Virus record (IMG/VR): IMGVR_UViG_2585427787_000014 | Direction: 5' to 3' (one strand) | Length of the DNA stretch: 40,925 nucleotides | From: a virus | Taxonomy: Duplodnaviria > Heunggongvirae > Uroviricota > Caudoviricetes | Shown: piece after piece, positions 1 to 40,925 of the stretch | Position numbering within the stretch: position 1 is the stretch's first letter | How the letters are laid out: each line of letters opens with the position of its first letter | The notes under the pieces: model-generated | The model's input: the letters and a program-made list of their open reading frames with translations, nothing else | The model's database searches: none | Told to the model about the DNA's origin: nothing | Program-made: the position numbers and the translations under genes

Positions 1-516
1 ATGAAATTTAAAAAATGTCTTCTGCCTGTGGCAATGTTAGCGTCATTCACTCTGGCAGGATGCCAGTCAAATGCTGACGATCATGCTGCCGATGTTTATC
101 AAACCGATCAACTGAATACCAAACAAGAAACTAAAACCGTTAATATTATTTCCATTCTTCCCGCAAAAGTTGCCGTAGACAACTCCCAAAATAAACGGAA
201 CGCACAAGCCTTCGGCGCGCTTATTGGCGCAGTCGCTGGCGGTGTTATCGGCCACAACGTCGGGTCTGGCAGCAATTCCGGAACGACGGCAGGTGCAGTT
301 GGCGGCGGAGCTGTAGGCGCGGCAGCGGGTTCTATGGTGAATGATAAAACCTTAGTGGAAGGTGTTTCTTTAACCTATAAGGAAGGCACCAAAGTGTATA
401 CCTCTACCCAGGTGGGTAAAGAGTGCCAGTTTACGACAGGTTTAGCCGTTGTTATTACCACGACGTATAACGAAACGCGTATTCAGCCAAATACCAAATG
501 TCCTGAAAAGAGCTAA
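1..516 (+). CDS. lipoprotein with Gly/Ala-rich glycine-zipper segment; probably a host gene flanking the prophage
   Basis: 171-aa ORF; signal peptide ending in lipobox LAGC; GxxxG-rich stretch (AVAGGVIGHNVG...AVGGGAVGAAAG). Confidence 0.6.
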   Translation: MKFKKCLLPVAMLASFTLAGCQSNADDHAADVYQTDQLNTKQETKTVNIISILPAKVAVDNSQNKRNAQAFGALIGAVAGGVIGHNVGSGSNSGTTAGAVGGGAVGAAAGSMVNDKTLVEGVSLTYKEGTKVYTSTQVGKECQFTTGLAVVITTTYNETRIQPNTKCPEKS

Positions 517-531
517 TAATCAGGAGGAGTC

Positions 532-1071
532 ATGAAGAAAGTTTTTCTTTGCGCCATCTTAGCCTCCTTAAGCTATCCGGCTATCGCCTCATCATTGCAG
601 GATCAACTCTCTGCTGTCGCAGAAGCGGAACAGCAAGGTAAAAATGAAGAGCAAAGGCAGCATGACGAATGGGTCGCGGAGCGCAACAGGGAAATCCAGC
701 AAGAGAAGCAACGTCGCGCAAATGCCCAGGCCGCCGCTAACAAAAGAGCGGCAACGGCAGCGGCAAATAAGAAAGCTCGTCAGGATAAACTGGACGCCGA
801 AGCCTCTGCGGACAAAAAACGCGATCAAAGTTATGAAGATGAGCTACGCAGCTTAGAGATTCAGAAACAAAAACTGGCGCTGGCGAAAGAAGAAGCCCGT
901 GTTAAGCGAGAAAACGAATTTATCGATCAGGAACTGAAGCACAAAGCTGCGCAAACCGATGTGGTGCAATCTGAAGCTGACGCCAACAGAAATATGACTG
1001 AAGGCGGTCGCGATCTGATGAAAAGCGTGGGCAAAGCAGAAGAGAACAAATCGGACAGCTGGTTTAATTAA
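532..1071 (+). CDS. secreted, highly charged (K/E/Q/A-rich) coiled-coil protein; probably host
   Basis: 179-aa ORF with N-terminal signal peptide; AGGAGG Shine-Dalgarno upstream of ATG; followed by a strong terminator. Confidence 0.55.
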   Translation: MKKVFLCAILASLSYPAIASSLQDQLSAVAEAEQQGKNEEQRQHDEWVAERNREIQQEKQRRANAQAAANKRAATAAANKKARQDKLDAEASADKKRDQSYEDELRSLEIQKQKLALAKEEARVKRENEFIDQELKHKAAQTDVVQSEADANRNMTEGGRDLMKSVGKAEENKSDSWFN

Positions 1072-1115
1072 TCGATGTTAGTAACTTCAATCCTATAATT
1101 CTTGAAGATAAAAAA

Positions 1116-1142
1116 CCCTCTGTAGTAACAGAGGGTTTTGTT
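1116..1142 (+). terminator. rho-independent terminator after gene 532-1071
   Basis: Stem CCCTCTGT / ACAGAGGG with loop AGTA, followed by TTTTGTT. Confidence 0.6.
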
Positions 1143-1288
1143 CATTCATAGTGCAGGGTCAAATCATTCCCACTCGATTATTTGCGATACACATAACCAA
1201 TTGAGTGATAACAACTTTCCCATAACTGATTTTCACCGTACCGTTTTATATACCGTCACCGGAAATCAGTACCATGAAAAATGCCATG

Positions 1289-1774
1289 TCACCTGGTCAG
1301 CGAATCGTACTGCTTTTCACAGACTCGTCCGGCTTCGGCGGCCCGATCAGCGTACTCTGCCAGTTGTCGGTTTCGCTCGAGAGATTTGCTGAGCACGTCG
1401 GCAAGCAAAACTCCGGTGTCTGCGGCTGACGCCCCAGAGCCGACAGTGGCGTTATACTGCCTGAGCTGCTCACGGATGGCAACGAGCTGTTGCTGCAACC
1501 TGCCAGCGCGAGCGGCAGCATCAAGAGCATCATTGCGCGCCTGGTCGATAGCACGCTGTGCTTCACGTTCATTTGTCGCTTTCTCCTGTTCGTCATGCAG
1601 ACGCGCTTTCTCATCTTCGGCTTTTCGATCTGCCTTTGCCTGTGCATACCCGGCGTCGTACTGACGGTTGCCGTGTATATTCCAGGCAACAACGCCACTG
1701 ACCACCAGCGCAGCAAGCATCACGACAATAAGCAACTGTTTCCAGTATGTTTTTAATAATACCGAGATCATAAA
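1289..1774 (-). CDS. Rz-like i-spanin (inner-membrane spanin)
   Basis: Start taken at the internal Met (MISVLLKTYWKQLLIVVMLAALVV...) of track ORF 1289-1903. N-terminal TM helix then a charged coiled-coil region; lies immediately downstream of the endolysin with a 7-nt overlap. Confidence 0.6.
   Translation of the reverse strand, partial: FMISVLLKTYWKQLLIVVMLAALVVSGVVAWNIHGNRQYDAGYAQAKADRKAEDEKARLHDEQEKATNEREAQRAIDQARNDALDAAARAGRLQQQLVAIREQLRQYNATVGSGASAADTGVLLADVLSKSLERNRQLAEYADRAAEAGRVCEKQYDSLTR
1297..1572 (-). CDS. Rz1-like o-spanin lipoprotein embedded in Rz in another frame
   Basis: Inside track ORF 1297-1716: signal peptide plus lipobox (MNVKHSVLSTRRAMMLLMLPLALAGC) followed by a Ser/Pro-rich short mature part. 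Start is either Met at 1572 or 1533. Confidence 0.4.
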   Translation of the reverse strand: MNVKHSVLSTRRAMMLLMLPLALAGCSNSSLPSVSSSGSITPLSALGRQPQTPEFCLPTCSANLSSETDNWQSTLIGPPKPDESVKSSTIR

Positions 1775-2394
1775 AGCACCTTGCTGGCAGTGATGTACCG
1801 CGCGCGCCGGTCGTCGATGCCGTTCTGACCGCCATTGATGATCTGCGTGACGCGCACCAGGTCGCCGGTGTACTTCATGCAGCCTTTGGTGGCGAAGAAC
1901 CATGCAGCGCTGCGGGCCGCGTATTCGTCCTGCGCCAGCAGCTCAGGCTGAGAAACCAGATCAACCTTCAGGCCGTTACCGCAGTCACGATAGTTATCCA
2001 GGAATGTTATCCCGATAAGGCCACGCGCCCGGTATTTCCATCCATCACCCGGAGCGTTGTTACCGTAGCGCTTGCTGTACACCAGGTTGGCGATTGCGCG
2101 CTGGCGCTCCAGTGGCAATGCCTTCTCATAGGTCTTCCTGCCAAGCGCGCTGGCCTGGTCAGGAGTAATGCGCCCGGCGCGGATAAAGCCAGCCAGACCG
2201 GCAATGCTGTAGTTGAAATTCTCAATCAGCCTGGTGAATCCGGTGCTTTCATGCCCTGCCTGGGCAATGAACATTGCCTGATGCTGTGGATCAATAATGC
2301 CGAACTCTTTCATCGCTGCGGTGATATGCGGATACCAGCGCACAGCCAGTTGCTCAGTTATACCGGCAGCGCGCCGGAACTGGTTAATGTCCAT
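1768..2394 (-). CDS. endolysin, glycoside hydrolase family 19 (chitinase-like lysozyme)
   Basis: 208-aa ORF; translation resembles GH19-type phage endolysins as I recall them (FIAQAGHESTGF..., GRGLIGITFLDNY...); sits between the holin-like genes and Rz. Confidence 0.75.
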   Translation of the reverse strand: MDINQFRRAAGITEQLAVRWYPHITAAMKEFGIIDPQHQAMFIAQAGHESTGFTRLIENFNYSIAGLAGFIRAGRITPDQASALGRKTYEKALPLERQRAIANLVYSKRYGNNAPGDGWKYRARGLIGITFLDNYRDCGNGLKVDLVSQPELLAQDEYAARSAAWFFATKGCMKYTGDLVRVTQIINGGQNGIDDRRARYITASKVLL

Positions 2395-2692
2395 GTTGAG
2401 ACCTCGATATTTTGAATATCTGCACGACGTTACCGCGCGTCTTCAGAACGGCGGCAAGCATGACAGCATTGATGATGACCTCCGATAAATCGGCGGACAT
2501 TGGTGTGTGATACCAGATTGCGTATGCAGCGCGGACAGGAATGCTGGCGGCGGCAACAATGAGAAAGTAAGCGATCCACCCTCCCCATCTGCGATGTTGA
2601 GACCCATTACGCCTGAATGTGCCGACGCGGATTGCTATACCTGAACAGATAACCGCATTGGCAATAAGCAAAAGCAACTCATGAGTTGTCAT
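2384..2692 (-). CDS. lysis-cassette membrane protein (second holin/antiholin-like component)
   Basis: 102-aa ORF with about three hydrophobic helices; overlaps the holin-like gene upstream and the endolysin downstream. Confidence 0.45.
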   Translation of the reverse strand: MTTHELLLLIANAVICSGIAIRVGTFRRNGSQHRRWGGWIAYFLIVAAASIPVRAAYAIWYHTPMSADLSEVIINAVMLAAVLKTRGNVVQIFKISRSQHGH

Positions 2693-3092
2693 CGTCTTTT
2701 CTCCCCGGGATTAACTCGCGTGGATTATCGGAACGGTGATAGAGCCAGATGCCAATACGGACTGCGACTATTGCTGACACGAAAGCGCCAGCGGAGTACG
2801 CAACCCCTTTCTCAAACATATCTGTGGTGATGCCAGGGAAAGAGGATGCAAAGCCGATGAGGAATGTTGCTGTGGGTTTGTAGAAGAGAAGGCCACAGAG
2901 GAAACTGAGCATCGACAAGAGAACCCGGCGCCGTATCGGATACTCAACTGCTGAGGTAACAAAAATTACCGCACCAGCCAGAGCACCTAGCGCCACCTCT
3001 GGCGGAACTCCTGCGATTACCGCAGCAAGCGACCCCATGCTAAGCCACTGATTTAAAGACTCACTGGTTAGCCCGGCTGACATAATGACCAC
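2679..3092 (-). CDS. holin-like membrane protein
   Basis: 137-aa ORF with multiple TM helices and a charged C-terminal tail (RSDNPRELIPGRKDDDNS); first gene of the lysis cassette. Confidence 0.5.
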   Translation of the reverse strand: MVIMSAGLTSESLNQWLSMGSLAAVIAGVPPEVALGALAGAVIFVTSAVEYPIRRRVLLSMLSFLCGLLFYKPTATFLIGFASSFPGITTDMFEKGVAYSAGAFVSAIVAVRIGIWLYHRSDNPRELIPGRKDDDNS

Positions 3093-3187
3093 CGTTTACT
3101 GTGCATGAAGAACCCCCTTAGTTGGTGAGTCCATCATACACAATAAACCATATATGGTTAAAATTAGTTAAGAATGCTCTTATCAAA

Positions 3188-3204
3188 GTTACCCATCAGG
3201 TAAT
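3188..3204. promoter_or_regulatory. 17-bp palindrome copy (GTTACC-CATCA-GGTAAT) upstream of the lysis cassette
   Basis: Read directly from the sequence; between the tailspike stop (3211) and the holin start (3092). Confidence 0.5.
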
Positions 3205-3210
3205 TTATAA

Positions 3211-4665
3211 TTATTGCAAATATCCTTTTTTGTTTTTTAGCATTCTCGTTAACGCCTCTGTCCATGAAGCCATGATACTGATTTGCCCCTCAACTGTAGG
3301 ATGGATGTTGTCACCATACCATCCTATGTTTGCTCCAAAGTTTCTGCGCATATCAGCAAATTCATAGCCATTTTGTATGCAGAACTTTTTCAGCGCATGA
3401 GTATATTTTGCATGCGCGGCATAGTTAGCAGTAGTTACACCGTGAATACCACTATGCTCCTTAGTAGTAAAAATTGGGAAAATGCCAAAAACAGGGATAG
3501 CACCTGCGGCAACTATTTTATTTGCTATAGTCTGAACGTTTGTTACATACTGAGCTACAGCGGTACCACCTTGCTGGTCGTTAGTTCCTATCATACAAAG
3601 TACAACATCATGAGGTGAGTAATCTGTTGTTGAGCCTTCACCGGAAGACCAATAGGATGAACTGGTACCACTTACAGCATAATTTGTAATTGATACCTTA
3701 CCTACGTTGTCTGAGTTCTGTATAAAAGATGGTAATAGTTTTGTTATATCGTTGCTGCACCATGCGCCATAGCTAATTGAGTCTCCTATTACCCCAATAT
3801 TCAACGGACGCTTAACTCTCACTTTATAGTTTGACGTTTTAAGACAATCCAAAAAAATAACACCTTTGGCATCGCCACTACCCAACAAAATGAATCCTGC
3901 GTTAGCTACGGCTCCATTGAATCTATAAACTGGAAAGCCGTTAATAATAAATGTCATTACTGAATCATTAACAACAAATCCAAGATTAACCTGCTGATTA
4001 CTAACCCATCCATACGCACCACCGTTAGGGAGGGTGTAGGACTCATTTATTGTTTGAGTTCCATAAAAATTAAATCCTTTAACCATTAAGGTTGCACTTG
4101 ACACTGTTACATATGCTAATATAACCTCGTTTGAGGTTTTTATAAATACACCACATGATTCAGACATTCCACTTGTAAACACATTGATCTCATAAAGAGA
4201 ACCATTCTCAAGTGATGTTGGGTATAGAACCTGTGGGTTCGCTGAGAAATCAGATGACCACGTCACAGTGCTTGATGTTACAATTCCTGTTCCTGAGATG
4301 CTAATGTCTCCTGTTGAAACATTATAGACTTTCTGATTCCAGCTCGTCAGATCCACAACAGAAGATAACTCATTTAGTGACATGTTAACTAAACCAGGAG
4401 CAACATTATACAACTCCTTCAAGTCAACGAATGTATTTGCAGGTTTAACTAAAGTTGTTCCACTTACAGGATTTTTAATTCTTAAATTTGTTAATAATAA
4501 CAAATCTTTTGTATTTGGATTTTCATCAATATTAAATGTTATACCATCATCAGCATGAATTTTCAATCCTGATAAATCAGGCCGACCGCCAGAAAAAAAA
4601 AACGGTACCAGCCCCGTCAAAGTATAATGTTTCTCCAATTTCTGAAAGATAACTACGGGCAGCAT
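3211..4665 (-). CDS. tailspike C-terminal part with SGNH/GDSL esterase domain (downstream frame of a split tailspike)
   Basis: 484-aa ORF. C-terminal SGNH hydrolase blocks: GDS (IGVIGDSISYG), GxND (CMIGTNDQQGG), DxxH (GDNIHPT). Overlaps upstream ORF 4577-5788 across a T10 run. AT-rich. Confidence 0.65.
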   Translation of the reverse strand: MLPVVIFQKLEKHYTLTGLVPFFFSGGRPDLSGLKIHADDGITFNIDENPNTKDLLLLTNLRIKNPVSGTTLVKPANTFVDLKELYNVAPGLVNMSLNELSSVVDLTSWNQKVYNVSTGDISISGTGIVTSSTVTWSSDFSANPQVLYPTSLENGSLYEINVFTSGMSESCGVFIKTSNEVILAYVTVSSATLMVKGFNFYGTQTINESYTLPNGGAYGWVSNQQVNLGFVVNDSVMTFIINGFPVYRFNGAVANAGFILLGSGDAKGVIFLDCLKTSNYKVRVKRPLNIGVIGDSISYGAWCSNDITKLLPSFIQNSDNVGKVSITNYAVSGTSSSYWSSGEGSTTDYSPHDVVLCMIGTNDQQGGTAVAQYVTNVQTIANKIVAAGAIPVFGIFPIFTTKEHSGIHGVTTANYAAHAKYTHALKKFCIQNGYEFADMRRNFGANIGWYGDNIHPTVEGQISIMASWTEALTRMLKNKKGYLQ

Positions 4666-5788
4666 TATATTGAGTGAAAGAATCTGTTACCCCATCATAC
4701 TTAATACCCCACTGCCTCGCCCTTGTCGGATATAAGGACTCTACATACATGCCACCTGCAATAGAAAATATATGCCCTCCATCATCAGTAGCGGATCCAC
4801 TGCGGATTACTCCAATATTTCCACCTCCATCATTCTTTGAGTAATAACCAGACCATTCAACCATCATTCCATTGTACGATGAGTCAAAAACAACATGGTG
4901 GGCATTAGATAACACGCCAGACCTTAGATCTGCTACTGTAGAGAAAGTCAGTTTTACAACATTATTGTCGAGGTAATTCTCAAGCGTTCCGAAGTACTTA
5001 TCGCCAATAAATGACGCCCCGTTACTGGACGCAAGATCAGACCTTAAGCTGGCATCGCCAACACTAAGCCACTTACCACTTCCTATCCCCCCTGTGCTCT
5101 CAGGTGTAGAGTCGGTGGGGACTACTTTTGGTAGTGTTCCATCCCACCTGAACCATTCGCCTGAGCTTTCCTGGAGAAGAACGTCGTTAGGATAGTTGAT
5201 GGTATTACCCAGCTCAAAAGACCTCTTCGTGTTATAGCCATACAGTCCATTCTTCAATGTATCAATGATAGTTGCCAATAGGTTACTCAAATCACGATAA
5301 AGATCATCAATATATTTTTTTGTAGCTGCATCTTGTGGCATAGACGGATCACGGAGGTTTCTTATATAGAATCCCAGCGCATCATAGAAACTGGCAATGC
5401 TGCTTGGTCTTTTTAGTGCCAATCTGTTATCACTAAAAGCCTGCTGAATTAGCATCGTCAGTTTATCAAAAGCATCTTCATGTACTTCTGCGAAGAACTT
5501 ACCCTGATTTCTGAGATCTGTTTCCTGGGTAACTGGCAACTCTCTGGATATCGAAATCTGATAACCATTAGCAAGAGGAGCAGACAAAACAACATTTCCT
5601 CCAGTGTATCCACCAGCGCCAGTTACCGTATAACCGGTATCCAGAACCAATTCTGTTACGTTCCCGTTCAGGTCAGACACCTGAACAACCAGGTCGGATT
5701 TTTTGAAAATACGGAAGGTATACGGAAATGATGTCGTAACGCCGTTACCTGTGTATTCGTTGTGGTCAACTTCGGTTGAGACCGTCAT
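4577..5788 (-). CDS. tailspike N-terminal (virion-attachment) part (upstream frame)
   Basis: 403-aa ORF ending five codons after the T10 run. N-terminus (MTVSTEVDHNEYTGNGVTTSFPYTFRIFKK...) matches my recollection of conserved tailspike head-binding domains of epsilon15/phiV10-like podoviruses. Confidence 0.65.
   Translation of the reverse strand: MTVSTEVDHNEYTGNGVTTSFPYTFRIFKKSDLVVQVSDLNGNVTELVLDTGYTVTGAGGYTGGNVVLSAPLANGYQISISRELPVTQETDLRNQGKFFAEVHEDAFDKLTMLIQQAFSDNRLALKRPSSIASFYDALGFYIRNLRDPSMPQDAATKKYIDDLYRDLSNLLATIIDTLKNGLYGYNTKRSFELGNTINYPNDVLLQESSGEWFRWDGTLPKVVPTDSTPESTGGIGSGKWLSVGDASLRSDLASSNGASFIGDKYFGTLENYLDNNVVKLTFSTVADLRSGVLSNAHHVVFDSSYNGMMVEWSGYYSKNDGGGNIGVIRSGSATDDGGHIFSIAGGMYVESLYPTRARQWGIKYDGVTDSFTQYNAARSYLSEIGETLYFDGAGTVFFFWRSA
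4593..4602. repeat. A10/T10 homopolymer at the junction of the two tailspike reading frames
   Basis: Ten consecutive A on the plus strand; both tailspike ORFs read through it (VFFF in the upstream frame, PFFF in the downstream frame). Confidence 0.9.
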
Positions 5789-5842
5789 GTTAAATCTCCA
5801 GATAGTCGCAGCACCCGTTGCGCCGCATATCTGGTTATTCTA

Positions 5843-5864
5843 TTACCCAAAAAACCACATATGG
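5843..5864. promoter_or_regulatory. conserved element TATTACC(C)AAwwwAACCACATATGr (copy B), upstream of tailspike
   Basis: Near-identical to 24884-24907; a partial match at 32062-32080. Confidence 0.4.
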
Positions 5865-5891
5865 ATAGAAAGACTGTAAATACGAATAGAT

Positions 5892-5908
5892 ATTACCTTT
5901 CGGGTAAT
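5892..5908. promoter_or_regulatory. 17-bp palindrome copy (ATTACC-TTTCG-GGTAAT)
   Basis: Perfect inverted repeat; in the divergent region between the tailspike start (5788) and gene 5985-6242. Confidence 0.55.
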
Positions 5909-5944
5909 TTGCAAAACGTGCTGGATAGCAAACAAATTATTTGA

Positions 5945-5964
5945 TACTGTATAAATATACAGTT
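5945..5964. promoter_or_regulatory. LexA (SOS) box
   Basis: TACTGTATAAATATACAGTT fits CTGT-N8-ACAG with an AT-rich spacer; ends 6 bp before the first ATG (5970) and 21 bp before the SD-preceded ATG (5985). Confidence 0.7.
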
Positions 5965-5984
5965 ATTGCATGGAGAAGATTAAG

Positions 5985-6242
5985 ATGCAGCAGTATCACT
6001 ATCCACTGGAAGACGGATTTACCGAAAGGATTCACACGCCGGGAGGCGTCAGGTCACTGGTGGAAGGATCGCACTTGATGAAATTACTCCGGGATCTCGA
6101 TAAGGATGGATTTAATGTCGATGGCCCACTTGCCGAACTGACTGCACTGATTAACTACGTCACCAGCTCACAGATGTCTATGCGGGATCTGCAAACACAT
6201 CTCGACTATTGTGCCGAACAATTACGAAAACAAACCAGATAA
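5985..6242 (+). CDS. small antirepressor-like protein; standalone homologue of the C-terminal domain of the Bro-N protein at 6558-7268
   Basis: GGAG Shine-Dalgarno 9 nt before ATG 5985 (alternative ATG at 5970). About 45% identity by eye over ~80 aa to the C-terminus of the 6558-7268 product (LMKLLRDLDKDGFNVDGPLAELT...RDLQTHLDY vs LMNLLNQLQDDGHDVSGAAAELT...RDIQTHAEY). Confidence 0.6.
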   Translation: MQQYHYPLEDGFTERIHTPGGVRSLVEGSHLMKLLRDLDKDGFNVDGPLAELTALINYVTSSQMSMRDLQTHLDYCAEQLRKQTR

Positions 6243-6272
6243 GGTTTGCAATTACCAAGTGGAGTGCTTATA

Positions 6273-6289
6273 TTTACCTTTGCGGTAAA
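6273..6289. promoter_or_regulatory. 17-bp palindrome copy (TTTACC-TTTGC-GGTAAA)
   Basis: Embedded in a longer imperfect inverted repeat (GGAGTGCT...AGCACTCC) just downstream of gene 5985-6242. Confidence 0.5.
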
Positions 6290-6379
6290 TTTACATAGCA
6301 CTCCTCTTGTGCCATAGTAATCGGGCACTGGCAAAATCCAGTGCCGGGATTGGCGTCCCGAGTTACTAAGTGGCGCATA

Positions 6380-6401
6380 CCACGCCAGACGTGGTTTTTT
6401 T
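6380..6401 (+). terminator. rho-independent terminator
   Basis: Stem CCACG / CGTGG with loop CCAGA, followed by T7. Confidence 0.55.
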
Positions 6402-6557
6402 ATGCGTTAAGCACAGCTATATCCGAATTATGGTGGGCTGGGCAGGGGTCCGAAAGGACGCCGGTACCACTTAGGCCGGTACGCCAACCTTGTCCAGTTC
6501 ACCACCAGTAATTGGCGTTGCGGTGGTGATTAAAATCACTAAGTGGAGATAACCACC

Positions 6558-7268
6558 ATGGCTAATGCTCAAACTGCCATCTTCAAATTTGAATCTGTTA
6601 ACCCTATCCGTTCCATCATTATCGATGGCCAACCATGGTTTGTAGCCCAAGACGTTTGTAGTGCGCTGCGTATCCAAAACGTCACCCAAGCACTTGAAAA
6701 ACTGGATGATGATGAAAGGTCTATGTTCAACATAGGGCATGAACATCGTGCAATTTTTGACAGCCGAGTAAAAGAGATCAACATCATCTCCGAGTCAGGC
6801 CTCTACACACTGATCCTCCGCTGCCGCGACGCAGTGACACCAGGCACTATCCCATACCGCTTTCGTAAATGGGTTACAGGTGAGGTTCTTCCTCAGATCC
6901 GCCGCACCGGAAGTTACATTAAAAACTCGCTCCCGCAGGAAGAGCGCATAAAGATGGTTGCCGACCAGGTAGCCAACGCCACAGCATCAGCAGTGATGCA
7001 GGCGATGAAGATAGAGAACAAAACCTACAGTGCCCCACTGAAGCCCGGCTACCGCAGCCTGATTCATTCGCCGTCTGGTGTTCTCGGCCTGACGGAGAAC
7101 TCACTGCTGATGAATCTGCTGAACCAGTTACAGGACGACGGGCACGACGTATCGGGCGCGGCGGCGGAGCTGACCACCATGTTCTGCTACATCGTCGGTG
7201 TGAGCAAATGCCTGCGTGATATCCAGACGCACGCGGAGTACATCAACGACAAGGCAGGGTTCTTCTGA
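6558..7268 (+). CDS. Bro-N domain antirepressor-like protein
   Basis: GGAG 9 nt before ATG 6558 (track ORF begins at GTG 6543). N-terminus (AIFKFESVNPIRSIIIDGQPWFVAQDVCSALRI...) has Bro-N/antirepressor character; C-terminal ~80 aa paralogous to the 5985-6242 product. Confidence 0.6.
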   Translation: MANAQTAIFKFESVNPIRSIIIDGQPWFVAQDVCSALRIQNVTQALEKLDDDERSMFNIGHEHRAIFDSRVKEINIISESGLYTLILRCRDAVTPGTIPYRFRKWVTGEVLPQIRRTGSYIKNSLPQEERIKMVADQVANATASAVMQAMKIENKTYSAPLKPGYRSLIHSPSGVLGLTENSLLMNLLNQLQDDGHDVSGAAAELTTMFCYIVGVSKCLRDIQTHAEYINDKAGFF

Positions 7269-7339
7269 CGGGCGGCGGCACAGGGATGTGCCTTTAAATA
7301 ATTCTGTACAGATTGCAGACTGTGGGTGAATAGCGTACT

Positions 7340-7356
7340 ATTACCTCAAGGGTAAA
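7340..7356. promoter_or_regulatory. 17-bp palindrome copy (ATTACC-TCAAG-GGTAAA)
   Basis: About 60 bp upstream of small ORF 7416-7595. Confidence 0.5.
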
Positions 7357-7415
7357 CGGATTGGTTTCATTTTTATTAATCCGTGTAATGAACTTATGAG
7401 ATATGAGGTAATGTC

Positions 7416-7595
7416 ATGCGAAACGAAAAATTGCAGATGCGTAGAGCGCAAGCTGCCGCAAGACGTTCTTTCAATGGAAGCGTAGAGTGCGTAAAAGTTA
7501 CTATGACAAAAGATCACGCAAGTCGCGTATCCCGCGCTTTCTTTGATTCTCGTAACAATAAGGAAAATTATGAGTTCGTCTGCGTCGCAGAATGA
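7416..7595 (+). CDS. small basic protein (59 aa) overlapping the start of the YafO-like gene; candidate antitoxin/regulator
   Basis: Not in the ORF track (<60 aa). ATG preceded by GAGGT; translation MRNEKLQMRRAQAAARRSFNGSVECVKVTMTKDHASRVSRAFFDSRNNKENYEFVCVAE; overlaps the next gene by 26 nt in another frame. Confidence 0.3.
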   Translation: MRNEKLQMRRAQAAARRSFNGSVECVKVTMTKDHASRVSRAFFDSRNNKENYEFVCVAE

Positions 7596-8115
7596 TAAAA
7601 ATCAAATTGTCAGATATAAGGGTCGAGTATTGCATACGCAAAATTTCTCGGCCCTTTGTGCATCTGATCTTGAGCTGAAGAAAGTATCTGATGCCTTTAC
7701 CCAGTATTGGAAAACGGGATACCATCCATCTCTTGGTAAAGATGCTGCATTTGCTCGTCCGACAGAAATGCTTAAACTAAATGTCAGGCATACTCATGTC
7801 GATAACCAAGACTATATTCCAGAAGATAGTGATAAAAAACACACTGGTAAAAAATCATCTTGGGATGCATGGAAAAAAATAGCGTCTGTGCAAGTAAAAT
7901 GCATACCAACAAGTAATTGCTTTTTAGTTTATTCGGTAAATCACAATCGTGATGCGCTGGTTATGTTTTTTGTTGACGCAGATGCCCACAACATAACTGA
8001 GCAAGAAGAGTTTAAAGAGGCAGCAATCACTATCAGTTATCAATTCTTTGAGAAAACAAAAACAGAACCAATGCCTTTAGAAGAAGATCTTTTTTCTGAT
8101 AAATGGAAGGAATAA
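7570..8115 (+). CDS. YafO-family toxin-like protein (type II TA-like candidate)
   Basis: AAGGA before ATG 7570 (track start 7543). Translation resembles E. coli YafO as I recall it (SLGKDAAF...NVRHTHV...CFLVYSV). AT-rich; has its own terminator. Confidence 0.45.
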   Translation: MSSSASQNDKNQIVRYKGRVLHTQNFSALCASDLELKKVSDAFTQYWKTGYHPSLGKDAAFARPTEMLKLNVRHTHVDNQDYIPEDSDKKHTGKKSSWDAWKKIASVQVKCIPTSNCFLVYSVNHNRDALVMFFVDADAHNITEQEEFKEAAITISYQFFEKTKTEPMPLEEDLFSDKWKE

Positions 8116-8136
8116 GCCCGCGCCGCGGGCTTTTTT
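8116..8136 (+). terminator. rho-independent terminator after the YafO-like gene
   Basis: GC-rich stem GCCCGCG / CGCGGGC followed by T6. Confidence 0.65.
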
Positions 8137-8208
8137 GTGGACGAAACAAAAGTCAGTGCTACACTCATTGACGCCACATTGAGGTGGATTATAGATGGAA
8201 ATTTCACA

Positions 8209-8370
8209 ATGAAAAAAGCATTTGCTGCACTGTTCGTTTTGTTGTCTCTGGTAGCTTCAACTCAGGCCTTTGCCGGTCGTTGTCAGCACGACAGCGATAC
8301 TGCCGCTGACGGCTCCCGCTGCGGTGGGCGTTCTGCGGATTCCCGCCCGGGTGGCGGTGGCATTCGTTAA
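8209..8370 (+). CDS. small secreted peptide (signal peptide plus ~30-aa Gly/Arg/Asp-rich tail)
   Basis: Internal start of track ORF 8137-8370: MKKAFAALFVLLSLVASTQAFA then GRCQHDSDTAADGSRCGGRSADSRPGGGGIR. Confidence 0.3.
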   Translation: MKKAFAALFVLLSLVASTQAFAGRCQHDSDTAADGSRCGGRSADSRPGGGGIR

Positions 8371-8375
8371 AAACA

Positions 8376-8393
8376 AGGCCGCGAAAGCGGCCT
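8376..8393 (-). terminator. hairpin terminator between convergent genes
   Basis: Stem AGGCCGC / GCGGCCT with loop GAAA; T-rich tract follows on the minus strand, downstream of gene 8402-8698. Confidence 0.5.
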
Positions 8394-8401
8394 GTGACAT
8401 G

Positions 8402-8698
8402 TCACGTTCCTTTTCTGAATGATAGCCGTTCGAAAAATGATGACATTCCACCGCAGACAATAGCAAAGATGATCCCACCAAAGAAGAGAAGGCCAGCCTG
8501 CCACCACTCCCACCGCCATACATCCACAGCGCCAATCATACCAACAATCGCTCCAACAAACGGAATATAACTCACGACAAAAGCAACGGGAGCTGCAATT
8601 ACCCAGTGCAACCCCCACCATGATTCAAGCCCAGCCATAATTGCTGCCAACTGAAAAAGACCAACGACGATATAAACAATGAATCCTATAGCTTGCAT
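8402..8698 (-). CDS. small integral membrane protein (last gene of the internal-virion operon)
   Basis: 98-aa ORF with hydrophobic helices separated by a Trp-rich loop (VDVWRWEWWQ). Confidence 0.5.
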   Translation of the reverse strand: MQAIGFIVYIVVGLFQLAAIMAGLESWWGLHWVIAAPVAFVVSYIPFVGAIVGMIGAVDVWRWEWWQAGLLFFGGIIFAIVCGGMSSFFERLSFRKGT

Positions 8699-8710
8699 GT
8701 AGTCACCTAT

Positions 8711-8884
8711 TTACCCATTAAAAATCAGAGGCCTCCCCTCAATAAGGCTTGCAACAAGAACTACTCCCTGCACAACAAAGATGAACCAGCAAATAGCTTG
8801 AGTCTGAGGGTTAAGAAAATATTTGTAGCGGTCAATAAATAACAATCCACCAGAAATTATCACACTCAAAATAATTAAAAACAC
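8711..8884 (-). CDS. small hydrophobic protein (57 aa), GTG start
   Basis: Not in the track. AGGAAG Shine-Dalgarno then GTG; translation VFLIILSVIISGGLLFIDRYKYFLNPQTQAICWFIFVVQGVVLVASLIEGRPLIFNG; fills the gap between the 824-aa gene and 8402-8698. Confidence 0.25.
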   Translation of the reverse strand: MFLIILSVIISGGLLFIDRYKYFLNPQTQAICWFIFVVQGVVLVASLIEGRPLIFNG

Positions 8885-8893
8885 AACACTTCC

Positions 8894-11368
8894 TTATTGC
8901 GGAGTGACATCCTGAGGTCGCCACCAGTATGTCTGGTTAAACTCTTTCTTCGAACGTTGCTCCATTTTACGCAAATAGCCTGGTGAAAAATACTCCTGCA
9001 TCTGGTTAAAGATCATGTGATCGAGAGCCGCCTTCAAGTACCAGAGATTCGCACCAGGCATCAAACCTTTCCCCAGCTTCACCAGATCACCACCAGTCTG
9101 CTCACTCTTCCCTTCCACAGCATTTAACGGTATGCCCTGAGCAATCTTCACTACGTCATCAACCAGACCAGCTACCGGACCAAGCATCGACGCCAGCGCG
9201 CCGCTTCCGTACCTAGTGTGATCTGACAATAAAAAGTCACCATAAAGGCCAAGACCACCACCTTTCAGTAGAGCACCAAGCCAGAATTTTGCGGCATCTT
9301 CTCCTGTCATCTCTCGAGGATTACGACCAGACGCAAGGTCGTTAAGTTGTTGCGACAAAGCGCCAAGAATGGTCGTACTGGCAATAAACGTCGCAATATA
9401 TGCCGCACGCCCACCAGCAGACGGCATACCCATAGCGCGTGACCAGTGACGCATAACAACCGAGATAGGGAACGATTTAAACAGGAAAACACTTCTCGTT
9501 AATTCACCTTTCCATGTTCCACGCTGAATACCAGAACCGGTTATCAGTTGCTCACGTGCTCCCGGTGTAATAACAGCCATATCAACTTCTTCAGTTACGG
9601 CACCGAGCAGTTTACGCATTGCCTCAAATTTCACGCGTTCAGGCTCACCAAGATGTTTAACTGCTGAATCAGGGATACGCATAATGCTTTCCGGTGTCAG
9701 CATCGTATTATTACCGTTCCCCCAGTCCTCCTGTTGCGCCAGCTTCCATACGCTCCAGTCTGTGTCAGTAATCCCTTTGCTTTTCAGGATACGAAAATCA
9801 GAGTCATCGAGGCTACGAAGGTCTGGTGTTCGTGACACTACTTCTCCCAGGCTTCCCATCATGGTTACGCCATAGGCGCGCTTGTGCGCATCTGACCATG
9901 CTGTAAGCCCACTGGCACGCATTACCGCCGTTGCCGCCCAACGAGACACTGACGGCCCCATATTATCCATCGCCCAGCGGTTAACGCTGCCAAGTAGAGA
10001 TTCCATCGCCAGACCAGCGCGGCGCGCCCGCGCAAGTTCTGTACGGTTCGTTGGGTCCATAGCTTCAAGCTGGTTGCGGAATAACTGGTTCATTGGAAGG
10101 TTGGTAACCTTCGCAGACAGATACATGGTTCCAAGATCAGAGAACGATGACAGCAACGCGGATCCGAGTCTGCTGGCAACCAGCCAGTTGCGGATATTGT
10201 CAGACCATCGCGCGATGTGCGGATTCGCTACAGGCTGTGTCTTTCCGGAAATAAAGTTGTACAGATTCTCTGTGTTGTTCGCCAGCCGCTCGACTTTACC
10301 GGTTTTACTCGGGTTAGCTGTTGCCGTTTCTGCCTTAACCTGATCAAGAAGGGAGCGGAAAACATGATCGGGGTTTGGACCATATGTTTCCACCAGTGCA
10401 ATATCTTTACTGATACCTTCCAGGTGACCGACCATGATTTCCCATAGAGAGCGATCGCCATAAAGTTGCTGATATTGCAGATAGGAATCTGCATCTTTGA
10501 AATGTATCTGTCGTGATGCATTACCACGGTTAGCACGTGCGCCGGAAATTCGCATTCCGGTATCAGTAAGCTTATTCAGCCCACCAGTAGCGATCGTGTT
10601 ATAAGCCTCTCCAAGAAATGCAGACAACTCGGCATCGTTCATCAGTTGTCCATCGGCTCGGATATAATATTTGCGATCCAGCTTACCTATAACATCGCTA
10701 ACCCACTTATCCTTTGATACCGCCCCAACCTTTTCCATAGAATGATGTTGAGGGATCCCCCAGTTTTCGAGATAGCCAATGTCCCCACCAGCATCATTAA
10801 ACCTGCGGCGCAGTAGCTCTGTCACTTCTCTCCACGCCTTAGCACCTTTTCTTGCTTTAGCATTGCCAGTATTTTGCCCCCGCATTTCATATACCAGGTC
10901 ACGTACGCCCGCTTCATCTTCAAACAGACCAAAAAAGCGAGGATCAACTGCTTCGAATGCCTCCTGCAATTGACTCAATGCATAATCACGGGTGGCTTTT
11001 GTTCTGGATTCAACAGAGAGGAAATTCGATTTACCGTCTGCATTAAAAGCAATAGTACGGTTAAGAGCGCCAAGTTTCCCATCAGCCCCTTGATAGCTAT
11101 TGATAAATTTATCCAATCTCTGACGTGCGGCTATAGTGAGGGCCACACGACGTTTCTTTAATGCCGCTTCTCGCTGTAATTCTTCAGATGCCAATTGTGC
11201 TGCACGATATAGCCGCTCTGATTCGGAAAGTTGTCTCCACGACATCGGGTCATCACGAGCAATGGAGCGCATATTTCGATAAATGCGGTCTTCAATGTTC
11301 TGTATTTCTCGCGCCGTTAACGTGCGCTGCGCCGCCTGCTGGACCGCTTGTATACATTCCTGTCTCAT
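8894..11368 (-). CDS. large internal virion/ejection protein (T7 gp16 position)
   Basis: 824-aa ORF, last large gene of the block before the tailspike side; function assigned by position and size only. Confidence 0.6.
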   Translation of the reverse strand: MRQECIQAVQQAAQRTLTAREIQNIEDRIYRNMRSIARDDPMSWRQLSESERLYRAAQLASEELQREAALKKRRVALTIAARQRLDKFINSYQGADGKLGALNRTIAFNADGKSNFLSVESRTKATRDYALSQLQEAFEAVDPRFFGLFEDEAGVRDLVYEMRGQNTGNAKARKGAKAWREVTELLRRRFNDAGGDIGYLENWGIPQHHSMEKVGAVSKDKWVSDVIGKLDRKYYIRADGQLMNDAELSAFLGEAYNTIATGGLNKLTDTGMRISGARANRGNASRQIHFKDADSYLQYQQLYGDRSLWEIMVGHLEGISKDIALVETYGPNPDHVFRSLLDQVKAETATANPSKTGKVERLANNTENLYNFISGKTQPVANPHIARWSDNIRNWLVASRLGSALLSSFSDLGTMYLSAKVTNLPMNQLFRNQLEAMDPTNRTELARARRAGLAMESLLGSVNRWAMDNMGPSVSRWAATAVMRASGLTAWSDAHKRAYGVTMMGSLGEVVSRTPDLRSLDDSDFRILKSKGITDTDWSVWKLAQQEDWGNGNNTMLTPESIMRIPDSAVKHLGEPERVKFEAMRKLLGAVTEEVDMAVITPGAREQLITGSGIQRGTWKGELTRSVFLFKSFPISVVMRHWSRAMGMPSAGGRAAYIATFIASTTILGALSQQLNDLASGRNPREMTGEDAAKFWLGALLKGGGLGLYGDFLLSDHTRYGSGALASMLGPVAGLVDDVVKIAQGIPLNAVEGKSEQTGGDLVKLGKGLMPGANLWYLKAALDHMIFNQMQEYFSPGYLRKMEQRSKKEFNQTYWWRPQDVTPQ

Positions 11369-11373
11369 TTAAT

Positions 11374-13176
11374 TTACCCTCTCAAGAAACACGCCACAGC
11401 GACATCAAACAGGCTGGAATCCTGTATTGCCTGCTCACTTTCCCTGTTCGCTTCATCCAGTACTTCACGCGCGCTGCGCGATTGTGGATTACCATCATCA
11501 TCCAGCACGGTGATTATCATGTCCGGAGATTCAAGCAGCGAGTCTTCAGCTATACGCAGATCAATATCTCCTGCCGGATCTGCCATCATTTTTTGTTCTG
11601 TCTGTTGCAATATCTTACCGGGCTCAAAAGGAGCTACTTCGTCTGGCGTCCTGACCTCTGCTGTTTTATAGAATGAAACAGCCTGAGCATTAAGTTCACT
11701 TTCTGCCTGCTGTCGCCGTGCCAGTTCTGCTCGAGCTTCAAAAAACTGACCGCCAGGCTCATGCGGTGCCAACGCGTTACGGGAAAATTCCAGGCGTTCT
11801 TGTGCCTGCCGGATTCGTTGGTCAATATCGCGCAGTCTGGCCTGTTTATCTGATCGAGCACGAGATAAAGCCTTACCGCTACCGGTTGGCTCTTCTGCAA
11901 GAATTTGTGCGCGCTGTTCAGTGAGATTTTCAATAATTCGTTGGCTATTAGCGATTTCAGACTGGTAAACCTGTCTATCGCCACGCGGCAAAAGCTGCGC
12001 GGCCTGTTCTTCAAGCAACCGATTTTCTATAGCGCGCGCCGTTACTCCATCATCTACAGATGACAGAGCCTCATTAACTGCCTGAGACAGCAGACTCTTG
12101 CGCCCAGGAATTTCACTGAAAGATGCAGACTCAACAATGCTGGCAACGTCTACAGGCCTCCCCTGGCTAACATCAGACATGGCTTTTCGCAGAGCCTGAA
12201 TGTGCGAATTACGCGAAAGCACGTTGATCGGAACGCCGGGCGCAATATCAATTTCAGCATGATGAGCGGCATTCGCCGCCAGTGCAGCATCGATATCAAC
12301 TGGTGAAAAATTTGGTGCGTTTGTAGACTCGCCGCGAGAGTTAATAAATCTGCCGACACCACCAAACGCCACCCCAAGAACAGCATCAATAGCAATTGCC
12401 TGTCGATCCAACACATCATACTGGTTAGCCATTTCGCTATAGCCACCATCACGAAGCGTTTTTGCAGTAAGCCCACGCTGTGCCATACCGAACGCAATAT
12501 TTGTACCTGCGGCATAGGCAATATCTGGCGTTGCACGTACTGCTGTTGCTGCGGCGCGTCGCACTGAACTCTCACCCGTCCGCGCAAGCTGAGCCGCCAC
12601 ACCTTCCGCCAGCGCACCACCAGCACGTAACCCGAGGCTCATAGGGATCAGTGTTCCGGCACCAGCAGTAATGCCCTGCACTAATCCCGCTTCCTGCGCC
12701 GTCCTGAAATCAACACCCTGTGCTGTCAGCCGTTCAAACTCAGAAAAACCCTGTAGCGAAGTTACCGCCGCTGCACCTCCGACAGGACCTCCGAGCGTTG
12801 TACCGACAACAGCCTGCCCGCCCATATCGAACAACCCATAAAGAACCTGCCCGGCGGTTCCGGTTGTCGCGGCATCAGGCGTCAGCCGCTTAACCTGCTG
12901 CTCTGCTAGTTTTCTCTGCTCAGCAATGTATGAAACTGAAGTGTCATTGAGCGAGGTGTTTTCGTTAACAAACTGAGCAATCGGGGATACGATTTTATCC
13001 ATCCCTGCCCATAGCAACTGATCTGGCTTTGCCACCAGCCCGGAGTACAAACCAGACAATGCCGCTCCTACAGCATTGTCGAAAAAACCAACATCGCTGT
13101 TAAAGCCAGCTGGATTTGATGCTGCTTCGTCAAGCTGCTGATTCTGGTTTACTGGATTAAGGCCAAAGTAACTCAT
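11374..13176 (-). CDS. internal virion/ejection protein, Gly/Ala-rich
   Basis: 600-aa ORF; ATGA-type overlap with the upstream gene; low-complexity G/A-rich central region. Confidence 0.6.
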   Translation of the reverse strand: MSYFGLNPVNQNQQLDEAASNPAGFNSDVGFFDNAVGAALSGLYSGLVAKPDQLLWAGMDKIVSPIAQFVNENTSLNDTSVSYIAEQRKLAEQQVKRLTPDAATTGTAGQVLYGLFDMGGQAVVGTTLGGPVGGAAAVTSLQGFSEFERLTAQGVDFRTAQEAGLVQGITAGAGTLIPMSLGLRAGGALAEGVAAQLARTGESSVRRAAATAVRATPDIAYAAGTNIAFGMAQRGLTAKTLRDGGYSEMANQYDVLDRQAIAIDAVLGVAFGGVGRFINSRGESTNAPNFSPVDIDAALAANAAHHAEIDIAPGVPINVLSRNSHIQALRKAMSDVSQGRPVDVASIVESASFSEIPGRKSLLSQAVNEALSSVDDGVTARAIENRLLEEQAAQLLPRGDRQVYQSEIANSQRIIENLTEQRAQILAEEPTGSGKALSRARSDKQARLRDIDQRIRQAQERLEFSRNALAPHEPGGQFFEARAELARRQQAESELNAQAVSFYKTAEVRTPDEVAPFEPGKILQQTEQKMMADPAGDIDLRIAEDSLLESPDMIITVLDDDGNPQSRSAREVLDEANRESEQAIQDSSLFDVAVACFLRG

Positions 13177-15686
13177 TGCGGAATATCTCCGGAGAATCTC
13201 TGACGCTTCTGTGTCAGATTAAGAACAACGGGAGAACCATCATCTTTCAGCAGATAACCAGTACCAAGTTTCACCAGGTACTGACTATCGCCGTAACTTT
13301 GCAAACCATACTGACCAGGCGGTGTTTTTATCCCGGAGCCGACAACTTGTTCATTCCAAGCCTGATTAACCTGCTTATCGAATTGCTCTGCAGACATTCC
13401 CCACGGCAAAAGGACATTCCCCATTCCGTTATAGTCATGCACGCCACCTGTAGCTACGTTAACAGCCTGTTTCCAGACATCATTGTCAATTTCGCCTGAT
13501 ACCACGCCTTTTTTCGCCATCACACCAGCGTAATAGTCCTTTGCGATCTCGTATGCCATTGATGCCCCCTGAGCATCACCAGCAAATGCATCCTTCACCA
13601 TGTCAGAAAACTCAAGGCGAAGATCAGCATCTTTAGGCATCGGAATACCTTTCGCATCATCAGTACCTTTACGAGCAGCCGCGCCAGCAAGAATTGTCTG
13701 CGCAGCGGTTTCAGGAGACACGGAAACATCCGGATTAAACCAGTTTTTTTCTGCCAAAATACCACCAGGCTTATCCATCAGTATCCCGGCAACGGCAGCA
13801 GATGGAGCGTTGGCACTGATCTGCTGTAGTGCTGACATATACACCTGCCCACCACCAGTGCTTTGCCTGATGGTATCGAGATATGCTGCCTGTTGGGAAA
13901 CTGGCGCATCACGAAAGAAAACACCGATTTGATTGGCCTCGTCTTTGGAAAAGAACGTCAGTGGAGTGCCATATGACTTGGCAAGATCACTAACCTGAGC
14001 GGCACGCAAGGCAACGCTCTGTCCAAAGTTATCCTTATTGCTCATGTCGATAGGCTTTGCCTGTCCGGCGGCAAGAGAGAACTGCACAGGATCCGATTGC
14101 CGCTGCTTTATCACCTGATTTGCAGCCGAAACAACGTTGTCATAAAGAGCTGCGCGAGCCGCATAACCCTCCCCTGTCTCACCAGTATCTGGGCGCAATT
14201 GCTCAACATATGCTGTAATGCTGCTTGTCGGCATGTTGCGGAAAGAGCCTATATACTGTCCGGCGATCTGCGTATTTCTGAACTCGGTATATCGCAGGTT
14301 TCCTTCTCTGACGCCATAAGCTGCAATAAAATCATCCTCACCTGGTGGGTTAGGAAATTCAACGCCACGCATATACGCAGCCGTCGCATCGCGAACCCGG
14401 CTGTCGAGCATCGTTTTATATTCAGCCTGCTGTTGTCTGGCTAGTGCATCAGTCTGTCGCAACACGCTGGCCTGATCTGATTCACTTAAAGCATCGAACC
14501 AGGCTACACCGGTATAACGTTTATTTTTTGTCGGTAGCTGAGAAAGCCCCAGCGCGGCACTAACACCATCAGTTAACTGCTGATCACTGTATGGCTGGCT
14601 ACCGTTTTCATGATGGATAATGGCTGCACAAAGCGCCTTCAGGGTATCAGGATTTGATGCATCGAGAGGCTCATCAGCAGAAACGCCAAGTTGTTCGCAC
14701 ACTGCTTTGATATACGACATAGTGTCATTTTTATCAGTAGGCGGTGCCCAGCGATTAATTATCTCGCTGACGGTATCAATACCCTGCCGCTGATACGACA
14801 TCAGGTTCCGCCCTAATGCACGAATACCGTGTTCAGGGGTTTCGAATTTGGCAAAGCGACCATCATCACCAGTCTGCCCAACCCACGGATTAGTTTTGCT
14901 GTATTCAAGATTGCCGGGGTTATTGTTGCGTATACCGCGGGTACGATCGGAAGAGCCACTATCTGCTACAGCACGGCGAGATCCAACAGCAGTATCGCTT
15001 AACTCGCCGTTTTGCTGTCTTACCTGAAGATAGTTTGCTCCAATAGCATTTTGAGCAGTTGCTTTTGCTGTTGCTTCTTTAAACTCGATTTTCTTGGCCC
15101 GAATCTGCTCGTCGCTCCAGCCATGCGCAATGCCGTAATCCTCAATTTGCTGGAAAGTTTGCTTATTAGCCAATACGTATGCGGCGTTGTCGCCATACAA
15201 TGCTGCGGCATTTTTACCATTGTTCAGCAGCGTAGCCTGAAACTGACCTTCTTCGTAGGCATTTATTTGCCCTATCTCGTGCCGCCCGGCCTGCGTAGTG
15301 AACTGAATACGCTGCTGCTGTGCCTGCTGCATGAAAGCATTACGAGCCTGTTCATCTTGCAGCGACATAGCCAGTTGTTCGACCTGAGCATCAAACTGCT
15401 GCGTATACTCCTGACCTTTTCCAATAGCATTTTTCCCTTTCAGGTTAAGCAAACCTGTTTCAGGGTTATTCAGCAGATCGCTGCTTATCTGACTGAGGTT
15501 AAGAGATGCCTCCTGTGCCAGAGCGATATTGGCACGCTGTTTTGCCTGACCAAAAACATCAATTGCCTCTGTCCCTGCCCGAACAAAAGCATCACCAATA
15601 CCTGGCTGAGAAAACGTCTGCAAGCCTGCTGACTGAACTCCACGACTCTCAACCTGACGTCCGGATACTGTTGGTACAACTGGCAT
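13173..15686 (-). CDS. large internal virion protein (T7 gp15 position)
   Basis: Start taken at Met 15686 (MPVVPTV...), preceded by GGAGGA and overlapping the upstream stop as TAATG; track ORF extends to 15761. Confidence 0.6.
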   Translation of the reverse strand: MPVVPTVSGRQVESRGVQSAGLQTFSQPGIGDAFVRAGTEAIDVFGQAKQRANIALAQEASLNLSQISSDLLNNPETGLLNLKGKNAIGKGQEYTQQFDAQVEQLAMSLQDEQARNAFMQQAQQQRIQFTTQAGRHEIGQINAYEEGQFQATLLNNGKNAAALYGDNAAYVLANKQTFQQIEDYGIAHGWSDEQIRAKKIEFKEATAKATAQNAIGANYLQVRQQNGELSDTAVGSRRAVADSGSSDRTRGIRNNNPGNLEYSKTNPWVGQTGDDGRFAKFETPEHGIRALGRNLMSYQRQGIDTVSEIINRWAPPTDKNDTMSYIKAVCEQLGVSADEPLDASNPDTLKALCAAIIHHENGSQPYSDQQLTDGVSAALGLSQLPTKNKRYTGVAWFDALSESDQASVLRQTDALARQQQAEYKTMLDSRVRDATAAYMRGVEFPNPPGEDDFIAAYGVREGNLRYTEFRNTQIAGQYIGSFRNMPTSSITAYVEQLRPDTGETGEGYAARAALYDNVVSAANQVIKQRQSDPVQFSLAAGQAKPIDMSNKDNFGQSVALRAAQVSDLAKSYGTPLTFFSKDEANQIGVFFRDAPVSQQAAYLDTIRQSTGGGQVYMSALQQISANAPSAAVAGILMDKPGGILAEKNWFNPDVSVSPETAAQTILAGAAARKGTDDAKGIPMPKDADLRLEFSDMVKDAFAGDAQGASMAYEIAKDYYAGVMAKKGVVSGEIDNDVWKQAVNVATGGVHDYNGMGNVLLPWGMSAEQFDKQVNQAWNEQVVGSGIKTPPGQYGLQSYGDSQYLVKLGTGYLLKDDGSPVVLNLTQKRQRFSGDIPQ

Positions 15687-16231
15687 TATAATCCTCCGGG
15701 TAATCTGGTTCCTGCTGCTGCCCCGATTGGCGCAGGAGTGCTTTGAGTAAACGGACTCCACGTCCCACCAAACATCTGGTACGCACCGTATGCCTTCAGA
15801 GGCGCAGTGAGCAATGTTGTTGCTGCTCCCACATTCACCTGTTTACGGGCTGAACTGGCTTCTGCTTTATAGTTGGCAGCCTGAACCTGATAACCGTAAG
15901 CCTCGCGTTGCGCGTTATTCACCGTCGTCAGAGAATCAAGAGCGCCAAACTGGGCAGTGTCGCCAAATATATCCAGCGCGTTACCTGTAGATAAATCAGC
16001 GCCGGTAGCCCCCATTGTCGCCGCCTGTGTACCAAGCCGCTGTCGGGTCTCTCTGCGCCGTTGCTCAGCTTCAGCGTTACCTCTGTTTATTGCATCATTT
16101 GCCTGAGCTGTGGCTATATCTGCGTTCGCTTCTGCAACCTTCGAGGCATACTTTCCCTGTTGGTACTGGGTGTATGCCTGAATGCCACTCATGGCGAGCA
16201 TTGCGCCACCAGCAATAACCGGATCGCACAT
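15686..16231 (-). CDS. internal virion protein, T7 gp14-like
   Basis: 181-aa ORF; N-terminus MCDPVIAGGAMLAMSGIQAY resembles the T7 gp14 N-terminus as I recall it; Ala/Gln-rich. Confidence 0.5.
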   Translation of the reverse strand: MCDPVIAGGAMLAMSGIQAYTQYQQGKYASKVAEANADIATAQANDAINRGNAEAEQRRRETRQRLGTQAATMGATGADLSTGNALDIFGDTAQFGALDSLTTVNNAQREAYGYQVQAANYKAEASSARKQVNVGAATTLLTAPLKAYGAYQMFGGTWSPFTQSTPAPIGAAAGTRLPGGL

Positions 16232-16695
16232 TATTTTCTCTCCATGTGAAATCTGTGGAAATTAAGACCAAGAGCACCATAAGGCGCGGCTTCTTCAAGC
16301 CTGAATCCAAGCCAGTGCAGCCATGCTTTGGCAACATGGTTTCGCTCGTCGACGTAGTTTTCCAGGCGCGGATAAACTGCCAGCATCTGCTGCAATACCG
16401 GGCGGCAGTGGCGCAGAAATGTCTTCTGATATTTTTCAATACGGCTTGTCCCGACCAGCCATGGCGTACCATTGCCACCGATCATTGACGCCGGAGATAC
16501 ACCAAACATGGTTACCAGTTCTCCGTTCGCAAATCCTGACCAGGCCATAGTCGCAGTGCGCAGACCAACACGCAGCGCATCTTCGGTAGTCATCAGCGAT
16601 ACCGCATACAGTTCGTCAATATCAGCCTGACGAACATCCGGCAAAATCATCTGAAGATGCTCTTCGGTTGCGGGAATAATTTGAACATCGATCAT
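16231..16695 (-). CDS. virion protein (T7 gp13 position)
   Basis: 154-aa ORF, translationally coupled on both sides; assignment by position. Confidence 0.45.
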   Translation of the reverse strand: MIDVQIIPATEEHLQMILPDVRQADIDELYAVSLMTTEDALRVGLRTATMAWSGFANGELVTMFGVSPASMIGGNGTPWLVGTSRIEKYQKTFLRHCRPVLQQMLAVYPRLENYVDERNHVAKAWLHWLGFRLEEAAPYGALGLNFHRFHMERK

Positions 16696-25609: not shown

Positions 25610-26500
25610 ATGCTTGACTTCATCCGTGACATTTACTCCTCTTTCCGCCAAGCATCTCTTGAGCGGGTGAAAAGCCCGTTCCTTGGGGCATTTGTTTTTT
25701 CCTGGCTTTGCTTTAATTGGCAGATGTTAGCAATTCTATTTTTTAGTTCTAAGGATATTGAAAAGCGCCTTGCTATTATTAATGGCTCTTTCGGCATCGT
25801 CAGCTTTTTAATTGCGCCAATATGCACTACAGCATTGATAGTTATCCTTTTACCGCAAATTAATAAATTGATTACAATAATACAAGATAAACCTAACTCA
25901 GACACAATTGAAATGAGCCTTGCATCTAAAATAAAGATCGCCGAACTGCAGCAACTATTAGCAGAAAATGAAGCAAGAAAGAAACTTGCTGATAAAAAAG
26001 AAGAACGCTTCATTGAAGAGAATATTATTTCAATAAAAAAAGACCATGAAAAAGCAATAGATAACCTTAAAGACAAAGAAAGTAAAATCTCAAATCTCAC
26101 GGACACAATAACTGAACTTCAGAGCAAACTGGTTAAAGCTGAGGCCACTCTCAAAGTTGAACAGGAGTCAAGATCCCAAGTGCAGAATGAATTGATTATT
26201 GAAAAAGAGAACAAGCGGAAATTAGAAGACAACATTCTGCACCTTAATTTAAGTTTAAAAAAAAACCAATCAGAATTGGCCATTGCAAAAGAAGCCTATG
26301 ATAATACCTTGATGGCTTATAATGAACTTAACACAACATTAAAAAAAGCAGAAAGCTCAATAATAAACTTCAATGCTAACTTTCCTTTTTTAACTGACAT
26401 AAATAACAGCACCCCAAATACATACTTAAAAATAAATAAAAATGCATGGGAGCATTTAGTTAGTTTAAATTTAAGTCTAAAGGAGAAAATACAAAAATAA
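25610..26500 (+). CDS. AT-rich accessory gene: membrane-anchored coiled-coil protein of unknown function (candidate exclusion/defence gene)
   Basis: 296-aa ORF on the strand opposite the structural genes, inserted between terminase and portal. Two N-terminal hydrophobic helices, then a long K/E/L/N-rich heptad-like region. AT content visibly much higher than surrounding phage genes. Confidence 0.6.
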   Translation: MLDFIRDIYSSFRQASLERVKSPFLGAFVFSWLCFNWQMLAILFFSSKDIEKRLAIINGSFGIVSFLIAPICTTALIVILLPQINKLITIIQDKPNSDTIEMSLASKIKIAELQQLLAENEARKKLADKKEERFIEENIISIKKDHEKAIDNLKDKESKISNLTDTITELQSKLVKAEATLKVEQESRSQVQNELIIEKENKRKLEDNILHLNLSLKKNQSELAIAKEAYDNTLMAYNELNTTLKKAESSIINFNANFPFLTDINNSTPNTYLKINKNAWEHLVSLNLSLKEKIQK

Positions 26501-26523
26501 ATAACCAATCCACTATGGCATAT

Positions 26524-27993
26524 TTACTCATACGGGTCATAATCTATTATAGCCTTACCCTGCAGCTGGCGCGGATCATTAAGTTTTTTTGTGACCGGAA
26601 AAGCAAACGTCAGCAGCAGCGCGTCACCCTTGCCCGGCGAGCGGCCCAAGCGCTCTTTGATATCTTCCTTCGGCTCAATGACGATCTTGCCGTCCACCCT
26701 GACTTTGTACTCTGCCGCAGACAGGTCATCAGCCGTCTCCTGGTCGTCCAGCGCGCCGCCTAGCTTCAGCCACGTCTTGCAGCTGTTGAACATCTCTCCG
26801 CGCTTATTTAGCATCTGGGGATCGGTCGAGCCGCCGCCGAACGGGATTAGCTGCCATGTCCTGCCCCAGCCGTCACCGATGGACTTCAGCCCGGTGCCGT
26901 AACCGAAGTCGATGAACACCGCGTCAGCCTGGTACTGGTCTTCAAAGTCGGCGATTCGCTTAGCCATAATCAAATCGTCGGTGGTCTTGTTGCCGGTCCA
27001 GAGCACTTTGCTGTGCAGCCCTTGCCGCAGGTATATCACCGCGTCATCAACTCCGGAATACGCCGGGTCGACGCCGATAATCACAGGAGCGTGAGCAACC
27101 TGCCCGGCGGTAACCACCCGCTTCATGGCCTCGTCTGTAAGGCCTGTTGGGATAAACTGGAGTTCTGACGCGTCAGGGAAGATCCCCCGCACGCGGACCT
27201 TCACGAAGTCGCTGTCTTCGCCGTAGTCGTCAACCCATTTCTGCAGCTGCTGCTTGTTTGTGCCTTCCACGGTGCGGCTGTCAATCTGCGCGCACTTCCA
27301 GCGGTGCTTGTACTTGCGGAAGCATTCGCGGAAGCGCCCGGTGTTACGCGTCGGGTTCCCAAACGCCACCCAGATAATTTCCGTGTCTTCGTCCGTCAGC
27401 GCACCTTCAGCAACTTCCCACACCAGATCTGCAATGTTGGACGCTTCATCGAATACCACGATGATACGCTTACGCTCGTTGTGCAGCCCGGCGAACGCCT
27501 CTGTGTTGTGCTCAGACCACGGTATTGCGTCAGCTCGCCAGCGCTTGTCGTGGCCTGGGTCATTGCTGTACATCGCCGTGGCGGTGCAGGTGAACCACTC
27601 TTTCGTGATAGCCAGATTCGACCATTTGATGATTTCCGGCCATGTCTTGGTGCGCAGCTGGTTGTCGGTGTTGGCGGTCACCACGACCTTACAATCCTCG
27701 CAAGTGGACATGCCCCAGTTGATCAGCATTGAGATGAATGCGGATTTACCAATACCGTGACCAGAAGCGCGTGCCAGCATAAGCGGCTGATATCGCGTCT
27801 CTGGATTCTGCAGGTGATCACGTATCTCTCGGAACGCATCGGCCTGCCACTGACGTGGACCGGTGGCATGTGCCAGTTCAGTCCCCTCTTCCCCCCACGG
27901 GAACGCATAGAGGGCATAACCAAGCGGATCGTGAGTAAACCCTGCAATATCCTCGATCAACTGCTCTTCAGGAGATAACACTGTATCTGTCAC
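26524..27993 (-). CDS. terminase large subunit
   Basis: 489-aa ORF; N-terminal ATPase-like region (GHGIGKS...VFDEA) and C-terminal nuclease-like region; ATGA overlap with the upstream small-subunit gene. Confidence 0.8.
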   Translation of the reverse strand: MTDTVLSPEEQLIEDIAGFTHDPLGYALYAFPWGEEGTELAHATGPRQWQADAFREIRDHLQNPETRYQPLMLARASGHGIGKSAFISMLINWGMSTCEDCKVVVTANTDNQLRTKTWPEIIKWSNLAITKEWFTCTATAMYSNDPGHDKRWRADAIPWSEHNTEAFAGLHNERKRIIVVFDEASNIADLVWEVAEGALTDEDTEIIWVAFGNPTRNTGRFRECFRKYKHRWKCAQIDSRTVEGTNKQQLQKWVDDYGEDSDFVKVRVRGIFPDASELQFIPTGLTDEAMKRVVTAGQVAHAPVIIGVDPAYSGVDDAVIYLRQGLHSKVLWTGNKTTDDLIMAKRIADFEDQYQADAVFIDFGYGTGLKSIGDGWGRTWQLIPFGGGSTDPQMLNKRGEMFNSCKTWLKLGGALDDQETADDLSAAEYKVRVDGKIVIEPKEDIKERLGRSPGKGDALLLTFAFPVTKKLNDPRQLQGKAIIDYDPYE

Positions 27994-28586
27994 TGATTAC
28001 CATCCTGACGTTCTTTGAGTCGCTTCCTGGCTGCTGCTATGCGATCAGCAATTGTCACATTCACATTAACATCCAGGCGTTCTTTGAATGCGTTGACGTC
28101 GACGTGCTTACCAATCAGTTCGAGGTTCTTCACCTTGTCAGGCCATTTAATTTTTTTGAGGATTGTCTCTATCGAATCCTCGTTCATGTTCATGATGGTC
28201 GATGACAGATCAAAGCCGCTAAGCGTAGTGCGCCAGATTTTCGGCCACTCGCGGATTGGCTTAAGGCTCCCATCGTCGTTGAGGATGTCGATCACGTCCA
28301 TCTGGTCGATCTCCACCAGGCGCATGAGAACGTAATCAGCACTGACGCGCATTCGTTTGTTGCGCTCCTCCATCAACTCGGCAATCCGTTTTTGAATGCG
28401 TTCATCGCGCATCATGACACTGGCTTTAACTGCCGCTGTATTTGGGGAGAATCCTGCATTAATCGCTGCCTGAGTCTGGTTTTCAGGAGTTTTGATGTAT
28501 GACTGGCAATAAGCCTCCTGCATTGCTGTTAGTGGCTTAAATTGCGTTGATTTGCGTTTATAGGTTTTAGGTTCAGCAGGCATCAT
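27990..28586 (-). CDS. terminase small subunit
   Basis: Start taken at MMPAEPKTYK with GGTGG 4 nt upstream (track ORF extends to 28664). Basic helical protein directly upstream of the large subunit. Confidence 0.55.
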   Translation of the reverse strand: MMPAEPKTYKRKSTQFKPLTAMQEAYCQSYIKTPENQTQAAINAGFSPNTAAVKASVMMRDERIQKRIAELMEERNKRMRVSADYVLMRLVEIDQMDVIDILNDDGSLKPIREWPKIWRTTLSGFDLSSTIMNMNEDSIETILKKIKWPDKVKNLELIGKHVDVNAFKERLDVNVNVTIADRIAAARKRLKERQDGNQ

Positions 28587-28602
28587 AACCACCGTGGTAA
28601 TA

Positions 28603-28619
28603 GTTACCGTTGTGGTAAT
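28603..28619. promoter_or_regulatory. 17-bp palindrome copy (GTTACC-GTTGT-GGTAAT)
   Basis: Within direct repeats GTGGTAATAGTTACC / GTGGTAATAGTACC, 18 bp upstream of the proposed small-terminase start. Confidence 0.5.
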
Positions 28620-28660
28620 AGTACCATGCAAAATAAAGCCGCCATAGTTGGCGGCAGTAT

Positions 28661-28894
28661 TCAAAGTCCATCAAATTCATCGTAAAAACTCTCGTCAAGA
28701 TACCCTTCCCATTTACCGCGAATGAAAATTACATCCTCGCCGCAAGGGTGCTGACTGTCGATAACTATATCCCTCCTGGCGCAACCATACTTATGCATGA
28801 GAAATTTAACCTCTTTCGGAAAATTTGCTGAGTTATCTCTCATATCTTCAAGGTCGTAGCGTATTTTTGGCATAACACCTTCGTGACATGTCAC
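28661..28894 (-). CDS. hypothetical protein
   Basis: 77-aa ORF, ATGA-coupled to the upstream gene. Confidence 0.5.
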   Translation of the reverse strand: MTCHEGVMPKIRYDLEDMRDNSANFPKEVKFLMHKYGCARRDIVIDSQHPCGEDVIFIRGKWEGYLDESFYDEFDGL

Positions 28895-29238
28895 GCTATT
28901 AATTTCGTTTCATGCCAGCCTTTAGTCACCCAGCATTGCGAGTCACCATTACACGGGCATGAATTAACGGGAACTCTCTCGCCGCACTTACCGCAAAGTT
29001 TTCTGCTGATCGATTTTATACGCCCGCGCACACGTGCATCATCCTGGCGGATCAGCAGCGCGATGTACTCGGCCATTTCATAGGGATCGCGACCAGGGCG
29101 CCGGGCGGCGCAGTTCCGCGCCAGCATTTCCTGCTCCTGCTTATCCAGCACCAGTTCAATTTTGCGCTCACCGGCGGCGGACTGCCGAGCGCGCTGCGCG
29201 GCTTTGCGTTCTGCGGGGGATTTAGCCACGAATCGCAC
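28891..29238 (-). CDS. Cys-rich (zinc-finger-like) basic protein; possible late regulator
   Basis: 115-aa ORF with CGKCG...CPCNGDSQC cluster and a basic N-terminus; lies just before the packaging genes. Confidence 0.45.
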   Translation of the reverse strand: MRFVAKSPAERKAAQRARQSAAGERKIELVLDKQEQEMLARNCAARRPGRDPYEMAEYIALLIRQDDARVRGRIKSISRKLCGKCGERVPVNSCPCNGDSQCWVTKGWHETKLIA

Positions 29239-29344
29239 TCCACGCCAGATTGATTAATGACTCCCAGGCAATATAAACCCGGATACCAGCAGCCAGGCCG
29301 AAACCAATCACCATGGCATAAAGCAGAGCGTTGCACTTGTTCAT
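29222..29344 (-). CDS. small membrane peptide (40 aa)
   Basis: Not in the track. ATG overlaps the stop of 29344-29880 (ATGA); MNKCNALLYAMVIGFGLAAGIRVYIAWESLINLAWSAIRG; 3' end overlaps the next gene start by 17 nt. Confidence 0.3.
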   Translation of the reverse strand: MNKCNALLYAMVIGFGLAAGIRVYIAWESLINLAWSAIRG

Positions 29345-29880
29345 CACTTCACCTCCTGTGGCGGCTCCGGTAGCGGCATCCAGTGGGTTACATTGCGGCT
29401 CTGCGTTTCGAAGAACTCCTCACCATTGCGGACGACATCAAAAAACTCTCCGTCCCGATATTGCGCATAAAGAACGAATGCGCCATCACATAAAATAATT
29501 ACGTGCTGACCATCATTTGGCATTCGCTCACTACAGCTTATCCAACCATCCGGAGTTACCGGAGAATTGCCATTTATATCGAAGTTTGGCTCTGCGTCCT
29601 GAACCAGGAGGATGTAACCATTCTTGGCAGTATCAAGTTCTAACGCCTCGGTGACGGTACCGAAATAGCGATTACCTAAATCCGCATCACAAGTGCTTAC
29701 ATCAATGGAAACCTCCATGCCTTCGATTAATTCTGGCAAGTTGTAAGTTTGGCTTACAGGTTCTGCTCCCAGTGATGCCAGTGCAATTCGTGCCAGTTCC
29801 ATTTGTTCGCCACGAGTAAGCCCGTTTTCAAGCGGATTTTTAATGAACAATTCAATACGTTCTTTGGTAATAGTGGTCAT
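29344..29880 (-). CDS. DUF551-like phage protein
   Basis: 178-aa ORF; C-terminal motif (...NVTHWMPLPEPP) matches what I recall of DUF551 proteins in lambdoid nin regions. Confidence 0.5.
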   Translation of the reverse strand: MTTITKERIELFIKNPLENGLTRGEQMELARIALASLGAEPVSQTYNLPELIEGMEVSIDVSTCDADLGNRYFGTVTEALELDTAKNGYILLVQDAEPNFDINGNSPVTPDGWISCSERMPNDGQHVIILCDGAFVLYAQYRDGEFFDVVRNGEEFFETQSRNVTHWMPLPEPPQEVK

Positions 29881-29890
29881 TTGTTAGTCC

Positions 29891-30646
29891 TTAAACTGCT
29901 AGTTGCAATTGCATTTCAAAGCGGTCGCGTTGTTCACAATACGCAAGAGAACCAGGGCTATTGTGTGCCTCAATCCGTTCTACCATTAATGCTGCGCGTG
30001 TCTCTTTACTTGCAGGTGCATAAGCCCCAGACCAGGCTTTATCAATACCGATGTTTCGAGCGACGTTCGTACTATCTGCGCTGGCTAAGGGTAATTTTGT
30101 GAATATCAGCGGATTTAACATGCGCAATCCATGTAGTTTCGTAACCGGCTGACCATGCCCATCAACAATGTGACGAATCAGGTCTTTCATTCTGGCTACC
30201 GCAAGAGTTGGGCGCTTTACGTCATAGTCGCCACAACTACCGATAGCCACTCGCGGAAACTCATTGCACAAATGAATAAATCGCTCGTCACTTTCATTCA
30301 TGTGCCACACTGGAACGCCAGCTAGTTTTCCGTGAGGCCACTCATTCAGAAGCGCATCATTTTCCTCCTCTCCGCCATCAATAACATCCGGGATAATGGC
30401 AAAATCGAATCCTGGGTGATTCTTCCAGCGAGCAACAAACTCGTAGTAATCGCTCCAGTCGATTTTGTTTTTGCCAGCTGCTTTCCAGGCGGTGAATGCA
30501 CCGTTGTCCAGCGCGAACGACTGACAGTATTCAGCCGCGAGATTGATCTGGCCTGAATGCGCAAAACTGATAAACGCATGTCGCCCTTTCCATGCTCTCA
30601 TTGCGCACGTATCAGGAGTAATAGGCCCACCGTGGTAGTGAATCAT
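29891..30646 (-). CDS. hypothetical enzyme-like protein; weak hint of a tRNA-guanine-transglycosylase-like (DpdA-type) fold
   Basis: Start taken at MIHYHGGP (track ORF extends to 30688). Motif LDNGAF loosely recalls the TGT catalytic DSGGF block. Unverified. Confidence 0.3.
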   Translation of the reverse strand: MIHYHGGPITPDTCAMRAWKGRHAFISFAHSGQINLAAEYCQSFALDNGAFTAWKAAGKNKIDWSDYYEFVARWKNHPGFDFAIIPDVIDGGEEENDALLNEWPHGKLAGVPVWHMNESDERFIHLCNEFPRVAIGSCGDYDVKRPTLAVARMKDLIRHIVDGHGQPVTKLHGLRMLNPLIFTKLPLASADSTNVARNIGIDKAWSGAYAPASKETRAALMVERIEAHNSPGSLAYCEQRDRFEMQLQLAV

Positions 30647-30647
30647 C

Positions 30648-31055
30648 TCACTCTCCTTTGATGCGAATGCCAGTAGCGCGGATTGCATCGATGACTTCAG
30701 AAACTTTGTATGCCATTACCGTTTGGTAATCATCGTGAAAATCTGTTCGATGAAGCATGCTGCTACGTTCCGGGAGCAGTATTTCCCGCGCTTCCAGTTC
30801 TGCAATGCGCTTTTTTGCTGCTTCCAGTTCATCCAGTAATTCCAGCACGGTAGCCGGATTAGCCTTGGCAACAAAATCCCGGACTGGCTTACAATCAATC
30901 TCCGCAATGGGTTGATACGATGTGTAGCCATGCTGTCTTGTATTACTACCGTGACGAATAACGAAAAAATCACCATTTATTTTTTTAGCCTGCCACTTAT
31001 CTTCACCGGCTTTCTCCGCCGCCTCACGCAGTGCCTGGTAATTAATTTCGCTCAC
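30648..31055 (-). CDS. ead/Ea22-like protein
   Basis: 135-aa ORF; segment ATVLELLDELEAAKKRIAELEA typical of Ea22-like proteins as I recall them. Confidence 0.5.
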   Translation of the reverse strand: MSEINYQALREAAEKAGEDKWQAKKINGDFFVIRHGSNTRQHGYTSYQPIAEIDCKPVRDFVAKANPATVLELLDELEAAKKRIAELEAREILLPERSSMLHRTDFHDDYQTVMAYKVSEVIDAIRATGIRIKGE

Positions 31056-31636
31056 TGGTTGCCTCCTTTGCGAAGCTGGTCGGCGAACAAACGTACACCA
31101 GACGCTTCACTGCGTAGAAACTTAACGGCATAATCAAAACCACCTCGTTCTGCGTCGTCTGCTGCGTTGTCGAGGTTATCTGCGTACATCTCTACCCCCT
31201 GCGCACGCACTTCAGCCAGGAAAGCATCGGTGGCTGGGGTGTCTGATTGCAGAAACTTTGCGCGATAGTCATTCCACCCTCTTGCATACATGGGATTAAC
31301 TTGCACTCCATCTTTTACGCAATATGCCTGCCCTCCACGGTTGATAACCTTGATTTCGTCCATAGCGCCAGACTTCAGCCCAGCATTCTCCGCCGCCAGC
31401 GCTGAAAACTTCTCGTGTGCCAACTTAACAGCCGCATCAGCCTGCTTAATTGACTCAATCGCTCTCTGCTGGTCTTCGGCCAGCGCATTAGCACGCGCCA
31501 GTTGCACTTCCAGTTGCGTTGCCAAATCGCTGATCAGCTTTGCCACGCTGCGCATATCAACGGCACCACATTCAGCTTTCAGTTCCGAAGCCATCTCATG
31601 CCCGGCGGAAACTAACCCTTTGATATTACCGTCCAT
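31052..31636 (-). CDS. coiled-coil protein (Ea22-like N-terminal region)
   Basis: 194-aa ORF, ATGA-coupled to the downstream gene. Confidence 0.45.
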   Translation of the reverse strand: MDGNIKGLVSAGHEMASELKAECGAVDMRSVAKLISDLATQLEVQLARANALAEDQQRAIESIKQADAAVKLAHEKFSALAAENAGLKSGAMDEIKVINRGGQAYCVKDGVQVNPMYARGWNDYRAKFLQSDTPATDAFLAEVRAQGVEMYADNLDNAADDAERGGFDYAVKFLRSEASGVRLFADQLRKGGNQ

Positions 31637-31697
31637 CTTTACCCTCGCTTATCCACATAACTTATTGATTACATTGATAACTAAAAAGATCGTCGAT

Positions 31698-32042
31698 TCA
31701 GAACTCTTCGATGTTCCAGCCACCACCTGCTTTCTTTGGCTTAACCGTTACCCCGATGATTCGGAACGGATACTGATCTGCGGCGACTTTGGTTTTCACC
31801 CTGGCGTCGTCGGTCCAGAAACCTTTCACTTCGTGCAGTTCCATCTCGCCGGTGGCGAGCATCACAGCAAAATCGGGCGTATAGAACGTGTTATCAGCTA
31901 ACCGCAGCTTGATACCCTCGAATCGATACCAGGCGATTTCCCCTGCACGTTTACGCTGCTCAAGGTGCTGGCAATACGCAGATTCTGTTTTGTTCATCTG
32001 TCCTGTTTTGAGTCGACCAAGAGCCTGTATCTGTTTTCTCAT
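31698..32042 (-). CDS. DUF1064-like phage protein
   Basis: 114-aa ORF; start codon immediately preceded by a palindrome copy that overlaps the ribosome-binding region. Confidence 0.45.
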   Translation of the reverse strand: MRKQIQALGRLKTGQMNKTESAYCQHLEQRKRAGEIAWYRFEGIKLRLADNTFYTPDFAVMLATGEMELHEVKGFWTDDARVKTKVAADQYPFRIIGVTVKPKKAGGGWNIEEF

Positions 32043-32044
32043 GA

Positions 32045-32061
32045 TTTACCCCTGAGGTAAT
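32045..32061. promoter_or_regulatory. 17-bp palindrome copy (TTTACC-CCTGA-GGTAAT) abutting a start codon
   Basis: Ends 3 nt from the ATG of gene 31698-32042; adjacent to the AAAAACCACATAAGA element (32062-32080). Confidence 0.5.
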
Positions 32062-32106
32062 TAAAAACCACATAAGACATGAAATCAATAGATTTTAGAA
32101 TATTTT

Positions 32107-32123
32107 ATTACCCAACAGGTAAT
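32107..32123. promoter_or_regulatory. 17-bp palindrome copy (ATTACC-CAACA-GGTAAT)
   Basis: Perfect; between the P-like gene stop (32160) and gene 31698-32042. Confidence 0.55.
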
Positions 32124-32159
32124 TATCGAGACGTAAAAAAATGCGCTATCGCGCTGGTA

Positions 32160-32945
32160 TTACTTGATAAATCCTGACGCCTTTCCCCGCCTGTATTCCT
32201 CCATCAGCCACTGCGCCGGTGTTATTCCCCCCAGGGTGGCGGCGTTAGGCATACACCCGAAACTTCGCCCTGGTGGATGGTAAACGTCTCTCCCTGTGTC
32301 CGGAGGCGTACTCATGGGTTCTGGCTTTGCCTGTATGCTGATCACCGGATCGGGTATCTGCTGTCCGGAAGCCACCTTTTTCGCCCAATCATCGAGCAGC
32401 CTGCGCGCGTGTTTCTCAACCTCAATCTCGCTAAGCTGGCGCTGATACATTGCACGGCGGGTATCACATACGACCCAGTACATAACCGGATGCCGCCACG
32501 GGAATCTTTCGGGACCACCAGGATATAAACTTTTTTCCTTGCTGTACCGGTGAAACTCCGTCATCACATCGTCAATGGTGACGCCAAGAACCATCTTGCT
32601 GTCTTTACACCACTTGATAAATTGCCCTGGCGACGGCCAGAACGGAGATTCACTGGCGCGGGCGTGGCGCATACCAGCAGAAACCTGTTCACGGGTTCGG
32701 ATCCCACCTTCGGCAAACGCAGCAATCCACTGCTGTTTTGCAGCGACTTCCTGCTCTGGCATCTTCAGGTTGGTTACCACTGCCGCCGGAAACAGTTGTT
32801 TCAGCTGTTTGAAAAGGGCATCAACAAGCCTCTCTGCTGACATGTTCACCACATTGTCATTGTTGACGTACTGATGCTCATAACCTGACATGCGAGAAAG
32901 GGCTTCTCCGTCACGGTTTTGTATCGCGGTAAAAACGTTGTTCAC
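32160..32945 (-). CDS. replication protein P-like (lambda P family helicase loader)
   Basis: Similarity to lambda P as I recall it (AAKQQWIAAFAEGGIRTREQVSAGMRHARASESPFWPSPGQFIKWCKD). Proposed GTG start at 32945 preceded by GGAGGA, overlapping the O-like stop as GTGA; track ORF runs to 32960. Confidence 0.7.
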   Translation of the reverse strand: MNNVFTAIQNRDGEALSRMSGYEHQYVNNDNVVNMSAERLVDALFKQLKQLFPAAVVTNLKMPEQEVAAKQQWIAAFAEGGIRTREQVSAGMRHARASESPFWPSPGQFIKWCKDSKMVLGVTIDDVMTEFHRYSKEKSLYPGGPERFPWRHPVMYWVVCDTRRAMYQRQLSEIEVEKHARRLLDDWAKKVASGQQIPDPVISIQAKPEPMSTPPDTGRDVYHPPGRSFGCMPNAATLGGITPAQWLMEEYRRGKASGFIK

Positions 32946-33757
32946 AAGAAATCCTCCCACGCTTCAGGGCTGTTCCAGTGCGGAACGTTGTTATCAGGTA
33001 ATGTTGATTGCTTCTGTCTGCTAATCTGCAGCCGCCTTGCCAGCTTCTGCTCCCACTGTGCCTGATGGTATGCCTTACCCTCAGCCATCCAGTAAATTCT
33101 GAACTCTGCAAGTTCCTGTGCCGTTGGCAGACTGTCCAGGTAGATCCCCTGCAATGAGCTTTTCCGAAGAAAGTCATCTGATGGCTGCCATTGTTCATGC
33201 ATGACAAATTTGCCTAATTGCCCTGGCCCACCAGGAGGAGCAAAGTTATTCATCACGGCGTTGTTTGCGCCGGGGTCATGAGGCACAGAATCCCCGCTTT
33301 TTGTCCTGCTCTCCCTCTCTTGGTTAAATGACTGGTTATATGACTGGTTCTGGATCCCGTTTTTGGGATCATTCAACATCCCGTTTTTGGGATCATTCAA
33401 CATCCCGTTTTTGGGTATATTACCGTTTTCGGTAACATTACCGTTTTCGGGTTCATTGCCCCTCTCCCGGTTGCCTTTAATGTTCCCGTTTTTGGTTATA
33501 TTAAGAGAGAAAACCCGCACCCTTTTTGTCGCTCCCTTTCTCTCTCCGGTATCTGAAATAAGCCCCATTTTCATGAGCGATATAAGCCCGGCCTGCACGG
33601 TTTTTTTATTCAGGCAAGTGTCTTTAACGAGGCGTTCTATGCTGGGGTAGCAGAGGTTATATTCATCGGCTCTGTCAGCCATCGAGAGCAGTATGAGCTT
33701 TAATGACGAGCTACCTGGATCTGTCTCCCAGGCCCAATCTGTTGCATGTCTGCTCAT
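32942..33757 (-). CDS. replication initiator (lambda O-like) with HTH N-domain and internal repeat region
   Basis: 271-aa ORF; N-terminal HTH-like region (LKLILLSMADRADEYNLCYPSIERLVKDTCLNKKTVQAGLISL), central repeat-encoded segment (KNGMLNDP x2), immediately upstream of the P-like gene. Confidence 0.6.
   Translation of the reverse strand: MSRHATDWAWETDPGSSSLKLILLSMADRADEYNLCYPSIERLVKDTCLNKKTVQAGLISLMKMGLISDTGERKGATKRVRVFSLNITKNGNIKGNRERGNEPENGNVTENGNIPKNGMLNDPKNGMLNDPKNGIQNQSYNQSFNQERESRTKSGDSVPHDPGANNAVMNNFAPPGGPGQLGKFVMHEQWQPSDDFLRKSSLQGIYLDSLPTAQELAEFRIYWMAEGKAYHQAQWEQKLARRLQISRQKQSTLPDNNVPHWNSPEAWEDFL
33353..33460. repeat. iteron-like tandem direct repeats inside the O-like gene (candidate origin)
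   Basis: Two perfect 24-bp units (GATCCCGTTTTTGGGATCATTCAA / CATCCCGTTTTTGGGATCATTCAA) plus a degenerate third, then two 18-bp units (ATTACCGTTTTCGGTAAC / ATTACCGTTTTCGGGTTC); a further CCCGTTTTTGG copy at about 33484. Confidence 0.6.
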
Positions 33758-33772
33758 GATTAATCTCCGCTA

Positions 33773-33973
33773 TCAGCTTGAATGTTGTGGGGAGGAATTA
33801 ATCATGATCTGCTTAATCTCTGCCCTGATACGACGGTTTGATTCCATGGTGCACTCAACACAGTGTCCGTTGTAAACCCAGCGTTCACTGTCATGTCCGT
33901 GCTTACATGGTTTTCCGGTGTAGTAGCGTTTAAGTCCGCGCTTTGCGGCATCAATACGTGTAATGATTTCCAT
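33773..33973 (-). CDS. small Cys/His-rich (zinc-binding-like) protein in the CII position
   Basis: Start taken at MEIITRID...; the track ORF begins at a TTG at 34036 and an ATG at 34009 is also possible. Contains CKHGHDSERWVYNGHCVEC. Confidence 0.4.
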   Translation of the reverse strand: MEIITRIDAAKRGLKRYYTGKPCKHGHDSERWVYNGHCVECTMESNRRIRAEIKQIMINSSPQHSS

Positions 33974-34052
33974 GGTAAGCCCTGTTATTAGTATTGGGAT
34001 TACGGTCATTTTGTGCTGACACAAAAAAAAGATCAACCAGATTTGGTTATTT

Positions 34053-34069
34053 ATTACCTTTGAGGTACG
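34053..34069. promoter_or_regulatory. 17-bp palindrome copy, imperfect (ATTACC-TTTGA-GGTACG)
   Basis: Between a hairpin after the Cro-like gene and the next gene. Confidence 0.4.
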
Positions 34070-34083
34070 AATAGATATGAAAA

Positions 34084-34100
34084 GACCGCCGGATGGCGGC
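34084..34100 (-). terminator. hairpin terminator after the Cro-like gene (tR1-like position)
   Basis: Stem CCGCC / GGCGG with loop GGAT; on the minus strand followed by TCTTTTCAT. Confidence 0.4.
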
Positions 34101-34123
34101 CTACAGAGGGTTGTGGCTGGATA

Positions 34124-34354
34124 TCATGAGTAGAAGAAGTATGCCAGTTCTGCTTTTGAGCGCAGCCATTGTCTTGTTTTACAGGCTTTAAAAAGCCCAT
34201 TCATCAATACCTTACCTGGCATTTTGCGCTTACCTGTTAAGTGAGTCTGGATATAGTGACTCGTCGTTCCGGCTTCCTGTGCGAAGGCTTCACGCTCGTC
34301 CGGAGTAAGTGCAAGCCAGTGCTTTTTGAAATCGAAATGTCCGTTATCGCTCAT
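34124..34354 (-). CDS. Cro-like small HTH regulator (first gene of the replication-side operon)
   Basis: 76-aa ORF with HTH-like segment (REAFAQEAGTTSHYIQTHLTGKRKMP); divergent from the CI-like gene across an operator-rich region. Confidence 0.55.
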   Translation of the reverse strand: MSDNGHFDFKKHWLALTPDEREAFAQEAGTTSHYIQTHLTGKRKMPGKVLMNGLFKACKTRQWLRSKAELAYFFYS

Positions 34355-34389
34355 AGCTATTGCCTGATATTTATTTCAGATAATAAATA

Positions 34390-34406
34390 TTCACCCATAA
34401 GGTAAC
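34390..34406. promoter_or_regulatory. operator-like palindrome, imperfect (TTCACC-CATAA-GGTAAC); site 1 of 3 in the divergent switch region
   Basis: 37 bp upstream of the Cro-like start. Confidence 0.45.
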
Positions 34407-34420
34407 AAAAATCAAGGATA

Positions 34421-34437
34421 GTTACCTATGAGGTGCA
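34421..34437. promoter_or_regulatory. operator-like palindrome, imperfect (GTTACC-TATGA-GGTGCA); site 2 of 3
   Basis: Directly abuts site 3. Confidence 0.4.
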
Positions 34438-34454
34438 TTTACCTGTTGGGTAAT
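34438..34454. promoter_or_regulatory. operator-like palindrome (TTTACC-TGTTG-GGTAAT); site 3 of 3
   Basis: 55 bp upstream of the CI-like ATG (34509); same spacer TGTTG as the copy at 35150. Confidence 0.5.
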
Positions 34455-34508
34455 ATTGCTTTAAATTGAATCATCTACTGATTCATATATGAGGCGATTT
34501 TCCAGAAA

Positions 34509-35093
34509 ATGAAAAGTATCCAGGACGTCCGCAGGCAAAATCTCAACGACTTGATCGACCGTGAATTCAATGGTGTTCAGACGCGGATGGCAGAAAAACT
34601 TGGAACTCAGGCAAATCTGGTAAACCGCTGGGCTCTTGGCAAGAAGGTTATCGGCGACCAGGTTGCGCGAAAAATTGAAGCTGCCGCCAATAAACCCCGT
34701 AACTGGCTTGATATCGATCGCTCGCTTTCTCAGGAAGGTTTTCAGCCTGTCGGCCCGAGTGATATAGGTCAGCTGGCTGCTCACAACCTGGAACGCTGGA
34801 TGAGCGAAAGCCGCGACCTTTCAACGCAGGGAAAACTACACCGCGCATCCGGCGTCGCCCAGGTGACAATCAGCCGCCTGTTAAACAATGAGGTCAGCGT
34901 TTCCATTTCCACCCTGGAGAATGTTGCATCCGCATTCGGGCGTCATGGCTATGAATTACTGATTCACCCGCACGACCCTGCGACTATCAACTATGACCGC
35001 TCGCGCTACGCATTGTTACCCGAAACCGAGAAAGCAAAGATCGAAAGTTACATTGAATTTGTCATCAACCAGAACGAAAAAAACAAACAATAA
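34509..35093 (+). CDS. CI-like repressor with two HTH (XRE-type) domains and no recognisable peptidase domain
   Basis: 194-aa ORF; HTH-like segments near residues 20-60 (GVQTRMAEKLGTQANLVNRWALGKK) and 95-150 (LHRASGVAQVTISRLLNNEV); no LexA/S24-like Ser-Lys region seen; followed by a terminator. Confidence 0.55.
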   Translation: MKSIQDVRRQNLNDLIDREFNGVQTRMAEKLGTQANLVNRWALGKKVIGDQVARKIEAAANKPRNWLDIDRSLSQEGFQPVGPSDIGQLAAHNLERWMSESRDLSTQGKLHRASGVAQVTISRLLNNEVSVSISTLENVASAFGRHGYELLIHPHDPATINYDRSRYALLPETEKAKIESYIEFVINQNEKNKQ

Positions 35094-35114
35094 AACTATA
35101 GTTTTCAGCAAGTA

Positions 35115-35136
35115 AGCCGCCTCATGGCGGCTTTTT
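35115..35136 (+). terminator. rho-independent terminator after the repressor gene
   Basis: Stem GCCGCC / GGCGGC with loop TCAT, followed by T6. Confidence 0.65.
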
Positions 35137-35149
35137 TATTGCCTGTTAG

Positions 35150-35166
35150 ATTACCTGTTGGGTAAT
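35150..35166. promoter_or_regulatory. operator-like palindrome (ATTACC-TGTTG-GGTAAT), upstream site of the leftward-type early promoter
   Basis: Perfect; about 20 bp upstream of a TTGACA hexamer (35186-35191). Confidence 0.55.
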
Positions 35167-35211
35167 TTTTTTAACTCATATCTATTGACATCAAACCAGA
35201 TACGCATAATT

Positions 35212-35228
35212 ATTACCTCAACGGTAAC
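35212..35228. promoter_or_regulatory. operator-like palindrome (ATTACC-TCAAC-GGTAAC) overlapping the putative -10 region
   Basis: Starts 20 bp after TTGACA and ends 18 bp before ATG 35247. Confidence 0.55.
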
Positions 35229-35246
35229 AGACCGAGGTAACAAGTT

Positions 35247-35399
35247 ATGCAGTGGAAAATCATCAACGGTTGGTACTGCGTTACTGCATGCGGATTCATG
35301 AGCTGGAAGTTCCGCACCTTACAGGAAGGCATTAAGTGGGCTTTCGTCAGCAAAGAAGCTCGCGATGTGGCCAACGATAACGAGATATGGGAGGGCTGA
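35247..35399 (+). CDS. small early protein (50 aa)
   Basis: Not in the track. GAGGT 8 nt upstream of ATG; MQWKIINGWYCVTACGFMSWKFRTLQEGIKWAFVSKEARDVANDNEIWEG. Confidence 0.35.
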   Translation: MQWKIINGWYCVTACGFMSWKFRTLQEGIKWAFVSKEARDVANDNEIWEG

Positions 35400-35401
35400 T
35401 A

Positions 35402-35701
35402 ATGAACGTTAATCAGCAGAAAAATCTTCAAAAAATCATGCTGGCATTCGACAAGGACTACCGCCTGTCAGAACAGCTATATGACCGACAAGTTGAACTG
35501 ATTGAGAGCATCCGACTTCATCAACTGTCCTCAACTTTCGACGTTGTAACAGGCAAAGGCGTTCGCCAGGAAGTACTGGAGGCTGCTAAAGACAGCCCTG
35601 AGTTCGAAGAACTGATGGATGCCTATCGGCGAGAGGCAATGGCAATTATCGCCCGCTGGGATCTGGCGGATCAGCTTGATGGACAGAGGGACGCGGCATG
35701 A
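35402..35701 (+). CDS. hypothetical early protein
   Basis: GGAGGG before ATG 35402 (track start 35387); helical, charged. Confidence 0.5.
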   Translation: MNVNQQKNLQKIMLAFDKDYRLSEQLYDRQVELIESIRLHQLSSTFDVVTGKGVRQEVLEAAKDSPEFEELMDAYRREAMAIIARWDLADQLDGQRDAA

Positions 35702-35904
35702 AACCAACACTCCTCTCATTGCTGCGAGGTGGAAAACACAGCATCCGAGATATGGCAAAGATTCTTGGTATCTCAAGATCGAAGGTTTCTTGGTTCATCG
35801 CTGAGCTTGAACGTCGCAAATGGGTAGAGGTAACCAGGAGCGCAATATATTTCCACGATGGAACCCGTTCCAACAAGCAGAACGAATACAAGGTTAAGTT
35901 ATGA
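35698..35904 (+). CDS. small HTH/winged-helix DNA-binding protein
   Basis: 68-aa ORF, ATGA-coupled; segment IRDMAKILGISRSKVSWFIAELERRKWV is HTH-like. Confidence 0.5.
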   Translation: MKPTLLSLLRGGKHSIRDMAKILGISRSKVSWFIAELERRKWVEVTRSAIYFHDGTRSNKQNEYKVKL

Positions 35905-36722
35905 ATACTGGCATCTATTTCGACATCAGCAATGAGGACTACCACGCCGGTGACGGCGTGAGTAAGTCGCAACTGGACATGGTTGCCAAGAATCCGGCGC
36001 TTCTTAAATGGGTTCAGGCAGCACCAGAAGACGAAGAGAAAAAGTCTGCACTAGATATGGGAACTGCATTGCACTGTCTGCTTCTTGAACCTGGAGAATT
36101 CGACAAACGCTTCATTGTTTCACCAAAGTTCGATCGTCGGACGAAACAAGGTAAAGCTGACGAAGAAGCATTTCTTCGTGATGTAGCGGATATGGGGATT
36201 GCGGTACTTGATGCCGAGCAGTGGCGGAAACTGGAGCTGATGCGTGATAGCGCAATGGCTCACCCGGCGGCACGCTGGATGCTGGAAGCACCTGGTTACT
36301 GCGAAGCATCAATGTACTGGAACGATGAAGAGACTGGTGAGTTGTGCCGCATTCGTCCAGACAAATGGCTGAACGAGCACAACGTGATCGTCGACGTGAA
36401 AAAGGTTGCAGATATGGACCGTTTTGCACGCCACATTGAGGAATTCCGCTACCACGTGCAGGACGCAATGTACCGCGAAGGCGCAATGAGGGTTACTGGT
36501 CAGCCGCATGGTTTTTTCTTTCTTGCCGTGAGCGAAAGCATTGATTGTGGTCGGTATCCGGTACGCGTGTTCGAGCTGGATGCGCAGGATGTCGATGCCG
36601 GGCACGCTCTGTTCCGCCGGGATCTGAATACCTATCACGAATGCCGCATCAATGATGAATGGGGCGGTGTGGAAATCATTAAACGCCCTGAGTGGGCACG
36701 CAAACAGGATATGTACATATGA
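35901..36722 (+). CDS. PD-(D/E)XK-type recombination exonuclease (Exo/RecE-like partner of the annealing protein)
   Basis: 273-aa ORF, ATGA-coupled to the Bet-like gene; D...D/E-x-K-like signature around IRPDKW...VIVDVKKV. Confidence 0.55.
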   Translation: MNTGIYFDISNEDYHAGDGVSKSQLDMVAKNPALLKWVQAAPEDEEKKSALDMGTALHCLLLEPGEFDKRFIVSPKFDRRTKQGKADEEAFLRDVADMGIAVLDAEQWRKLELMRDSAMAHPAARWMLEAPGYCEASMYWNDEETGELCRIRPDKWLNEHNVIVDVKKVADMDRFARHIEEFRYHVQDAMYREGAMRVTGQPHGFFFLAVSESIDCGRYPVRVFELDAQDVDAGHALFRRDLNTYHECRINDEWGGVEIIKRPEWARKQDMYI

Positions 36723-37660
36723 GCAACGACATCGCAAACATCAACGCACCAGTAGACACAGCAATCGCTGGAACTGCTGCAACTATTTTCAGCCCAGACG
36801 GCTTGAACCAACTGATGAAATTCGCCGAGGTAATGGCGAAAAGCCGCGTAACGGTACCGGCGCACCTCTCCGGGAAACCAGCTGATTGCATGGCCGTGGC
36901 AATGCAGGCTGCGCAGTGGGGAATGAACCCGTTTGCCGTTGCTCAGAAAACCCATGTTGTGAACGGCACGCTAGGTTATGAAGCCCAATTAGTAAACGCA
37001 GTTATCTCAACGATGTCGCCAACAAAAGATCGCATCAACTACGAGTGGTTCGGGCCGTGGGAACGCGTGATCGGTAAGTTTGTTGAGAAAACATCCAAAA
37101 ACGGCCATCCATATATCGCACCAGGCTGGACTCTAAAAGACGAAGAAGGCTGCGGTGTTCGCGTATGGGCAACCATGAAGGGCGAGGATCAACCTCGAGT
37201 GCTTGAGTTAATGCTGTCTCAAGCACAGGTAAGAAACTCCACACTTTGGGCCAGTGATCCGAAACAACAACTCGCATACCTTGCGACAAAACGCTGGTCT
37301 CGCTTGCACTGTCCTGACGTAATCATGGGCGTCTACACACCAGACGAATTACAGGAAACGGCACCGCGCGTTGAGCGAGACATTACTCCGCAAACGACCA
37401 CTGCTGCGGGAATGAACAGTCTGATCAACGCTAAACCAGTGAAAAAGCCTGATGAGCAAACGCGTAAAGCGGATAGCCGTGATCCAGAAGAAATGCTGAT
37501 GGCCTTTACCAGCGCAGCGATGAATTACAGCACTGTCTCCGAACTAGATAAGGCTTACAAATACATTGCACAAAAACTTTCAGATGATGACGAACTGCTG
37601 GCAAAAGCCACCGACGTTTACAGCGTTCGTCGGGAAGAATTAAACGAAACATCTATGTAA
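36719..37660 (+). CDS. single-strand annealing protein, Bet/Red-beta-like
   Basis: Start MSNDIAN overlapping the nuclease stop (ATGA). Similarity to lambda Bet as I recall it (TLWASDPKQQLAYLATKRWSRLHCPDVIMGVYTPDE vs GPWQSHPKRMLRHKAMIQCARLAFGFAGIYDKDE). Confidence 0.6.
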   Translation: MSNDIANINAPVDTAIAGTAATIFSPDGLNQLMKFAEVMAKSRVTVPAHLSGKPADCMAVAMQAAQWGMNPFAVAQKTHVVNGTLGYEAQLVNAVISTMSPTKDRINYEWFGPWERVIGKFVEKTSKNGHPYIAPGWTLKDEEGCGVRVWATMKGEDQPRVLELMLSQAQVRNSTLWASDPKQQLAYLATKRWSRLHCPDVIMGVYTPDELQETAPRVERDITPQTTTAAGMNSLINAKPVKKPDEQTRKADSRDPEEMLMAFTSAAMNYSTVSELDKAYKYIAQKLSDDDELLAKATDVYSVRREELNETSM

Positions 37661-37709
37661 CCACCACCGCGGCGCCACGCGCGCCGCACTGCAACCAAGA
37701 GAGGTATTT

Positions 37710-37958
37710 ATGAAAGGTGCATTAGGTAAGAAGGAACTCCTGGCGGTGGTGCCACTGTCATGGAGCACTATCGACCGTATGGAGCGCGCAGGGGAATTTC
37801 CTAAACGCTGGTATATCACTGACAAACGCTGCGCATGGAACCGTGACGAAGTTGAGCGTTGGCTTGATGAACGTCAGGCAGCAAGCCCGGCAGAGTTCCA
37901 GGGTAAAAAGCCTCCTGTTCAGCAACGTGTATATCGTCCTGTGAGCAACGCTGCATGA
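37710..37958 (+). CDS. AlpA-like small DNA-binding protein (possible excisionase/regulator)
   Basis: 82-aa ORF with AGAGGT Shine-Dalgarno; motif STIDRMERAGEFPKRWYITDKRCAWNRDEVERWL resembles AlpA/Xis-type HTH. Confidence 0.55.
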   Translation: MKGALGKKELLAVVPLSWSTIDRMERAGEFPKRWYITDKRCAWNRDEVERWLDERQAASPAEFQGKKPPVQQRVYRPVSNAA

Positions 37959-38067
37959 GTGCGCTGCTAAGGCACTGGAGCAAATGGTCAGGATGGTACT
38001 TATTCCTGGCCTCTGTTTCAGCATGGCTTTATCTGCTGGCATTAATTTTCAGAGAGGGTTGGATTAA

Positions 38068-38367
38068 GTGAGAAAGTTAAGCCGACTTGAAAAATATCAC
38101 ATGAACAAGGTTTCAATGCGCAGCCCTTCAAAGGTTGTTGCCGTTACTCCTGCGGCGATAGAGATCGAAAAACGCGCGATTGAAAGAGAGAAAAAAGGGC
38201 AGTTCCGCATTGCCGCCCACCTTTGGCTTCAGTGTATGGATGTTGCTTCTGGTGATGTTGAGCGTGCAAGGATCGCGGTTCGCAGGGACCAATGTATCAC
38301 AAAAGGTAACGGCCTTCGCCGTGGCGACTATAGCGGCATAGGATGTTGTGGGGTGGTTTATGACTAA
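38068..38367 (+). CDS. hypothetical small regulatory-type protein
   Basis: 99-aa ORF, GTG start with GAGGG upstream (alternative ATG at 38101). Confidence 0.4.
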   Translation: MRKLSRLEKYHMNKVSMRSPSKVVAVTPAAIEIEKRAIEREKKGQFRIAAHLWLQCMDVASGDVERARIAVRRDQCITKGNGLRRGDYSGIGCCGVVYD

Positions 38368-39010
38368 GAAATACACACTAATCTATGCAGATCCACCCTG
38401 GGTATACCGGGACAAAGCCGCAGATGGTAATCGCGGTGCCGGTTTTAAATATCCGGTTATGAGTGTGCTGGATATCTGCCGCCTTCCTGTGTGGGATTTG
38501 GCCGATGAAAACTGTCTGTTGGCCATGTGGTGGGTGCCAACACAACCACTCGAAGCGCTAAAAGTTGTTGAAGCCTGGGGATTCCGTCTGATGACCATGA
38601 AGGGCTTCACGTGGATAAAATGTGGTAGTCGACAACCAGATAAACTGGTTATGGGTATGGGACACATGACTCGCGCCAATAGTGAAGATTGCCTGTTTGC
38701 AGTAAAGGGAAAACTACATCCGCGCATTAATGCAGGGATCGTTCAGTCATTTACCGCACCGCGGCTTGAGCATTCAAGAAAACCAGATGTCGTTCGTGAA
38801 AAACTTGTGCAATTGTTAGGCGATGTTTCTCGCATTGAACTGTTCGCCCGCCAGTCGTCTCATGGCTTCGATGTTTGGGGTAATCAGTGCGAAGACCCGG
38901 CAGTGCAACTAACTCCTGGATACGCGTTGGATATTGCCAGATTAACAAATGCATTCAGCAATGCTCCGCTGTCACCAACAGACAACCAGGGGCGGGAGCG
39001 TGCAGCATGA
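38360..39010 (+). CDS. MT-A70 family DNA N6-adenine methyltransferase
   Basis: DPPW catalytic motif near the N-terminus ([12 protein letters not shown]); start MTKKYT preceded by GGGGTGG (track start 38348). Confidence 0.7.
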
Positions 39011-39666
39011 ACCTATATCAACGCATCAATGGCGCTGACTGGTGCAATATCTTCGTCGTCGGCGATCTGCATGGGTGCTACACGCTGCTGATGAACGAAC
39101 TCGACAAAGTTTCATTCGACCCGGCGCGCGATTTGCTTATTTCCGTTGGTGACCTTGTTGACCGCGGCGCTGAAAACGTCGAATGCCTGGATTTGATTAC
39201 TATGCCTTGGTTCCGAGCTGTTCGTGGCAACCATGAGCAGATGATGCTGGATGCACTGGTCAACGGCGGAAGTTTCGGACATTGGATGTCAAACGGCGGT
39301 GGATGGTGGCACCAACTTGATTCTGAGCAGGATGTGCAACTCAAATACCTTCTGCCAAAGGTTACCAACCTCCCGATGATTATCGAACTGGTTACCGGCA
39401 ATAAGAAGGTCGTCATCTGCCACGCAGACTACCCGCACAACGAATACGCATTCGATAAGCCAGTACCGGAAGAAATGGTGATATGGAATCGTGAGCGGGT
39501 TAGCGACGCGCAGGACGGTATTGTCTCGGAGATAACCGGTGCCGATTTGTTCATCTTCGGTCATACGCCAGCACATCACCCACTGGTGTATGCAAACCAA
39601 ATGTACATCGACACCGGCGCAGTGTTCTGCGGAAATCTGACGCTTACCAAAGTCCAGGAAGGATAG
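39007..39666 (+). CDS. Ser/Thr protein phosphatase (metallophosphoesterase, lambda NinI-like)
   Basis: Start MNLYQRI overlapping the methylase stop (ATGA); metallophosphatase motifs GDLHG, GDLVDRG, GNHE. Confidence 0.75.
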
Positions 39667-39668
39667 AA

Positions 39669-40925
39669 TTATTTATTACTGTCTTCCATCCACTTCTCAA
39701 ACTTCGACGGGGAGAACGGAATCAGATCCGTATGCTCCCCGTCAATCCAAGAATCAATCATATCGGCCCACTGCTGCAACATGTAGGCGCGCTGTCTGGC
39801 GTATTCCGCTTTGTTATATACGGCGCGCACACCTTTCTGCTCATGTGCCAGAGCCTTTTCAATCCAGTCTGAAGGATAACCAGCCTCATGCAACAACGTA
39901 CTGGCTGTACGGCGCATATCGTGTACGGTAAAATCCTGAATATGCTCACCATCTTCATTTATTATTTTCACCGTTCTGTCGATCAGAGAGTTCAGCGCGG
40001 CATTAGATAATGGCTTCCGGAAATTGTAACGACCAGGAACCAGATATTCACTTCCACCAGCGCACATCTGCAACCCGACCAATATATCCTGTGCCTGTTT
40101 AGGCAGGTAAATAACGTGCGCCCGGCTTCCCTTCATGCGGTCTGGAGGAATTGTCCATGTCCATTTTTTAAAATCTATTTCATCCCACGTTGCATTGGTG
40201 AATTCGCCTTTACGAACCATAGTGATAAGCACCAACTTTAAAGCCATTTTCATAGTACCCATAGCACCAATGGCATCCAGCGTGCGGAAGAACAGGCCAA
40301 TTTCTTCTGGTGTCAGTGTTCGCTCTCGTGGTTTAAATATGGCGATAGACGAAGGTTTAATGTCAGCCGCAGGATTAAACAAACCATGACCACGGTCATT
40401 GGCGTGACGGTATACGCTGCTGATGATCTCCCTGGCCTGTACTGCTGTTGCACGGCCACCGCGTTCGACAATCCGGTCACACAAATCACGAACCATCGAT
40501 GTGGTAATTTCAGTCATCATTTTGTTGCCAAGAACCGGAAGTATGTCACGGTCGATCACCGCCTGCTTCATTGCGCGGGTACTGTCAGCCAGGATGACGT
40601 GTTTCATATAACTGTCGGTATGTACCGCAAACGTCTCGGCACCACGAATCTTTTTGATACCGTCACGTTTAGCCGCAGCCGGTGACTGGCCTGCTTTAAG
40701 CAGCTTCTTTGCAGCAATCAGTTCTTCTCGCGCTTCTGCCAGGCTGATACCGTCACGCCCATACTGCCCGATTACCAGCGTTTCGCGGCGACCGTTGATA
40801 CGGTAGTCGTAGCGAAACGAGACCGTGCCTGACGTAAGAACAGCTACATACAGCCCGTCACGATCGGAGACCTTGTACAGTTTGTCCTGCGGCTTGAGGT
40901 TTTTTAATTTTGTATCGGTAAGCAC
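39669..40925 (-). CDS. int: tyrosine integrase, P4-like (N-terminal arm-binding domain); 5' end at or just beyond the window edge
   Basis: 418-aa ORF reaching the window end; N-terminus (LTDTKLKNLKPQDKLYKVSDRDGLYVAV) typical of P4-type integrases; C-terminal catalytic R...HxxR...Y pattern (HDMRRTA...Y). Confidence 0.8.
   Translation of the reverse strand: MLTDTKLKNLKPQDKLYKVSDRDGLYVAVLTSGTVSFRYDYRINGRRETLVIGQYGRDGISLAEAREELIAAKKLLKAGQSPAAAKRDGIKKIRGAETFAVHTDSYMKHVILADSTRAMKQAVIDRDILPVLGNKMMTEITTSMVRDLCDRIVERGGRATAVQAREIISSVYRHANDRGHGLFNPAADIKPSSIAIFKPRERTLTPEEIGLFFRTLDAIGAMGTMKMALKLVLITMVRKGEFTNATWDEIDFKKWTWTIPPDRMKGSRAHVIYLPKQAQDILVGLQMCAGGSEYLVPGRYNFRKPLSNAALNSLIDRTVKIINEDGEHIQDFTVHDMRRTASTLLHEAGYPSDWIEKALAHEQKGVRAVYNKAEYARQRAYMLQQWADMIDSWIDGEHTDLIPFSPSKFEKWMEDSNK

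What the first reader, a model, noticed from the sequence alone, without database searches (positions are those of the whole stretch)
1143..1288. Left prophage junction falls in a 146-bp gap; integration is not at the internal tRNA
The host terminator ends at 1142 and the Rz stop is at 1289, so attL must lie in between. The only tRNA in the window is 24 kb away, so the P4-type integrase here does not use it as the target. The short ACCGT-containing repeats in this gap may include the core.
Basis: inference. Interest (0 to 1): 0.35.

Follow-up and report, generated by a model that had tools for sequence, protein, structure and literature searches.

The report
Prophage left junction at guaA end
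The 146-base gap holds the left junction (attL) of an epsilon15/phiV10-type prophage inserted at the last codons of the host gene guaA, a well-documented insertion site, so the finding is correct but ordinary.

Summary
Window 1-1178 matches the prophage-free E. coli K-12 yfgH-yfgI-guaA region at 99.83% identity, and the match stops at 1178.

The junction is a 17-bp attL core, AATCATTCCCACTCGAT, at 1162-1178. It is 16/17 identical to the published attP/attB core of phiV10, epsilon15 and vB_EcoP_ZX5 (attgagtgggaatgatt, reverse complement). It overlaps the last three codons and the stop codon of guaA. Related lysogens carry intact guaA about 190 bp beyond the window end, next to the integrase.

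The integrase has an arm-binding domain and is 98-99% identical to those of phiV10 and ZX5. The tRNA-Arg(TCT) at 25285 is phage cargo, not the target.

They lie in phage-only DNA and are the most conserved part of the P' arm in 80 distinct relatives. They contain ATACCGTCAC, the motif the epsilon15 GenBank record marks as an integrase-binding (arm-type) site.

Integration of this integrase cluster at guaA is already published. Side observations:
- The phage carries a near copy of the host guaA terminator.
- The P'-arm layout recurs in alpha- and betaproteobacterial elements.
- This attL has two rare A-to-G changes, at 1176 and 1184.

The parts
1..516 (+). Host gene yfgH (glycine-zipper outer-membrane lipoprotein).
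   Evidence: 99.8% identical to K-12. RefSeq annotation seen. Pfam glycine-zipper domain.
532..1071 (+). Host gene yfgI (DUF5384).
   Evidence: Present in 5422 of 5426 complete E. coli genomes.
1112..1139 (.). Host stem-loop terminator between the convergent genes yfgI and guaA. In the lysogen it lies downstream of yfgI (+) and of the phage Rz/Rz1 lysis genes (-).
   Evidence: Terminator-like site on the minus strand. Identical in K-12.
1143..1161 (.). Host spacer between the terminator and the core; part of the B arm of attL.
   Evidence: Identical to K-12 L002 4936-4954.
1162..1178 (.). attL core AATCATTCCCACTCGAT. Bases 1164-1175 are the reverse complement of the last guaA codons GAG TGG GAA TGA. 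G1176 replaces the usual A.
   Evidence: Shared by attL, attR and attB. Unique in the window, 0.03 expected by chance. Equals the published core attgagtgggaatgatt with one mismatch. An IMG/VR provirus of the same prophage starts at 1162.
1179..1288 (.). Phage P' arm of attL.
   Evidence: Colinear with the sequence between the core and the Rz stop in free phage genomes phiV10, epsilon15, SPN1S, Tyrion, BUCT554 and BUCT711, and in the circular pNADC1036guaAphage.
1188..1210 (-). Conserved CATAACCAATTGA..TGATAAC box; an IHF-like bending site (inferred).
   Evidence: AATTGA at 1199-1204 is at least 95% conserved in 80 unique arms. It corresponds to an IHF site annotated in the epsilon15 record at L004 517-539. 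Similar boxes, two of them an exact ATAACNNATTGA at the same offset, occur in alpha-proteobacterial elements.
1238..1259 (+). Two direct arm-type integrase-binding repeats 12 bp apart: GTACCGTTTT (1238-1247) and ATACCGTCAC (1250-1259).
   Evidence: TACCGTTTTATATACCGTCACCG at 1239-1261 is the most conserved block of the P' arm in 80 unique relatives and is invariant in 8 phages from 4 host genera. ATACCGTCAC is annotated as an integrase-binding site in the epsilon15 record. Nine copies with at most 1 mismatch against 1.7 expected; the four exact copies all lie near the prophage ends.
1270..1288 (+). Second repeat pair, TACCATG (1270) and TGCCATG (1282), also 12 bp apart. They resemble the ATACCATG repeats next to GIsul2-type integrases. 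Function unknown.
   Evidence: Only moderately conserved among relatives.
1289..1771 (-). Rz-like i-spanin (DUF2514), the last phage gene before attL. An embedded Rz1 frame ends at 1297.
   Evidence: Pfam PF10721, E=3e-46. Annotation of the relatives.
25285..25361 (+). Phage-borne tRNA-Arg(TCT); cargo, not an attachment site.
   Evidence: ARAGORN. The same tRNA lies between the portal and terminase genes in the excised circular phage record.
37710..37958 (+). AlpA-family small HTH protein; candidate excisionase (recombination directionality factor).
   Evidence: Pfam Phage_AlpA, E=3e-5, above the curated cut-off. An AlpA gene also follows the GIsul2 integrase. The role is inferred.
39669..40925 (-). 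Tyrosine integrase of the epsilon15 cluster, with Arm-DNA-bind_3, central and catalytic domains. It reads towards attR and guaA, which lie just beyond 40925.
   Evidence: Pfam. 98.3% identical to the phiV10 integrase, 99.0% to ZX5, about 87% to epsilon15-like phages. guaA follows 192 bp after the integrase start in related lysogens.
40657..40756 (+). Two further exact ATACCGTCAC copies inside the 5' part of int (40657-40666 and 40747-40756), plus an inverted copy at 40404-40413. Possible extended P-arm or autoregulatory sites.
   Evidence: The two direct copies correspond to integrase-binding sites annotated in the epsilon15 record at L004 32-41 and 122-131. Both encode R-D-G-I in the same frame, so coding constraint may contribute.

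Best explanation
The gap 1143-1288 contains attL of an epsilon15/phiV10-type (Uetakevirus) prophage integrated at the 3' end of the host GMP-synthase gene guaA.

Shown:
- Host DNA runs to the core at 1162-1178.
- The core is 16/17 identical to the published attP/attB core of this phage group.
- In an empty site the core overlaps the last three codons and the stop codon of guaA.
- Everything from 1179 rightwards is the phage P' arm.
- In related lysogens the second copy of the core, joined to intact guaA, lies about 190 bp beyond the integrase start at 40925.

Inferred mechanism, by analogy with lambda-type, arm-dependent tyrosine integrases:
- The N-terminal arm-binding domain of Int binds the ATACCGTCAC-type repeats. 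These are 1238-1259 in the P' arm, with more copies in the P arm and in the 5' end of int.
- IHF bends the DNA at the conserved CATAACCAATTGA box.
- The core-binding and catalytic domains exchange strands within the identity block, probably at TCCCACTC (1168-1175), the central motif shared with the GIsul2 att sites.
- Integration leaves the GuaA protein unchanged, because the stop codon lies inside the core.
- The phage P arm brings its own terminator for guaA. The original host terminator (1112-1139) now ends yfgI and the phage lysis transcript.
- Excision would recombine attL with attR, probably helped by the AlpA-like protein encoded at 37710-37958.
For: - Host/phage boundary: 1-1178 = K-12 at 99.83%, ending at 1178; three-way attL/attB/attR alignment.
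- Core uniqueness.
- Published core and experimental proof of integration at the guaA 3' end for ZX5, with phiV10 and epsilon15 cited: (PMC9782041). Also (TL-2011b inserted in guaA; PMC8138268: the epsilon15 cluster of IntSXT-type integrases targets the 3' flank of guaA).
- Integrase identity to phiV10 (98.3%) and ZX5 (99.0%). Domain structure.
- attP read directly from a circular record named pNADC1036guaAphage.
- attR with intact guaA in lysogens carrying a 99-100% identical integrase.
- Arm sites: epsilon15 annotation; enrichment; conservation.
- Phage-borne terminator.
- An IMG/VR provirus that is 99.97% identical starts exactly at 1162.
Against: - attR of this very genome lies outside the window and was not seen; it is inferred from relatives.
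- This attL core differs from the consensus at 1176 (G for A), and the adjacent, otherwise 98%-or-more invariant TATTTAC reads TATTTGC (G at 1184). Whether this attL is still fully functional is not known.
- Binding of Int and IHF to the named sites, the position of strand exchange and the role of AlpA are inferences. The epsilon15 site annotations are themselves predictions, as far as I could verify.
Confidence: 0.95

Rival explanations
1. The crossover core lies within the ACCGT-containing repeats at 1235-1259.
For: The repeats are real and strikingly conserved.
Against: K-12 attB has no such sequence next to guaA; host homology ends at 1178, about 60 bp to the left. The repeats sit at the same place in unintegrated phage genomes. 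The same motif recurs on the other arm and inside int, which is the pattern of arm-type sites rather than of a core.
Confidence: 0.01
2. yfgH and yfgI (1-1071) are phage cargo, and the true left junction lies to the left of the window.
For: None found.
Against: The genes are present in 5422 of 5426 complete E. coli genomes. In K-12 they lie directly beside guaA with no prophage. They are absent from free phage genomes and from the circular phage record.
Confidence: 0.01
3. The junction is a decaying attL. The two rare A-to-G changes (1176 in the core, 1184 in the invariant TATTTAC) impair core-type binding or strand exchange, so the prophage is partly locked in the chromosome.
For: Among 116 Uetakevirus-like arms from IMG/VR (80 unique), only the copy of this same prophage (L113) has G at 1176. 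Position 1184 is at least 98% A in the 80 unique arms.
Against: Elements in Alpha- and Betaproteobacteria normally have G at the position equivalent to 1176. GIsul2 recombination needs only the central GAGTGGGA, which is intact at 1168-1175. The integrase, the arm sites and the rest of the prophage look intact. If this phage's attP carried the G's before integration, they are simply lineage variants.
Confidence: 0.1
4. The internal tRNA-Arg(TCT) at 25285 marks a junction between two elements, so the window holds two adjacent elements rather than one prophage.
For: P4-like integrases commonly target tRNA genes.
Against: The tRNA lies between the portal and terminase genes in the same position in the 38.7-kb circular phage record. 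No core repeat lies near it. The window is colinear with complete Uetakevirus genomes.
Confidence: 0.01

Closest known systems
attP/attB of the Uetakevirus phages phiV10, epsilon15 and vB_EcoP_ZX5 (17-bp core attgagtgggaatgatt at the guaA 3' end)
   Same: The core is the same (16/17). The gene order Rz - attP - int is the same. The integrase is 98-99% identical to phiV10 and ZX5 and about 87% to epsilon15-like phages. The ATACCGTCAC repeats, the P-arm terminator and the host target are the same.
   Different: There is a G at 1176 in the core and a G at 1184 just beyond it. The tail-spike and O-antigen-modification region differs; DNA identity to known phages over 1176-9000 covers only 50-60% of the region.
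GIsul2 genomic island integrase and att sites (guaA 3' end, central GAGTGGGA)
   Same: It uses the same target gene end and the same central motif (TCCCACTC, window 1168-1175). Its integrase is 54% identical over 95% of the length. It has a terminator in the integrase-proximal arm and an AlpA gene nearby.
   Different: It is a mobilizable resistance island, not a phage. Its arm repeats are ATACCATG-like rather than ATACCGTC.
guaA-targeting integrases of ICEs and genomic islands in Alpha- and Betaproteobacteria (Mesorhizobium IntG, Cupriavidus CMGI-3; the 'epsilon15 cluster' of the IntSXT subgroup)
   Same: The target is the same. In 29 genome loci the core plus TATTT is followed by the same P'-arm layout in many Alpha- and Betaproteobacteria: an ATAAC..ATTGA-like box at +9, and TACCGTC repeats at about +55 (plus about +67 in seven loci). 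A Rhizobiaceae element has an arm-binding domain 52% identical.
   Different: The cargo differs (ICEs or islands against a podovirus). The core has G where enterobacterial guaA has A. I did not identify which of the loci found here are the named elements.
Lambda-type attP architecture (core flanked by arm-type Int sites and IHF sites)
   Same: An integrase with an N-terminal arm-binding domain. Repeated arm motifs lie on both arms in direct and inverted orientation. An IHF-like box sits between the core and the arm sites.
   Different: The arm-binding domain belongs to a different family (Arm-DNA-bind_3/DUF4102, P4/SXT type). The target is a protein-coding gene end. No binding data were found for this system.

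Membership tests
Uetakevirus (epsilon15/phiV10-type) prophage attL at guaA | The 17-bp core attgagtgggaatgatt is shared by attP and attB. | tested here: met
   AATCATTCCCACTCGAT at 1162-1178 matches 16/17. It is unique in the window, with 0.03 matches expected by chance. Published core.
Uetakevirus (epsilon15/phiV10-type) prophage attL at guaA | In an unoccupied genome the core overlaps the 3' end of guaA. | tested here: met
   In K-12, yfgI is followed by 92 bp and then the guaA stop. The core covers GAG TGG GAA TGA.
Uetakevirus (epsilon15/phiV10-type) prophage attL at guaA | The integrase is orthologous to those of phiV10, epsilon15 and ZX5. | tested here: met
   98.3% identical to phiV10, 99.0% to ZX5, about 87% to epsilon15-like phages, over the full length.
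Uetakevirus (epsilon15/phiV10-type) prophage attL at guaA | A second core copy (attR) is joined to intact guaA at the other prophage end. | not testable with these tools
   attR lies beyond 40925. It was seen only in related lysogens: L001 with a 99% identical integrase region and L159 with a 100% identical integrase protein.
Uetakevirus (epsilon15/phiV10-type) prophage attL at guaA | The P' arm is colinear with free phage attP (core - P' arm - Rz stop). | tested here: met
   Alignment with 7 phage genomes or the circular form, and 80 unique arms from IMG/VR.
P4/SXT-type (arm-binding-domain) tyrosine integrases | Arm-DNA-bind_3 (DUF4102) N-terminal domain plus a central SAM-like domain plus a Phage_integrase catalytic domain. 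| tested here: met
   Pfam: PF13356 E=4e-20, PF22022 E=1e-11, PF00589 E=1e-19.
P4/SXT-type (arm-binding-domain) tyrosine integrases | Catalytic residues (R, K, HxxR, H, Y) are intact. | tested here: inconclusive
   The catalytic domain matches the profile end to end (positions 3-170 of 172). The HDMRR and AHE...VY motifs are visible in the translation. No residue-by-residue alignment to a solved integrase was made.
tRNA-targeting prophage integration | The att core overlaps the 3' part of a tRNA gene at the prophage boundary. | tested here: not met
   The only tRNA (25285-25361) is internal and is also present in the excised phage. The core lies in guaA.
Arm-type integrase-binding sites (for the ACCGT repeats) | A short motif is repeated on both arms, outside the core, and is conserved among relatives while the flanks vary. 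| tested here: met
   Exact ATACCGTCAC copies are found only near the prophage ends. Copies are present in the P arm of relatives in direct and inverted orientation. The block is invariant or at least 95% conserved.
Arm-type integrase-binding sites (for the ACCGT repeats) | The sites are bound by the integrase N-terminal domain. | not testable with these tools
   Only the annotation in the epsilon15 GenBank record is available. No binding experiment was found in the searchable literature.

The most novel reading that the evidence does not exclude
The evidence does not exclude that this attL is a functional variant. Two bases that are otherwise almost invariant, at the right edge of the core (A-to-G at 1176 and 1184), may alter core-type binding and bias the prophage towards lock-in.

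A second reading is also open. The P' arm carries two different 12-bp-spaced repeat pairs: TACCGT(C) at 1239/1251 and TACCATG/TGCCATG at 1270/1282, the latter resembling GIsul2-type arm repeats. That could let two sub-lineages of guaA integrases act on the same attL.
Probability: 0.08. Interest if true: 0.3.

Novelty: already known. Interest (0 to 1): 0.1.

Why it matters
The result fixes the prophage boundary to the base: the phage starts at 1162-1179 and ends about 190 bp beyond the window. It names the insertion target as guaA. It reassigns the conspicuous ACCGT repeats from "possible core" to arm-type integrase sites.

None of this changes current understanding. guaA is a documented hotspot used by epsilon15-like phages, GIsul2 and several ICEs. 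About 10% of complete E. coli genomes carry this type of P' arm at the site (550 of 5426).

The practical use is in annotation: prophage delimitation, and recognising that a P4-like integrase need not target a tRNA.

Tried and rejected
- Looking for the shared direct repeat inside the window: impossible, because attR lies beyond 40925. I used related lysogens and a circular phage record instead.
- The search for homologous proteins with the integrase returned only hits at 98% identity or more from Escherichia (nearly all named ones E. coli) in its top 120. It was useless for distant relatives.
- The scan of one genome per species with the core plus TATTT gave 29 loci, mostly attL sides whose integrase is out of reach. 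Only one of them, L031, showed part of a related integrase. Two IMG/VR loci, L060 and L100, showed one at about 53% identity.
- A literature search for the motif ATACCGTCAC returned only unrelated primer sequences.
- The epsilon15 genome paper (Kropinski 2007, PMC2698709) is not held. What it says is cited only through PMC9782041, PMC8138268 and the GenBank annotation.
- The simple terminator scan scored the host stem-loop only on the minus strand. Its bidirectional action is therefore an inference.
- I considered that the hits in Alpha- and Betaproteobacteria could be chance extensions of the conserved guaA end. I rejected this for the loci that also share the ATAAC..ATTGA-like box and TACCGTC at about +55 and +67. 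It may still hold for a few loci without these features, such as the Bacteroidia and Chlorobiota loci.

Full report
**1. What is at 1143-1288**

The window opens with two plus-strand ORFs, 1-516 and 532-1071, followed by a G+C-rich stem-loop at 1112-1139. A minus-strand ORF ends with its stop codon at 1289-1291. With the ATG at 1771, which overlaps the stop of the upstream GH19 endolysin gene, it is a 160-aa DUF2514 Rz-like spanin (Pfam E=3e-46). ARAGORN finds one tRNA in the window, tRNA-Arg(TCT) at 25285-25361.

**2. Host or phage to the left**

Window 1-1400 hits 5422 of 5426 complete E. coli genomes. The features under the match are yfgH, yfgI and, in lysogens, a DUF2514 gene. In K-12 MG1655 the order is yfgH, yfgI, 92 bp, then the stop codon of the convergent gene guaA, with no prophage.

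Window 1-1178 aligns to that K-12 stretch at 99.83% identity (2 mismatches, no gaps), and the alignment ends at 1178. So 1-1161 is host DNA.

**3. The core**

I aligned the window (attL), K-12 (attB) and the integrase-guaA junction of a related lysogen (attR, strain 20AR0300, integrase region 99.1% identical). All three share AATCATTCCCACTC(A/G)AT.
- To the left of this block, attL matches attB.
- To the right, attR matches attB.

In the window the block is AATCATTCCCACTCGAT at 1162-1178. It is the only match at up to 2 mismatches, with 0.03 expected by chance.

Its reverse complement, attgagtgggaatgatt apart from the one mismatch, is the published attP/attB core of phiV10, epsilon15 and vB_EcoP_ZX5. 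[quoted passage not shown]

Bases 1164-1175 are the reverse complement of GAG TGG GAA TGA, the last three codons and stop codon of guaA. Because the stop codon lies inside the core, integration regenerates an unchanged guaA at attR.

Two independent checks agree:
- A RefSeq record of a related phage assembled as a 38.7-kb circle is named pNADC1036guaAphage. It is cut exactly after ...TCATTCCCACTCAAT.
- An IMG/VR provirus that is 99.97% identical to the window over 10.8 kb begins at window position 1162.

**4. The phage and its integrase**

The prophage belongs to the epsilon15/phiV10 group (genus Uetakevirus) by DNA similarity and gene order.

The integrase (39669-40925, minus strand) has Arm-DNA-bind_3, central and catalytic domains. 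It is 98.3% identical to the phiV10 integrase, 99.0% to ZX5 and about 87% to epsilon15-like Salmonella phages.

His conclusion that the integrase does not use the internal tRNA is also right: the same tRNA-Arg sits between the portal and terminase genes in the excised circular phage.

A survey of tyrosine recombinases already places epsilon15, CMGI-3 and related integrases in one cluster that targets the 3' flank of guaA (PMC8138268). GIsul2 and Mesorhizobium IntG elements use the same gene end (PMC9376610 and PMC8627217).

**5. The ACCGT repeats**

ACCGT occurs at 1235, 1240 and 1252. These copies lie 60-80 bp inside phage-only DNA and cannot be the core.
- In an alignment of eight phages from Escherichia, Salmonella, Enterobacter and Klebsiella, TACCGTTTTATATACCGTCAC is invariant while its flanks vary.
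- In 80 unique Uetakevirus-like P' arms from IMG/VR, the blocks that are at least 95% conserved are the core plus TATTTAC (1164-1185), AATTGA (1199-1204) and TACCGTTTTATATACCGTCACCG (1239-1261).
- The epsilon15 GenBank record annotates ATACCGTCAC four times as an integrase-binding site: once in each arm and twice inside the 5' end of int.
- The window has exact copies at the equivalent places (1250, 40657, 40747) and an inverted one at 40404. With up to 1 mismatch there are 9 copies, against 1.7 expected and none of 100 shuffles reaching 9.
- The P arm of related lysogens adds a direct ATACCGTCACC and an inverted TGACGGTAT.

This is the pattern of arm-type sites for the N-terminal domain of the integrase. 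Actual binding has not been shown, as far as I could find.

**6. Anatomy of the gap**

| Coordinates | Content |
|---|---|
| 1143-1161 | Host spacer |
| 1162-1178 | attL core |
| 1179-1288 | P' arm |
| 1188-1210 (within the P' arm) | IHF-like box CATAACCAATTGA; equivalent to an IHF site annotated in epsilon15 |
| 1238-1259 (within the P' arm) | Two arm repeats, 12 bp apart |
| 1270-1288 (within the P' arm) | Second pair, TACCATG/TGCCATG, also 12 bp apart |

**7. Likely mechanism (inferred)**

- Int is bridged between arm sites and core and is helped by IHF bending. It exchanges strands within the identity block.
- GIsul2, whose integrase is 54% identical, recombines at att sites that share the central GAGTGGGA. 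That motif is TCCCACTC at window 1168-1175.
- The G at 1176 differs from the A in E. coli attB and in the attR of relatives. This fits a crossover to the left of 1176, if the phage carried the G before integration.
- An AlpA-family gene at 37710-37958 is the candidate excisionase.

**8. Side observations**

(a) Terminator copy. The phage P arm carries a stem-loop, AAAAACCCTCTG(C/T)AAAAACAGAGGGTT, nearly identical to the host terminator AAAAACCCTCTGTAGTAACAGAGGGTT at 1112-1139. It lies on the same side of the core and is conserved in all eight phages. After integration the phage copy follows guaA and shields int from read-through. The host copy follows yfgI and the Rz genes.

(b) Layout in other classes. 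A scan of one genome per species for the core plus TATTT found 29 loci, mostly Alpha- and Betaproteobacteria. Many show the same P'-arm layout: an ATAAC..ATTGA-like box at +9, and TACCGTC at about +55 (plus about +67 in seven of them). A Rhizobiaceae contig has an attP-like arrangement with a truncated integrase whose arm-binding domain is 52% identical. This fits the published epsilon15 integrase cluster. The shared arm geometry may not have been spelled out before.

(c) Rare bases. G1176 and G1184 are rare. Among 116 Uetakevirus-like arms only the copy of this same prophage has G at 1176.

(d) Occupancy. About 10% of complete E. coli genomes (550 of 5426) have the host flank joined to this type of P' arm.

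**9. Verdict**

It lacked the name of the target, guaA. The system is a textbook-type, arm-dependent tyrosine-integrase junction that is already documented for this phage group. Interest is low.

Noticed in passing
window 1112-1139; L001 6049-6072; L003 38618-38650: The phage P arm carries a stem-loop terminator (AAAAACCCTCTGyAAAAACAGAGGGTT) nearly identical to the host guaA/yfgI terminator. It lies on the same side of the core and is conserved in Uetakeviruses of four host genera. It looks like an old capture of host flank that now supplies guaA with a terminator and insulates int.
   Followed up: partly
L010, L012, L013, L015, L017, L019, L024, L027-L029, L031, L033, L035, L037 (right of the core): Elements at the guaA end in Alpha- and Betaproteobacteria share the P'-arm layout of the window: TATTT, an ATAAC..ATTGA-like box at +9, and TACCGTC repeats at about +55 (plus about +67 in seven of these loci). 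This suggests the arm-site geometry is conserved across classes in the epsilon15 integrase cluster.
   Followed up: partly
window 1176 and 1184: Two A-to-G differences at positions that are at least 98% conserved in 80 unique related arms. They are shared only with IMG/VR provirus L113, which is the same prophage. The effect on excision is unknown.
   Followed up: partly
window 1270-1288: A second 12-bp-spaced repeat pair, TACCATG/TGCCATG, abuts the Rz stop codon. It resembles the ATACCATG repeats next to the GIsul2 integrase on pAB3 (L163 1330-1480) and the repeats in viral contigs L060 and L100, whose integrases are 53% identical to the window's.
   Followed up: no
window 40657-40666, 40747-40756, 40404-40413: Exact ATACCGTCAC copies lie inside the integrase gene. 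The two direct ones both encode R-D-G-I in the same frame and are annotated as integrase-binding sites in epsilon15. They could be autoregulatory sites or a coding coincidence.
   Followed up: partly
L003 (NZ_CP076267.1, 38,709 bp): A RefSeq 'plasmid' named pNADC1036guaAphage is the excised circular form of a related prophage. The same strain also has the chromosomal copy (H31), which points to spontaneous excision or replication in culture.
   Followed up: no
L031 1-1050 (Rhizobiaceae MAG): An attP-like arrangement: int, a P arm with several ATACCGTCA copies, the core, then a P' arm. The integrase is truncated to 203 aa. It may be a decaying or tandem element.
   Followed up: partly
window 38348-39666: An MT-A70 methyltransferase and a calcineurin-like phosphatase lie immediately next to int, with a PerC-family regulator at 38068-38367. 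These are moron-like genes at the prophage end and were not examined.
   Followed up: no
window 1176-9000: Only 50-60% of the left 7.8 kb (lysis genes, tail spike and neighbours) is covered by any phage in the collection, at 86-90% identity. The tail-spike and O-antigen-related module seems to differ from those of described relatives.
   Followed up: no

Follow-up and report, generated by a model that had tools for sequence, protein, structure and literature searches.

A Uetakevirus prophage of the phiV10/epsilon15 type at the guaA locus of E. coli, with modules of mixed affinity

The stretch of DNA analysed here (the window, 40,925 nucleotides; IMGVR_UViG_2585427787_000014) almost certainly carries, at 1162-40925, the prophage of a temperate podovirus that belongs to the phiV10/epsilon15 type (genus Uetakevirus). 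The preliminary description had suggested a comparison with epsilon15/phiV10-like and lambdoid phages; its overall reading is right, and genome comparison puts the element squarely in the phiV10/epsilon15 group. By megablast, its structural and early regions show 96-98% DNA identity, with 72-98% covered, to phiv142-3, HEMP4, PAS61, ZX5, O157 typing phages 9/10 and phiV10. A protein-by-protein map against the phiV10 reference (Uetakevirus phiV10, NC_007804) is colinear, with core proteins 93-100% identical; in the phiV10 group this range holds for the terminase, portal, capsid, tail and internal proteins, the repressor, the replication proteins, RecE/RecT and the integrase. Gene order is that of phiV10 and its relatives (phiv142-3, HEMP4, vB_EcoP_PAS61, vB_EcoP_ZX5, O157 typing phages 9/10 and TL-2011b), and the att core, the guaA integration site and a tRNA-Arg are also as in this group. 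Epsilon15, the Salmonella phage that is the type member and has a cryo-EM virion structure, shares the module order and the families of the portal, coat, staple, adaptor, nozzle and internal proteins, with about 76% DNA identity across part of the structural block. In epsilon15, unlike the window, genes for an O-antigen polymerase and an inhibitor follow the tailspike, and the phage also has a cytosine methylase and a RuvC-type resolvase; a lambda-P-type gene like that of the window is missing from its annotation. At least 80% of window positions 1-25000 is present in 250 of 5426 complete E. coli genomes. The phage type is already known, and the mixed layout of tail, replication and integrase genes has been published for epsilon15/phiV10 (PMC4819975, PMC9782041). 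Of the mosaic proposed earlier, the T7-like tail and ejection genes, the lambda-like P gene and the P4 integrase stand, but the recombination type, the nin genes and the number of variable segments do not. The mosaicism is the usual module exchange within the genus Uetakevirus.

The prophage is located between yfgI and guaA, at the end of E. coli guaA. Outside it lie the host genes yfgH (1-516; glycine-zipper protein) and yfgI (532-1071; DUF5384), both assigned by Pfam and on the plus strand; this flank is 97.4% identical in DNA to E. coli S1-CAM-04-C, a strain in which the yfgI-prophage-guaA context is also found. [quoted passage not shown] Homology to phiV10 sets in at its first base, the core overlaps the attP/attR comparison, and 16 of its 17 bases match the reverse complement of the published 17-bp attP/attB core attgagtgggaatgatt (PMC9782041). 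The interval 1143-40925 given earlier is indeed filled by a complete-looking prophage, but its start is 19 bp from 1162. At the right end, a tyrosine integrase gene of the P4 family (39669-40925, minus strand; Arm-DNA-bind_3, Phage_int_M and Phage_integrase domains) has its start codon in the last triplet of the window, ending at 40925, and attR lies beyond. Against P4 Int the protein shows 28% identity across 409 aa at E 1e-39, against lambda Int only E 4e-5, which bears out the P4 assignment. In an alignment with lambda Int, the catalytic residues R238, H335, R338, H361 and Y375 fall on the active-site positions, and the catalytic centre is intact. The integrase family of satellite phage P4 has the same Arm-DNA-bind_3 N-terminal, central and catalytic domains and likewise an AlpA/Vis-type small regulator nearby, whereas the target of the window integrase is not a tRNA gene but the 3' end of guaA, which codes for a protein. 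Here the AlpA-type excisionase/regulator (37710-37958) belongs to the last part of the leftward operon, on the plus strand, together with genes for PerC (38068-38367), an MT-A70 methylase (38348-39010) and a NinI-like Ser/Thr phosphatase (39007-39666). By analogy with these families and with experiments on sister phages, the integrase and the AlpA-type protein would recombine attP with the last guaA codons.

The order described earlier for the structural block is confirmed on the minus strand: small gene, portal, scaffold-position gene, capsid, adaptor, nozzle, five internal-protein genes and tailspike. Upstream of the portal are the small (27990-28664, 100% aa identity to phiV10 p01) and large (26524-27993, 96% to p02) terminase subunits, which match Pfam Terminase_2, phrog_2 and phrog_51. 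The head genes (19765-24857; Pfam Gp10-like, Bbp16, GP7, Phage_Bbp19 and Head-tail_con) comprise a small gp3-like gene (24651-24857), the portal (22966-24636; PDB 8ck0_A, E 3e-175), a Bbp19-like gene (22673-22969), a putative scaffold-position or 'protease' gene (21975-22670), the major capsid protein (20974-21960), a Bbp16-type cement (20485-20922), a gp9-like gene (20139-20474) and a gp10-like staple (19765-20088). The 'protease' label of the scaffold-position gene is its sole one and comes from PHROGs, Pfam and PDB searches giving no match. The adaptor (19160-19765; PDB 8ck1_E 'Connector Protein', E 4e-26) and the nozzle (16695-19160; PDB 8ck1_A 'Tail Nozzle', E 5e-217) are the counterparts of T7 gp11 and gp12; this is also supported by phrog_9239 ('tail tubular protein'), by an HHpred note in the epsilon15 record and by published work (PMC4819975). 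The internal virion or ejection genes (8894-16695), 93-99% identical in aa to phiV10 p16-p20, are gp13-like (16231-16695; phrog_308, common to T7 gp13), gp14-like (15686-16231; Pfam T7_gp14, E 7.6e-8), gp15-like with a lysozyme-type muralytic domain at residues 248-403 (13173-15686), gp16-like (11374-13176) and gp17-like (8894-11368).

The T7-like order claimed for this block holds by profiles and synteny (portal, gp13, gp14 and tail-fibre anchor and, through a relative of solved structure, nozzle and adaptor), but not by pairwise similarity, of which there is none. A T7-like structural relationship was already shown for epsilon15 (Hardies et al., 2016), and homology of the internal proteins to T7 gp13-16 has likewise been published (PMC4819975). 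The T7 gp8-gp17 order is matched throughout (portal, scaffold-position gene, coat, adaptor, nozzle, small then large internal proteins, fibre or spike), one large internal protein carries a muralytic domain in both phages, the fibre or spike has the same N-terminal anchor, and protein sizes are close (T7/window: 536/556, 196/201, 794/821, 138/154 and 196/181 aa). The element could on these grounds, and with a portal that matches phrog_332 and phrog_449 reciprocally with T7 gp8, be read as a temperate, Autographiviridae-like member of the T7 lineage that lost its RNA polymerase, but this is very improbable. Comparison of the whole T7 genome with the window by tblastx gives zero HSPs at E<1e-4, and therefore no T7-type DNA polymerase, primase-helicase or RNA polymerase; the absence of a phage RNA polymerase, noted earlier, is upheld by the same search and by tblastn with T7 RNAP (best E 1.6). 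The capsid protein falls in other families than that of T7 by family-level profile comparison, and the terminase genes precede the portal, whereas those of T7 come after the fibre gene. In published trees the epsilon15 group forms a separate deep branch, and the epsilon15 terminase and capsid are placed with siphoviruses (PMC4819975). Two extra decoration proteins, a third large internal protein where T7 has two, and a temperate lifestyle also set the window apart from T7. In the Uetakevirus prophage, DNA would be packed by the terminase subunits into a capsid whose portal is of the T7 family and whose coat is of the epsilon15-gp7 type, with two proteins as decoration; the short tail and ejection apparatus would consist of the adaptor, the nozzle and the five internal proteins, which follow the order of T7 gp11-gp16; and host RNA polymerase, presumably with a gp49-type regulator, would transcribe the late operon.

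The replication module (32160-33757, minus strand; Pfam PF06992, PF17948 and PF13730) resembles lambda O/P/ori. The lambda P homologue named earlier is present as a helicase loader (32160-32945; PF06992, E 5e-56; 31% identity by blastp, E 2e-33), directly downstream of the initiator gene as in lambda. The initiator (32942-33757) has HTH_36/DnaT domains and, unlike the loader, no detectable similarity to its lambda counterpart, O. Within its gene, as in lambda ori with its TCCC...GGGA-type iterons, lie six similar iterons of the type ATCCCAAAAACGGGAT on the gene strand (33355-33503), a putative replication origin; they differ from those of lambda in number and in their 18-24-bp spacing. A repeat search recovers this family (D1; 4 matches as against 0.00 expected), and TRF also finds repeats. 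After induction the initiator would bind the six iterons in its own gene, and the lambda-P-type protein would load host DnaB.

Recombination would be carried out by RecE/RecT-type proteins. The annealase (36692-37660, plus strand), earlier called a Bet homologue, is assigned to the RecT family by Pfam (E 1e-43) and resembles lambda Bet only marginally (E 0.0075 in a database of 42 sequences). A lambda Red (Bet/Exo) module is rejected, since RecT is accompanied not by lambda Exo but by a RecE C-terminal-type PD-(D/E)XK nuclease (35901-36722, plus strand; Pfam DUF3799), which matches positions 606-873 of the NCBIfam exodeoxyribonuclease VIII profile at E 2e-91. An annealase adjoining such a nuclease is the arrangement of RecE/RecT in the Rac prophage, although the window nuclease (273 aa) is the catalytic domain alone, unlike Rac RecE; phiV10 is annotated with a RecE-RecT fusion, whereas the window has separate ORFs. 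Nor do the nin-type genes reported earlier survive as a group: NinI is the sole member of lambda NinB-NinI with a counterpart in the window (67% identity, E 8e-111, true start 39007, with a lambda match at the DNA level), and that homologue stands in the leftward operon beside int and not after P. The nin position holds a DUF1064 nuclease-like gene that is non-homologous to nin genes.

The lambda-like early genes beside a short-tailed virion might suggest a P22-type lambdoid podovirus (Lederbergvirus). The P and NinI homologues, the Ead/Ea22 and Eae-like genes, the divergent repressor/Cro pair and the iterons in the initiator gene would all fit this. It is highly unlikely, nevertheless, as Uetakevirus phages top the megablast of the structural block, the portal, coat, cement and staple are of epsilon15/BPP-1 families, and the right half of lambda (27-48.5 kb, with N, Q, O, Exo, Gam and NinB-H) yields translated matches at P and ninI only.

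In the form sequenced, the prophage may be unable to produce infectious particles, because its tailspike gene (3211-5788, minus strand; Pfam PF18668 and PF13472) is broken by a +1 frameshift. A T10 run at 4593-4602 (minus strand) cuts the 858-aa tailspike into ORFs of 403 aa (5788-4577) and 484 aa (4665-3211); intact 858-aa homologues, which have T7-C-T here, read through and are 90-91% identical in the receptor-binding part, and deleting one T restores the 858-aa ORF. A defective (cryptic) remnant, in which the frameshift blocks adsorption-competent virions, is therefore conceivable, if the less probable case: all other phiV10 homologues align full length, the integrase retains its active-site residues, and sequencing commonly miscounts a 10-base homopolymer by one base. 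Some full-length product could also be restored if RNA polymerase slips on long T runs. The protein combines an N-terminal T7-gp17-like anchor (phrog_1640 and phrog_8460, common to T7 gp17), Tail_spike_N and a C-terminal SGNH/GDSL esterase, and would act as an O-antigen-directed tailspike held by its T7-gp17-like N-terminus. Its receptor-binding part is unrelated to that of phiV10; the window also lacks oac, and no O-antigen modification gene is found beside the tailspike. The SGNH-esterase type of tailspike is rare. The lysis cassette (1289-3083, minus strand), only 77-94% identical in aa to phiV10 p27-p30a and assigned through the Pfam families of these genes in a sister prophage, encodes Rz/Rz1 (1289-1771), a GH19-type endolysin (1768-2394), a holin (2384-2692) and a membrane or holin-like protein (2679-3083); holin, endolysin and spanins would lyse the cell.

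The immunity switch (34124-35093) is divergent, with a Cro-position gene (34124-34354, minus strand) and an HTH repressor (34509-35093, plus strand; Pfam HTH_3) that show 100% aa identity to phiV10 p41 and p40; repressor function has been tested for the identical ZX5 protein (PMC9782041). An opposite-strand accessory and immunity block (5970-8370, plus strand; Rfam, Pfam and PHROGs) contains a gp19-like ORF (5970-6242), isrK sRNA (6325-6401) and C4 antisense RNA (6426-6509), both gathering-level Rfam matches, a Bro-N antirepressor (6543-7268; E 1e-19), a YafO-like ORF (7543-8115; Pfam YafO_toxin, E 7.6e-5, under the curated cut-off) and a 77-aa membrane-associated ORF (8137-8370). The isrK and C4 RNAs lie upstream of the antirepressor gene, a homologue of which has been tested for antirepressor function in ZX5 (PMC9782041). 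The CI-like repressor and the Cro-position gene would set immunity, and the antirepressor after the two RNAs may provide a second, P1-immI-like control layer.

The preliminary description placed accessory genes at three sites. All three hold opposite-strand or non-phiV10 genes, but the count falls short, as at least seven segments differ from phiV10. Beside the tailspike (5970-8698) the YafO-like block replaces phiV10 p21/p22, and where the leftward early operon ends (39007-39666), the NinI-like phosphatase replaces DUF1382. The 'ea'-type genes differ as well, in a variable region (28661-32042, minus strand; Pfam and PHROGs) with a 77-aa ORF (28661-28894), the gp49-like regulator (28891-29238), DUF551 (29344-29880), a 265-aa ORF (29891-30688), Ead/Ea22 (30648-31055), an Eae-like gene (31052-31636) and the DUF1064 nuclease-like gene (31698-32042); segments 28682-28890 and 29229-31478 have no phiV10 DNA match. 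Between terminase and portal stand, on the plus strand, the tRNA-Arg (25285-25361, anticodon TCT; ARAGORN, Rfam tRNA 73 bits) and a 296-aa opposite-strand moron (25610-26500) that replaces phiV10 p03 and is absent from phiV10. This moron matches phrog_13369, to which PHROGs assigns no function, and no family in Pfam or PADLOC; it has 176 'hypothetical' homologues in Enterobacteriaceae and is predicted to be a membrane-anchored coiled-coil protein, its AlphaFold model containing one 160-residue helix.

The prophage at 1162-40925 is a member of the phiV10/epsilon15 group, as judged from megablast searches in which each third of the window was compared with 50,697 phage records. The structural block (8000-32000) shows 96-97% identity over 78-87% of its length to phiv142-3, HEMP4, PAS61, ZX5, O157 typing phages 9 and 10 and phiV10, and the early/integration block (32000-40925) shows 97-98% identity over 87-98% to BP9, PAS61, phiV10 and others; at the lysis/tailspike end, about 86% identity extends over less than half the length. 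Of the 39.8-kb element, 31.7 kb align with the closest reference phage, phiV10 (NC_007804), with identities of 86-98%, and alignments to phiv142-3 extend over about 78% of the window (identity about 96%). Both phiV10 and epsilon15, the type member of the group, are assigned by NCBI to Uetakevirus, a genus of temperate podoviruses. For the genus, ICTV asks for about 70% or greater nucleotide similarity to a member over the whole genome, and the similarity here, estimated from the phiV10 and phiv142-3 alignments at roughly 75%, places the prophage within Uetakevirus. The 46 phiV10 proteins mapped by tblastn are strictly colinear with the window in reverse orientation, and the ordered map reproduces the terS-terL-portal...gp17-tailspike-lysis-int layout of phiV10 and epsilon15. 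Amino acid identity to phiV10 is 93-100% for the terminase, portal, coat, tail, internal proteins, repressor, replication proteins, RecE/RecT and integrase, and 77-94% for the lysis proteins. At least 80% of window 1-25000 is present in 250 of the 5426 complete E. coli genomes, so that about 5% of them have a near-identical prophage. Comparison with epsilon15/phiV10-like and lambdoid phages, proposed in the preliminary description as a check on its mosaic T7/lambda/P4 architecture, thus lands the element in the phiV10/epsilon15 group by both megablast and the colinear map. That observation is largely correct and its interpretation mostly right, the architecture being the known plan of a genus of prophages common in E. 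coli. This combination of T7-related proteins for tail and ejection, replication of the lambda P type, RecET recombination and a P4-family integrase at guaA has already been documented for epsilon15, phiV10 and ZX5. As a discovery the finding is of limited value; the gain lies in annotating the window correctly.

The structural genes lie on the minus strand in the order gp3-like small gene, portal, Bbp19-like gene, scaffold-position gene, coat, Bbp16-type cement, gp9-like gene, gp10-type staple, adaptor, nozzle and five internal-protein genes, and the tailspike gene comes last, beyond an opposite-strand block. Comparison of T7 proteins and genome with the window by phmmer, blastp, tblastn and tblastx gave no significant match: the portal came closest, at E 8e-4 in a database of 42 proteins, and whole-genome tblastx returned 0 HSPs at E<1e-4. 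What ties the element to T7 is therefore profile evidence, synteny and the literature. The portal matches Pfam Head-tail_con (PF12236, E 3.5e-186) and is reciprocal with T7 gp8 in phrog_332 and phrog_449 of the PHROGs phage protein families. The gp13-like protein falls in phrog_308 together with T7 gp13, the gp14-like protein scores above the curated cut-off of Pfam T7_gp14 (PF24072), and the gp15-like protein has a lysozyme-type domain. The tailspike N-terminus shares phrog_1640 and phrog_8460 with T7 gp17, and Pfam PF03906 is found on a homologue. The nozzle (821 aa) and the adaptor (201 aa) were identified here through a solved relative, PDB 8ck1, as its 'Tail Nozzle' (E 5e-217) and 'Connector Protein' (E 4e-26), and their homology to T7 is taken from published profile comparisons and an HHpred note. 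Epsilon15 gp12 strongly matches T7 gp12 by HMM-HMM comparison (Hardies et al., PMC4819975), and the epsilon15 RefSeq record carries the HHpred note that gp11 matches T7 tubular protein A. According to Hardies et al. (PMC4819975), T7 internal proteins A and B have standard homologues in epsilon15 gp13 and gp14, whose genes are syntenic, gp17 is the homologue of T7 gp16, and gp15/16 are candidates for T7 gp15 by position only. The proposed T7-like order of portal, tubular A/B and internal proteins (gp8-gp16) is borne out by the profiles, PDB 8ck1, synteny and the literature. In view of the profile links, the synteny and the work of Hardies et al., and with no direct match, the colinearity can be taken as real; it is remote, and it had been published before.

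The claimed absence of a phage RNA polymerase also holds: T7 RNA polymerase gave a best tblastn E of 1.6, none of the ORFs of more than 800 aa had a Pfam match, and tblastx with T7 returned 0 HSPs. T7-type DNA polymerase and primase-helicase were likewise not found by tblastx with T7 (0 HSPs at E<1e-4). The head differs from that of T7: the T7 coat belongs to phrog_267, whereas the coat here belongs to Pfam GP7/phrog_212, two decoration proteins are without a T7 counterpart, and the terminase genes lie upstream of the portal. In published trees, epsilon15 terminase and capsid group with those of siphoviruses (PMC4819975). An NCBIfam search gave the structural proteins no names. The scaffold-position gene has no Pfam, NCBIfam or PDB match; its product is a candidate scaffold or protease.

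A lambda-like organisation of replication is supported by a P homologue and by iterons that lie within the gene of the initiator, a protein that is itself no homologue of O. The P homologue (261 aa, 32160-32945) that had been proposed is well supported (Pfam E 5e-56; 31% identity to lambda P, E 2e-33). Directly before it is encoded an initiator with HTH_36 and DnaT domains and no detectable similarity to lambda O. Six repeats of type ATCCCAAAAACGGGAT (TCCC-A5C-GGGA), spaced by 18-24 bp, lie at 33355-33503 within the initiator gene, between the regions for the HTH and DnaT domains; a search with the iteron pattern gave 4 matches against 0.00 expected by chance. Similar iterons (ATCCCTCAAAACGAGGGA) lie inside O at the lambda ori, and the repeats here are a probable replication origin. 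A 12-bp tandem duplication (33321-33344) adjoins the iterons.

The recombination genes are of the RecET type. The annealase, which had been taken for a lambda Bet homologue, matches Pfam RecT (E 1e-43) and is only marginally similar to lambda Bet (E 0.0075 in a 42-protein database). The partner nuclease matches Pfam DUF3799 and aligns with the exodeoxyribonuclease VIII (RecE) profile over positions 606-873 (E 2e-91). No match to lambda Exo, Bet or Gam was obtained by tblastn against the window at E<0.01, and a lambda Red module is ruled out by this together with the RecT and RecE profiles. The RecE-type nuclease and RecT (35901-37660, +) are separate overlapping ORFs in different frames, as in TL-2011b, whereas phiV10 annotates a single 586-aa RecE/RecT fusion.

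The nin-type genes of the preliminary description are reduced to one. A Ser/Thr phosphatase gene (39007-39666, +) encodes a homologue of lambda NinI (67% identity over 217 aa, E 8e-111) with similarity to lambda at the DNA level, but it lies at the leftward operon end, between an MT-A70 methylase gene and int, rather than after P; phiV10 has a DUF1382 gene in its place. In a search for NinB-NinI, a homologue was found for NinI only. The gene that follows P encodes a DUF1064 protein, which PHROGs groups with Holliday-junction resolvases, and it is simply a positional analogue of the nin genes. No match to Q was found among the lambda proteins searched, nor any translated match at N and Q in the lambda segment that contains them, and the lambdoid arrangement of a nin region between P and Q plus N/Q antiterminators is absent from the window.

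The integrase was correctly recognised as P4-type. It contains Arm-DNA-bind_3 (PF13356, E 4e-20), Phage_int_M (PF22022) and Phage_integrase (PF00589) domains, is closer to P4 Int (28% identity over 409 aa, E 1e-39) than to lambda Int (E 4e-5), and retains all active-site residues (R, H, R, H, Y). The phiV10 record labels its integrase likewise, and the same label is used in the ZX5 paper (PMC9782041). At 1-1071 lie two genes of the host, yfgH (glycine-zipper protein) and yfgI (DUF5384), and in E. coli S1-CAM-04-C the same prophage is flanked by yfgI and guaA. Homology to phiV10 starts at 1162, and comparison of phiV10 attP with both junctions gives a 17-bp overlap. The core attgagtgggaatgatt is the attP/attB of phiV10, epsilon15 and ZX5, with attB at the guaA 3' end (PMC9782041). 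At 1162-1178, adjoining yfgI, the window reads AATCATTCCCACTCGAT, which matches 16 of 17 bases of the reverse complement of this core; in guaA orientation the core would read ATTGAGTGGGAATGATT. These data point to integration at the guaA 3' end through attgagtgggaatgatt, a Uetakevirus trait; attR would lie beyond the window, since the window stops at the integrase start codon, and the guaA side is taken from the sister prophage. A prophage does fill the interval given in the preliminary description, but the start at 1143 was 19 bp off, because phiV10 homology and the att core begin at 1162. A host terminator hairpin (1111-1137), just outside attL, is identical at 25 of 27 positions to a phiV10 hairpin on the int-proximal side of attP, and the phage apparently carries in a guaA/yfgI terminator of its own. 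In the S1-CAM-04-C lysogen sequence (L007, 4060-4518), an IS200 lies between yfgI and the prophage end; the window is without it.

Gaps within the prophage in blastn against phiV10 define seven variable segments: 3223-5304 (tailspike receptor-binding part), 7280-8890 (YafO-like ORF and small ORFs), 25549-26593 (296-aa ORF), 28682-28890 (small ORF), 29229-31478 (ea-type genes), 35706-35900 (small ORF) and 39013-39685 (NinI-like gene). All three accessory sites named earlier (beside the tailspike, between terminase and portal, and at the operon end) are among the seven, so that they were real but undercounted. Beside the tailspike, phiV10 has oac and epsilon15 has genes 21/22, whereas the window is without an O-antigen modification gene there. 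The opposite-strand block (5970-8370) includes isrK, C4, a Bro-N antirepressor gene and the YafO-like ORF. The isrK sRNA (6325-6401, +; Rfam gathering-level match) is directly upstream of the antirepressor gene (6543-7268, +), and C4 antisense RNA (6426-6509, +) scores 66 bits against a gathering threshold of 45. The C4 gene is immediately upstream of the antirepressor gene, as in immI of P1/P7, which suggests that the antirepressor may be under P1-immI-type RNA control. A 59-aa ORF followed by the YafO-like ORF (7416-8115, +), arranged as gp45/gp44 of TL-2011b, may be a prophage-borne toxin-antitoxin pair; the Pfam score of the YafO-like ORF is under the curated cut-off. A tRNA-Arg(TCT) gene (25285-25361, +) overlaps the opposite-strand ORF 25294-25539 (-), hypothetical protein p04 in phiV10, and the phiV10 p04 CDS is probably a mis-annotation.

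The 296-aa ORF (25610-26500, +), a moron between terminase and portal, is of lower GC. Its product falls into no Pfam, PADLOC or named PHROG family and has 176 homologues across Enterobacteriaceae, all 'hypothetical'. In the AlphaFold model the N-terminal helices are hydrophobic, a single helix runs for 160 residues and the C-terminal domain is small; a membrane-anchored coiled-coil protein is predicted. Coiled coils give meaningless fold-search matches. PADLOC assigned no defence family to the ten accessory proteins; its only match, to JetC, is coiled-coil noise.

The tailspike gene is split into two minus-strand ORFs, 5788-4577 and 4665-3211, which overlap at a T10 run (4593-4602). Removal of one T restores an uninterrupted 858-aa tailspike, equal in length to intact E. 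coli homologues that occur in the same prophage context with 90-91% identity in the receptor-binding part. The intact homologues read ...FDGAGTVFFSGGRPDL... across the site, with T7-C-T at the position of T10, and the T10 run introduces a +1 frameshift into the tailspike gene. An SGNH/GDSL esterase domain lies in the C-terminal part (3211-4665). This receptor-binding part is rare, with 15 relatives in 5.8 billion proteins. The C-terminal 484 aa have no PDB sequence match and no tblastn match in the 50,697 phage records, the C-terminal part has no megablast match in the 5426 complete E. coli genomes, and the exact frameshift-site pattern is absent from the metagenome and species-representative genome collections scanned. 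Modular tailspike exchange in Uetakevirus prophages is well documented (PMC10408124). It is highly improbable that the T10 run is a real slippage switch, not an error, and separately that the 296-aa moron product is an undescribed superinfection-exclusion or defence protein. Were the switch real, the main product would be a 403-aa protein consisting of the anchor only, and transcriptional or replicative slippage would add some full-length spike that deacetylates O-antigen. Two minor leads emerge: the rare, frameshifted esterase-type tailspike, which may indicate the host O-antigen, and the uncharacterised family of the moron.

What the first reader, a model, noticed from the sequence alone, without database searches (positions are those of the whole stretch)
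3188..35228. A 17-bp palindrome (ATTACC-N5-GGTAAT) recurs about 15 times, always intergenic or at gene starts
By eye I found copies at 3188, 5892, 6273, 7340, 24947, 25562, 28603, 32045, 32107, 34053, 34390, 34421, 34438, 35150 and 35212. Eleven have an exact TTACC-N5-GGTAA core (the copy at 3188 begins GTTACC); the copy at 34390 has one mismatch, those at 34053 and 34421 have two. For a fixed 10-position core under uniform base composition I estimate well under one chance occurrence in 41 kb. Copies sit in front of the lysis cassette, tailspike, both antirepressor-like genes, the YafO-like unit, the head genes, the AT-rich accessory gene, the small terminase, and the nin-like genes. Three clustered copies lie in the divergent CI/Cro-like region, and two flank a TTGACA hexamer before the recombination operon. 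This is a dispersed operator network, reminiscent of the multi-operator control known for phage P1 C1 repressor rather than the two-operator lambda layout. A 6-nt-spacer variant (ATTACCGTTTTCGGTAAC) sits inside the iteron region.
Basis: seen in the sequence. Interest (0 to 1): 0.85.

Follow-up and report, generated by a model that had tools for sequence, protein, structure and literature searches.

The report
Known repressor operators of an epsilon15-like prophage
The repeated 17-bp palindrome is real and is almost certainly the binding site of this E. coli prophage's main repressor, but the same scattered sites are already annotated as repressor-binding sites in the related Salmonella phage epsilon15, so the finding is correct but not new.

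Summary
TTACC-N5-GGTAA occurs 12 times exactly (0.03 expected) and 16 times counting degenerate copies. All copies lie in the 6.6% of the window that is non-coding.

The window is a phiV10/epsilon15-type (Uetakevirus) prophage integrated at guaA. Its immunity region is present in 562 of 5426 complete E. coli genomes. The CI-like gene (34509-35093) is a full-length homologue of the Salmonella phage SPC32H repressor Rep (PDB 5D50_A, E=4e-42). The gene at 5970-6242 is the SPC32H antirepressor Ant (5D50_E, E=1.6e-46) and sits behind a LexA box.

The same palindrome occupies the same syntenic positions in phiV10, epsilon15, SPC32H, Tyrion and dozens of IMG/VR contigs. The arms are conserved while the spacer and flanks drift. 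The epsilon15 RefSeq record already labels these sites as repressor-binding sites.

So the dispersed-operator reading is supported but already known. The resemblance to P1 C1 is functional only.

- There are 12 exact cores, not 11.
- One extra copy lies at 28585.
- The 6-nt-spacer variant is part of an origin iteron array.
- Three copies next to late genes sit 57-80 bp upstream of the inferred promoters, so how they act is open.

Noticed in passing: a second conserved palindrome (AWCCATATRTGGTT) at late promoters, and isrK-like and C4 RNAs behind one operator.

The parts
34509..35093 (+). rep: CI-like repressor. It has an N-terminal HTH DNA-binding domain and a C-terminal tetramerisation/Ant-binding region, and no S24 autocleavage domain.
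   Evidence: Matches PDB 5D50_A (SPC32H Rep) at E=4e-42 over residues 1-190. Pfam gives HTH hits only.
34124..34354 (-). cro-like small HTH gene, divergent from rep
   Evidence: phrog_35 'transcriptional repressor', E=5.6e-13. Weak HTH similarity to the Rep N-terminal domain.
34390..34406 (.). Operator, switch region (TTCACCCATAAGGTAAC). It overlaps the -35/spacer of the cro-like promoter.
   Evidence: Promoter-like TTGTTA-17-TATTAT at 34408-34380 on the minus strand.
34421..34437 (.). Degenerate operator, switch region (GTTACCTATGAGGTGCA). It is 31 bp from 34390 and abuts 34438.
   Evidence: A syntenic copy is present in phiV10, Tyrion, SPC32H and epsilon15.
34438..34454 (.). Operator, switch region next to rep (TTTACCTGTTGGGTAAT)
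35150..35166 (.). Upstream operator of the early-left (recombination operon) promoter, 62 bp from its partner
   Evidence: The 62-bp pair is conserved in phiV10, epsilon15, SPC32H, Tyrion, L063 and L080.
35185..35213 (+). Early-left promoter TTGACA-17-AATTAT. The last two bases of its -10 are the first two of operator 35212.
   Evidence: 10 of 12 matches.
35212..35228 (.). Downstream operator of the early-left promoter, covering the -10/+1 region
32107..32123 (.). Upstream operator of the nin-like/late-regulator operon promoter (minus strand)
32045..32061 (.). Downstream operator of the same promoter (TTGATT-17-TTTAAT on the minus strand), covering -10/+1 and ending 2 nt before the ATG of gene 31698-32042
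   Evidence: The hexamers were read from the sequence.
34053..34069 (.). Operator (1 core mismatch) between the cro terminator and the p42/replication genes. The second palindrome follows it after 4 nt.
28603..28619 (.). Operator upstream of terS (minus strand), just after the terminator of the preceding operon
28585..28601 (.). Second, degenerate operator, 1 nt upstream of the terS ATG (28583).
25562..25578 (.). Operator over the spacer/-10 of a promoter-like GTGACT-17-TAATAT in front of the 296-aa accessory gene (25610-26500)
   Evidence: The hexamers were read from the sequence.
24947..24963 (.). Operator in the divergent head-gene / tRNA region. It overlaps the -10 position of a rightward promoter whose TTGACA (24927-24932) lies a fixed 15 nt away in all compared relatives.
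25285..25361 (+). tRNA-Arg(UCU), downstream of operator 24947
   Evidence: Rfam tRNA 73.3 bits. ARAGORN.
7340..7356 (.). Operator over -10/+1 of a promoter-like TTGCAG-17-TACTAT in front of the 59-aa/YafO-like unit (7416-8115)
   Evidence: YafO_toxin Pfam hit at E=7.6e-5, below the curated cutoff.
6273..6289 (.). Operator over -10/+1 of the promoter TTGCAA-17-TATATT (6246-6274), which drives isrK-like RNA, C4 RNA and the Bro-N gene
6325..6401 (+). isrK-like Hfq-binding sRNA ending in an intrinsic terminator
   Evidence: Rfam RF01394, 67.2 bits against a gathering score of 50. Terminator at 6379-6395.
6426..6509 (+). C4 antisense RNA (P1 immI-type)
   Evidence: Rfam RF01695, 66 bits against a gathering score of 45.
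6543..7268 (+). Bro-N domain (large antirepressor-like) gene
   Evidence: Pfam Bro-N, E=1e-19.
5892..5908 (.). Operator in the divergent tailspike / ant region. It is centred about -57 from the inferred P_ant start and about -67 from the inferred tailspike start.
5945..5963 (+). LexA box TACTGTATAAATATACAGT over the -10 of P_ant (TGGATA 5922-5927, 17 nt, TACTGT 5945-5950)
   Evidence: Sequence. The hexamers and their spacing are conserved in 5 relatives.
5970..6242 (+). ant: small antirepressor
   Evidence: Matches PDB 5D50_E (SPC32H Ant) at E=1.6e-46.
3188..3204 (.). Operator between the tailspike 3' end and the lysis cassette, about 70 bp upstream of the inferred lysis promoter start

Best explanation
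The palindrome (A)TTACC-N5-GGTAA(T) is the operator of the prophage repressor Rep (34509-35093). Rep is the phiV10/epsilon15/SPC32H-type repressor: it is non-cleavable and forms a tetramer, and its N-terminal HTH domains pair up on each dyad.

In the lysogen, Rep occupies a genome-wide set of 16 sites:
- three in the rep/cro-like switch region;
- two 62-bp pairs that bracket the early-left and nin-operon promoters, with the downstream member covering -10/+1;
- two adjacent sites in front of terS;
- single sites over the core promoters of the isrK-C4-Bro module, the YafO-like unit, the 296-aa accessory gene and a tRNA-Arg unit;
- three sites (lysis, tailspike/ant, p42) that do not overlap an identifiable core promoter. 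These presumably act through looping or cooperativity, or block upstream contacts.

Induction does not go through RecA cleavage of Rep. DNA damage removes LexA from the box over P_ant, Ant (5970-6242) is made, it binds the Rep C-terminal domain, and Rep is pulled off all operators at once.

What is shown here: the motif statistics, its confinement to non-coding DNA, its conservation, the protein homologies and the promoter-like hexamers. What is inferred from homologues and not tested for this prophage: binding by Rep, repression at each individual site, and the Ant/LexA circuit.
For: - Enrichment: 12 exact copies against 0.03 expected. All 16 copies lie in the 6.6% non-coding DNA.
- Rep matches 5D50_A at E=4e-42 over its full length. 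Ant matches 5D50_E at E=1.6e-46. A LexA box sits over the conserved P_ant hexamers. Rep has no S24 domain.
- The epsilon15 RefSeq record annotates seven 'protein_bind, repressor, lysogeny' features, before terS, the head genes, the tailspike, the recombination operon (three sites) and the resolvase gene. They coincide with TTACC-N5-GGTAA matches.
- The same motif sits at syntenic positions in phiV10, SPC32H, Tyrion and IMG/VR loci whose Rep is only 41-45% identical.
- Anchored comparisons show conserved arms while the N5 spacer and upstream flanks are unconserved (frequency table).
- The operator overlaps -10/+1 at several promoters with one common geometry, in which the -10 hexamer ends on operator position 2.
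- Host DNA lacks the motif: 0 exact copies in 50 kb plus about 15 kb of flank.
- In vB_EcoP_ZX5, whose repressor is reported as identical in sequence to phiV10's, repressor overexpression cut endolysin and holin transcripts by >99.9% (PMC9782041).
- SPC32H Rep binds palindromic sites as a tetramer and is released by Ant (PMC9638917; PMC9986798).
Against: - There is no binding or reporter data for this prophage.
- I could not read the primary papers (Kropinski 2007; Kim & Ryu 2013; Kim 2016). The exact operator sequence shown experimentally for SPC32H is therefore not verified here.
- The epsilon15 features are themselves predictions.
- Three sites (3188, 5892, 34053) lie outside any identifiable core promoter, so simple occlusion cannot explain them.
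- All relatives found share both Rep and the motif. No covariation test (changed recognition helix with changed site) was possible, and the cro-like HTH protein cannot be excluded as a co-user of the sites.
Confidence: 0.85

Rival explanations
1. The palindrome is mainly the site of the cro-like protein (34124-34354), or is shared by Cro and Rep as in lambda. On this reading the dispersed copies reflect a lytic-phase turn-down of transcription rather than lysogenic repression.
For: The cro-like protein falls in a PHROG of transcriptional repressors. It shows weak HTH-level similarity to the Rep N-terminal domain (27% over 41 aa). Three copies lie between rep and cro, where a Cro protein would be expected to act.
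Against: The recognition-helix residues differ between the two proteins. The epsilon15 annotation assigns the sites to the repressor. The operator pairs fit a tetramer with two DNA-binding pairs. Shared use would add to the main explanation rather than replace it.
Confidence: 0.07
2. The repeat acts at the RNA level, as a short hairpin in 5' leaders or as a terminator or processing signal, or it is simply part of a shared promoter sequence. It is not a protein operator.
For: Six-nucleotide arms with a 5-nt loop could fold in RNA. Several copies would be transcribed if the TSS lies within or just upstream of them. The GGTAAT arm often contributes TAAT to a -10-like hexamer.
Against: - The arms are invariant rather than showing compensatory changes, and the spacer is W-rich and variable.
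- Copies occur in both orientations relative to transcription.
- Some copies are upstream partners at -62 that would not be transcribed.
- Isolated half-sites show no enrichment in non-coding DNA.
Confidence: 0.03
3. The motif is a generic host-factor site, or the target of a DNA-modification enzyme (for example the prophage MT-A70 methyltransferase), and has nothing to do with immunity.
For: The prophage encodes an adenine methyltransferase homologue (phiV10 annotation; RefSeq annotation).
Against: - Host DNA shows chance-level counts: 0 exact and 1 one-mismatch copy in 50 kb against 1.0 expected, and none in the guaA-side flank.
- A methylation target would not avoid coding DNA.
- The copies are tied to promoter geometry.
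Confidence: 0.02

Closest known systems
Putative gp38 repressor binding sites of Salmonella phage epsilon15 (RefSeq NC_004775; Kropinski et al. 2007, Virology 369:234, not readable here)
   Same: The core TTACC-N5-GGTAA is identical. The positions are the same: before terS, the head genes, the tailspike, the lysis genes, the recombination operon and the resolvase/nin operon, plus the rep/cro switch. The 62-bp pairs are the same. The repressor is homologous.
   Different: The Rep proteins are only about 42% identical overall. epsilon15 has a third site at its early-left promoter. It lacks the isrK/C4/Bro module, the YafO-like unit and the 296-aa gene that carry operators here. The RefSeq record annotates only 7 of the 11 exact matches.
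Salmonella phage SPC32H Rep-Ant-LexA antirepression switch (Kim & Ryu 2013; Kim et al. 2016; PDB 5D50 and 5D4Z)
   Same: Rep and Ant are orthologous (E=4e-42 and 1.6e-46). A LexA box covers the ant promoter. The palindrome sits at the same syntenic sites.
   Different: The published work, as far as I could read it second-hand, centres on the switch and on Ant-mediated disassembly. PMC9986798 states that the structural mechanism of repression is not extensively characterised.
Phage P1 C1 repressor with its many scattered operators, and the immI (c4-icd-ant) module
   Same: One repressor controls many dispersed transcription units. An antirepressor-type operon preceded by a C4 antisense RNA sits behind one of the operators.
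   Different: P1 operators are asymmetric 17-mers (ATTGCTCTAATAAATTT; from my own knowledge) and none occurs here. C1 is unrelated to this HTH tetramer. No Lxc/Coi-type modulators were seen.
Lambda/P22 CI-Cro switch (tripartite OL and OR)
   Same: Repressor and cro genes are divergent with three operators between them. An early-left promoter is also controlled. The operators are dyad-symmetric 17-mers.
   Different: There are at least 8 further operator locations outside OL/OR. Rep has no S24 autocleavage domain. Induction goes through an antirepressor. The early promoters carry 62-bp bracketing pairs instead of three adjacent sites.
Mycobacteriophage L5 gp71 'stoperators'
   Same: Many repressor sites are spread over the whole genome in short intergenic spaces.
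   Different: L5 sites are asymmetric 13-mers oriented with transcription, and they act on elongation (my own knowledge). The sites here are symmetric and mostly overlap promoter cores.

Membership tests
Uetakevirus (epsilon15/phiV10/SPC32H) Rep operator network | A Rep-family repressor (N-terminal HTH, C-terminal tetramerisation/Ant-binding domain) encoded divergently from a cro-like gene | tested here: met
   5D50_A at E=4e-42 over residues 1-190. Gene order rep/cro as in phiV10, epsilon15 and SPC32H.
Uetakevirus (epsilon15/phiV10/SPC32H) Rep operator network | The operator consensus equals the sites annotated as repressor-binding in epsilon15 | tested here: met
   The epsilon15 protein_bind features coincide with TTACC-N5-GGTAA matches. 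The core is the same in the window.
Uetakevirus (epsilon15/phiV10/SPC32H) Rep operator network | Sites at the same syntenic positions, with conserved arms and a drifting spacer and flanks | tested here: met
   Frequency table.
Uetakevirus (epsilon15/phiV10/SPC32H) Rep operator network | Ant antirepressor under LexA control | tested here: met
   5D50_E at E=1.6e-46. CTGT-N8-ACAG box at 5947-5962 over the conserved TACTGT -10.
Uetakevirus (epsilon15/phiV10/SPC32H) Rep operator network | Physical binding of Rep to the palindrome and repression of the adjacent promoters | not testable with these tools
   This needs EMSA, footprinting, ChIP or reporter assays. Only indirect support exists, from the ZX5 overexpression data.
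Phage P1 C1 operator network | Asymmetric 17-bp operator ATTGCTCTAATAAATTT (consensus from my own knowledge) | tested here: not met
   0 matches at <=3 mismatches. The sites here are symmetric.
Phage P1 C1 operator network | A C1-family repressor protein | tested here: not met
   The repressor is a Cro/C1-type HTH protein homologous to SPC32H Rep. Nothing links it to P1 C1.
Phage P1 C1 operator network | An immI-type module (C4 antisense RNA upstream of an antirepressor gene) under repressor control | tested here: met
   Rfam C4 at 66 bits (6426-6509), between the operator 6273 promoter and the Bro-N gene. This is a shared module, not evidence of family membership.
Lambda-type CI/Cro immunity | Repressor with an S24 peptidase domain that RecA-stimulated autocleavage inactivates | tested here: not met
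   No Peptidase_S24 hit. The full-length alignment is to the non-cleavable SPC32H Rep.
Lambda-type CI/Cro immunity | Operators confined to OL and OR | tested here: not met
   16 sites in 11 intergenic regions.

The most novel reading that the evidence does not exclude
The Rep operators are only half of the regulatory layout. A second, apparently undescribed palindrome, AWCCATATRTGGTT, sits exactly 7 nt upstream of invariant -10-like hexamers at the lysis, tailspike and head promoters. It also lies in the spacers of the two early promoters that Rep brackets, and 4 nt from the operator at p42.

If a second phage regulator binds it, that regulator could switch early promoters off and late promoters on. 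Candidates are the conserved 115-aa protein with a Cys-rich C-terminus encoded just before terS, and the cro-like protein. In that case the Rep sites at late-gene regions would really serve the divergent promoters (tRNA, accessory genes) or act by looping between sites spaced 31 and 62 bp apart.
Probability: 0.3. Interest if true: 0.45.

Novelty: already known. Interest (0 to 1): 0.2.

Why it matters
It matters little as a discovery. The same sites are annotated in epsilon15, and the Rep/Ant/LexA switch has been solved structurally in SPC32H.

It does have practical value:
- This prophage type is in about 10% of complete E. coli genomes.
- The phiV10 and RefSeq E. coli records carry no operator annotation.
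- A review-level source says the repression mechanism of this Rep family is not well characterised.

The map given here states which sites cover core promoters, which form 62-bp brackets and which sit far upstream. It gives concrete targets for ChIP-seq and reporter work on how a tetrameric, antirepressor-controlled repressor silences a whole prophage.

Tried and rejected
- **Primary literature.** Kropinski 2007 (PMC2698709 and its DOI), Kim & Ryu 2013 (PMC3807360) and Kim 2016 (PMC4983836) are not held. Full-text searches for the motif strings found nothing relevant.
- **Covariation between the Rep recognition helix and the operator.** All 80 IMG/VR loci recovered through the p55-like protein, and the reference phages, share the same motif even at 41-45% Rep identity. 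No informative variant was found.
- **Mosaic or unrelated contigs.** L077 keeps the late-region sites but has an unrelated early arm within 10 kb. L050 has a p55 homologue in an unrelated phage, with neither motif. Neither is decisive.
- **Half-site enrichment.** This was tested as a sign of extra weak Rep sites at late -10 regions and rejected: 2.9 per kb in both coding and non-coding DNA.
- **P1 operator consensus.** Absent.
- **Host-element hypothesis.** Rejected.
- **Sigma-70 promoters for operators 3188, 5892 and 34053.** I could not assign any with confidence. Several candidate hexamer pairs were considered and dropped because they are not conserved among relatives.
- **PDB sequence searches.** The p55-like and cro-like proteins found nothing. 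PADLOC found nothing for the accessory genes.
- **Not run.** I did not run structure prediction or the large protein-database searches, because they would not change the verdict on the finding.

Full report
**Observation**

An exact scan for TTACC-N5-GGTAA finds 12 copies, against 0.03 expected from dinucleotide-preserving shuffles. There are 15 copies at one mismatch or fewer, against 0.64 expected.

Small corrections apply. Twelve copies, not eleven, have the exact core. Copy 34053 has one core mismatch. A sixteenth copy at 28585-28601 was missed. Only four copies are perfect ATTACC-N5-GGTAAT 17-mers.

With a curated gene map, all 16 copies fall in the 6.6% of the window that is neither CDS nor RNA gene. 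The chance of that for the 12 exact copies is about 7e-15, and 11 of the 18 intergenic gaps of at least 40 nt hold a copy. Isolated half-sites are equally frequent in coding and non-coding DNA, so the full dyad is what is restricted.

The 6-nt-spacer variant at 33420-33435 is one unit of an 18-bp tandem iteron array inside the replication-initiator gene. It is not part of the family.

**What the window is**

The window is a phiV10/epsilon15-type podovirus prophage (genus Uetakevirus). It is 97-98% identical to phiV10 across the early region and about 92% across the tail/lysis region.

A near-identical copy in an E. coli chromosome sits next to guaA, the known phiV10 attachment site (PMC9782041). 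The immunity region is present in 562 of 5426 complete E. coli genomes.

**Who binds the palindrome**

The CI-like gene (34509-35093) aligns over its whole length with the repressor Rep of Salmonella phage SPC32H (PDB 5D50 chain A, E=4e-42). It has HTH hits only and no S24 autocleavage domain.

The 90-aa gene at 5970-6242 is the SPC32H antirepressor Ant (5D50 chain E, E=1.6e-46). A canonical LexA box, TACTGTATAAATATACAGT (5945-5963), lies in front of it. The box covers a TGGATA-17-TACTGT promoter whose hexamers and spacing are conserved in all five compared phages.

Secondary sources describe SPC32H Rep as a tetramer that binds palindromic sites through pairs of N-terminal domains. They describe Ant as a tetramer that breaks the Rep tetramer (PMC9638917). 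They also report a p53-like looping-type tetramerisation domain whose DNA-binding pairs lie about 100 Å apart (PMC9986798).

**Already known**

The RefSeq record of epsilon15 carries seven 'protein_bind, repressor, lysogeny' features. They lie before terS, the head genes, the tailspike, the recombination operon (three sites) and the resolvase gene. These coincide with TTACC-N5-GGTAA matches in that genome: 11 exact copies against about 0.6 expected at one mismatch or fewer.

phiV10 has 8 exact copies plus 6 one-mismatch copies. SPC32H has 10 exact copies. Tyrion and dozens of IMG/VR contigs carry them too, including contigs whose Rep is only 41-45% identical.

Comparisons anchored on the operator show invariant arms, a W-rich variable spacer and unconserved upstream flanks. 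That is the footprint expected of a dimeric protein site.

From memory, unverified because the paper is not held, Kropinski et al. 2007 described this inverted repeat as the putative gp38 operator.

Host DNA does not carry the motif. There are no copies in about 15 kb of guaA-side flank. In 50 kb elsewhere in the same chromosome there are 0 exact copies and 1 one-mismatch copy, against 1.0 expected.

**Anatomy and likely mechanism**

The promoter assignments below come from reading hexamers and from their conservation. They are inferences.

- *Switch region.* The sites at 34390, 34421 and 34438 are spaced 31 and 17 bp apart. Site 34390 overlaps the cro-like promoter (TTGTTA-17-TATTAT). Site 34438 lies next to rep.
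- *Two bracketed promoters with the same design.* Each has an upstream operator, then 20 nt, a -35 hexamer, a 17-nt spacer, and a -10 hexamer whose last two bases are the first two of the downstream operator. The operator centres are 62 bp apart. This holds for the early-left promoter (35150/35212, TTGACA-17-AATTAT) and for the nin/late-regulator operon (32107/32045). The 62-bp spacing is conserved in every relative examined.
- *Other sites with the same '-10 ends on operator position 2' geometry.* These are the isrK-C4-Bro promoter (6273; TTGCAA-17-TATATT), the YafO-like unit (7340) and terS (28603, followed by 28585 and then the ATG).
- *Site 25562.* It covers the spacer and -10 of GTGACT-17-TAATAT, in front of a 296-aa gene of unknown function.
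- *Site 24947.* It lies 15 nt downstream of a TTGACA (24927-24932) on the strand opposite the head genes. That arrangement is conserved in all six compared genomes and points toward a tRNA-Arg(UCU) at 25285-25361.
- *Sites without a core promoter.* Three sites do not overlap any core promoter I could identify. Site 3188 is about 70 bp upstream of the inferred lysis promoter start. Site 5892 is about -57 from the inferred P_ant start and about -67 from the inferred tailspike start. Site 34053 lies between the cro terminator and the replication genes.

It makes sense that Rep does not sit on P_ant. Otherwise LexA cleavage could not trigger induction.

The overall model is that Rep silences essentially every transcription unit of the prophage, and that Ant, released from LexA control, strips Rep from all sites at once. 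In vB_EcoP_ZX5, whose repressor is reported as identical in sequence to phiV10's, repressor overexpression reduced endolysin and holin transcripts by more than 99.9% (PMC9782041).

**Comparison with known systems**

This is the epsilon15/SPC32H system, and all testable defining features are met.

The P1 C1 comparison is an analogy of layout. The P1 operator consensus is absent, the sites are symmetric, and the repressor is unrelated. One P1-like module is present, however. A C4 antisense RNA (66 bits) and an isrK-like sRNA (67 bits) lie between operator 6273 and a Bro-N gene. That cassette is also common in Stx phages.

It differs from lambda in three ways. It has many extra operator locations, it lacks an S24 domain, and it is induced through an antirepressor.

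**Seen in passing**

A second palindrome, AWCCATATRTGGTT, gives 8 strand hits at 6 places for CANATNNGGTT, against 1.2 expected. It lies exactly 7 nt upstream of invariant -10-like hexamers at three promoters: lysis (TATGAT), tailspike (TAATAG) and head (TAATAA). The 7-nt linker varies between relatives.

Partial copies occupy the spacers of the two bracketed early promoters, and these copies are full in Tyrion. A full copy lies 4 nt from operator 34053.

No paper in the held library mentions it. Two candidate binders exist. One is a conserved 115-aa protein with a Cys-rich C-terminus encoded just before terS (phrog_536 'transcriptional regulator'). The other is the cro-like protein. One unrelated contig carries a homologue of the 115-aa protein without the motif, which is weak evidence against that candidate.

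**Verdict**

Interest is low. What remains open is how the sites far upstream of promoters act, and what the second palindrome does.

Noticed in passing
window 3146-3159, 5853-5866, 24896-24909, 34035-34048; partial copies at 35194-35207 and 32066-32079; 6233-6246 (overlaps the ant stop codon): A second conserved palindrome, AWCCATATRTGGTT, gives 8 strand hits against 1.2 expected. It sits exactly 7 nt upstream of invariant -10-like hexamers (TATGAT, TAATAG, TAATAA) at the lysis, tailspike and head promoters. It also lies in the spacer of the two early promoters that Rep brackets, and 4 nt from operator 34053. It is conserved in phiV10, epsilon15, SPC32H, Tyrion and IMG/VR relatives. No paper in the held library mentions it. 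It may be the site of a late regulator (the 115-aa protein at 28891-29238) or of the cro-like protein.
   Followed up: partly
window 6325-6401 and 6426-6509 (+): An isrK-like Hfq-binding sRNA (Rfam 67 bits) and a C4 antisense RNA (66 bits) lie in tandem between the operator 6273 promoter and the Bro-N antirepressor-like gene (6543-7268). This is a P1 immI / Gifsy-1 IsrK-type module placed under the Rep operator. The cassette is also found in many Stx phages and in APSE-2.
   Followed up: partly
window 5922-5963: A LexA box, TACTGTATAAATATACAGT, lies over the -10 of a conserved TGGATA-17-TACTGT promoter for the SPC32H-type ant gene. The nearby Rep operator (5892) is 13 nt upstream of the -35 and does not overlap the promoter.
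   Followed up: yes
window 25285-25361 (+), with TTGACA at 24927-24932: A tRNA-Arg(UCU) lies on the strand opposite the late genes, with two terminators after it (25405-25440 and 25525-25540). It lies downstream of a conserved TTGACA whose -10 position is covered by operator 24947. The ORF 25291-25530 on the minus strand is therefore spurious.
   Followed up: partly
window 34390/34421/34438, 35150/35212, 32045/32107 and 28585/28603: The centre-to-centre spacings of the operators are 31, 17, 62, 62 and 18 bp. Both 62-bp pairs are conserved across the genus. The DNA-binding pairs of the SPC32H Rep tetramer are reported to be about 100 Å apart (PMC9986798), which is close to 31 bp of straight DNA.
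   Followed up: no
L086 26345-26359 and phiV10 (L001) 26869-26885, just beyond the window's right end: A further one-mismatch copy (ATTACCTTAAAGGTATA) lies between attP/guaA and the integrase start in relatives. The window ends at the integrase start codon, so this copy is not included.
   Followed up: no
window 27990-28664: The longest terS ORF (TTG start, 224 aa, as annotated in phiV10) would contain both terS operators. Alignment with epsilon15, SPC32H and Tyrion places the real start at the ATG at 28583, immediately after the operators. The phiV10-style start therefore looks mis-annotated.
   Followed up: partly
window 3211-5788 (-): The tailspike is split into two overlapping ORFs. One is a conserved N-terminal head-binding part (4577-5788). 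The other is an AT-rich C-terminal part with a GDSL esterase domain (3211-4665, Pfam E=2.6e-19). This is either a frameshift or a two-gene receptor-binding module. There is no oac gene here, unlike phiV10.
   Followed up: no
window 34356-34390, in the cro-like 5' leader: An 8-nt inverted repeat, ATATTTAT-N8-ATAAATAT, lies between operator 34390 and the cro-like start codon. It is conserved in Tyrion and phiV10 but not in SPC32H or epsilon15.
   Followed up: no
window 1-1071 (+): Two genes lie beyond the lysis cassette. One is a glycine-zipper/TraT-like lipoprotein and the other a DUF5384 protein. They are absent from phiV10 and present in TL-2011b. They are probably accessory genes (morons) at the prophage end. 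No Rep operator lies in the 217-nt gap at 1072-1288.
   Followed up: no

What the first reader, a model, noticed from the sequence alone, without database searches (positions are those of the whole stretch)
3211..5788. Tailspike reading frame broken exactly at a T10 homopolymer; esterase domain at the C-terminus
ORFs 4577-5788 (N-terminal virion-binding part) and 3211-4665 (C-terminal part) overlap by 89 nt, and both frames pass through the same ten-T run (plus-strand A10 at 4593-4602). The upstream frame stops five codons after the run. A 1-nt length change there would fuse them into a single tailspike of roughly 860 aa. This is either a sequencing/assembly indel, a pseudogene, or slipped-strand phase variation of receptor specificity. 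The C-terminus carries SGNH/GDSL esterase blocks, suggesting an O-antigen deacetylase-type receptor-modifying activity.
Basis: partly seen in the sequence, partly recalled or inferred. Interest (0 to 1): 0.7.

Follow-up and report, generated by a model that had tools for sequence, protein, structure and literature searches.

The report
Prophage tailspike gene frameshifted at poly-T
The only tailspike gene of an otherwise intact phiV10-like E. coli prophage is split in two by one extra T in a run of nine Ts, a slippage-prone spot that also varies in other isolates, so this is an ordinary and probably reversible knock-out, not a new kind of gene arrangement.

Summary
Two minus-strand ORFs (4577-5788, 403 aa; 3211-4665, 484 aa) overlap by 89 nt across a T10 run (4593-4602). 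Removing one T gives an 858-aa protein. That protein is collinear with intact 858-aa tailspikes and identical, bar one residue, to one found on about 59 E. coli contigs.

The window is 100% identical to E. coli 6-319-05_S4_C2 (JORH01000153.1) and is a Uetakevirus (phiV10-like) prophage. No other gene in it looks broken.

The in-frame state of this allele is T9. T9 arose from T7-C-T by a synonymous TTC>TTT change; sister lineages keep T7CTCT or have no run. Assemblies of this allele carry T8 (1 contig), T9 (about 59) and T10 (2, one an independent metagenome scaffold). Every shorter homopolymer in the window has the same length in all relatives.

The C-terminus is a genuine SGNH/GDSL esterase domain with all four catalytic blocks. 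Its substrate is untested.

Best reading (0.55): a real +1 slippage mutation at an accidental hot spot. It switches the tailspike off, can revert, and is probably leaky through RNA-polymerase slippage.

Main rival (0.3): a homopolymer consensus error.

An evolved phase-variation switch is unlikely (about 0.1), because the tract is not conserved and the off state removes the only tailspike found in the window.

The parts
3211..5788 (-). The whole tailspike gene (858 aa when the run is T9). Here it is split into two ORFs.
   Evidence: The T9 reconstruction is collinear with P0001 (858 aa, 94% identity, 100% coverage). It equals L007/P0121 except for L615F. It lies between the Bro-N/antirepressor region and the holin-endolysin genes, as in relatives.
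4593..4602 (-). T10 homopolymer (A10 on the plus strand). This is the site of the +1 frameshift; the in-frame state is T9.
   Evidence: The near-identical L007/L131 has T9. L009 has T10. A T8 product exists in the protein collection. Sister lineages read GTT TTT TTC TCT.
4577..5788 (-). Upstream ORF of 403 aa: N-terminal 398 residues of the tailspike plus 5 out-of-frame residues (FWRSA). Annotated by NCBI as KEM34872.1.
4577..4579 (-). Premature TGA stop reached in the shifted frame.
5306..5788 (-). Conserved virion-anchor domain (about residues 1-165), the only part conserved at DNA level among Uetakevirus tailspikes.
   Evidence: Megablast to phiV10, HEMP4, phiv142-3, TL-2011b and others covers only this part. 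PDB Dpo31 tailspike N-terminus, E 2e-26. PHROG tail families. tblastn of the phiv142-3 tail fibre matches residues 1-165.
5054..5236 (-). PF18668 Tail_spike_N (TSP1/gp66-type) module, residues 185-245.
   Evidence: Pfam E 2.7e-21. Matches the same module in CBA120 tailspike structures and in 4QNL.
3211..4592 (-). Tailspike residues 399-858 (central body plus esterase), now in the +1 frame behind the run. The mechanical ORF extends up to 4665; NCBI annotates 469 aa as KEM34871.1.
   Evidence: There is no ATG with a well-placed Shine-Dalgarno sequence. The only GGAG lies 12 nt before the TTG start that NCBI uses (read).
3283..3792 (-). SGNH/GDSL esterase domain. Catalytic blocks: GDS (S670, 3772-3786), SG (G707, 3661-3675), GTND (N736, 3574-3588), DNIH (D826/H829, 3298-3312).
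   Evidence: PF13472 E 2.6e-19. The blocks are conserved in the alignment and located. AF2 model of the last 219 aa has pLDDT 77. Foldseek finds TesA, Axe2 and sialate O-acetylesterases at E about 1e-8.
3851..3857 (-). Second T-run (T7) in the gene. Another isolate is broken here by +1 T (T8), giving products of 649 and 220 aa.
   Evidence: The P0125 C-terminus GVIFFGLS* and the P0127 N-terminus MPKVLFFLDC fit only a T8 at this run. The run is T7 in 5 of 5 relatives held here.
3934..3934 (-). Missense change private to this assembly, TTG>TTT (L615F), at a residue that is L in every relative.

Best explanation
The region is one gene: the tailspike (the only one found) of a phiV10-like (Uetakevirus) prophage in E. 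coli 6-319-05_S4_C2. From N- to C-terminus it has a virion anchor, a PF18668 module, a central body of unresolved fold and a C-terminal SGNH esterase.

In this lineage a synonymous TTC>TTT change merged T7-C-T into a T9 run. Runs of that length slip during DNA replication. Here one extra T (T10) shifts the frame after residue 398 and stops translation five codons later.

The expected result is a 403-aa stub that can still dock on the virion but lacks the receptor-binding and esterase part. Induced particles should therefore be largely non-adsorbing, so the allele is 'off'.

The lesion is not a designed two-gene layout and not an evolved switch. It is a by-product of an accidental hot spot in a gene that is not under selection while the phage is lysogenic.

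Two routes should keep it from being a dead end:
- Back-slippage to T9 during replication.
- Loss of one U by host RNA polymerase on the A10 template, which would yield some mRNA encoding the exact wild-type 858-aa protein.

Shown here:
- The gene identity.
- The origin of T9 and its status as the in-frame allele.
- The natural T8/T9/T10 polymorphism.
- The absence of any other visibly broken gene in the prophage.
- The SGNH domain.

Inferred, not shown:
- That T10 is real in this strain's DNA.
- Non-infectivity of the particles.
- Reversion to T9.
- Transcriptional leakiness.
- The esterase substrate.
For: **One gene, T9 in frame**
- Deleting one T gives 858 aa, collinear with P0001 and P0002 (858 aa) across the junction GTVFFSGGRPDL.
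- IMG/VR contig L007/L131 is 99.97% identical to the window over 10.8 kb and has T9 with an intact ORF.
- That exact protein (P0121) is on about 59 contigs.

**Origin of the tract**
- L001-L003 and L132 read GTT TTT TTC TCT.
- L004-L006 and L133 read GTC GTA CTT TAT TCA.

**Hot spot**
- T10 is also in an independent metagenome scaffold, L009. L009 keeps the ancestral L615 and differs from the window in the flanking cassette.
- The predicted T8 product is in the collection.
- A second run in the same gene, T7, is T8 in another isolate, whose two split products are each on record from both NCBI and Logan.
- Wherever relatives share the flanks, the other runs of 7 or more A/T or 6 or more G/C have an invariant length, for example 40/40 and 35/35.

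**Rest of the prophage intact**
- Every phiv142-3 protein that has a homologue in the window aligns in one piece, except the truncated phiv142-3 methyltransferase fragment, whose window counterpart is an intact 220-aa ORF.
- The integrase is 418 aa.

**Leakiness is plausible**
- E. coli RNA polymerase restores +1 reporters by deletion at about 10% on T8, and more with longer T runs (PMC6260861).
- Nine A/T is the length at which selection against slippage-prone runs becomes evident in many of the bacterial genomes analysed (PMC1088944).
- An A11 run rescues tssM1 in Citrobacter (PMC4256274).
- An A9 repeat in phage T2 agt shows about 7e-4 mutants and fast reversion (10.1101/2025.10.21.683753).
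Against: - No reads were available, so T10 could be a consensus error. Runs of 9-10 are where short-read indel errors begin to rise (my own knowledge).
- Only one isolate and one metagenome scaffold carry T10.
- The window has two further private substitutions within 10.8 kb. That could mean a lower-quality consensus rather than decay.
- Reversion, slippage rescue and non-infectivity are inferred from other systems. None was measured on this sequence.
- Lambda N antitermination reduces deletion slippage. Whether late transcription in this phage behaves likewise is unknown.
Confidence: 0.55

Rival explanations
1. Sequencing or assembly artefact. The strain really carries T9 and an intact tailspike, and the extra T was introduced when the consensus was called over a long homopolymer.
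For: - The nearest relative differs at this tract by exactly one T.
- T9 is the overwhelming majority allele, on about 59 contigs.
- The off variants are singletons spread over T8 and T10, as length-dependent error would produce.
- The window also carries two substitutions found in no relative.
- The 403-aa product is not listed from Logan, the independent re-assembly of public reads.
Against: - T10 recurs in an unrelated sample assembled independently.
- No other homopolymer in the window differs in length from any relative. Systematic homopolymer error is therefore not evident, although no other run is as long.
- A comparable +1 T at the T7 run of another isolate has its two split products on record from both NCBI and Logan.
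Confidence: 0.3
2. An evolved contingency locus or programmed slippage site. The run is maintained because reversible on/off switching, or a fixed ratio of truncated to full-length tailspike made by RNA-polymerase slippage, benefits the phage or the lysogen.
For: - The natural polymorphism T8/T9/T10 toggles the frame.
- The run length is in the range used by known transcriptional-slippage genes.
- There is precedent for homopolymer switching in phage receptor-binding genes: Fletchervirus polyG tracts and the T2/T4 contingency loci.
- L009 and the window share T10 and an otherwise identical phage segment, yet differ in the adjacent cassette.
Against: - The tract is not conserved. It is a recent synonymous accident of one sub-lineage; sister lineages have T7CTCT or no run.
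- About 95% of copies are in frame.
- The off state removes the only tailspike found in the window, which gives the virion no obvious benefit.
- Simple repeats are reported to be depleted in coliphage tail-fibre genes.
- No stimulatory RNA structure is present: the local fold has z = -0.01.
Confidence: 0.1
3. Two separately translated, functional proteins: an N-terminal adaptor stub and a free or non-covalently attached esterase subunit.
For: - NCBI annotates two CDSs (KEM34872.1 and KEM34871.1).
- The same two-ORF layout occurs in L009.
- Multi-subunit tailspike/adaptor systems exist in other phages (my own knowledge).
Against: - The downstream frame has no ATG with a usable Shine-Dalgarno sequence. 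The first ATG (4665) has none, and the TTG that NCBI uses lies 12 nt after a GGAG (read).
- All close homologues are single polypeptides running through the junction.
- The C-terminal piece would lack the virion anchor.
Confidence: 0.03

Closest known systems
Tailspikes of Uetakevirus phages (phiV10, epsilon15, TL-2011b, phiv142-3, HEMP4)
   Same: - The genome backbone is 96-97% identical over most of the virion and replication genes.
- The gene position is the same.
- The N-terminal anchor is the same, 82-86% identical at DNA level over about the first 350 nt of the gene and its upstream region.
   Different: Beyond about residue 165 the sequence is unrelated to the tailspikes of these phages. 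The body found no match in GenBank phages by tblastn and none in complete E. coli genomes by megablast. It ends in an SGNH esterase, whereas the tailspikes of related phage and prophage records are annotated as beta-helix glycanase or 'eliminase' types.
Esterase (deacetylase) tailspikes, e.g. phage G7C gp63.1 (to my recollection PDB 4QNL) and the Vi-capsule acetyl-esterase tailspikes
   Same: - A virion-borne SGNH esterase is fused to a tailspike scaffold.
- It shares the PF18668-type N-terminal module with 4QNL (E 4e-8).
- The expected action is removal of O-acetyl groups from a surface polysaccharide receptor.
   Different: - The esterase domains are not detectably similar in sequence.
- 4QNL is not among the top 50 fold matches, which are TesA, Axe2 and sialate esterases.
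- The phage family is different and temperate.
- Substrate and activity are untested here.
- That G7C gp63.1 and the Vi phages are deacetylases is from my own knowledge.
Homopolymer 'contingency loci' in phage genes: polyG tracts in Fletchervirus receptor-binding proteins, and A-runs in T2 agt and T4 rIIA
   Same: A mononucleotide run inside a phage gene gains or loses one base, toggling the reading frame. Variants coexist in nature.
   Different: - Here the tract is a poly-T that arose recently and is absent from sister lineages.
- The on state dominates at about 95%.
- The off state abolishes the sole tailspike rather than choosing among alternatives.
- No within-population heterogeneity has been measured.
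Transcriptional-slippage rescue of interrupted genes (Citrobacter rodentium tssM1 A11, Shigella spa13/mxiE, Thermus dnaX A9, IS elements)
   Same: An A/T run of 9 or more sits just upstream of a premature stop, and RNA-polymerase slippage can restore the long product.
   Different: In those systems the out-of-frame arrangement is the conserved wild type, and both products or their ratio matter. Here the out-of-frame allele is a rare variant of an in-frame gene, and any rescue would be incidental. It needs loss of one U, which E. coli polymerase performs on T runs.

Membership tests
SGNH/GDSL hydrolase superfamily | Profile match above the curated threshold | tested here: met
   PF13472, E 2.6e-19, 70.8 bits against a cut-off of 32.9. 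PF00657, 39.4 bits against 23.6.
SGNH/GDSL hydrolase superfamily | Four conserved blocks carrying Ser, Gly, Asn and His (GDS, G, GxND, DxxH) | tested here: met
   GDS (S670), SG (G707), GTND (N736) and DNIH (D826/H829) are present. G, GxND and DxxH are invariant or nearly so in 21 homologues, and GDSI is the alignment consensus.
SGNH/GDSL hydrolase superfamily | Three-layer alpha/beta/alpha flavodoxin-like fold | tested here: met
   AF2 model of the last 219 aa has pLDDT 77 and pTM 0.80. Foldseek PDB hits are TesA, EstA, Axe2 and sialate O-acetylesterase, at E 1e-8 to 1e-7 and probability 1.00.
SGNH/GDSL hydrolase superfamily | Esterase activity on an acetylated substrate | not testable with these tools
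   Needs an enzyme assay on host LPS or capsule.
Uetakevirus-type tailspike | Homologous N-terminal virion-anchor domain | tested here: met
   82-86% DNA identity to phiV10, HEMP4 and phiv142-3 over the 5' end. PHROG tail families at E down to 1e-112. tblastn of the phiv142-3 tail fibre matches residues 1-165.
Uetakevirus-type tailspike | Conserved genomic position, upstream of the holin-endolysin cassette and after the large virion proteins and the antirepressor region | tested here: met
   Gene maps of L001-L005 and L008. Collinearity with phiv142-3.
Uetakevirus-type tailspike | Trimeric receptor-binding body | tested here: inconclusive
   The full-length AF2 model is poor (mean pLDDT 47; residues 227-373 and 451-659 below 50). 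No multimer prediction was possible.
O-antigen/capsule deacetylase tailspikes (G7C gp63.1 type) | Tailspike scaffold carrying an SGNH domain | tested here: met
   Anchor, PF18668 and PF13472 occur in one 858-aa polypeptide in the intact alleles.
O-antigen/capsule deacetylase tailspikes (G7C gp63.1 type) | Homology of the esterase domain to a characterised deacetylase tailspike | tested here: not met
   The match to 4QNL is confined to the N-terminal module. The esterase domain has no significant PDB sequence hit, and 4QNL is not in the top 50 fold hits.
O-antigen/capsule deacetylase tailspikes (G7C gp63.1 type) | Deacetylation of the host receptor polysaccharide | not testable with these tools
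   Needs biochemistry.
Contingency (phase-variable) locus | Simple-sequence repeat inside the coding region whose length sets the reading frame | tested here: met
   A T9 (in frame) or T10 (out of frame) run at 4593-4602.
Contingency (phase-variable) locus | Natural length polymorphism among otherwise near-identical copies | tested here: met
   T8 on 1 contig, T9 on about 59, T10 on 2. Whether these are real alleles or errors is not resolved.
Contingency (phase-variable) locus | Repeat conserved and maintained across related lineages | tested here: not met
   Sister lineages have T7CTCT or no run at the homologous codons.
Contingency (phase-variable) locus | High-frequency reversible switching within a population, with a selectable phenotype | not testable with these tools
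   Needs read-level data and phage genetics.
Programmed transcriptional slippage gene | A/T run of about 9 or more in the sense strand, next to a stop in the zero frame | tested here: met
   T10 is followed by a TGA five codons later. Thresholds are from PMC1088944 and PMC6260861.
Programmed transcriptional slippage gene | The out-of-frame arrangement is the conserved state among homologues | tested here: not met
   The great majority of copies are a single in-frame ORF.

The most novel reading that the evidence does not exclude
The T9/T10 tract works as a genuine on/off or dimmer switch for the sole tailspike of a temperate coliphage. Lysogens carry T10 'silent' prophages that still release a small, slippage-rescued fraction of infectious particles, or revert at high frequency. 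The same T10 prophage segment would then sit beside two different flanking cassettes (window and L009) because T10 phages still transmit.
Probability: 0.1. Interest if true: 0.6.

Novelty: new member of a known kind. Interest (0 to 1): 0.25.

Why it matters
Mostly this matters as a caution for annotation. KEM34872.1 and KEM34871.1 are two halves of one tailspike and should be treated as a frameshifted gene. Predicting host range from prophage tailspikes would misread such split entries.

The locus is a clean natural example of how one synonymous change can create a mutational hot spot in an essential phage gene. If the T10 allele is real, this strain also offers a simple test bed. A single-tailspike temperate phage would let one measure how far replication slippage and RNA-polymerase slippage rescue a frameshift. 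That bears on the recent claim that phages use contingency loci.

The esterase tailspike family itself is common in E. coli prophages but absent from the complete genomes and GenBank phages searched here. It is a candidate receptor-modifying enzyme worth assaying.

Tried and rejected
**Searches that found nothing useful**
- The body of the gene found no match in GenBank phages by tblastn and none in complete E. coli genomes by megablast. No annotated complete-genome comparison exists for it. One earlier call failed on frame.
- A JGI metagenome scan for the tract's upstream flank gave 0 hits.
- I tried to fetch the rest of the near-identical IMG/VR contig with a 30-mer from window position 19300. 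The pattern is conserved in more than 120 related prophages and the target was not in the 80 rows shown, so I dropped this.
Their DNA and sequencing origin could not be inspected.
- No paper in the library mentions strain 6-319-05. Wagner et al. 1990 is not held.

**Structure and homology attempts that were uninformative**
- The full-length AlphaFold model was too poor to use (pLDDT 47). No statement is made about the fold of residues 250-650 or about where the break falls in the structure.
- phmmer of the esterase domain against PDB returned only spurious antibody light chains and a weak TesA hit. It was replaced by the fold search.

**Ideas considered and rejected**
- A terminator-like hairpin plus T-run at 4618-4601 folds no better than shuffled sequence (z = -0.01). 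I rejected it as a signal.
- Programmed +1 ribosomal frameshifting was considered. Re-pairing of tRNA-Phe on the U run would give the exact wild-type protein, but there is no slow or stop codon in the A site and no stimulator. It is rated minor, by inference only.
- IMG/VR contig L169 has the same length as the window (40,925 bases) but is a different phage.
Full report
**1. The observation**

On the minus strand, ORF 4577-5788 encodes 403 aa and ORF 3211-4665 encodes 484 aa. They overlap by 89 nt. Both pass through a run of ten Ts (plus-strand A10 at 4593-4602), the longest homopolymer in the window.

The upstream frame reads GTT TTT TTT TTC TGG CGG TCG GCC TGA. The downstream frame is +1 relative to it. 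Removing one T gives an uninterrupted 858-aa ORF, and adding two gives 859 aa.

A T10 by itself is not remarkable: 15 of 100 shuffles of the window contain one. The significance comes from the frame break falling exactly on it.

**2. Where the window comes from**

The window is 100% identical to contig JORH01000153.1 of E. coli 6-319-05_S4_C2 (GCA_000713095.1). NCBI annotates the two halves as KEM34872.1 (403 aa) and KEM34871.1 (469 aa, SGNH/GDSL hydrolase).

It is a prophage of the phiV10/epsilon15 type (genus Uetakevirus). It is 96-97% identical to HEMP4, phiv142-3, phiV10 and related phages over most of 24 kb.

The prophage looks intact apart from the tailspike.
- Every phiv142-3 protein with a homologue in the window aligns in a single piece, with one exception.
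- The exception is the truncated phiv142-3 methyltransferase fragment. Its window counterpart is an intact 220-aa ORF.
- The integrase is 418 aa.

**3. It is one gene**

The T9 reconstruction is collinear with intact tailspikes:
- P0001: 858 aa, 94% identity, 100% coverage.
- P0002: 858 aa, 88% identity.
- P0003: 830 aa.

All three read straight through the junction as ...GAGTVFFSGGRPDLSG... or ...GAGVVLYSGARPDLSG....

The domain layout is as follows.
- **Residues 1 to about 165, virion anchor.** This is the only stretch conserved at DNA level with other Uetakevirus tailspikes. It matches the N-terminus of a solved tailspike (Dpo31, E 2e-26).
- **Residues 185-245, PF18668 Tail_spike_N module**.
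- **Central part.** I could not model it. The full-length AlphaFold model has pLDDT 47.
- **Residues about 660-850, SGNH/GDSL esterase.**
  - PF13472, E 2.6e-19.
  - Blocks GDS (S670), SG (G707), GTND (N736) and DNIH (D826/H829) are all present. All but the GDS block are invariant or nearly invariant in 21 homologues, where GDSI is the consensus.
  - The domain model has pLDDT 77. Its best fold matches are TesA, acetyl-xylan esterase Axe2 and sialate O-acetylesterases.

The esterase claim is therefore sound at the domain level. 'O-antigen deacetylase' remains an inference by analogy.

**4. History of the tract**

The closest relative is IMG/VR contig UViG_2585427795_000001 (L007/L131). It is 99.97% identical over 10.8 kb and has T9 with an intact 858-aa ORF.

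Sister lineages read ACC GTT TTT TTC TCT GGC, that is T7-C-T-C-T (L001-L003, L132). Others read GTC GTA CTT TAT TCA, with no run (L004-L006, L133).

T9 therefore arose by a synonymous TTC>TTT change that fused T7 with the T of the next codon. T10 is T9 plus one.

**5. Population survey**

By exact-sequence look-up:

| Tract | Product | Found on |
|---|---|---|
| T7 | 402 aa | not found |
| T8 | 407 aa, ...TVFFLAVGLIYQD | one Logan contig |
| T9 | 858 aa (P0121) | about 59 contigs |
| T10 | 403 aa | the source contig, plus independent metagenome scaffold L009 (ENA ERZ28649484) |
| T11 | 408 aa | not found |
| T12 | 859 aa | not found |

L009 has T10 but keeps the ancestral Leu615. Apart from that base it is identical to the window across 1161-6731. 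It differs at 13 positions plus a 2-nt indel in the adjacent 87-1160 cassette.

A further isolate is split at the second T-run of the gene (T7 at 3851-3857) by the same kind of +1 T. Its products (649 and 220 aa) are each on record from both NCBI and Logan.

In contrast, the window's other runs of 7 or more A/T or 6 or more G/C have the same length in every relative that shares the flanks, for example 40/40 and 35/35. Length variation is specific to the longest tract. Both true hypermutability and length-dependent sequencing error predict that pattern.

**6. Real or artefact**

I cannot see reads.

In favour of a real allele:
- T10 recurs in an independent sample.
- There are no homopolymer discrepancies elsewhere in the window.
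- The comparable T7>T8 case has its split products on record from two sources, NCBI and Logan.

In favour of an artefact:
- T9 dominates and the off variants are singletons.
- The window carries two more substitutions seen in no relative: 3934, L615F in the tailspike, and 11377, L>V in the penultimate codon of a 600-aa virion protein.

Those two substitutions could equally be decay after inactivation. All three private changes alter virion proteins.

I put a real allele at roughly two to one over an artefact.

**7. Consequence and mechanism**

With T10 the product is a 403-aa stub that keeps the anchor but lacks the body and the esterase.

The downstream frame has no ATG with a usable Shine-Dalgarno sequence. 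The TTG chosen by NCBI lies 12 nt after a GGAG (read), so independent expression is unlikely. As no second tailspike gene was found in the window, particles should be essentially unable to adsorb.

Two escape routes are supported by the literature.
- **Back-slippage during replication.** An A9 repeat in T2 agt shows about 7e-4 mutants per population and about 1000-fold faster reversion than a point mutant (10.1101/2025.10.21.683753).
- **RNA-polymerase slippage.**
  - E. coli polymerase prefers poly-T and restores +1 reporters by deletion at about 10% on T8, rising with length (PMC6260861).
  - Nine A/T is the length at which selection against such runs becomes evident in many bacterial genomes (PMC1088944).
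  - An A11 run rescues tssM1 in Citrobacter (PMC4256274).
  - Shigella spa13 slips at 25-30% (PMC5009743).

Loss of one U would give mRNA encoding exactly the wild-type protein. These steps are inferred, not shown. The local RNA fold is unremarkable.

**8. Is it an evolved switch?**

Probably not.
- The tract is a recent accident absent from sister lineages.
- About 95% of copies are in frame.
- The off state removes the sole tailspike rather than selecting an alternative specificity.
- Simple repeats are reported to be depleted in coliphage tail-fibre genes.

The one hint the other way is that the window and L009 share T10 on an identical phage segment next to a divergent flanking cassette. 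That could mean either recurrent mutation or transmission of a T10 phage.

**9. Comparison and novelty**

The gene belongs to two known kinds: Uetakevirus tailspikes, by its anchor and position, and esterase-bearing tailspikes, by its SGNH domain. Its esterase domain is not demonstrably homologous to that of a characterised deacetylase tailspike.

The frameshift belongs to the known class of homopolymer slippage lesions. It fails the conservation criterion both for a contingency locus and for programmed transcriptional slippage.

**Verdict.** The feature is real and correctly described. It is ordinary in kind and of low to moderate interest. It is useful mainly as an annotation correction and as a convenient test case for slippage rescue.

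Noticed in passing
window 3934 and 11377: Besides the extra T, the window has two substitutions found in no relative. Position 3934 is TTG>TTT, giving L615F at a conserved tailspike residue (5/5 relatives have L). Position 11377 is TTA>GTA, giving L>V in the penultimate codon of a 600-aa virion protein, inside the Shine-Dalgarno region of the next gene (16/16 relatives have the other base). All three private changes in 10.8 kb alter virion proteins. This could be decay after inactivation or a weaker consensus.
   Followed up: partly
window 3851-3857 (minus-strand T7): A second T-run in the same gene is T8 in another E. coli isolate (END6492596.1 and END6492595.1). It splits the tailspike into 649 and 220 aa, and both products are on record from NCBI and from Logan.
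   Followed up: partly
L006 5173-6234: A related esterase tailspike with a different N-terminus (P0004, 708 aa) is followed immediately by an Acyl_transf_3 gene on the opposite strand. This pairs a putative deacetylating tailspike with a putative O-acyltransferase in one prophage. The window has no such gene between the tailspike and the holin.
   Followed up: no
window 87-1160: The cassette next to the lysis genes (a DUF5384 protein and a TraT-like lipoprotein) differs from scaffold L009 by 13 SNPs and a 2-nt indel, whereas the next 5.5 kb are identical bar one base. The cassette is absent from L003 and from phage phiv142-3, and the IMG/VR contig L007 ends exactly at its edge (window 1162). 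It is probably an exchangeable moron or a separate element.
   Followed up: partly
window 38348-39010 and 39669-40925; L010 37299-39086: The free phage phiv142-3 has a truncated 92-aa 'adenine methylase' and a split integrase (294 and 122 aa). The window has an intact 220-aa methyltransferase and an intact 418-aa integrase. For these genes the prophage is the better-preserved copy.
   Followed up: partly
window 38887-39666: A 259-aa ORF overlaps the 3' end of the methyltransferase ORF by about 120 nt in another frame. It was not characterised.
   Followed up: no
window 26257-26265: An A9 run, the second-longest homopolymer, lies in the region between the small virion gene and the terminase genes, where phiv142-3 has its tRNA-Arg. 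Only one relative shares its flanks, and it has the same length. It would serve as an internal control for read-level homopolymer error.
   Followed up: partly

What the first reader, a model, noticed from the sequence alone, without database searches (positions are those of the whole stretch)
5945..7268. LexA box in front of a small gene paralogous to the C-terminus of a Bro-N protein: candidate SOS-antirepressor induction circuit
TACTGTATAAATATACAGTT (5945-5964) fits the enterobacterial LexA consensus CTGT-N8-ACAG and lies just upstream of gene 5985-6242. That 85-aa product aligns over ~80 aa with the C-terminus of the Bro-N-domain protein at 6558-7268, so it is a standalone copy of that domain. 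The CI-like repressor (34509-35093) shows two HTH regions but no recognisable autocleavage domain. Together these fit the Tum (phage 186) / Gifsy-type mechanism, where a LexA-controlled antirepressor inactivates a non-cleavable repressor. The location beside the tailspike parallels the immI region of P22. Each gene is also preceded by a copy of the 17-bp palindrome, implying dual control.
Basis: partly seen in the sequence, partly recalled or inferred. Interest (0 to 1): 0.8.

Follow-up and report, generated by a model that had tools for sequence, protein, structure and literature searches.

The report
Known SOS antirepressor switch plus RNA-controlled paralog

Summary
The window is a Uetakevirus (epsilon15/phiV10-like) prophage. 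TACTGTATAAATATACAGTT (5945-5964) is the only near-consensus LexA box in 41 kb, and it sits at a conserved distance from gene 5985-6242 in relatives. That gene is the orthologue of SPC32H Ant (PDB 5D50 chain E, E 1e-46). The repressor at 34509-35093 is the orthologue of SPC32H Rep (5D50 chain A) and has no peptidase domain. So the proposed SOS-antirepressor circuit is right, but it is already described for this phage genus.

The Bro-N protein (6558-7268) does end in an Ant domain (43% identity). It is not headed by a LexA box. Between the two genes lie an isrK-like RNA (6325-6401) and a C4 antisense RNA (6426-6509), both above Rfam gathering scores. The C4 loop is complementary to a site in isrK and to the Shine-Dalgarno region of the Bro-N gene, and these three sites covary across phages. 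This is P1 immI / Gifsy-1 isrK-anrP-type control.

The 17-bp palindrome is the multi-copy putative Rep operator (12 copies at N5 spacing; 14 with N4-9 against 0.09 expected). Dual control of ant remains unproven. The circuit is ordinary; the tandem arrangement is modestly interesting.

The parts
5892..5908 (.). 17-bp palindrome ATTACCTTTCGGGTAAT, putative Rep operator in the divergent tailspike/ant control region
   Evidence: One of 12 TTACC-N5-GGTAA copies (14 with N4-9 spacing; 0.09 expected by chance). Half-sites are invariant in 6 phages. The epsilon15 GenBank record annotates the equivalent site as a 'repressor / lysogeny' protein_bind feature.
5945..5964 (+). LexA (SOS) box TACTGTATAAATATACAGTT
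   Evidence: Unique in the window at up to 3 mismatches to the consensus, with 0 hits in shuffles. Positionally conserved 19-20 bp before the ant ATG. SPC32N carries a point change inside the box.
5985..6242 (+). ant: 85-aa SPC32H-type antirepressor
   Evidence: PDB 5D50_E 'Anti-repressor protein', E 1.4e-46, residues 2-84 aligned. Blastn match to the annotated SPC32H ant gene. Matches phrog_450.
6273..6289 (.). Second operator palindrome TTTACCTTTGCGGTAAA, abutting the -35 of the candidate isrK promoter
   Evidence: Conserved in phiV10 and ZX5.
6290..6318 (+). Candidate promoter TTTACA-17-CATAGT (TG upstream of the -10). The predicted start is near G6325, which is isrK nucleotide 1.
   Evidence: Consensus scan only. 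The -35 is not conserved in phiV10. This part is inferred.
6325..6401 (+). isrK-like RNA (a1/b1-type target element) with intrinsic terminator 6379-6401. C4-complementary sites lie at 6350-6356 and 6366-6373.
   Evidence: Rfam RF01394, 67.2 bits against a gathering score of 50. Terminator. Complementarity.
6426..6509 (+). C4 antisense RNA. Exposed pairing segments are CCACUUAG (hairpin-2 loop, 6467-6474) and ACGCCAA (6481-6487).
   Evidence: Rfam RF01695, 66 bits against a gathering score of 45. MFE -43.6 kcal/mol, z -5.0, with both segments unpaired.
6512..6548 (+). Downstream C4 target (a2/b2-like): TTGGCGT 6512-6518 and CTAAGTGG 6539-6546. The latter overlaps the Shine-Dalgarno GGAG (6545-6548) of the Bro-N gene.
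   Evidence: Covaries with the C4 loop in phiV10, ZX5 and TL-2011b (CCUUUUAG with CUAAAAGG) and in 6 further phages.
6558..7268 (+). Bro-N::Ant fusion antirepressor (236 aa): Bro-N domain at residues 17-112, Ant domain at about 155-232
   Evidence: The ZX5 ORF4 protein is 85% identical. When overexpressed it cut lysogens about 1000-fold (PMC9782041).
34509..35093 (+). rep: 194-aa non-cleavable repressor, orthologue of SPC32H Rep
   Evidence: PDB 5D50_A at 4e-42 and 5D4Z_A at 4e-20. No S24 domain. N-terminal domain 52% and C-terminal part 37% identical to SPC32H Rep.
35150..35228 (+). Operator pair (35150-35166 and 35212-35228, centres 62 bp apart) flanking the promoter TTGACA-17-AATTAT downstream of rep. 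A further operator lies at 34438-34454, upstream of rep.
   Evidence: The same 62-bp pairs occur in epsilon15 and SPC32H.

Best explanation
Region 5892-7268 holds two antirepressor expression modules. Both are aimed at the non-cleavable repressor Rep (34509-35093).

Module 1 (5892-6242) is the orthologue of the SPC32H switch. In a lysogen, host LexA sits on the box at 5945-5964 and keeps ant silent. DNA damage cleaves LexA and Ant is made. Ant binds the C-terminal tetramerisation region of Rep and breaks the DNA-binding tetramer, so the operator-controlled lytic promoters fire.

Module 2 (6273-7268) is an immI-like cassette. A promoter abutting a Rep operator drives an isrK-like RNA, then the C4 antisense RNA, then a Bro-N::Ant fusion gene. 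C4 pairs through two exposed segments with the ribosome-binding region of the fusion gene and with a decoy copy of the same sites in isrK. The second antirepressor is therefore translated only when C4 is absent, outnumbered or of a different specificity.

Shown here: the homologies, the sequence elements, the RNA family matches, and the complementarity with its covariation.

Inferred by analogy with SPC32H, P1/P7, Gifsy-1 and ZX5: LexA binding, Ant-Rep binding, the C4 translational block, and the role of the operators.
For: Identity of the phage and the proteins:
- The window is an epsilon15/phiV10-like Uetakevirus.
- Ant matches PDB 5D50_E at 1.4e-46.
- Rep matches 5D50_A at 4e-42 and has no S24 peptidase domain.

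LexA box:
- It is unique in the window and positionally conserved.
- SPC32N differs from SPC32H inside the box.

Literature on the switch:
- Ant is made after LexA cleavage and inhibits the repressor by protein-protein contact (PMC7380047, citing Kim & Ryu 2013).
- The Ant tetramer binds two Rep dimers and breaks the Rep tetramer (PMC9638917).
- The Rep C-terminal tetramerisation domain also binds Ant (PMC9986798).

The fusion protein:
- The Bro-N C-terminus is an Ant domain, conserved in E. coli, Enterobacter and Klebsiella phages.
- The ZX5 homologue lowers lysogeny when overexpressed (PMC9782041).

The RNAs:
- isrK and C4 score above Rfam gathering thresholds.
- The tandem is present in 10 related or unrelated phages but absent from SPC32H and epsilon15.
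- The C4 loop is complementary to a site in isrK and a site at the Shine-Dalgarno region. Cognate helices average 8.3 and 8.8 bp against 4.5 and 5.7 bp for non-cognate pairs.
- The window and phiV10 differ by concerted changes at all three sites.
- C4 folds with z = -5.0 and both pairing segments unpaired.
- The P1/P7 c4 mechanism is described in PMC12197685, and Gifsy-1 isrK-orf45-anrP in PMC4825925.
Against: - Nothing was measured for this phage.
- The simple sigma-70 scan finds no consensus promoter for ant, so I cannot say whether the LexA box overlaps the -10 or the transcription start.
- Rep is only about 45% identical to SPC32H Rep, so Ant-Rep compatibility is inferred. The C-terminal roughly 35 residues are about 53% identical by my own count of the alignment.
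- The leader ORF that couples translation in Gifsy-1 (orf45) is broken in the window by a 2-nt indel and a stop after 14 codons (and direct reading). The Gifsy-1 mechanism therefore cannot apply unchanged.
- The phiV10 copy of the fusion gene is frameshifted, so module 2 is dispensable for at least one viable phage.
- If Rep shuts the isrK promoter in lysogens, C4 may not be present there.
Confidence: 0.8

Rival explanations
1. The Bro-N::Ant protein is not a second inducer of its own prophage. Instead it is an anti-immunity weapon, expressed from an incoming genome to inactivate the Rep of a resident related prophage. C4 loop types would then define immI-like heteroimmunity groups among phages that share Rep operators, as with P1 versus P7.
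For: - All Uetakeviruses examined use the same TTACC-N5-GGTAA operator.
- Their C4 loops differ: CCACUUAG in the window and HEMP4, CCUUUUAG in phiV10, ZX5 and TL-2011b, CCUUUGUAG in Tyrion, CCGUUUAG in the Klebsiella phage. Target sites change to match.
- P1/P7 heteroimmunity rests on c4 (PMC12197685).
- The phiV10 authors annotated the gene as a 'putative anti-immunity protein'.
Against: - A resident Rep should also bind the operator abutting the incoming isrK promoter (6273-6289), which could block expression.
- No superinfection data exist.
- This reading is compatible with the best explanation rather than exclusive of it.
Confidence: 0.3
2. The 17-bp palindrome is not a Rep operator acting on ant. 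It is the site of another regulator (for example the Cro-like protein at 34130-34354 on the minus strand), or it serves only the divergent tailspike and late promoters. In that case ant is under LexA control alone.
For: - The palindrome is symmetric and lies in a divergent intergenic region.
- It also occurs at the lysis, structural and tRNA regions, often with a second motif ATATGTGGTT on the side of the late genes.
- Repression of ant by Rep would seem to work against SOS induction.
- No binding data were available to me.
Against: - Copies are concentrated around rep, as 62-bp-spaced pairs that bracket a strong promoter. That fits a tetrameric repressor (PMC9638917).
- The epsilon15 record calls these sites repressor sites.
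- The half-sites upstream of ant are invariant while flanking bases drift.
Confidence: 0.2
3. The LexA-like palindrome is fortuitous AT-rich promoter sequence, and ant is controlled in some other way.
For: The bare CTGT-N8-ACAG motif with up to 1 mismatch is not enriched in the window (16 hits against 13.6 expected).
Against: - The site matches 18 of 20 consensus positions and no shuffle produced such a match.
- Its position is conserved across phages of E. coli, Salmonella and Enterobacter hosts.
- SPC32N differs from SPC32H by a single base in this region, inside the box.
Confidence: 0.03

Closest known systems
SPC32H Ant-Rep-LexA antirepression switch (Kim & Ryu 2013, J Virol 87:11775; Kim et al. 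2016, PNAS 113:E2480; PDB 5D50 and 5D4Z)
   Same: - Same phage genus.
- Ant about 85% identical.
- Rep is homologous over its full length.
- The LexA box is at the same distance from the ant ATG, and the same operator palindrome lies upstream.
- Same genomic slot, next to the tailspike gene.
   Different: - The host is E. coli.
- Rep is only about 45% identical.
- SPC32H and epsilon15 have ant alone, followed by a terminator. The window adds the isrK/C4/Bro-N::Ant cassette downstream.
P1/P7 immI operon (c4 antisense RNA - icd - ant; Rfam RF01695 and RF03163, clan CL00128)
   Same: - A C4 RNA encoded upstream of an antirepressor gene on the same strand.
- Exposed segments complementary to an upstream site set and to a downstream set at the ribosome-binding site.
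- Specificity variants with compensatory target changes (PMC12197685).
   Different: - No intact leader ORF equivalent to icd.
- The antirepressor is Bro-N plus an SPC32H-type Ant domain, not P1 Ant1/2.
- The target repressor is Rep, not C1.
Gifsy-1 isrK-orf45(STnc1160)-anrP locus (Hershko-Shalev et al. 2016, PMC4825925)
   Same: The order is isrK with its own terminator, then a structured RNA/ORF region, then an antirepressor-like gene. In Gifsy-1, read-through of the isrK terminator makes a translationally inactive long transcript. The window region is predicted to fold so that the SD and AUG are sequestered.
   Different: - orf45 is disrupted in the window.
- No antQ gene lies upstream.
- The window cassette lies directly behind a LexA-controlled ant gene, with no terminator in between.
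Phage 186 Tum and Gifsy/Fels-2 LexA-controlled antirepressors (Shearwin 1998; Lemire et al. 2011, PMC3121763)
   Same: The logic is the same: LexA represses a small antirepressor, which inactivates a repressor that cannot cleave itself.
   Different: Sequence relatedness to Tum was not tested here. From my memory of the Kim & Ryu abstract, Ant is described as structurally distinct from those antirepressors. This is functional analogy only.
P22 immI (mnt-arc-ant with sar RNA)
   Same: - Position next to the tailspike gene (P22 map from my own knowledge).
- A secondary immunity region encoding an antirepressor under antisense-RNA control.
   Different: - The window has no sar hit.
- No Arc or Mnt family was hit among the seven proteins scanned.
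- The relative TL-2011b does carry a sar hit in this slot.

Membership tests
SPC32H-type Ant/Rep/LexA switch | Small (about 86 aa) Ant protein homologous to PDB 5D50 chain E | tested here: met
   phmmer E 1.4e-46, residues 2-84 aligned to 3-85 of the chain.
SPC32H-type Ant/Rep/LexA switch | Cognate Rep with two HTH-type regions and a C-terminal tetramerisation/Ant-binding region, and no autocleavage (S24) domain | tested here: met
   5D50_A at 4e-42 over residues 1-190. Pfam gives HTH_3 and a weak YdaS-like HTH only.
SPC32H-type Ant/Rep/LexA switch | LexA box immediately upstream of ant, positionally conserved | tested here: met
   18/20 match to consensus and unique in the window. The box ends 19-20 bp before the ATG in 6 phages, and SPC32N has a point change in it.
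SPC32H-type Ant/Rep/LexA switch | LexA binds the box, ant is SOS-induced, and Ant binds Rep and releases it from DNA | not testable with these tools
   Needs gel-shift assays, qPCR and pull-downs. Known for SPC32H only from the literature.
P1/P7 immI - C4 antisense RNA system (incl. Gifsy-1 isrK locus) | C4 RNA matching Rfam RF01695 at the gathering score | tested here: met
   66.0 bits against 45, full-length model match at 6426-6509. Stable fold, z -5.0.
P1/P7 immI - C4 antisense RNA system (incl. Gifsy-1 isrK locus) | Upstream target element (a1/b1, isrK) on the same strand | tested here: met
   isrK RF01394, 67.2 bits against 50, at 6325-6401. It contains both C4-complementary sites.
P1/P7 immI - C4 antisense RNA system (incl. 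Gifsy-1 isrK locus) | C4 single-stranded segments complementary to the ribosome-binding region of the downstream antirepressor gene, with covariation between phages | tested here: met
   The loop at 6467-6474 pairs with 6539-6546, which overlaps SD GGAG at 6545-6548. Cognate helices exceed non-cognate ones in 9 loci. The window and phiV10 show concerted changes.
P1/P7 immI - C4 antisense RNA system (incl. Gifsy-1 isrK locus) | Leader ORF (icd / orf45) translationally coupled to the antirepressor gene | tested here: not met
   The ORF is open in phiV10 and ZX5 (ZX5 annotates it as a 38-aa 'ash family protein'). In the window it stops after 14 codons because of a 2-nt indel (direct reading of 6430-6474).
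P1/P7 immI - C4 antisense RNA system (incl. Gifsy-1 isrK locus) | C4 processed from the precursor and blocks translation in vivo | not testable with these tools
   Needs Northern blots, reporter fusions and loop mutants.
Bro-N family (Pfam PF02498) | Bro-N domain above the Pfam gathering score | tested here: met
   71.5 bits against 25.6, residues 17-112.
Tum (186) / Gifsy antirepressor family | Sequence homology to Tum/GfoA-type antirepressors | not tested
   No Tum sequence was compared. Pfam gave no meaningful hit for Ant. Only the regulatory logic is shared.
P22 immI | sar antisense RNA and Arc/Mnt repressors next to ant | tested here: not met
   No sar hit in the window at gathering threshold. 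No Arc/Mnt Pfam hit among the seven proteins scanned, which included neighbouring small ORFs. The other ORFs of the region were not scanned.

The most novel reading that the evidence does not exclude
The two modules may be wired in series.

No terminator lies between the ant stop codon (6242) and the isrK terminator (6379-6401). SOS-induced ant transcripts should therefore end in an isrK (a1/b1 decoy) 3' UTR. That UTR could titrate C4 and unlock translation of Bro-N::Ant. The result would be a LexA-to-RNA feed-forward that turns a graded SOS signal into a committed two-antirepressor switch.

At the same time, C4 loop variants would create immI-type heteroimmunity classes among Uetakeviruses that share one Rep operator specificity.
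Probability: 0.2. Interest if true: 0.6.

Novelty: new member of a known kind. Interest (0 to 1): 0.3.

Why it matters
- Prevalence: matches to this region occur in 535 of 5426 complete E. coli genomes, and 179 genomes hold at least 80% of it.
- Annotation gap: Ant has no Pfam model, its PHROG is labelled 'unknown function', and RefSeq calls it hypothetical, although a crystal structure names it. Prophage-induction predictions for these strains therefore miss the real SOS sensor.
- Published work: the paper on ZX5 tested only the Bro-N protein. It does not mention SPC32H, and the ZX5 record annotates the small ant gene only as a hypothetical protein.
- Domain modularity: the SPC32H-type Ant fold also occurs as the C-terminal module of Bro-N, AntA, Rha and ORF6N proteins. 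This suggests the C-terminus may be what determines which repressor such 'antirepressors' target.
- Control: two copies of this module sit under different control here, one protein-based (LexA) and one RNA-based (C4). That gives a tractable system for studying multi-input lysis-lysogeny decisions.
- Scope: none of this changes the known principles.

Tried and rejected
- Primary papers: I tried to read Kim & Ryu 2013, Kim et al. 2016 and the epsilon15 genome paper. None is held. SPC32H facts therefore come from PDB names, GenBank annotation, three citing papers and, where marked, my memory.
- LexA motif: the bare CTGT-N8-ACAG motif is not enriched. I used the 20-mer consensus instead. I did not compute a heterology index because I could not reproduce its matrix reliably.
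- ant promoter: the sigma-70 scan found no promoter for ant. Hand-picked candidates (TAGCAA-18-TATAAA overlapping the box; TTGCAA-17-ACAAAT next to the operator) are weak, so the promoter position stays unresolved.
- LexA control of the Bro-N gene: rejected, because there is no box near it.
- P22-type immI: rejected for the window, because there is no sar hit.
- Gifsy-1-style translational coupling through orf45: rejected for the window, because the ORF is broken.
- Operator/LexA spacing: I checked whether the LexA box sits where P_L has its second operator. The spacings are 54.5 bp and 62 bp, so there is no match.
- Structure prediction: not run for the fusion protein. The sequence match to 5D50_E (2e-13) already settles the domain assignment, and the allowed inputs would have given a shallow alignment.
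Full report
**What the window is.**
Region 5800-7400 is 98% identical to Escherichia phage HEMP4. It is 92-95% identical to phiV10, TL-2011b, ZX5 and other Uetakeviruses, the epsilon15-like podoviruses. A distant-mode search with 5790-6300 (ant and its upstream region) also finds the Salmonella members SPC32H, SPC32N, SPN1S and epsilon15, plus Enterobacter and Klebsiella relatives. Matches occur in 535 of 5426 complete E. coli genomes, and 179 genomes hold at least 80% of the region.

**Check of the observation.**
- *LexA box.* The sequence at 5945-5964 is TACTGTATAAATATACAGTT. It is the only site in the window within three mismatches of the 20-bp LexA consensus, and no shuffle produced such a site. 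The minimal 16-mer motif alone is uninformative. In an alignment of six phages, the box ends 19-20 bp before the start codon of the small gene. SPC32N differs from SPC32H in the aligned ~200-bp ant-upstream region by one base, a C-to-A change in the right arm of the box. From my memory of the Kim & Ryu 2013 abstract, the two genomes differ by only two nucleotides in all, and this mutation makes Ant constitutive.
- *Paralogy.* The 85-aa product of 5985-6242 and residues 155-228 of the 236-aa Bro-N protein (6558-7268) are 43% identical, E 3e-16.
- *Repressor.* The protein at 34509-35093 has one clear HTH (HTH_3, residues 106-147), a weak one (residues 21-61), and no S24 peptidase domain.

**What the genes are.**
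- The small protein matches PDB 5D50 chain E, 'Anti-repressor protein', at E 1.4e-46.
- The repressor matches 5D50 chain A at 4e-42 and 5D4Z at 4e-20.
- These are the Rep-Ant complex and the Rep C-terminal fragment of Salmonella phage SPC32H. The SPC32H GenBank record annotates ant in the same slot next to the tailspike gene.
- Citing papers give three facts. After LexA self-cleavage an antirepressor is made that inhibits the repressor by protein-protein contact (PMC7380047, citing Kim & Ryu 2013). Rep binds DNA as a tetramer, and an Ant tetramer binds two Rep dimers and breaks the tetramer (PMC9638917). Rep's C-terminal tetramerisation domain is also the Ant-binding surface (PMC9986798).
It works like Tum and the Gifsy antirepressors. 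Membership of that family was not tested.

**The missed part: what controls the Bro-N paralog.**
- No LexA box lies near the Bro-N gene.
- Rfam at gathering thresholds finds an isrK-like RNA at 6325-6401 (67 bits; threshold 50) and a C4 antisense RNA at 6426-6509 (66 bits; threshold 45), both on the plus strand between the two genes.
- C4 folds at -43.6 kcal/mol (z -5.0). Two segments are left unpaired: the hairpin-2 loop CCACUUAG (6467-6474) and ACGCCAA (6481-6487).
- Both segments are complementary, in the correct antiparallel order, to UUGGCGU...CUAAGUGG in isrK (6350-6356, 6366-6373). They are also complementary to UUGGCGU...CUAAGUGG at 6512-6518 and 6539-6546, the latter overlapping the Shine-Dalgarno GGAG (6545-6548) of the Bro-N gene.
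- The loop and both targets covary. phiV10, ZX5 and TL-2011b have CCUUUUAG with CUAAAAGG at both sites. Six more phages each have their own matching triplet. Cognate helices average 8.3 and 8.8 bp, against 4.5 and 5.7 bp for non-cognate pairs.
- The isrK+C4 tandem precedes an antirepressor-like gene in ten phages examined, including VT2-Sakai and SfV. It is absent from SPC32H and epsilon15, which have ant only.
- This is the architecture of P1/P7 immI, where c4 RNA blocks the ant ribosome-binding site and determines P1/P7 heteroimmunity (PMC12197685). It is also the architecture of Gifsy-1 isrK-orf45(STnc1160)-anrP (PMC4825925).
- One feature is not shared. The orf45/icd-like leader ORF is open in phiV10 and ZX5 but is cut to 14 codons in the window by a 2-nt indel.

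**The fusion protein.**
- Bro-N::Ant is conserved in E. coli, Enterobacter and Klebsiella phages. It is frameshifted in phiV10.
- A profile search of 1.8 billion representative proteins finds only 63 Ant-domain clusters. The longer members carry the domain at the C-terminus behind Bro-N, AntA, Phage_pRha or ORF6N domains.
- The ZX5 homologue (ORF4, 85% identical) reduced lysogens from 10^9 to 10^6 when overexpressed. ZX5 lysogens are inducible with mitomycin C (PMC9782041). A search of that paper found no mention of SPC32H, and the ZX5 record annotates the small ant gene only as a hypothetical protein.

**The palindrome.**
- TTACC-N5-GGTAA occurs 12 times in the window (14 times with N4-9 spacing; 0.09 expected).
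- It occurs around rep, including a pair whose centres are 62 bp apart and which brackets TTGACA-17-AATTAT. It also occurs at the lysis, structural and tRNA regions.
- The same sites and the same 62-bp pairs occur in epsilon15 and SPC32H. The epsilon15 record labels them repressor-binding.
- The copy at 5892-5908 lies in the divergent tailspike/ant region. It could serve either promoter.
- The copy at 6273-6289 abuts the -35 of a candidate isrK promoter.
- 'Dual control' is therefore plausible for module 2 and open for ant.

**Verdict.**
The finding is real and correctly interpreted. It describes an orthologue of a known switch. The added value here is the recognition of a second module, RNA-gated and immI-like, built on the same effector domain, and of its specificity variants.

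Noticed in passing
L002 (TL-2011b) 7461-8645, sar hit at 8407-8474: TL-2011b has a P22 sar RNA hit (RF00262, 44.8 bits against 43) between a 314-aa and a 55-aa minus-strand ORF. This looks like P22-type ant and arc. The slot between the tailspike and injection genes seems to collect antirepressor modules of three different kinds.
   Followed up: no
window 7340-8132: A third operator-headed unit. It comprises palindrome 7340-7356, TTGGTT-17-TGTAAT, overlapping genes 7416-7595 (59 aa, phrog_6685) and 7570-8115 (181 aa, phrog_1651, with a weak sub-threshold YafO_toxin match), and a terminator at 8114-8132. It could be a toxin-antitoxin-like or moron pair under Rep control.
   Followed up: partly
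window 5855-5870, and near 3150, 24905 and 32065-32075: A second recurring motif, CCACATATGG / ATATGTGGTT, lies about 40-50 bp from several operators on the side of late or structural genes. The epsilon15 record annotates the equivalent as an IHF site.
   Followed up: no
window 25285-25361: A phage-encoded tRNA-Arg (anticodon TCT) sits between operator copies at 24948 and 25563.
   Followed up: no
L009 (Klebsiella phage ST11-OXA245phi3.2) 2655-2680: The LexA box upstream of its ant has a degenerate left arm (ATGT instead of CTGT). This recalls the SPC32N box mutant, which from my memory of the Kim & Ryu 2013 abstract makes Ant constitutive. The phage may be poorly repressed or clear-plaque.
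   Followed up: no
window 6430-6552: The 'ash family' / orf45-like small ORF overlaps C4. It is intact in ZX5 and phiV10 but broken in the window, while the RNA structure is kept. This argues that the RNA, not the peptide, is the conserved element here.
   Followed up: partly
window 5985-6242: The Ant family has no Pfam model, its PHROG (450) is labelled 'unknown function', and RefSeq calls it hypothetical, despite a solved structure named 'Anti-repressor protein'.
   Followed up: yes
window 6558-6770 compared with L003 and L002: The first ~70 residues of the window's Bro-N domain diverge sharply from ZX5 and TL-2011b, while the rest of the protein is nearly identical. This suggests a mosaic recombination joint inside the gene.
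   Followed up: no

What the first reader, a model, noticed from the sequence alone, without database searches (positions are those of the whole stretch)
6243..6557. 315-bp highly structured non-coding region between the two antirepressor-like genes
This region contains a palindrome copy nested in a longer inverted repeat (GGAGTGCT...AGCACTCC), a hairpin (CACTGG...CCAGTG), a terminator (6380-6401), and further inverted repeats (GGCCGGTAC-type and CACCAC...GGTGGTG). I see no ORF. It could be a leader, an attenuator, or a small RNA controlling the Bro-N gene.
Basis: seen in the sequence. Interest (0 to 1): 0.42.

Follow-up and report, generated by a model that had tools for sequence, protein, structure and literature searches.

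The report
IsrK-C4 RNA switch controlling phage antirepressor
The 315-bp gap is not anonymous structure: it holds an operator-controlled promoter and two already catalogued phage regulatory RNAs (an IsrK-like small RNA and a C4 antisense RNA) whose loops match the ribosome-binding site of the antirepressor gene, so it is a real but ordinary, unannotated copy of the control circuit known from phage P1.

Summary
Together they form a known module. Rfam places isrK (RF01394) at 6325-6401 and C4 antisense RNA (RF01695) at 6426-6509, both above their gathering scores. Two exposed C4 segments, b' (ACCACUUAG, 6466-6474) and a' (ACGCCAA, 6481-6487), are complementary to two site pairs. One pair, a1 (6350-6356) and b1 (6366-6373), lies inside the IsrK-like RNA. 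The other, a2 (6512-6518) and b2 (6539-6546), lies in the antirepressor leader, and b2 overlaps the Shine-Dalgarno GGAG of the Bro-N gene (ATG 6558). This is the order annotated in phage P1 immI: operator, promoters, a1, b1, c4, a2, b2, gene. In relatives, a'/a1/a2 and b'/b'/b2 change together. In 75 genomes chosen only by an IsrK hairpin plus a1, 73 had the predicted a' and 72 of those the predicted a2. The first ~80 bp is DNA-level control: a TTACC-N5-GGTAA palindrome, found 15 times in the window, abuts the likely IsrK promoter. The window differs from P1 and Gifsy-1 in having no icd/orf45 leader ORF. Verdict: a new, unannotated member of a known kind in an epsilon15/phiV10-like prophage. 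Interest is low to moderate.

The parts
6246..6274 (+). Candidate sigma-70 promoter TTGCAA-17-TATATT; its -10 overlaps the operator
   Evidence: Pattern scan only. The number of promoter-like sites in the region is not above chance. This upstream sequence is replaced by unrelated DNA in 35 of 81 related loci, so the module does not need it.
6256..6309 (.). Long inverted repeat (arms 6256-6268 and 6297-6309) enclosing the operator
   Evidence: I5: 13 nt, 92%. Folds at -26.5 kcal/mol, z = -4.1, if transcribed. The upstream arm is present in only 46 of 81 relatives. Role unresolved.
6269..6293 (.). Operator-like palindrome TATATTTACC-N5-GGTAAATTTA (core TTACC-N5-GGTAA at 6274-6288)
   Evidence: I18. 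The core occurs 15 times in the window against 0.64 expected. It is exact in 52 of 55 distinct related promoter sequences. Binding by the phage repressor is inferred.
6290..6318 (+). Likely IsrK promoter: TTTACA-17-(TG)CATAGT, placing the start near 6325
   Evidence: Pattern scan. Nearly invariant in 81 related loci. The -10 ends 7 nt before the first position of the Rfam isrK model. The transcription start is inferred.
6325..6401 (+). IsrK-like small RNA: hairpin 1 (6325-6344), hairpin 2 (6345-6360), terminator (6379-6401)
   Evidence: Rfam RF01394: 67.2 bits against a gathering score of 50, full-length match. Fold -29.7 kcal/mol. Five of six pairs in hairpin 1 show compensatory changes. RF03163 c4-a1b1 also matches 6312-6364 at 44.3 bits, just under its gathering score of 46.7.
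6350..6356 (+). a1 site, UUGGCGU, complementary to C4 a'
   Evidence: In the a1:a' helix, 5 of 7 pairs change on both sides and 94% of cells pair.
6366..6373 (+). b1 site, CUAAGUGG, complementary to the C4 b' loop
   Evidence: CTAAGTGG occurs only here, at b2, and as the complement inside C4 in the whole window.
6426..6509 (+). C4 antisense RNA; mature form predicted at 6432-6506 by homology with the 77-nt P1 c4
   Evidence: Rfam RF01695: 66 bits against a gathering score of 45. Fold -43.6 kcal/mol, z = -5.0. The closing stem pairs in 100% of cells, with 7 of 17 pairs compensatory. Mature ends inferred from the P1 annotation.
6466..6474 (+). b' loop, ACCACUUAG (loop of hairpin 2)
   Evidence: Fold; complementarity table.
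6481..6487 (+). a' single-stranded segment, ACGCCAA
   Evidence: Fold.
6512..6518 (+). a2 site, UUGGCGU, in the ant leader
   Evidence: In the a':a2 helix, 5 of 7 pairs change on both sides and 96% of cells pair.
6539..6546 (+). b2 site, CUAAGUGG, overlapping the Shine-Dalgarno GGAG (6545-6548)
   Evidence: plus direct reading of the sequence.
6523..6559 (+). Leader hairpin (GUGGUG with CACCAU) enclosing b2 and the Shine-Dalgarno and reaching into the AUG
   Evidence: Fold of 6510-6575: -22.1 kcal/mol, z = -4.0. RNAalifold keeps the helix, but with one-sided changes only.
6558..7268 (+). Regulated gene: Bro-N antirepressor (236 aa)
   Evidence: Pfam Bro-N, 9.5e-20. PHROG 130 'anti-repressor Ant', 4.8e-56. 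In the close relative vB_EcoP_ZX5 the record's 'anti-repressor' lies under the DNA match, and overexpressing it lowered lysogeny (PMC9782041).

Best explanation
The region is the control region of an immI-type antirepressor operon in an epsilon15/phiV10-like (Uetakevirus) prophage.

1. A promoter (about 6290-6318) abuts an operator palindrome (6269-6293). The same palindrome recurs at many intergenic sites in the phage, so it is most likely bound by the phage's main HTH repressor (inferred).
2. Transcription starts near 6325. Most transcripts stop at the terminator (6379-6401) and give a ~77-nt IsrK-like small RNA that carries sites a1 and b1 (inferred).
3. Read-through transcripts carry C4 and the ant leader. 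By analogy with P1, C4 is cut out by RNase P as a ~75-nt RNA (6432-6506) (inferred).
4. C4 exposes b' in a hairpin loop and a' in a single-stranded stretch. These pair with a2 and b2 in the leader. Because b2 overlaps the Shine-Dalgarno GGAG, ribosomes are shut out and the antirepressor is not made, which protects lysogeny. The complementarity and its covariation are shown here. The block to translation is inferred from P1.
5. The same C4 segments also pair with a1/b1. The IsrK-like RNA can therefore compete with the leader for C4 and release ant translation. IsrK supplied in trans did this in Gifsy-1. The balance between termination and read-through would then set the switch (inferred).

The short a and b segments act as specificity labels. 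They differ between otherwise near-identical phages.
For: Family membership:
- Both RNAs score above the Rfam gathering thresholds.
- The same isrK-C4 pair sits upstream of antirepressor genes in phiV10, Tyrion, VT2-Sakai, CP-1639, APSE-2, 2H10 and Stx phages. P1 has c4-a1b1 plus C4.

Anatomy matches P1:
- The order and spacing reproduce the annotated P1 immI region: Oc4 operator, P2c4/P1c4, a1, b1, c4, a2, b2, icd.
- a1 to b1 is 16 nt here and 14 in P1. a2 to b2 is 27 against 29. b2 end to start codon is 12 against 11.
- My automatic site search recovers P1's annotated sites.

Sites in the window:
- The composite motif TTGGCGT-N(5-35)-CTAAGTGG occurs only at a1b1, at a2b2, and as the complement in C4. 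Zero are expected by chance.
- None of 20,000 shuffles gives all four sites.

Covariation:
- Sixteen distinct a/b combinations each have matching sites at conserved offsets.
- Own-locus complementarity averages 6.9 to 8.5 nt, against about 4 nt across types.
- The a1:a' and a':a2 helices each have 5 of 7 pairs changed on both sides and none changed on one side only.
- Of 47 consensus pairs, 22 are compensatory.

Prediction test: of 75 genomes picked only by IsrK hairpin 1 plus a1, 73 carry a' and 72 of those carry a2. More than 35 different b' loops are seen, most with matching b1 and b2.

Experiments in relatives:
- P1 c4 is processed by RNase P, and its b' loop occludes the ribosome-binding site (summarised in PMC5320573; PMC8546580).
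- In Gifsy-1, IsrK in trans raised anrP translation more than 100-fold. The compensatory pairs G28A/C162U and G31A/C159U restored the single wild-type RNA conformation (PMC4825925). By my numbering these fall in a1:a'.
Against: - No transcript data exist for this phage. The start site, terminator read-through, C4 processing and the mature ends are all inferred.
- The promoter calls are pattern matches, and the count of such matches in this region is not above chance.
- The operator-binding protein is inferred only from the palindrome's distribution and a nearby HTH gene.
- If the operator shuts this promoter in lysogens, C4 would be scarce there. Its main role may then be during infection or induction rather than maintenance. 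This differs from P1, whose operon also has a second promoter (P1c4/P51b) that the record does not place under the operator and that I recall being constitutive.
- Whether the IsrK-like RNA antagonises C4, or helps it as seqA does in P4, cannot be decided by sequence.
- The Gifsy-1 sequence could not be retrieved, so mapping its mutants onto a1:a' rests on numbering and on the Rfam consensus.
- c4-a1b1 scores just below its gathering threshold.
Confidence: 0.85

Rival explanations
1. C4 acts mainly by ending transcription rather than by blocking translation. The model would be P4, where the CI RNA pairs with sites upstream and downstream (seqA, seqC). Here a1/b1 would be a co-target that strengthens termination at the IsrK terminator, or Rho would terminate within ant.
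For: b1 ends 5 nt before the terminator stem. The Gifsy-1 authors raise this possibility and call IsrK a structural homologue of P4 seqA (PMC4825925). From my own knowledge, P1 translational repression of icd causes Rho-dependent polarity on ant (Biere et al. 1992, not checked here).
Against: b2 overlaps the Shine-Dalgarno sequence in every type examined, which points first to translational occlusion. In Gifsy-1, IsrK in trans raised translation 139-fold but transcription only 8-fold. The two modes are not mutually exclusive.
Confidence: 0.25
2. The IsrK-like RNA is chiefly an Hfq-dependent trans-acting small RNA aimed at host mRNAs, and its complementarity to C4 is incidental.
For: The Rfam family is named 'Hfq binding RNA'. 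The RNA has a terminator with a U-tail and an invariant A-rich loop.
Against: a1 and b1 change together with a' and b' across dozens of loci. That is not expected if host targets constrained them. No second a/b target exists elsewhere in the phage window. Host targets were not searched.
Confidence: 0.1
3. The region is only a cis-acting leader or attenuator of the ant mRNA. Alternative hairpins decide read-through and ribosome access, and no stable trans-acting RNA is made.
For: A terminator precedes the gene. Chains of alternative pairings exist, for example GGUGGG / CACCACC / GGUGGUG / ACCACC-AUG. In Gifsy-1, alternative cis structures A and B were demonstrated.
Against: Homologous RNAs accumulate as discrete species in P1 (77-nt c4) and Gifsy-1 (IsrK, and the ~80-nt STnc1160) and act in trans. 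A cis-only model does not require the duplicated target sets.
Confidence: 0.07
4. The region encodes a small leader peptide, like icd in P1 or orf45 in Gifsy-1, whose translation is coupled to ant.
For: An ATG at 6430 lies at the position of the orf45 start in Gifsy-1.
Against: That frame stops after 14 codons, at the TAG inside the b' loop. It has no Shine-Dalgarno. No frame ends at the ant start.
Confidence: 0.02

Closest known systems
Phage P1/P7 immI operon (Oc4 operator, c4 antisense RNA, icd, ant1/ant2)
   Same: - Same RNA family: P1 c4 scores 68.8 bits and the window 66 bits on RF01695.
- Same order, with near-identical spacing: operator, promoters, a1, b1, C4, a2, b2, gene.
- b2 overlaps the Shine-Dalgarno sequence in both.
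- The regulated product is an antirepressor in both.
- In both phages the operator belongs to a set scattered over the genome: 22 C1 operators in P1 (PMC8546580) and 15 palindromes here.
   Different: - The host virus is a ~40-kb integrating podovirus, not a plasmid-prophage myovirus.
- There is no icd leader gene. C4 targets the ant ribosome-binding site directly.
- A strong terminator between b1 and C4 makes the a1b1 segment a separate IsrK-type RNA (isrK model 67 bits here). P1 matches only c4-a1b1.
- The operator is a 15-bp palindrome. From my memory, the P1 C1 site is asymmetric and 17 bp long.
- The antirepressor is a Bro-N protein.
Salmonella Gifsy-1 isrK-orf45(STnc1160)-anrP locus
   Same: - The IsrK family match is full length.
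- The layout is the same: a small RNA ending at a terminator, then a read-through transcript carrying a processed ~80-nt RNA, then an antirepressor gene (PMC4825925).
- The experimentally supported helix (G28/C162 and G31/C159) corresponds to a1:a' in my numbering.
   Different: - Gifsy-1 has orf45, which is translationally coupled to anrP. The window has no such ORF.
- The Gifsy-1 authors compare their system with P4 CI/seqA and do not mention P1 c4 ('phage P1' occurs 0 times in the text).
- The Gifsy-1 sequence itself could not be examined here.
Satellite phage P4 CI RNA with seqA/seqB/seqC
   Same: A processed small RNA is cut from the leader of the operon it controls. It pairs with sites both upstream and downstream of itself (as described in PMC4825925).
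   Different: P4 acts by premature transcription termination and controls replication genes, not an antirepressor. Membership was not tested here.
Phage P22 immI (mnt, arc, ant, sar RNA)
   Same: Functional analogue. An antirepressor gene next to the tailspike/tail-fibre gene of a podovirus is held down by both an operator-binding protein and a small antisense RNA (PMC12197685).
   Different: sar is a true cis-antisense transcript from the opposite strand. C4 is made from the same strand and acts through two short loop contacts. The two are not homologous.
APSE phages of Hamiltonella (c4 + isrK next to a BRO-N gene)
   Same: The same two Rfam families lie upstream of a Bro-N antirepressor (10.1101/2020.03.17.996009; APSE-2 locus L083).
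   Different: The a and b specificities differ: a' is AGGTCAA and b' is ATCCTTGTTAG. The phage lineage is also different.

Membership tests
C4 antisense RNA (Rfam RF01695) | Covariance-model score at or above the gathering threshold over the full model | tested here: met
   66.0 bits against a gathering score of 45, model positions 1-87 of 87, at 6426-6509.
C4 antisense RNA (Rfam RF01695) | Long closing stem enclosing two hairpins, with an exposed loop (b') and a single-stranded 3' segment (a') | tested here: met
   The minimum-free-energy fold equals the model structure at -43.6 kcal/mol, z = -5.0. The stems covary.
C4 antisense RNA (Rfam RF01695) | a' and b' are complementary to a2/b2 just downstream, with b2 over the ribosome-binding site of the next gene | tested here: met
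   a2 at 6512-6518; b2 at 6539-6546, overlapping GGAG 6545-6548; ATG at 6558. Covariation.
C4 antisense RNA (Rfam RF01695) | A second target pair, a1/b1, upstream on the same transcript | tested here: met
   a1 at 6350-6356 and b1 at 6366-6373. Covariation.
C4 antisense RNA (Rfam RF01695) | Regulated gene is an antirepressor | tested here: met
   Pfam Bro-N and PHROG 'anti-repressor Ant'. A relative's 'anti-repressor' was tested by overexpression. Function in this phage is inferred.
C4 antisense RNA (Rfam RF01695) | Processed from a longer transcript by RNase P to ~77 nt, starting at GGU | not testable with these tools
   The sequence has AU|GGUGGG at 6430-6437 and a CACCACC 3' end, as in P1. 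Processing itself needs experiments.
isrK Hfq-binding RNA (Rfam RF01394) | Covariance-model score at or above the gathering threshold over the full model | tested here: met
   67.2 bits against a gathering score of 50, model positions 1-77 of 77, at 6325-6401.
isrK Hfq-binding RNA (Rfam RF01394) | Two 5' hairpins followed by an intrinsic terminator | tested here: met
   Fold. Terminator scan. Hairpin 1 has 5 of 6 pairs compensatory.
isrK Hfq-binding RNA (Rfam RF01394) | Own promoter, with a transcription start at model position 1 | tested here: inconclusive
   TTTACA-17-(TG)CATAGT ends 7 nt before 6325 and is conserved in 81 loci. There are no transcript data.
isrK Hfq-binding RNA (Rfam RF01394) | Binds Hfq; the short form activates the read-through mRNA in trans | not testable with these tools
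   Known only for Gifsy-1 (PMC4825925).
c4-a1b1 motif (Rfam RF03163) | Covariance-model score at or above the gathering threshold | tested here: not met
   44.3 bits against a gathering score of 46.7 (E = 4.9e-10) at 6312-6364. This is a near miss that overlaps the isrK match. P1 and VT2-Sakai pass.
P1-type immI operon | A leader gene (icd) whose translation is the direct target and is coupled to ant | tested here: not met
   No ORF ends at the ant start. The ATG at 6430 gives 14 codons.
P1-type immI operon | Operon promoter overlapped by an operator of the main phage repressor, one of many dispersed operators | tested here: inconclusive
   The palindrome at 6269-6293 abuts the -35 hexamer. 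There are 15 copies in the window against 0.64 expected, and they cluster between a divergent HTH repressor gene and a Cro-like gene. Binding was not tested.

The most novel reading that the evidence does not exclude
One ~235-nt transcription unit encodes both a repressor RNA (C4) and its own antagonist (the IsrK-like RNA, acting as a decoy for the C4 a'/b' segments). Terminator read-through would then set the ratio of the two RNAs and with it antirepressor synthesis.

The three co-evolving copies of two 7-9-nt labels (a1/a'/a2 and b1/b'/b2) would define dozens of mutually orthogonal 'RNA immunity types' among prophages of Proteobacteria. Some genomes stack two cassettes of different type.

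This reading would also unify P1 a1/b1, Rfam c4-a1b1, Salmonella IsrK and STnc1160 as one system. The papers I read treat them separately.
Probability: 0.45. Interest if true: 0.5.

Novelty: new member of a known kind. Interest (0 to 1): 0.27.

Why it matters
- **Annotation gap.** The module gates the antirepressor, and so probably prophage induction, in a phage group present in about 8% of complete E. coli genomes (440 of 5,426). Yet no GenBank or RefSeq record I examined annotates either RNA. Several records instead draw spurious protein-coding features across them.
- **Immunity typing.** The a/b labels probably predict which co-resident or incoming phages can cross-silence each other's antirepressors, as in P1/P7 heteroimmunity. 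They could be read directly from sequence.
- **Linking the literature.** The analysis ties the Gifsy-1 IsrK work to the P1 c4 work. That suggests a simpler reading of the published IsrK mutants, as changes in the a1:a' contact.
- **Limit.** None of this changes the known principle.

Tried and rejected
- **tRNA or tmRNA.** ARAGORN finds only tRNA-Arg at 25285.
- **Leader peptide like icd or orf45.** Rejected.
- **Extra C4 targets elsewhere in the phage.** None found.
- **The long inverted repeat as an essential RNA element.** Its upstream arm is missing in 35 of 81 relatives, so I treat it as optional or unexplained.
- **Duplex-energy comparison.** Own C4-target pairs against cross pairs gave the expected direction: -29.9 against -24.0 kcal/mol for the IsrK region, and -28.2 against -20.6 for the leader. 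It is noisy, because many loci share a' or b'.
- **Checking the Gifsy-1 sequence directly.** This failed. Gifsy-1 is not in the phage collection. The paper's text holds no sequence. My one genome scan did not return Salmonella enterica.
- **Papers not held.** The epsilon15 genome paper and the P1 genome paper are not in the library. My recollection that epsilon15's authors already noted the ATTACC...GGTAAT operator consensus is therefore unverified.
- **b sites in the MAFFT alignment.** They are out of register there, so I assessed b covariation by the own-versus-cross search rather than with the count of structure pairs.
Full report
**Context.** The window is an epsilon15/phiV10-like temperate podovirus (genus Uetakevirus).
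- The segment 5800-7400 is 98% identical to Escherichia phage HEMP4 and 92-95% identical to phiV10, TL-2011b, vB_EcoP_ZX5 and others.
- The finding lies between two genes. Upstream is a 90-aa ORF (5970-6242). It is 44% identical to the C-terminal third of the downstream protein and falls in phrog_450.
- Downstream is a 236-aa Bro-N protein (ATG 6558, stop 7268). It matches Pfam Bro-N at 9.5e-20 and PHROG 'anti-repressor Ant' at 4.8e-56.
- The tail-fibre gene is divergently transcribed just upstream. This is the same neighbourhood as in phiV10.

- The pieces fold better than dinucleotide shuffles, with z from -2.9 to -5.0.
- There is no credible ORF. The only ATG-started frame (6430) is 14 codons long and has no Shine-Dalgarno. 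Nothing stops at the ant start.

**What the region is.**
- A scan of the whole window against Rfam gives three hits above gathering. One is a tRNA-Arg elsewhere. The other two lie inside the finding: isrK (RF01394) at 6325-6401 with 67.2 bits, and C4 antisense RNA (RF01695) at 6426-6509 with 66 bits. Both are full-length matches.
- A permissive scan adds RF03163, 'a1, b1 targets of C4 antisense RNA', at 6312-6364. It scores 44.3 bits, just under its gathering score of 46.7.
- The predicted fold of C4 is the family structure: a 17-bp closing stem, a GAAA hairpin, a second hairpin with the loop ACCACUUAG (b'), and the unpaired ACGCCAA (a').

**The pairing logic.**
- a' is complementary to UUGGCGU at 6350-6356 (a1, in hairpin 2 of the IsrK-like RNA) and at 6512-6518 (a2).
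- b' is complementary to CUAAGUGG at 6366-6373 (b1) and at 6539-6546 (b2).
- b2 overlaps the Shine-Dalgarno GGAG (6545-6548), which lies 9 nt before the ATG.
- The composite motif TTGGCGT-N(5-35)-CTAAGTGG occurs in the 40.9-kb window only at these two places and, as its complement, inside C4. None is expected by chance.
- CTAAGTGG occurs nowhere else in the window.
- None of 20,000 shuffles of the flanks gives all four sites.

**Comparison with P1.** The annotated P1 immI region reads Oc4 operator, P2c4/P1c4 promoters, a1, b1, c4 (77 nt), a2, b2, icd, ant.
- The window has the same order and almost the same spacing. a1 to b1 is 16 nt against 14. a2 to b2 is 27 against 29. b2 end to start codon is 12 against 11.
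- My automatic procedure folds C4, takes the loop of hairpin 2 and the 3' unpaired stretch, and searches the flanks. It recovers exactly the sites annotated in P1.
- By homology with the P1 c4 ends, the mature C4 here would be 6432-6506.

**Covariation.** I collected 79 loci that encode relatives of the Bro-N protein and a set of more distant phages. All those scanned carry isrK followed by C4.
- In the closest relatives the non-coding region is only about 80% identical while its flanks are 92-94% identical. The differences concentrate in the a and b segments, which change in concert.
- Examples: a' ACGCCAA, GUGCAAA or AGACCAA is matched by a1 = a2 = UUGGCGU, UUUGCAC or UUGGUCU. b' CCACUUAG, CCUUUUAG or CCUUUGUAG is matched by the corresponding b1 and b2.
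- Sixteen distinct combinations were seen, P1 included.
- The longest own-locus complement averages 6.9 nt for a' and 7.1-8.5 nt for b'. Across different types it averages about 4 nt.
- On a 15-sequence alignment, the a1:a' and a':a2 helices each have 5 of 7 pairs changed on both sides and none changed on one side only. They pair in 94-96% of cells.
- The whole structure pairs in 97% of cells, against 85% in shuffles (0 of 500 reach it) and 35-45% when the partners are slid.
- RNAalifold finds 22 of 47 pairs compensatory.

**A prediction test.** I scanned one genome per species for GCAAAATC-N5-CCGGGATTGGCGTCC. This pattern specifies only the loop of IsrK hairpin 1 and a1.
- It returned 75 loci, from Enterobacterales, Xanthomonas, Aeromonas, Thalassospira and others.
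- 73 have ACGCCAA 90-190 nt downstream. 72 of those have UUGGCGU a further 22-28 nt on.
- The intervening hairpin loops are of more than 35 kinds. Most have matching b1 and b2 at fixed offsets.
- The three-way complementarity is therefore a general rule of this module, and b is the more variable label.

**The 5' third (6243-6324).** This part is best read as DNA-level control.
- The palindrome core TTACC-N5-GGTAA (6274-6288) occurs 15 times in the window against 0.64 expected. Most copies lie in intergenic regions.
- Two copies lie between a divergent pair of genes: a 194-aa HTH_3 protein (34509-35093) and a Cro-like gene. I infer that the HTH protein is the main repressor and that the palindromes are its operators. 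This recalls the dispersed C1 operators of P1 (PMC8546580).
- At the finding, the palindrome abuts and partly overlaps the -35 of TTTACA-17-(TG)CATAGT (6290-6318). That -10 ends 7 nt before position 1 of the isrK model.
- The palindrome, both hexamers and the spacer are nearly invariant in 81 related loci. The sequence further upstream comes in two unrelated versions.
Their role remains unexplained.

**Mechanism.**
- Shown here: family membership, structure, the two target sets, the overlap of b2 with the Shine-Dalgarno, and three-way covariation.
- Taken from experiments on relatives:
  - P1 c4 is cut from the operon transcript by RNase P, and its b' loop occludes the ribosome-binding site (PMC5320573; PMC12197685).
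  - In Gifsy-1, a fraction of isrK transcripts reads through the terminator. An ~80-nt RNA (STnc1160) is processed from the read-through transcript.
  - Short IsrK in trans raises anrP translation more than 100-fold.
  - The pairs G28A/C162U and G31A/C159U restore the single wild-type RNA conformation (PMC4825925).
- With 6325 as +1, a1 is nt 26-32 (UUG28G29C30G31U). If a' in Gifsy-1 is ACGCCAA at 158-164, then G31 pairs with C159 and G28 with C162. This fits the published numbering exactly, so those mutants probed a1:a'. This is an inference from numbering, because I could not retrieve the Gifsy-1 sequence.
- Inferred for this phage: the IsrK-like RNA and the ant leader compete for the same two C4 segments. 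C4 bound to a2/b2 blocks ant translation. Excess IsrK-like RNA relieves the block. The operator ties the whole unit to the repressor.
- A leader hairpin (6523-6559) that buries b2, the Shine-Dalgarno and part of the AUG may add a further layer. So may the alternative pairings of CACCACC with either GGUGGG or GGUGGUG. These have no compensatory support.

**Differences from the known systems.**
- There is no icd or orf45 leader gene, so C4 acts directly on the ant ribosome-binding site.
- The a1b1 segment is a terminator-ended RNA of the IsrK type, as in Gifsy-1, Stx phages and APSE. It is not simply part of the leader, as P1 is annotated.
- The operator is a palindrome, and the virus is an integrating podovirus.
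- These are variations within a known kind.

**Novelty.**
- The co-occurrence of c4 and isrK next to a BRO-N gene has been noted for APSE phages (10.1101/2020.03.17.996009). The c4-a1b1 motif was catalogued in 2010 (PMC2864571).
- The study of the close relative vB_EcoP_ZX5 shows that its antirepressor promotes the lytic route but does not mention the RNAs (PMC9782041).
- No record I looked at annotates the RNAs.
- Neither the Gifsy-1 paper nor the 2025 review I read connects IsrK with P1 c4.

**Verdict.** The feature is real and functionally coherent, and it is explained by known families. It is a new, unannotated member rather than a new kind.

Noticed in passing
window 3189, 5893, 6274, 7341, 24948, 25563, 28586, 28604, 32046, 32108, 34054, 34391, 34439, 35151, 35213: The palindrome TTACC-N5-GGTAA occurs 15 times (12 exact) against 0.64 expected, mostly in intergenic or promoter positions. 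It looks like a genome-wide operator set for one repressor, as with the C1 operators of P1.
   Followed up: partly
window 34124-35093: A divergent gene pair: a Cro-like 76-aa gene (34124-34354, minus strand, phrog_35) and a 194-aa HTH_3 protein (34509-35093, phrog_8). Palindromes lie between them and after them. This is probably the immunity region, with the HTH protein as the repressor that binds the palindromes.
   Followed up: partly
window 5970-6242: A stand-alone 90-aa ORF that is 44% identical to the C-terminal domain of the Bro-N antirepressor. It has its own palindrome just upstream (5893-5907). It could modulate or mimic the antirepressor's C-terminal domain.
   Followed up: partly
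window 7341-8115: A palindrome at 7341 is followed by a 59-aa ORF (7416-7595) that overlaps a 190-aa ORF (7543-8115). The larger ORF has a weak YafO-toxin match (23.2 bits, cut-off 25). This may be a toxin-antitoxin pair under the same operator.
   Followed up: no
L054 and L075 (both from IMGVR_UViG_3300045988_096329): One viral contig carries two consecutive isrK-C4-ant cassettes. They share the a label but differ in the b label (CCUUUGUAG against CCUUUUAG).
   Followed up: no
L088 573-1595 (Stx1_499), L084 734-1279 (2H10), L001 3082-3149 (phiV10): Database annotations run protein features straight across the isrK and C4 RNAs. In Stx1_499 the first ~170 residues of the annotated 'Ant' look like translated RNA genes, and the real start follows b2. 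These appear to be annotation artefacts.
   Followed up: partly
window 6243-6560 versus relatives: In phiV10-type relatives the non-coding control region is only about 80% identical while the flanking genes are 92-94% identical. The divergence is concentrated in the a/b labels and the stems, consistent with diversifying 'immunity type' exchange.
   Followed up: partly
window 25285-25361: A phage-borne tRNA-Arg (anticodon TCT), flanked by two of the palindromes (24948 and 25563).
   Followed up: no
L104 (Vagococcus sp. WN89Y contig): An exact isrK/a1 pattern, with matching C4, a2, b1 and b2, sits in an assembly labelled as a Firmicute. This is probably contamination, or a proteobacterial prophage contig in that assembly.
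   Followed up: no

Follow-up and report, generated by a model that had tools for sequence, protein, structure and literature searches.

A phage-borne gene pair encoding a YafO-like protein and a small basic partner lies at positions 7416-8115 of the 40,925-nucleotide window (the whole stretch of viral DNA that we analyzed; IMG/VR record IMGVR_UViG_2585427787_000014). The explanation that we favor, and consider probable, is that the pair is a two-gene moron resembling a type II toxin-antitoxin (TA) system, in which a YafO-family RNase would be neutralized by its partner and transcription would be controlled by a phage operator. The original prediction had proposed a YafO-like toxin gene overlapped by a small upstream ORF, and both reading frames were confirmed, each with its own SD sequence. 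The larger (7570-8115, + strand; SD AAGGA at 7560-7564) encodes a long-form YafO-like protein of 181 aa and pI 6.4, a candidate endoribonuclease toxin. The smaller (7416-7595, + strand; SD GAGGT at 7405-7409) encodes a candidate antitoxin or partner of 59 aa, which is basic as predicted (pI 9.9, net charge +4.6; residues 1-30 have a pI of 11.4). It ends inside the start region of the toxin gene, and the 26-nt overlap encodes the C terminus of the partner, NYEFVCVAE.

An HMM search for the YafO family, suggested in the original prediction, gave a match of Pfam profile PF13957 (YafO_toxin) to residues 46-148 of the 181-aa protein at E = 6.6e-5, with a score (23.4 bits) that narrowly missed the Pfam gathering threshold of 25 bits. 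The same profile has a precomputed assignment on a cluster representative that is 98% identical to this protein, and 40 of the 62 profile-search relatives that we scanned matched it (best E 5e-29). In PHROGs the protein belongs to phrog_1651 (function unassigned; E 2e-50); NCBIfam and PADLOC gave no match. A word-indexed search returned only 27 relatives, from Enterobacterales without exception, and a profile built from 20 relatives recovered only 73 proteins at E < 1e-3 from 1.84 billion cluster representatives. Short relatives (131-134 aa) matched E. coli K-12 YafO (b0233) at 1e-13 to 1e-17. Direct comparison of the 181-aa protein with K-12 YafO was not significant by BLASTP, and hhalign against the single K-12 sequence was likewise not significant, only suggestive. 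Because direct comparison fails, yet the profile reaches short YafO proteins that match K-12 YafO, we judge from these sequence comparisons that the homology is real but transitive, and that the 181-aa protein is a divergent, long-form homologue of the YafO family with a predicted RelE fold.

The dN/dS of the large gene is 0.06-0.15, indicating strong purifying selection. No relative was found when species-representative genomes were scanned with family patterns, and the wider family alignment contained no conserved block for pattern searching. Our literature search found no paper on the 181-aa protein. Its family name is already public, and hence not new: an identical protein (WP_032214330.1) and gp44 of phage TL-2011b are both named "type II toxin-antitoxin system YafO family toxin" by NCBI (PGAP). 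Because the toxin gene already bears this name, we regard the pair as a modest new variant and not as a new kind of system. What is new is the long-form clade and its features, the dedicated 59-aa partner family, the swapping of partners, the cargo slot, and the probable wiring to a phage repressor.

By its sequence, the window is a Uetakevirus-like prophage of E. coli, of the epsilon15/phiV10/TL-2011b type. At the cassette region, the match to phage TL-2011b is 98.7% and that to E. coli chromosomes reaches 100%, and in a near-identical E. coli record the prophage is adjoined by guaA, the reported integration site for this phage group (PMC9782041). Collinearity between the annotated E. coli context record and the window is limited to 5613-25548, and gene positions outside that interval were derived from the window itself. 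The left neighbor of the cassette is a BRO-N antirepressor-type gene (6543/6558-7268), and the right neighbor is a 53-aa backbone gene (8209-8370). Directly after the BRO-N stop codon, a hairpin identified by sequence reading (GGCACA-GGGA-TGTGCC, 7277-7292, + strand) forms the left boundary of the slot; phiv142-3 keeps it, as do several diverged loci. Rfam models placed an isrK-like RNA (6325-6401) and a C4 antisense RNA (6426-6509) upstream of the BRO-N gene, and the a1b1 targets of the latter were found too; together these elements look like the antirepressor control region of a P1-type immI locus. The BRO-N protein of a related phage favors lytic growth (PMC9782041).

The slot is variable. 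Of 5426 complete E. coli genomes, 503 have its flanks and 61 carry the full cassette, and at least five kinds of alternative cargo occur: a second YafO-like pair, a 210-aa protein, a DUF4760 protein, a pair consisting of a 108-aa protein and a DUF2335 protein, and, in phiv142-3, two small ORFs. The cassette has a GC content of 0.36-0.42, compared with about 0.5 on both flanks, which bears out the description of the unit as AT-rich. The terminator attributed to it is also present, as a strong intrinsic terminator at 8114-8138 (+ strand) with an 8-bp GC-rich stem (8114-8132) and the T-run TTTTTTGTG, catalogued as inverted repeat I16. The pair is thus an AT-rich moron that occupies a variable cargo slot next to the antirepressor region, with the atypical composition, the variable presence and, given its putative promoter, the independent transcription unit by which phage morons are recognized. 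It resembles described morons (PMC3594210) and prophage accessory or defense hotspots in having a promoter-like site and terminator of its own, in its low GC relative to the flanks, and in being present or absent between otherwise collinear prophages, with alternative cargo in the slot. It differs in that its promoter seems to be wired to the phage's own repressor. PADLOC (PADLOC-DB) gave no defense-model match for the toxin, the partner, or the neighboring genes. In guaA-integrated Uetakevirus prophages, this position next to the antirepressor genes makes a small hotspot for cargo that is worth mining.

Sequence reading placed a putative sigma-70 promoter at 7313-7341 (+ strand), with the -35 hexamer TTGCAG (7313-7318) separated by a 17-nt spacer from the -10 hexamer TACTAT (7336-7341). 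It was too weak (7/12 matches) to be called in a consensus scan; hexamers resembling TTGACG/TTGCAG-N17-TAATAT are found in the same register in diverged loci. A palindrome at 7341-7355 (TTACC-TCAAG-GGTAA; TTACCTCAAGGGTAA) begins at the last base of TTGCAG-N17-TACTAT and so overlaps the -10/+1 region of the cassette, and the same register recurs at 6246-6274 and 35213. The original prediction was right that a palindrome lies upstream of the unit and mistaken in regarding it as the unit's own, as TTACC-N5-GGTAA occurs in 12 exact copies throughout the window (0.03 expected). The motif does not vary among diverged phages where it precedes the cassette, stands upstream of unrelated cargo in the slot as well, and is carried by the neighboring antirepressor units; cassettes in other phage backbones do not have it. 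Three related sites fall within the cI/cro intergenic region (34354-34509), which separates a cro-like gene (34124-34354, - strand) from a cI-like HTH gene (34509-35093, + strand), both re-derived from the window, and two more bracket a PL-like promoter (TTGACA-N17-AATTAT) past the cI terminator. Repeats at 33380-33500 lie outside the cI/cro intergenic region.

Because the motif is phage-wide and includes the cI/cro intergenic copies, TTACC-N5-GGTAA probably serves the immunity repressor, or Cro, as an operator. Its distribution, which extends to unrelated cargo, argues against an operator belonging to the cassette. The overlap of the palindrome with the cassette promoter predicts repression in the lysogen, where the pair would be silent or damped, and such repression fits poorly with a simple role in abortive infection or prophage stabilization. 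If the operator does silence the promoter in lysogens, classical post-segregational killing and constitutive defense would not apply.

In the mechanism that we favor, a single mRNA would start at the weak sigma-70 promoter and end at the intrinsic terminator. The 59-aa basic protein would be made first, and the 181-aa protein would follow by translational coupling through the 26-nt overlap. The larger product would act as a YafO-family endoribonuclease of the RelE/HigB (BECR) fold, cutting mRNA and halting translation, and the small, largely disordered basic protein would bind the acidic toxin and neutralize it, likely through the conserved segment at its center (VKVTMTKxHAxRVS) and the NYEFVC motif at its C terminus. 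The immunity-type operator over the promoter would keep the pair damped or silent in the lysogen and allow its expression at infection or induction. As the partner has no recognizable DNA-binding domain, the pair probably does not regulate itself. If the promoter answers to the immunity repressor, deployment of this TA-like pair would be tied to the lysis-lysogeny switch and not to antitoxin turnover alone.

The same wiring would also suit a phage-deployed RNase, which the repressor would keep off together with its partner until infection or induction, when host or competitor mRNA would be degraded and the partner would time or limit the activity. The operator-like palindrome over the -10/+1 region, the recurrence of the motif in the cI/cro intergenic region and at the PL-like promoter, and its presence in the antirepressor units are all consistent with such a role, as is the location of siphovirus relatives inside a late tail operon. 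However, we infer repressor binding from the motif, and a lone operator may repress weakly; moreover, in other backbones the cassettes come without the motif and with promoter-like sequences and a terminator of their own, as would be expected of morons that are expressed in lysogens. We therefore regard deployment by the phage as rather unlikely. Its toxin/neutralizer core is the same as that of the TA-like moron, from which it differs in role only, and the alternatives as a group differ from the favored explanation mainly in role.

Several lines of comparative evidence bear on the small ORF. In all 43 toxin-carrying viral loci, and in the other loci examined, a reading frame of 59-60 aa is kept open at this place, with an overlap of 17-26 nt, and its SD sequence and start codon are kept where the leader has diverged. 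The non-overlapping part of the ORF has a dN/dS of 0.22-0.34 (about 0.25), and this value and the conservation together rule out a chance ORF. The family makes up the whole of phrog_6685 (E 1e-44). We conclude from these comparisons that the ORF is a real gene and that its product is a dedicated partner belonging to a new family. The original prediction had noted that the ORF was absent from the track. The NCBI annotation of E. coli chromosomes systematically misses the gene, although in the annotation of TL-2011b it appears as hypothetical protein gp45.

The 59-aa protein matched no family in Pfam, NCBIfam, or PADLOC and no relative in a PDB sequence search with the partner profile, and neither Pfam, the PDB search, nor an AlphaFold2 (AF2) model revealed a DNA-binding family or fold. 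It could not be aligned with YafN, which rules out a YafN or Phd-type antitoxin. In the AF2 model of the partner alone (pLDDT 55), helices span residues 2-19 and 32-38 and the remainder is disordered; such a model would be expected if the protein were an antitoxin that takes up its fold on the target, and is no proof of an antitoxin role. We also rejected an RHH-like reading of VKVTMTKDHASRVS, because the second helix is missing and AF2 predicts no such fold, and an RNA antitoxin, as Rfam gave no matches inside 7300-8200. A potential RNA pairing between the leader and the toxin start (z -2.3) did not appear to be conserved when it was compared by eye with the leader at a single diverged locus (L037).

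Partner and toxin are inherited together across phages. A profile of the 59-aa family retrieved 39 members from 5.8 billion proteins, and all homologues came from toxin-carrying contigs wherever this could be checked, the lengths of their contigs agreeing with those of contigs that bear the toxin. In Pectobacterium, the toxin/partner pair has adjacent locus tags (R9X49_20450/20455). Two paralogues of the small protein (58 and 55 aa) stand in tandem ahead of a 42% identical toxin from another podovirus-like context (P0041), and a 33% identical toxin from Arsenophonus (P0045) is preceded by an 84-aa homologue. Other toxins have other partners. Those with 45-52% identity lie in the tail modules of siphoviruses, where a DUF6246 gene and the tape-measure gene flank them, and have a different basic upstream ORF of 63 aa, an overlap of 8 nt (ATGAnTAG), and their own terminator; uniting these siphovirus-type partners with the 59-aa, podovirus-type partners in one family was not supported (hhalign E 0.14). 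A toxin subtype with 32% identity has upstream partners of 108-139 aa that are unrelated to the 59-aa protein and overlap the toxin gene by 11-14 nt, and where this subtype occupies the same slot as the window pair, its partner has 108 aa and the overlap is 14 nt. At least three unrelated partner types thus occur next to YafO-like proteins, and the charges within the pairs are complementary (partners, pI 9.2-11; toxins, pI 5.1-6.4).

The gene layout is that of type II TA systems, with genes that are small, adjacent, co-oriented, overlapping, and co-inherited. We found no YafN-type cognate antitoxin, nor a DNA-binding antitoxin with its own operator, which is a common but not universal feature of type II systems. 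The conserved upstream position, the overlap, the co-inheritance, the swapped partners, and the complementary charge amount to the genomic signature of a cognate pair of toxin and neutralizer. These observations support the antitoxin-toxin arrangement of the original prediction, with the small ORF encoding a conserved, co-inherited, and apparently translationally coupled partner in the standard order, and the 59-aa protein is probably the antidote of the toxin.

A regulator or cofactor would be another reading of the partner, which might be an arginine-rich nucleic-acid-binding peptide or a chaperone, with the YafO-like protein controlled in some other way. The N-terminal half of the partner is predicted to form an arginine-rich helix, the protein resembles no antitoxin family, and three unrelated partner types accompany YafO-like proteins, all of which would suit this reading. 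Strict adjacency, upstream placement, overlap, and co-inheritance across backbones are nevertheless a hallmark of antitoxins, and an exchange of partners is nothing unusual in type II systems. Some antitoxins, PaaA2 among them, also lack a DNA-binding domain. We consider a regulator or cofactor unlikely. Returning to the partner as neutralizer, we can extend the TA-like explanation in a direction that we offer tentatively and hold to be possible though doubtful: the pair would be wired into the immunity circuit, one operator would keep both genes off, and the RNase would be freed at infection or induction as a takeover nuclease or kill switch, while the partners, of at least three unrelated types, would represent new families of non-DNA-binding antitoxins dedicated to long-form YafO-like toxins.

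The large protein differs from K-12 YafO by more than the N-terminal extension that had been predicted. That extension is present (about 17 residues), and in addition some 25 residues are inserted internally (88-112), with low pLDDT and conserved tryptophans at positions 98 and 101, and the C terminus is prolonged by a tail of some 20 residues with the conserved sequence MPLxExxLFxDKW. The family core is retained. An alignment that includes K-12 YafO shows no variation at F43, G56, H74, H76, or Y121, and conservation of at least 90% at D58, P64, and H140. Together with the transitive homology, these shared residues sustain the proposed resemblance to YafO.

An AlphaFold2 model of the 181-aa protein (pLDDT 70, pTM 0.69) has a RelE-type alpha/beta fold, as found in the RelE/ParE BECR-fold superfamily. 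In RelE-type RNases the catalytic residues lie on a face of the sheet, and in the model the conserved His, Tyr, and Asp residues are located on predicted strands 55-60, 72-77, and 118-124 and just past strand 129-135. A Foldseek search of the PDB with this model ranked HigB2 first and gave no significant match (top E 0.29), a search that the floppy insertion probably weakens; a Foldseek search of the BFVD viral models gave no match, and a PDB sequence search with the toxin-family profile found no solved structure of any relative. The toxin is acidic, which is atypical for a ribosome-binding RNase of the RelE type. That the long-form protein has lost or changed its activity and serves with its partner in a non-toxic role is highly unlikely: its acidity, the insertion and conserved tail that are foreign to canonical YafO, and the sub-threshold Pfam score could be read in this way, but the invariant His, Tyr, Gly, and Asp positions are common to K-12 YafO, purifying selection is strong, and the dedicated upstream partner is always kept.

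E. coli K-12 YafN-YafO, a type II TA system whose toxin is an mRNA endoribonuclease of the BECR/RelE fold (PF13957), has the same order of antitoxin and then toxin. Its YafO shares with the window protein the core motifs F..Y/W, FG(K/R)D, RP, (R/A)HxH, TSD/TND..LVY, and AH, as well as the transitive HMM homology and the RelE-type fold. K-12 YafO has 132 aa, compared with the 181 aa of the window protein with its three extra segments, and pairwise similarity is not significant. The antitoxins are dissimilar: YafN is acidic, has 97 aa, and is of the Phd/YefM type, whereas the window partner is basic, has 59 aa, and is mostly disordered. The yafN and yafO genes are separated by 2 nt and belong to the dinB operon; the window genes overlap by 26 nt and occupy a phage moron slot, where they are probably regulated by a phage operator and not by themselves. 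A dependence of YafO on the ribosome has been claimed and was later questioned, and no structure of YafO has been solved (PMC8546651, PMC11980606); among the RelE-type toxins of E. coli, it is the one that is understood least. Because its mechanism is unsettled, "ribosome-dependent" should not be assumed for the window protein.

HigB2/HigA2 of Vibrio cholerae and other ribosome-dependent mRNases of the RelE/HigB group (5mje, 7nbu, 6af3) have sequence identities of 3-9% to the window protein. In higBA the toxin gene comes first, which is the opposite of the order in the window pair, and HigA antitoxins carry an HTH domain, whereas no DNA-binding fold was detected in the window partner. The phage-borne long-form clade, with its tiny partners, is a compact system for studying neutralization and the role of the extra segments. 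The second long-form subtype (WP_000479990.1), that with 32% identity to the window toxin, shares the slot, the flanks, the upstream palindrome, and the overlapping two-gene layout; its toxin has the same insertion and lacks the DKW tail. This subtype also occurs in a Klebsiella plasmid-prophage, in Rahnella, and in phage EC.W1-9.

Within the same pairs of loci, synonymous divergence was lower in the small ORF upstream of the YafO-like toxin candidate (compared over 7416-7569) than in the toxin gene itself (compared over 7597-8115). Third-position identity was 0.61-0.76 for the small ORF versus 0.47-0.57 for the toxin gene, with dS values of 0.35-0.9 and 1.4-2.9, respectively, and the 26-nt overlap between the two reading frames was nearly invariant. 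The low dS of the small ORF and the near-invariance of the overlap thus point to some constraint at the nucleotide level, such as mRNA structure or coupling, or else to mosaic recombination.

Other partner arrangements were found at related loci. In L054, which encodes a 42%-identical toxin, small-partner paralogues of 58 and 55 aa lie in tandem 5' of the toxin gene (2136-2523 of that locus). A distant YafO-family gene with a 73-aa upstream ORF is carried by the small MOBQ plasmid pA1254_4 of Acinetobacter pittii (L058). In front of this unit (approximately 1020-1140 of L058) lies an AT-rich palindrome that is long and almost perfect (ttaattcttaattagaaattattct...agaataatttctaattaagaattaa); unlike the arrangement in the phage cassettes, it resembles a classical TA operator.

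The palindrome TTACC-N5-GGTAA, which lies upstream of the cassette at 7341, is present in 12 exact copies in the window versus 0.03 expected (3189, 5893, 6274, 7341, 24948, 25563, 28604, 32046, 32108, 34439, 35151, and 35213), and sites with one mismatch are present at 28586, 34054, and 34391. Clusters of sites fall between the cI and cro genes (34354-34509), at a PL-like promoter, 5' of a DUF1064 gene, and 5' of several plus-strand accessory genes; together they probably form the operators bound by the immunity repressor or by Cro. If so, Uetakevirus-like prophages would have a wide repressor regulon. A variant site, TTACC-N6-GGTAA, accompanies three copies of CCCGTTTTTGGG at 33380-33500, within the DnaT/HTH_36 replication-initiator gene (32942-33757, minus strand), and these repeats are probably origin iterons.

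The cassette occupies a slot (7269-8208) between a BRO-N antirepressor-type gene (6543-7268) and a 53-aa gene (8209-8370). This slot is a cargo hotspot: in other E. coli prophages with the same flanks (L003 and L062-L065), it holds either a further YafO-like subtype paired with a 108-aa partner, a hypothetical protein of 210 aa, a DUF4760 protein, two overlapping genes for a 108-aa and a DUF2335 protein, or two small ORFs. Elsewhere, the window differs at 25610-26500 and 2900-5600 from L053, the complete E. coli prophage record closest to it. The differing parts comprise the tailspike region, several early genes, and the gene that follows the phage tRNA-Arg (in the window an ORF of 296 aa without a Pfam match, in L053 a Gp49-family gene). 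These differences are ordinary phage mosaicism, and annotation coordinates are not transferable from L053 to the window.

Directly 5' of the BRO-N gene, Rfam models identified an isrK-like sRNA (6325-6401, 67 bits) and a C4 antisense RNA (6426-6509, 66 bits), both above the gathering score, and a c4-a1b1 target element (6312-6364) slightly below threshold. The position of these elements (6312-6509) suggests that ant in this podovirus prophage is under antisense control of the P1/P7 immI type. Further upstream, an 85-90-aa ORF (5970/5985-6242) encodes a homologue of the C-terminal third of BRO-N and has a palindrome copy to itself (5893). The two proteins both match phrog_450 and phrog_15539, and the shorter one may be a free-standing antirepressor C-domain.
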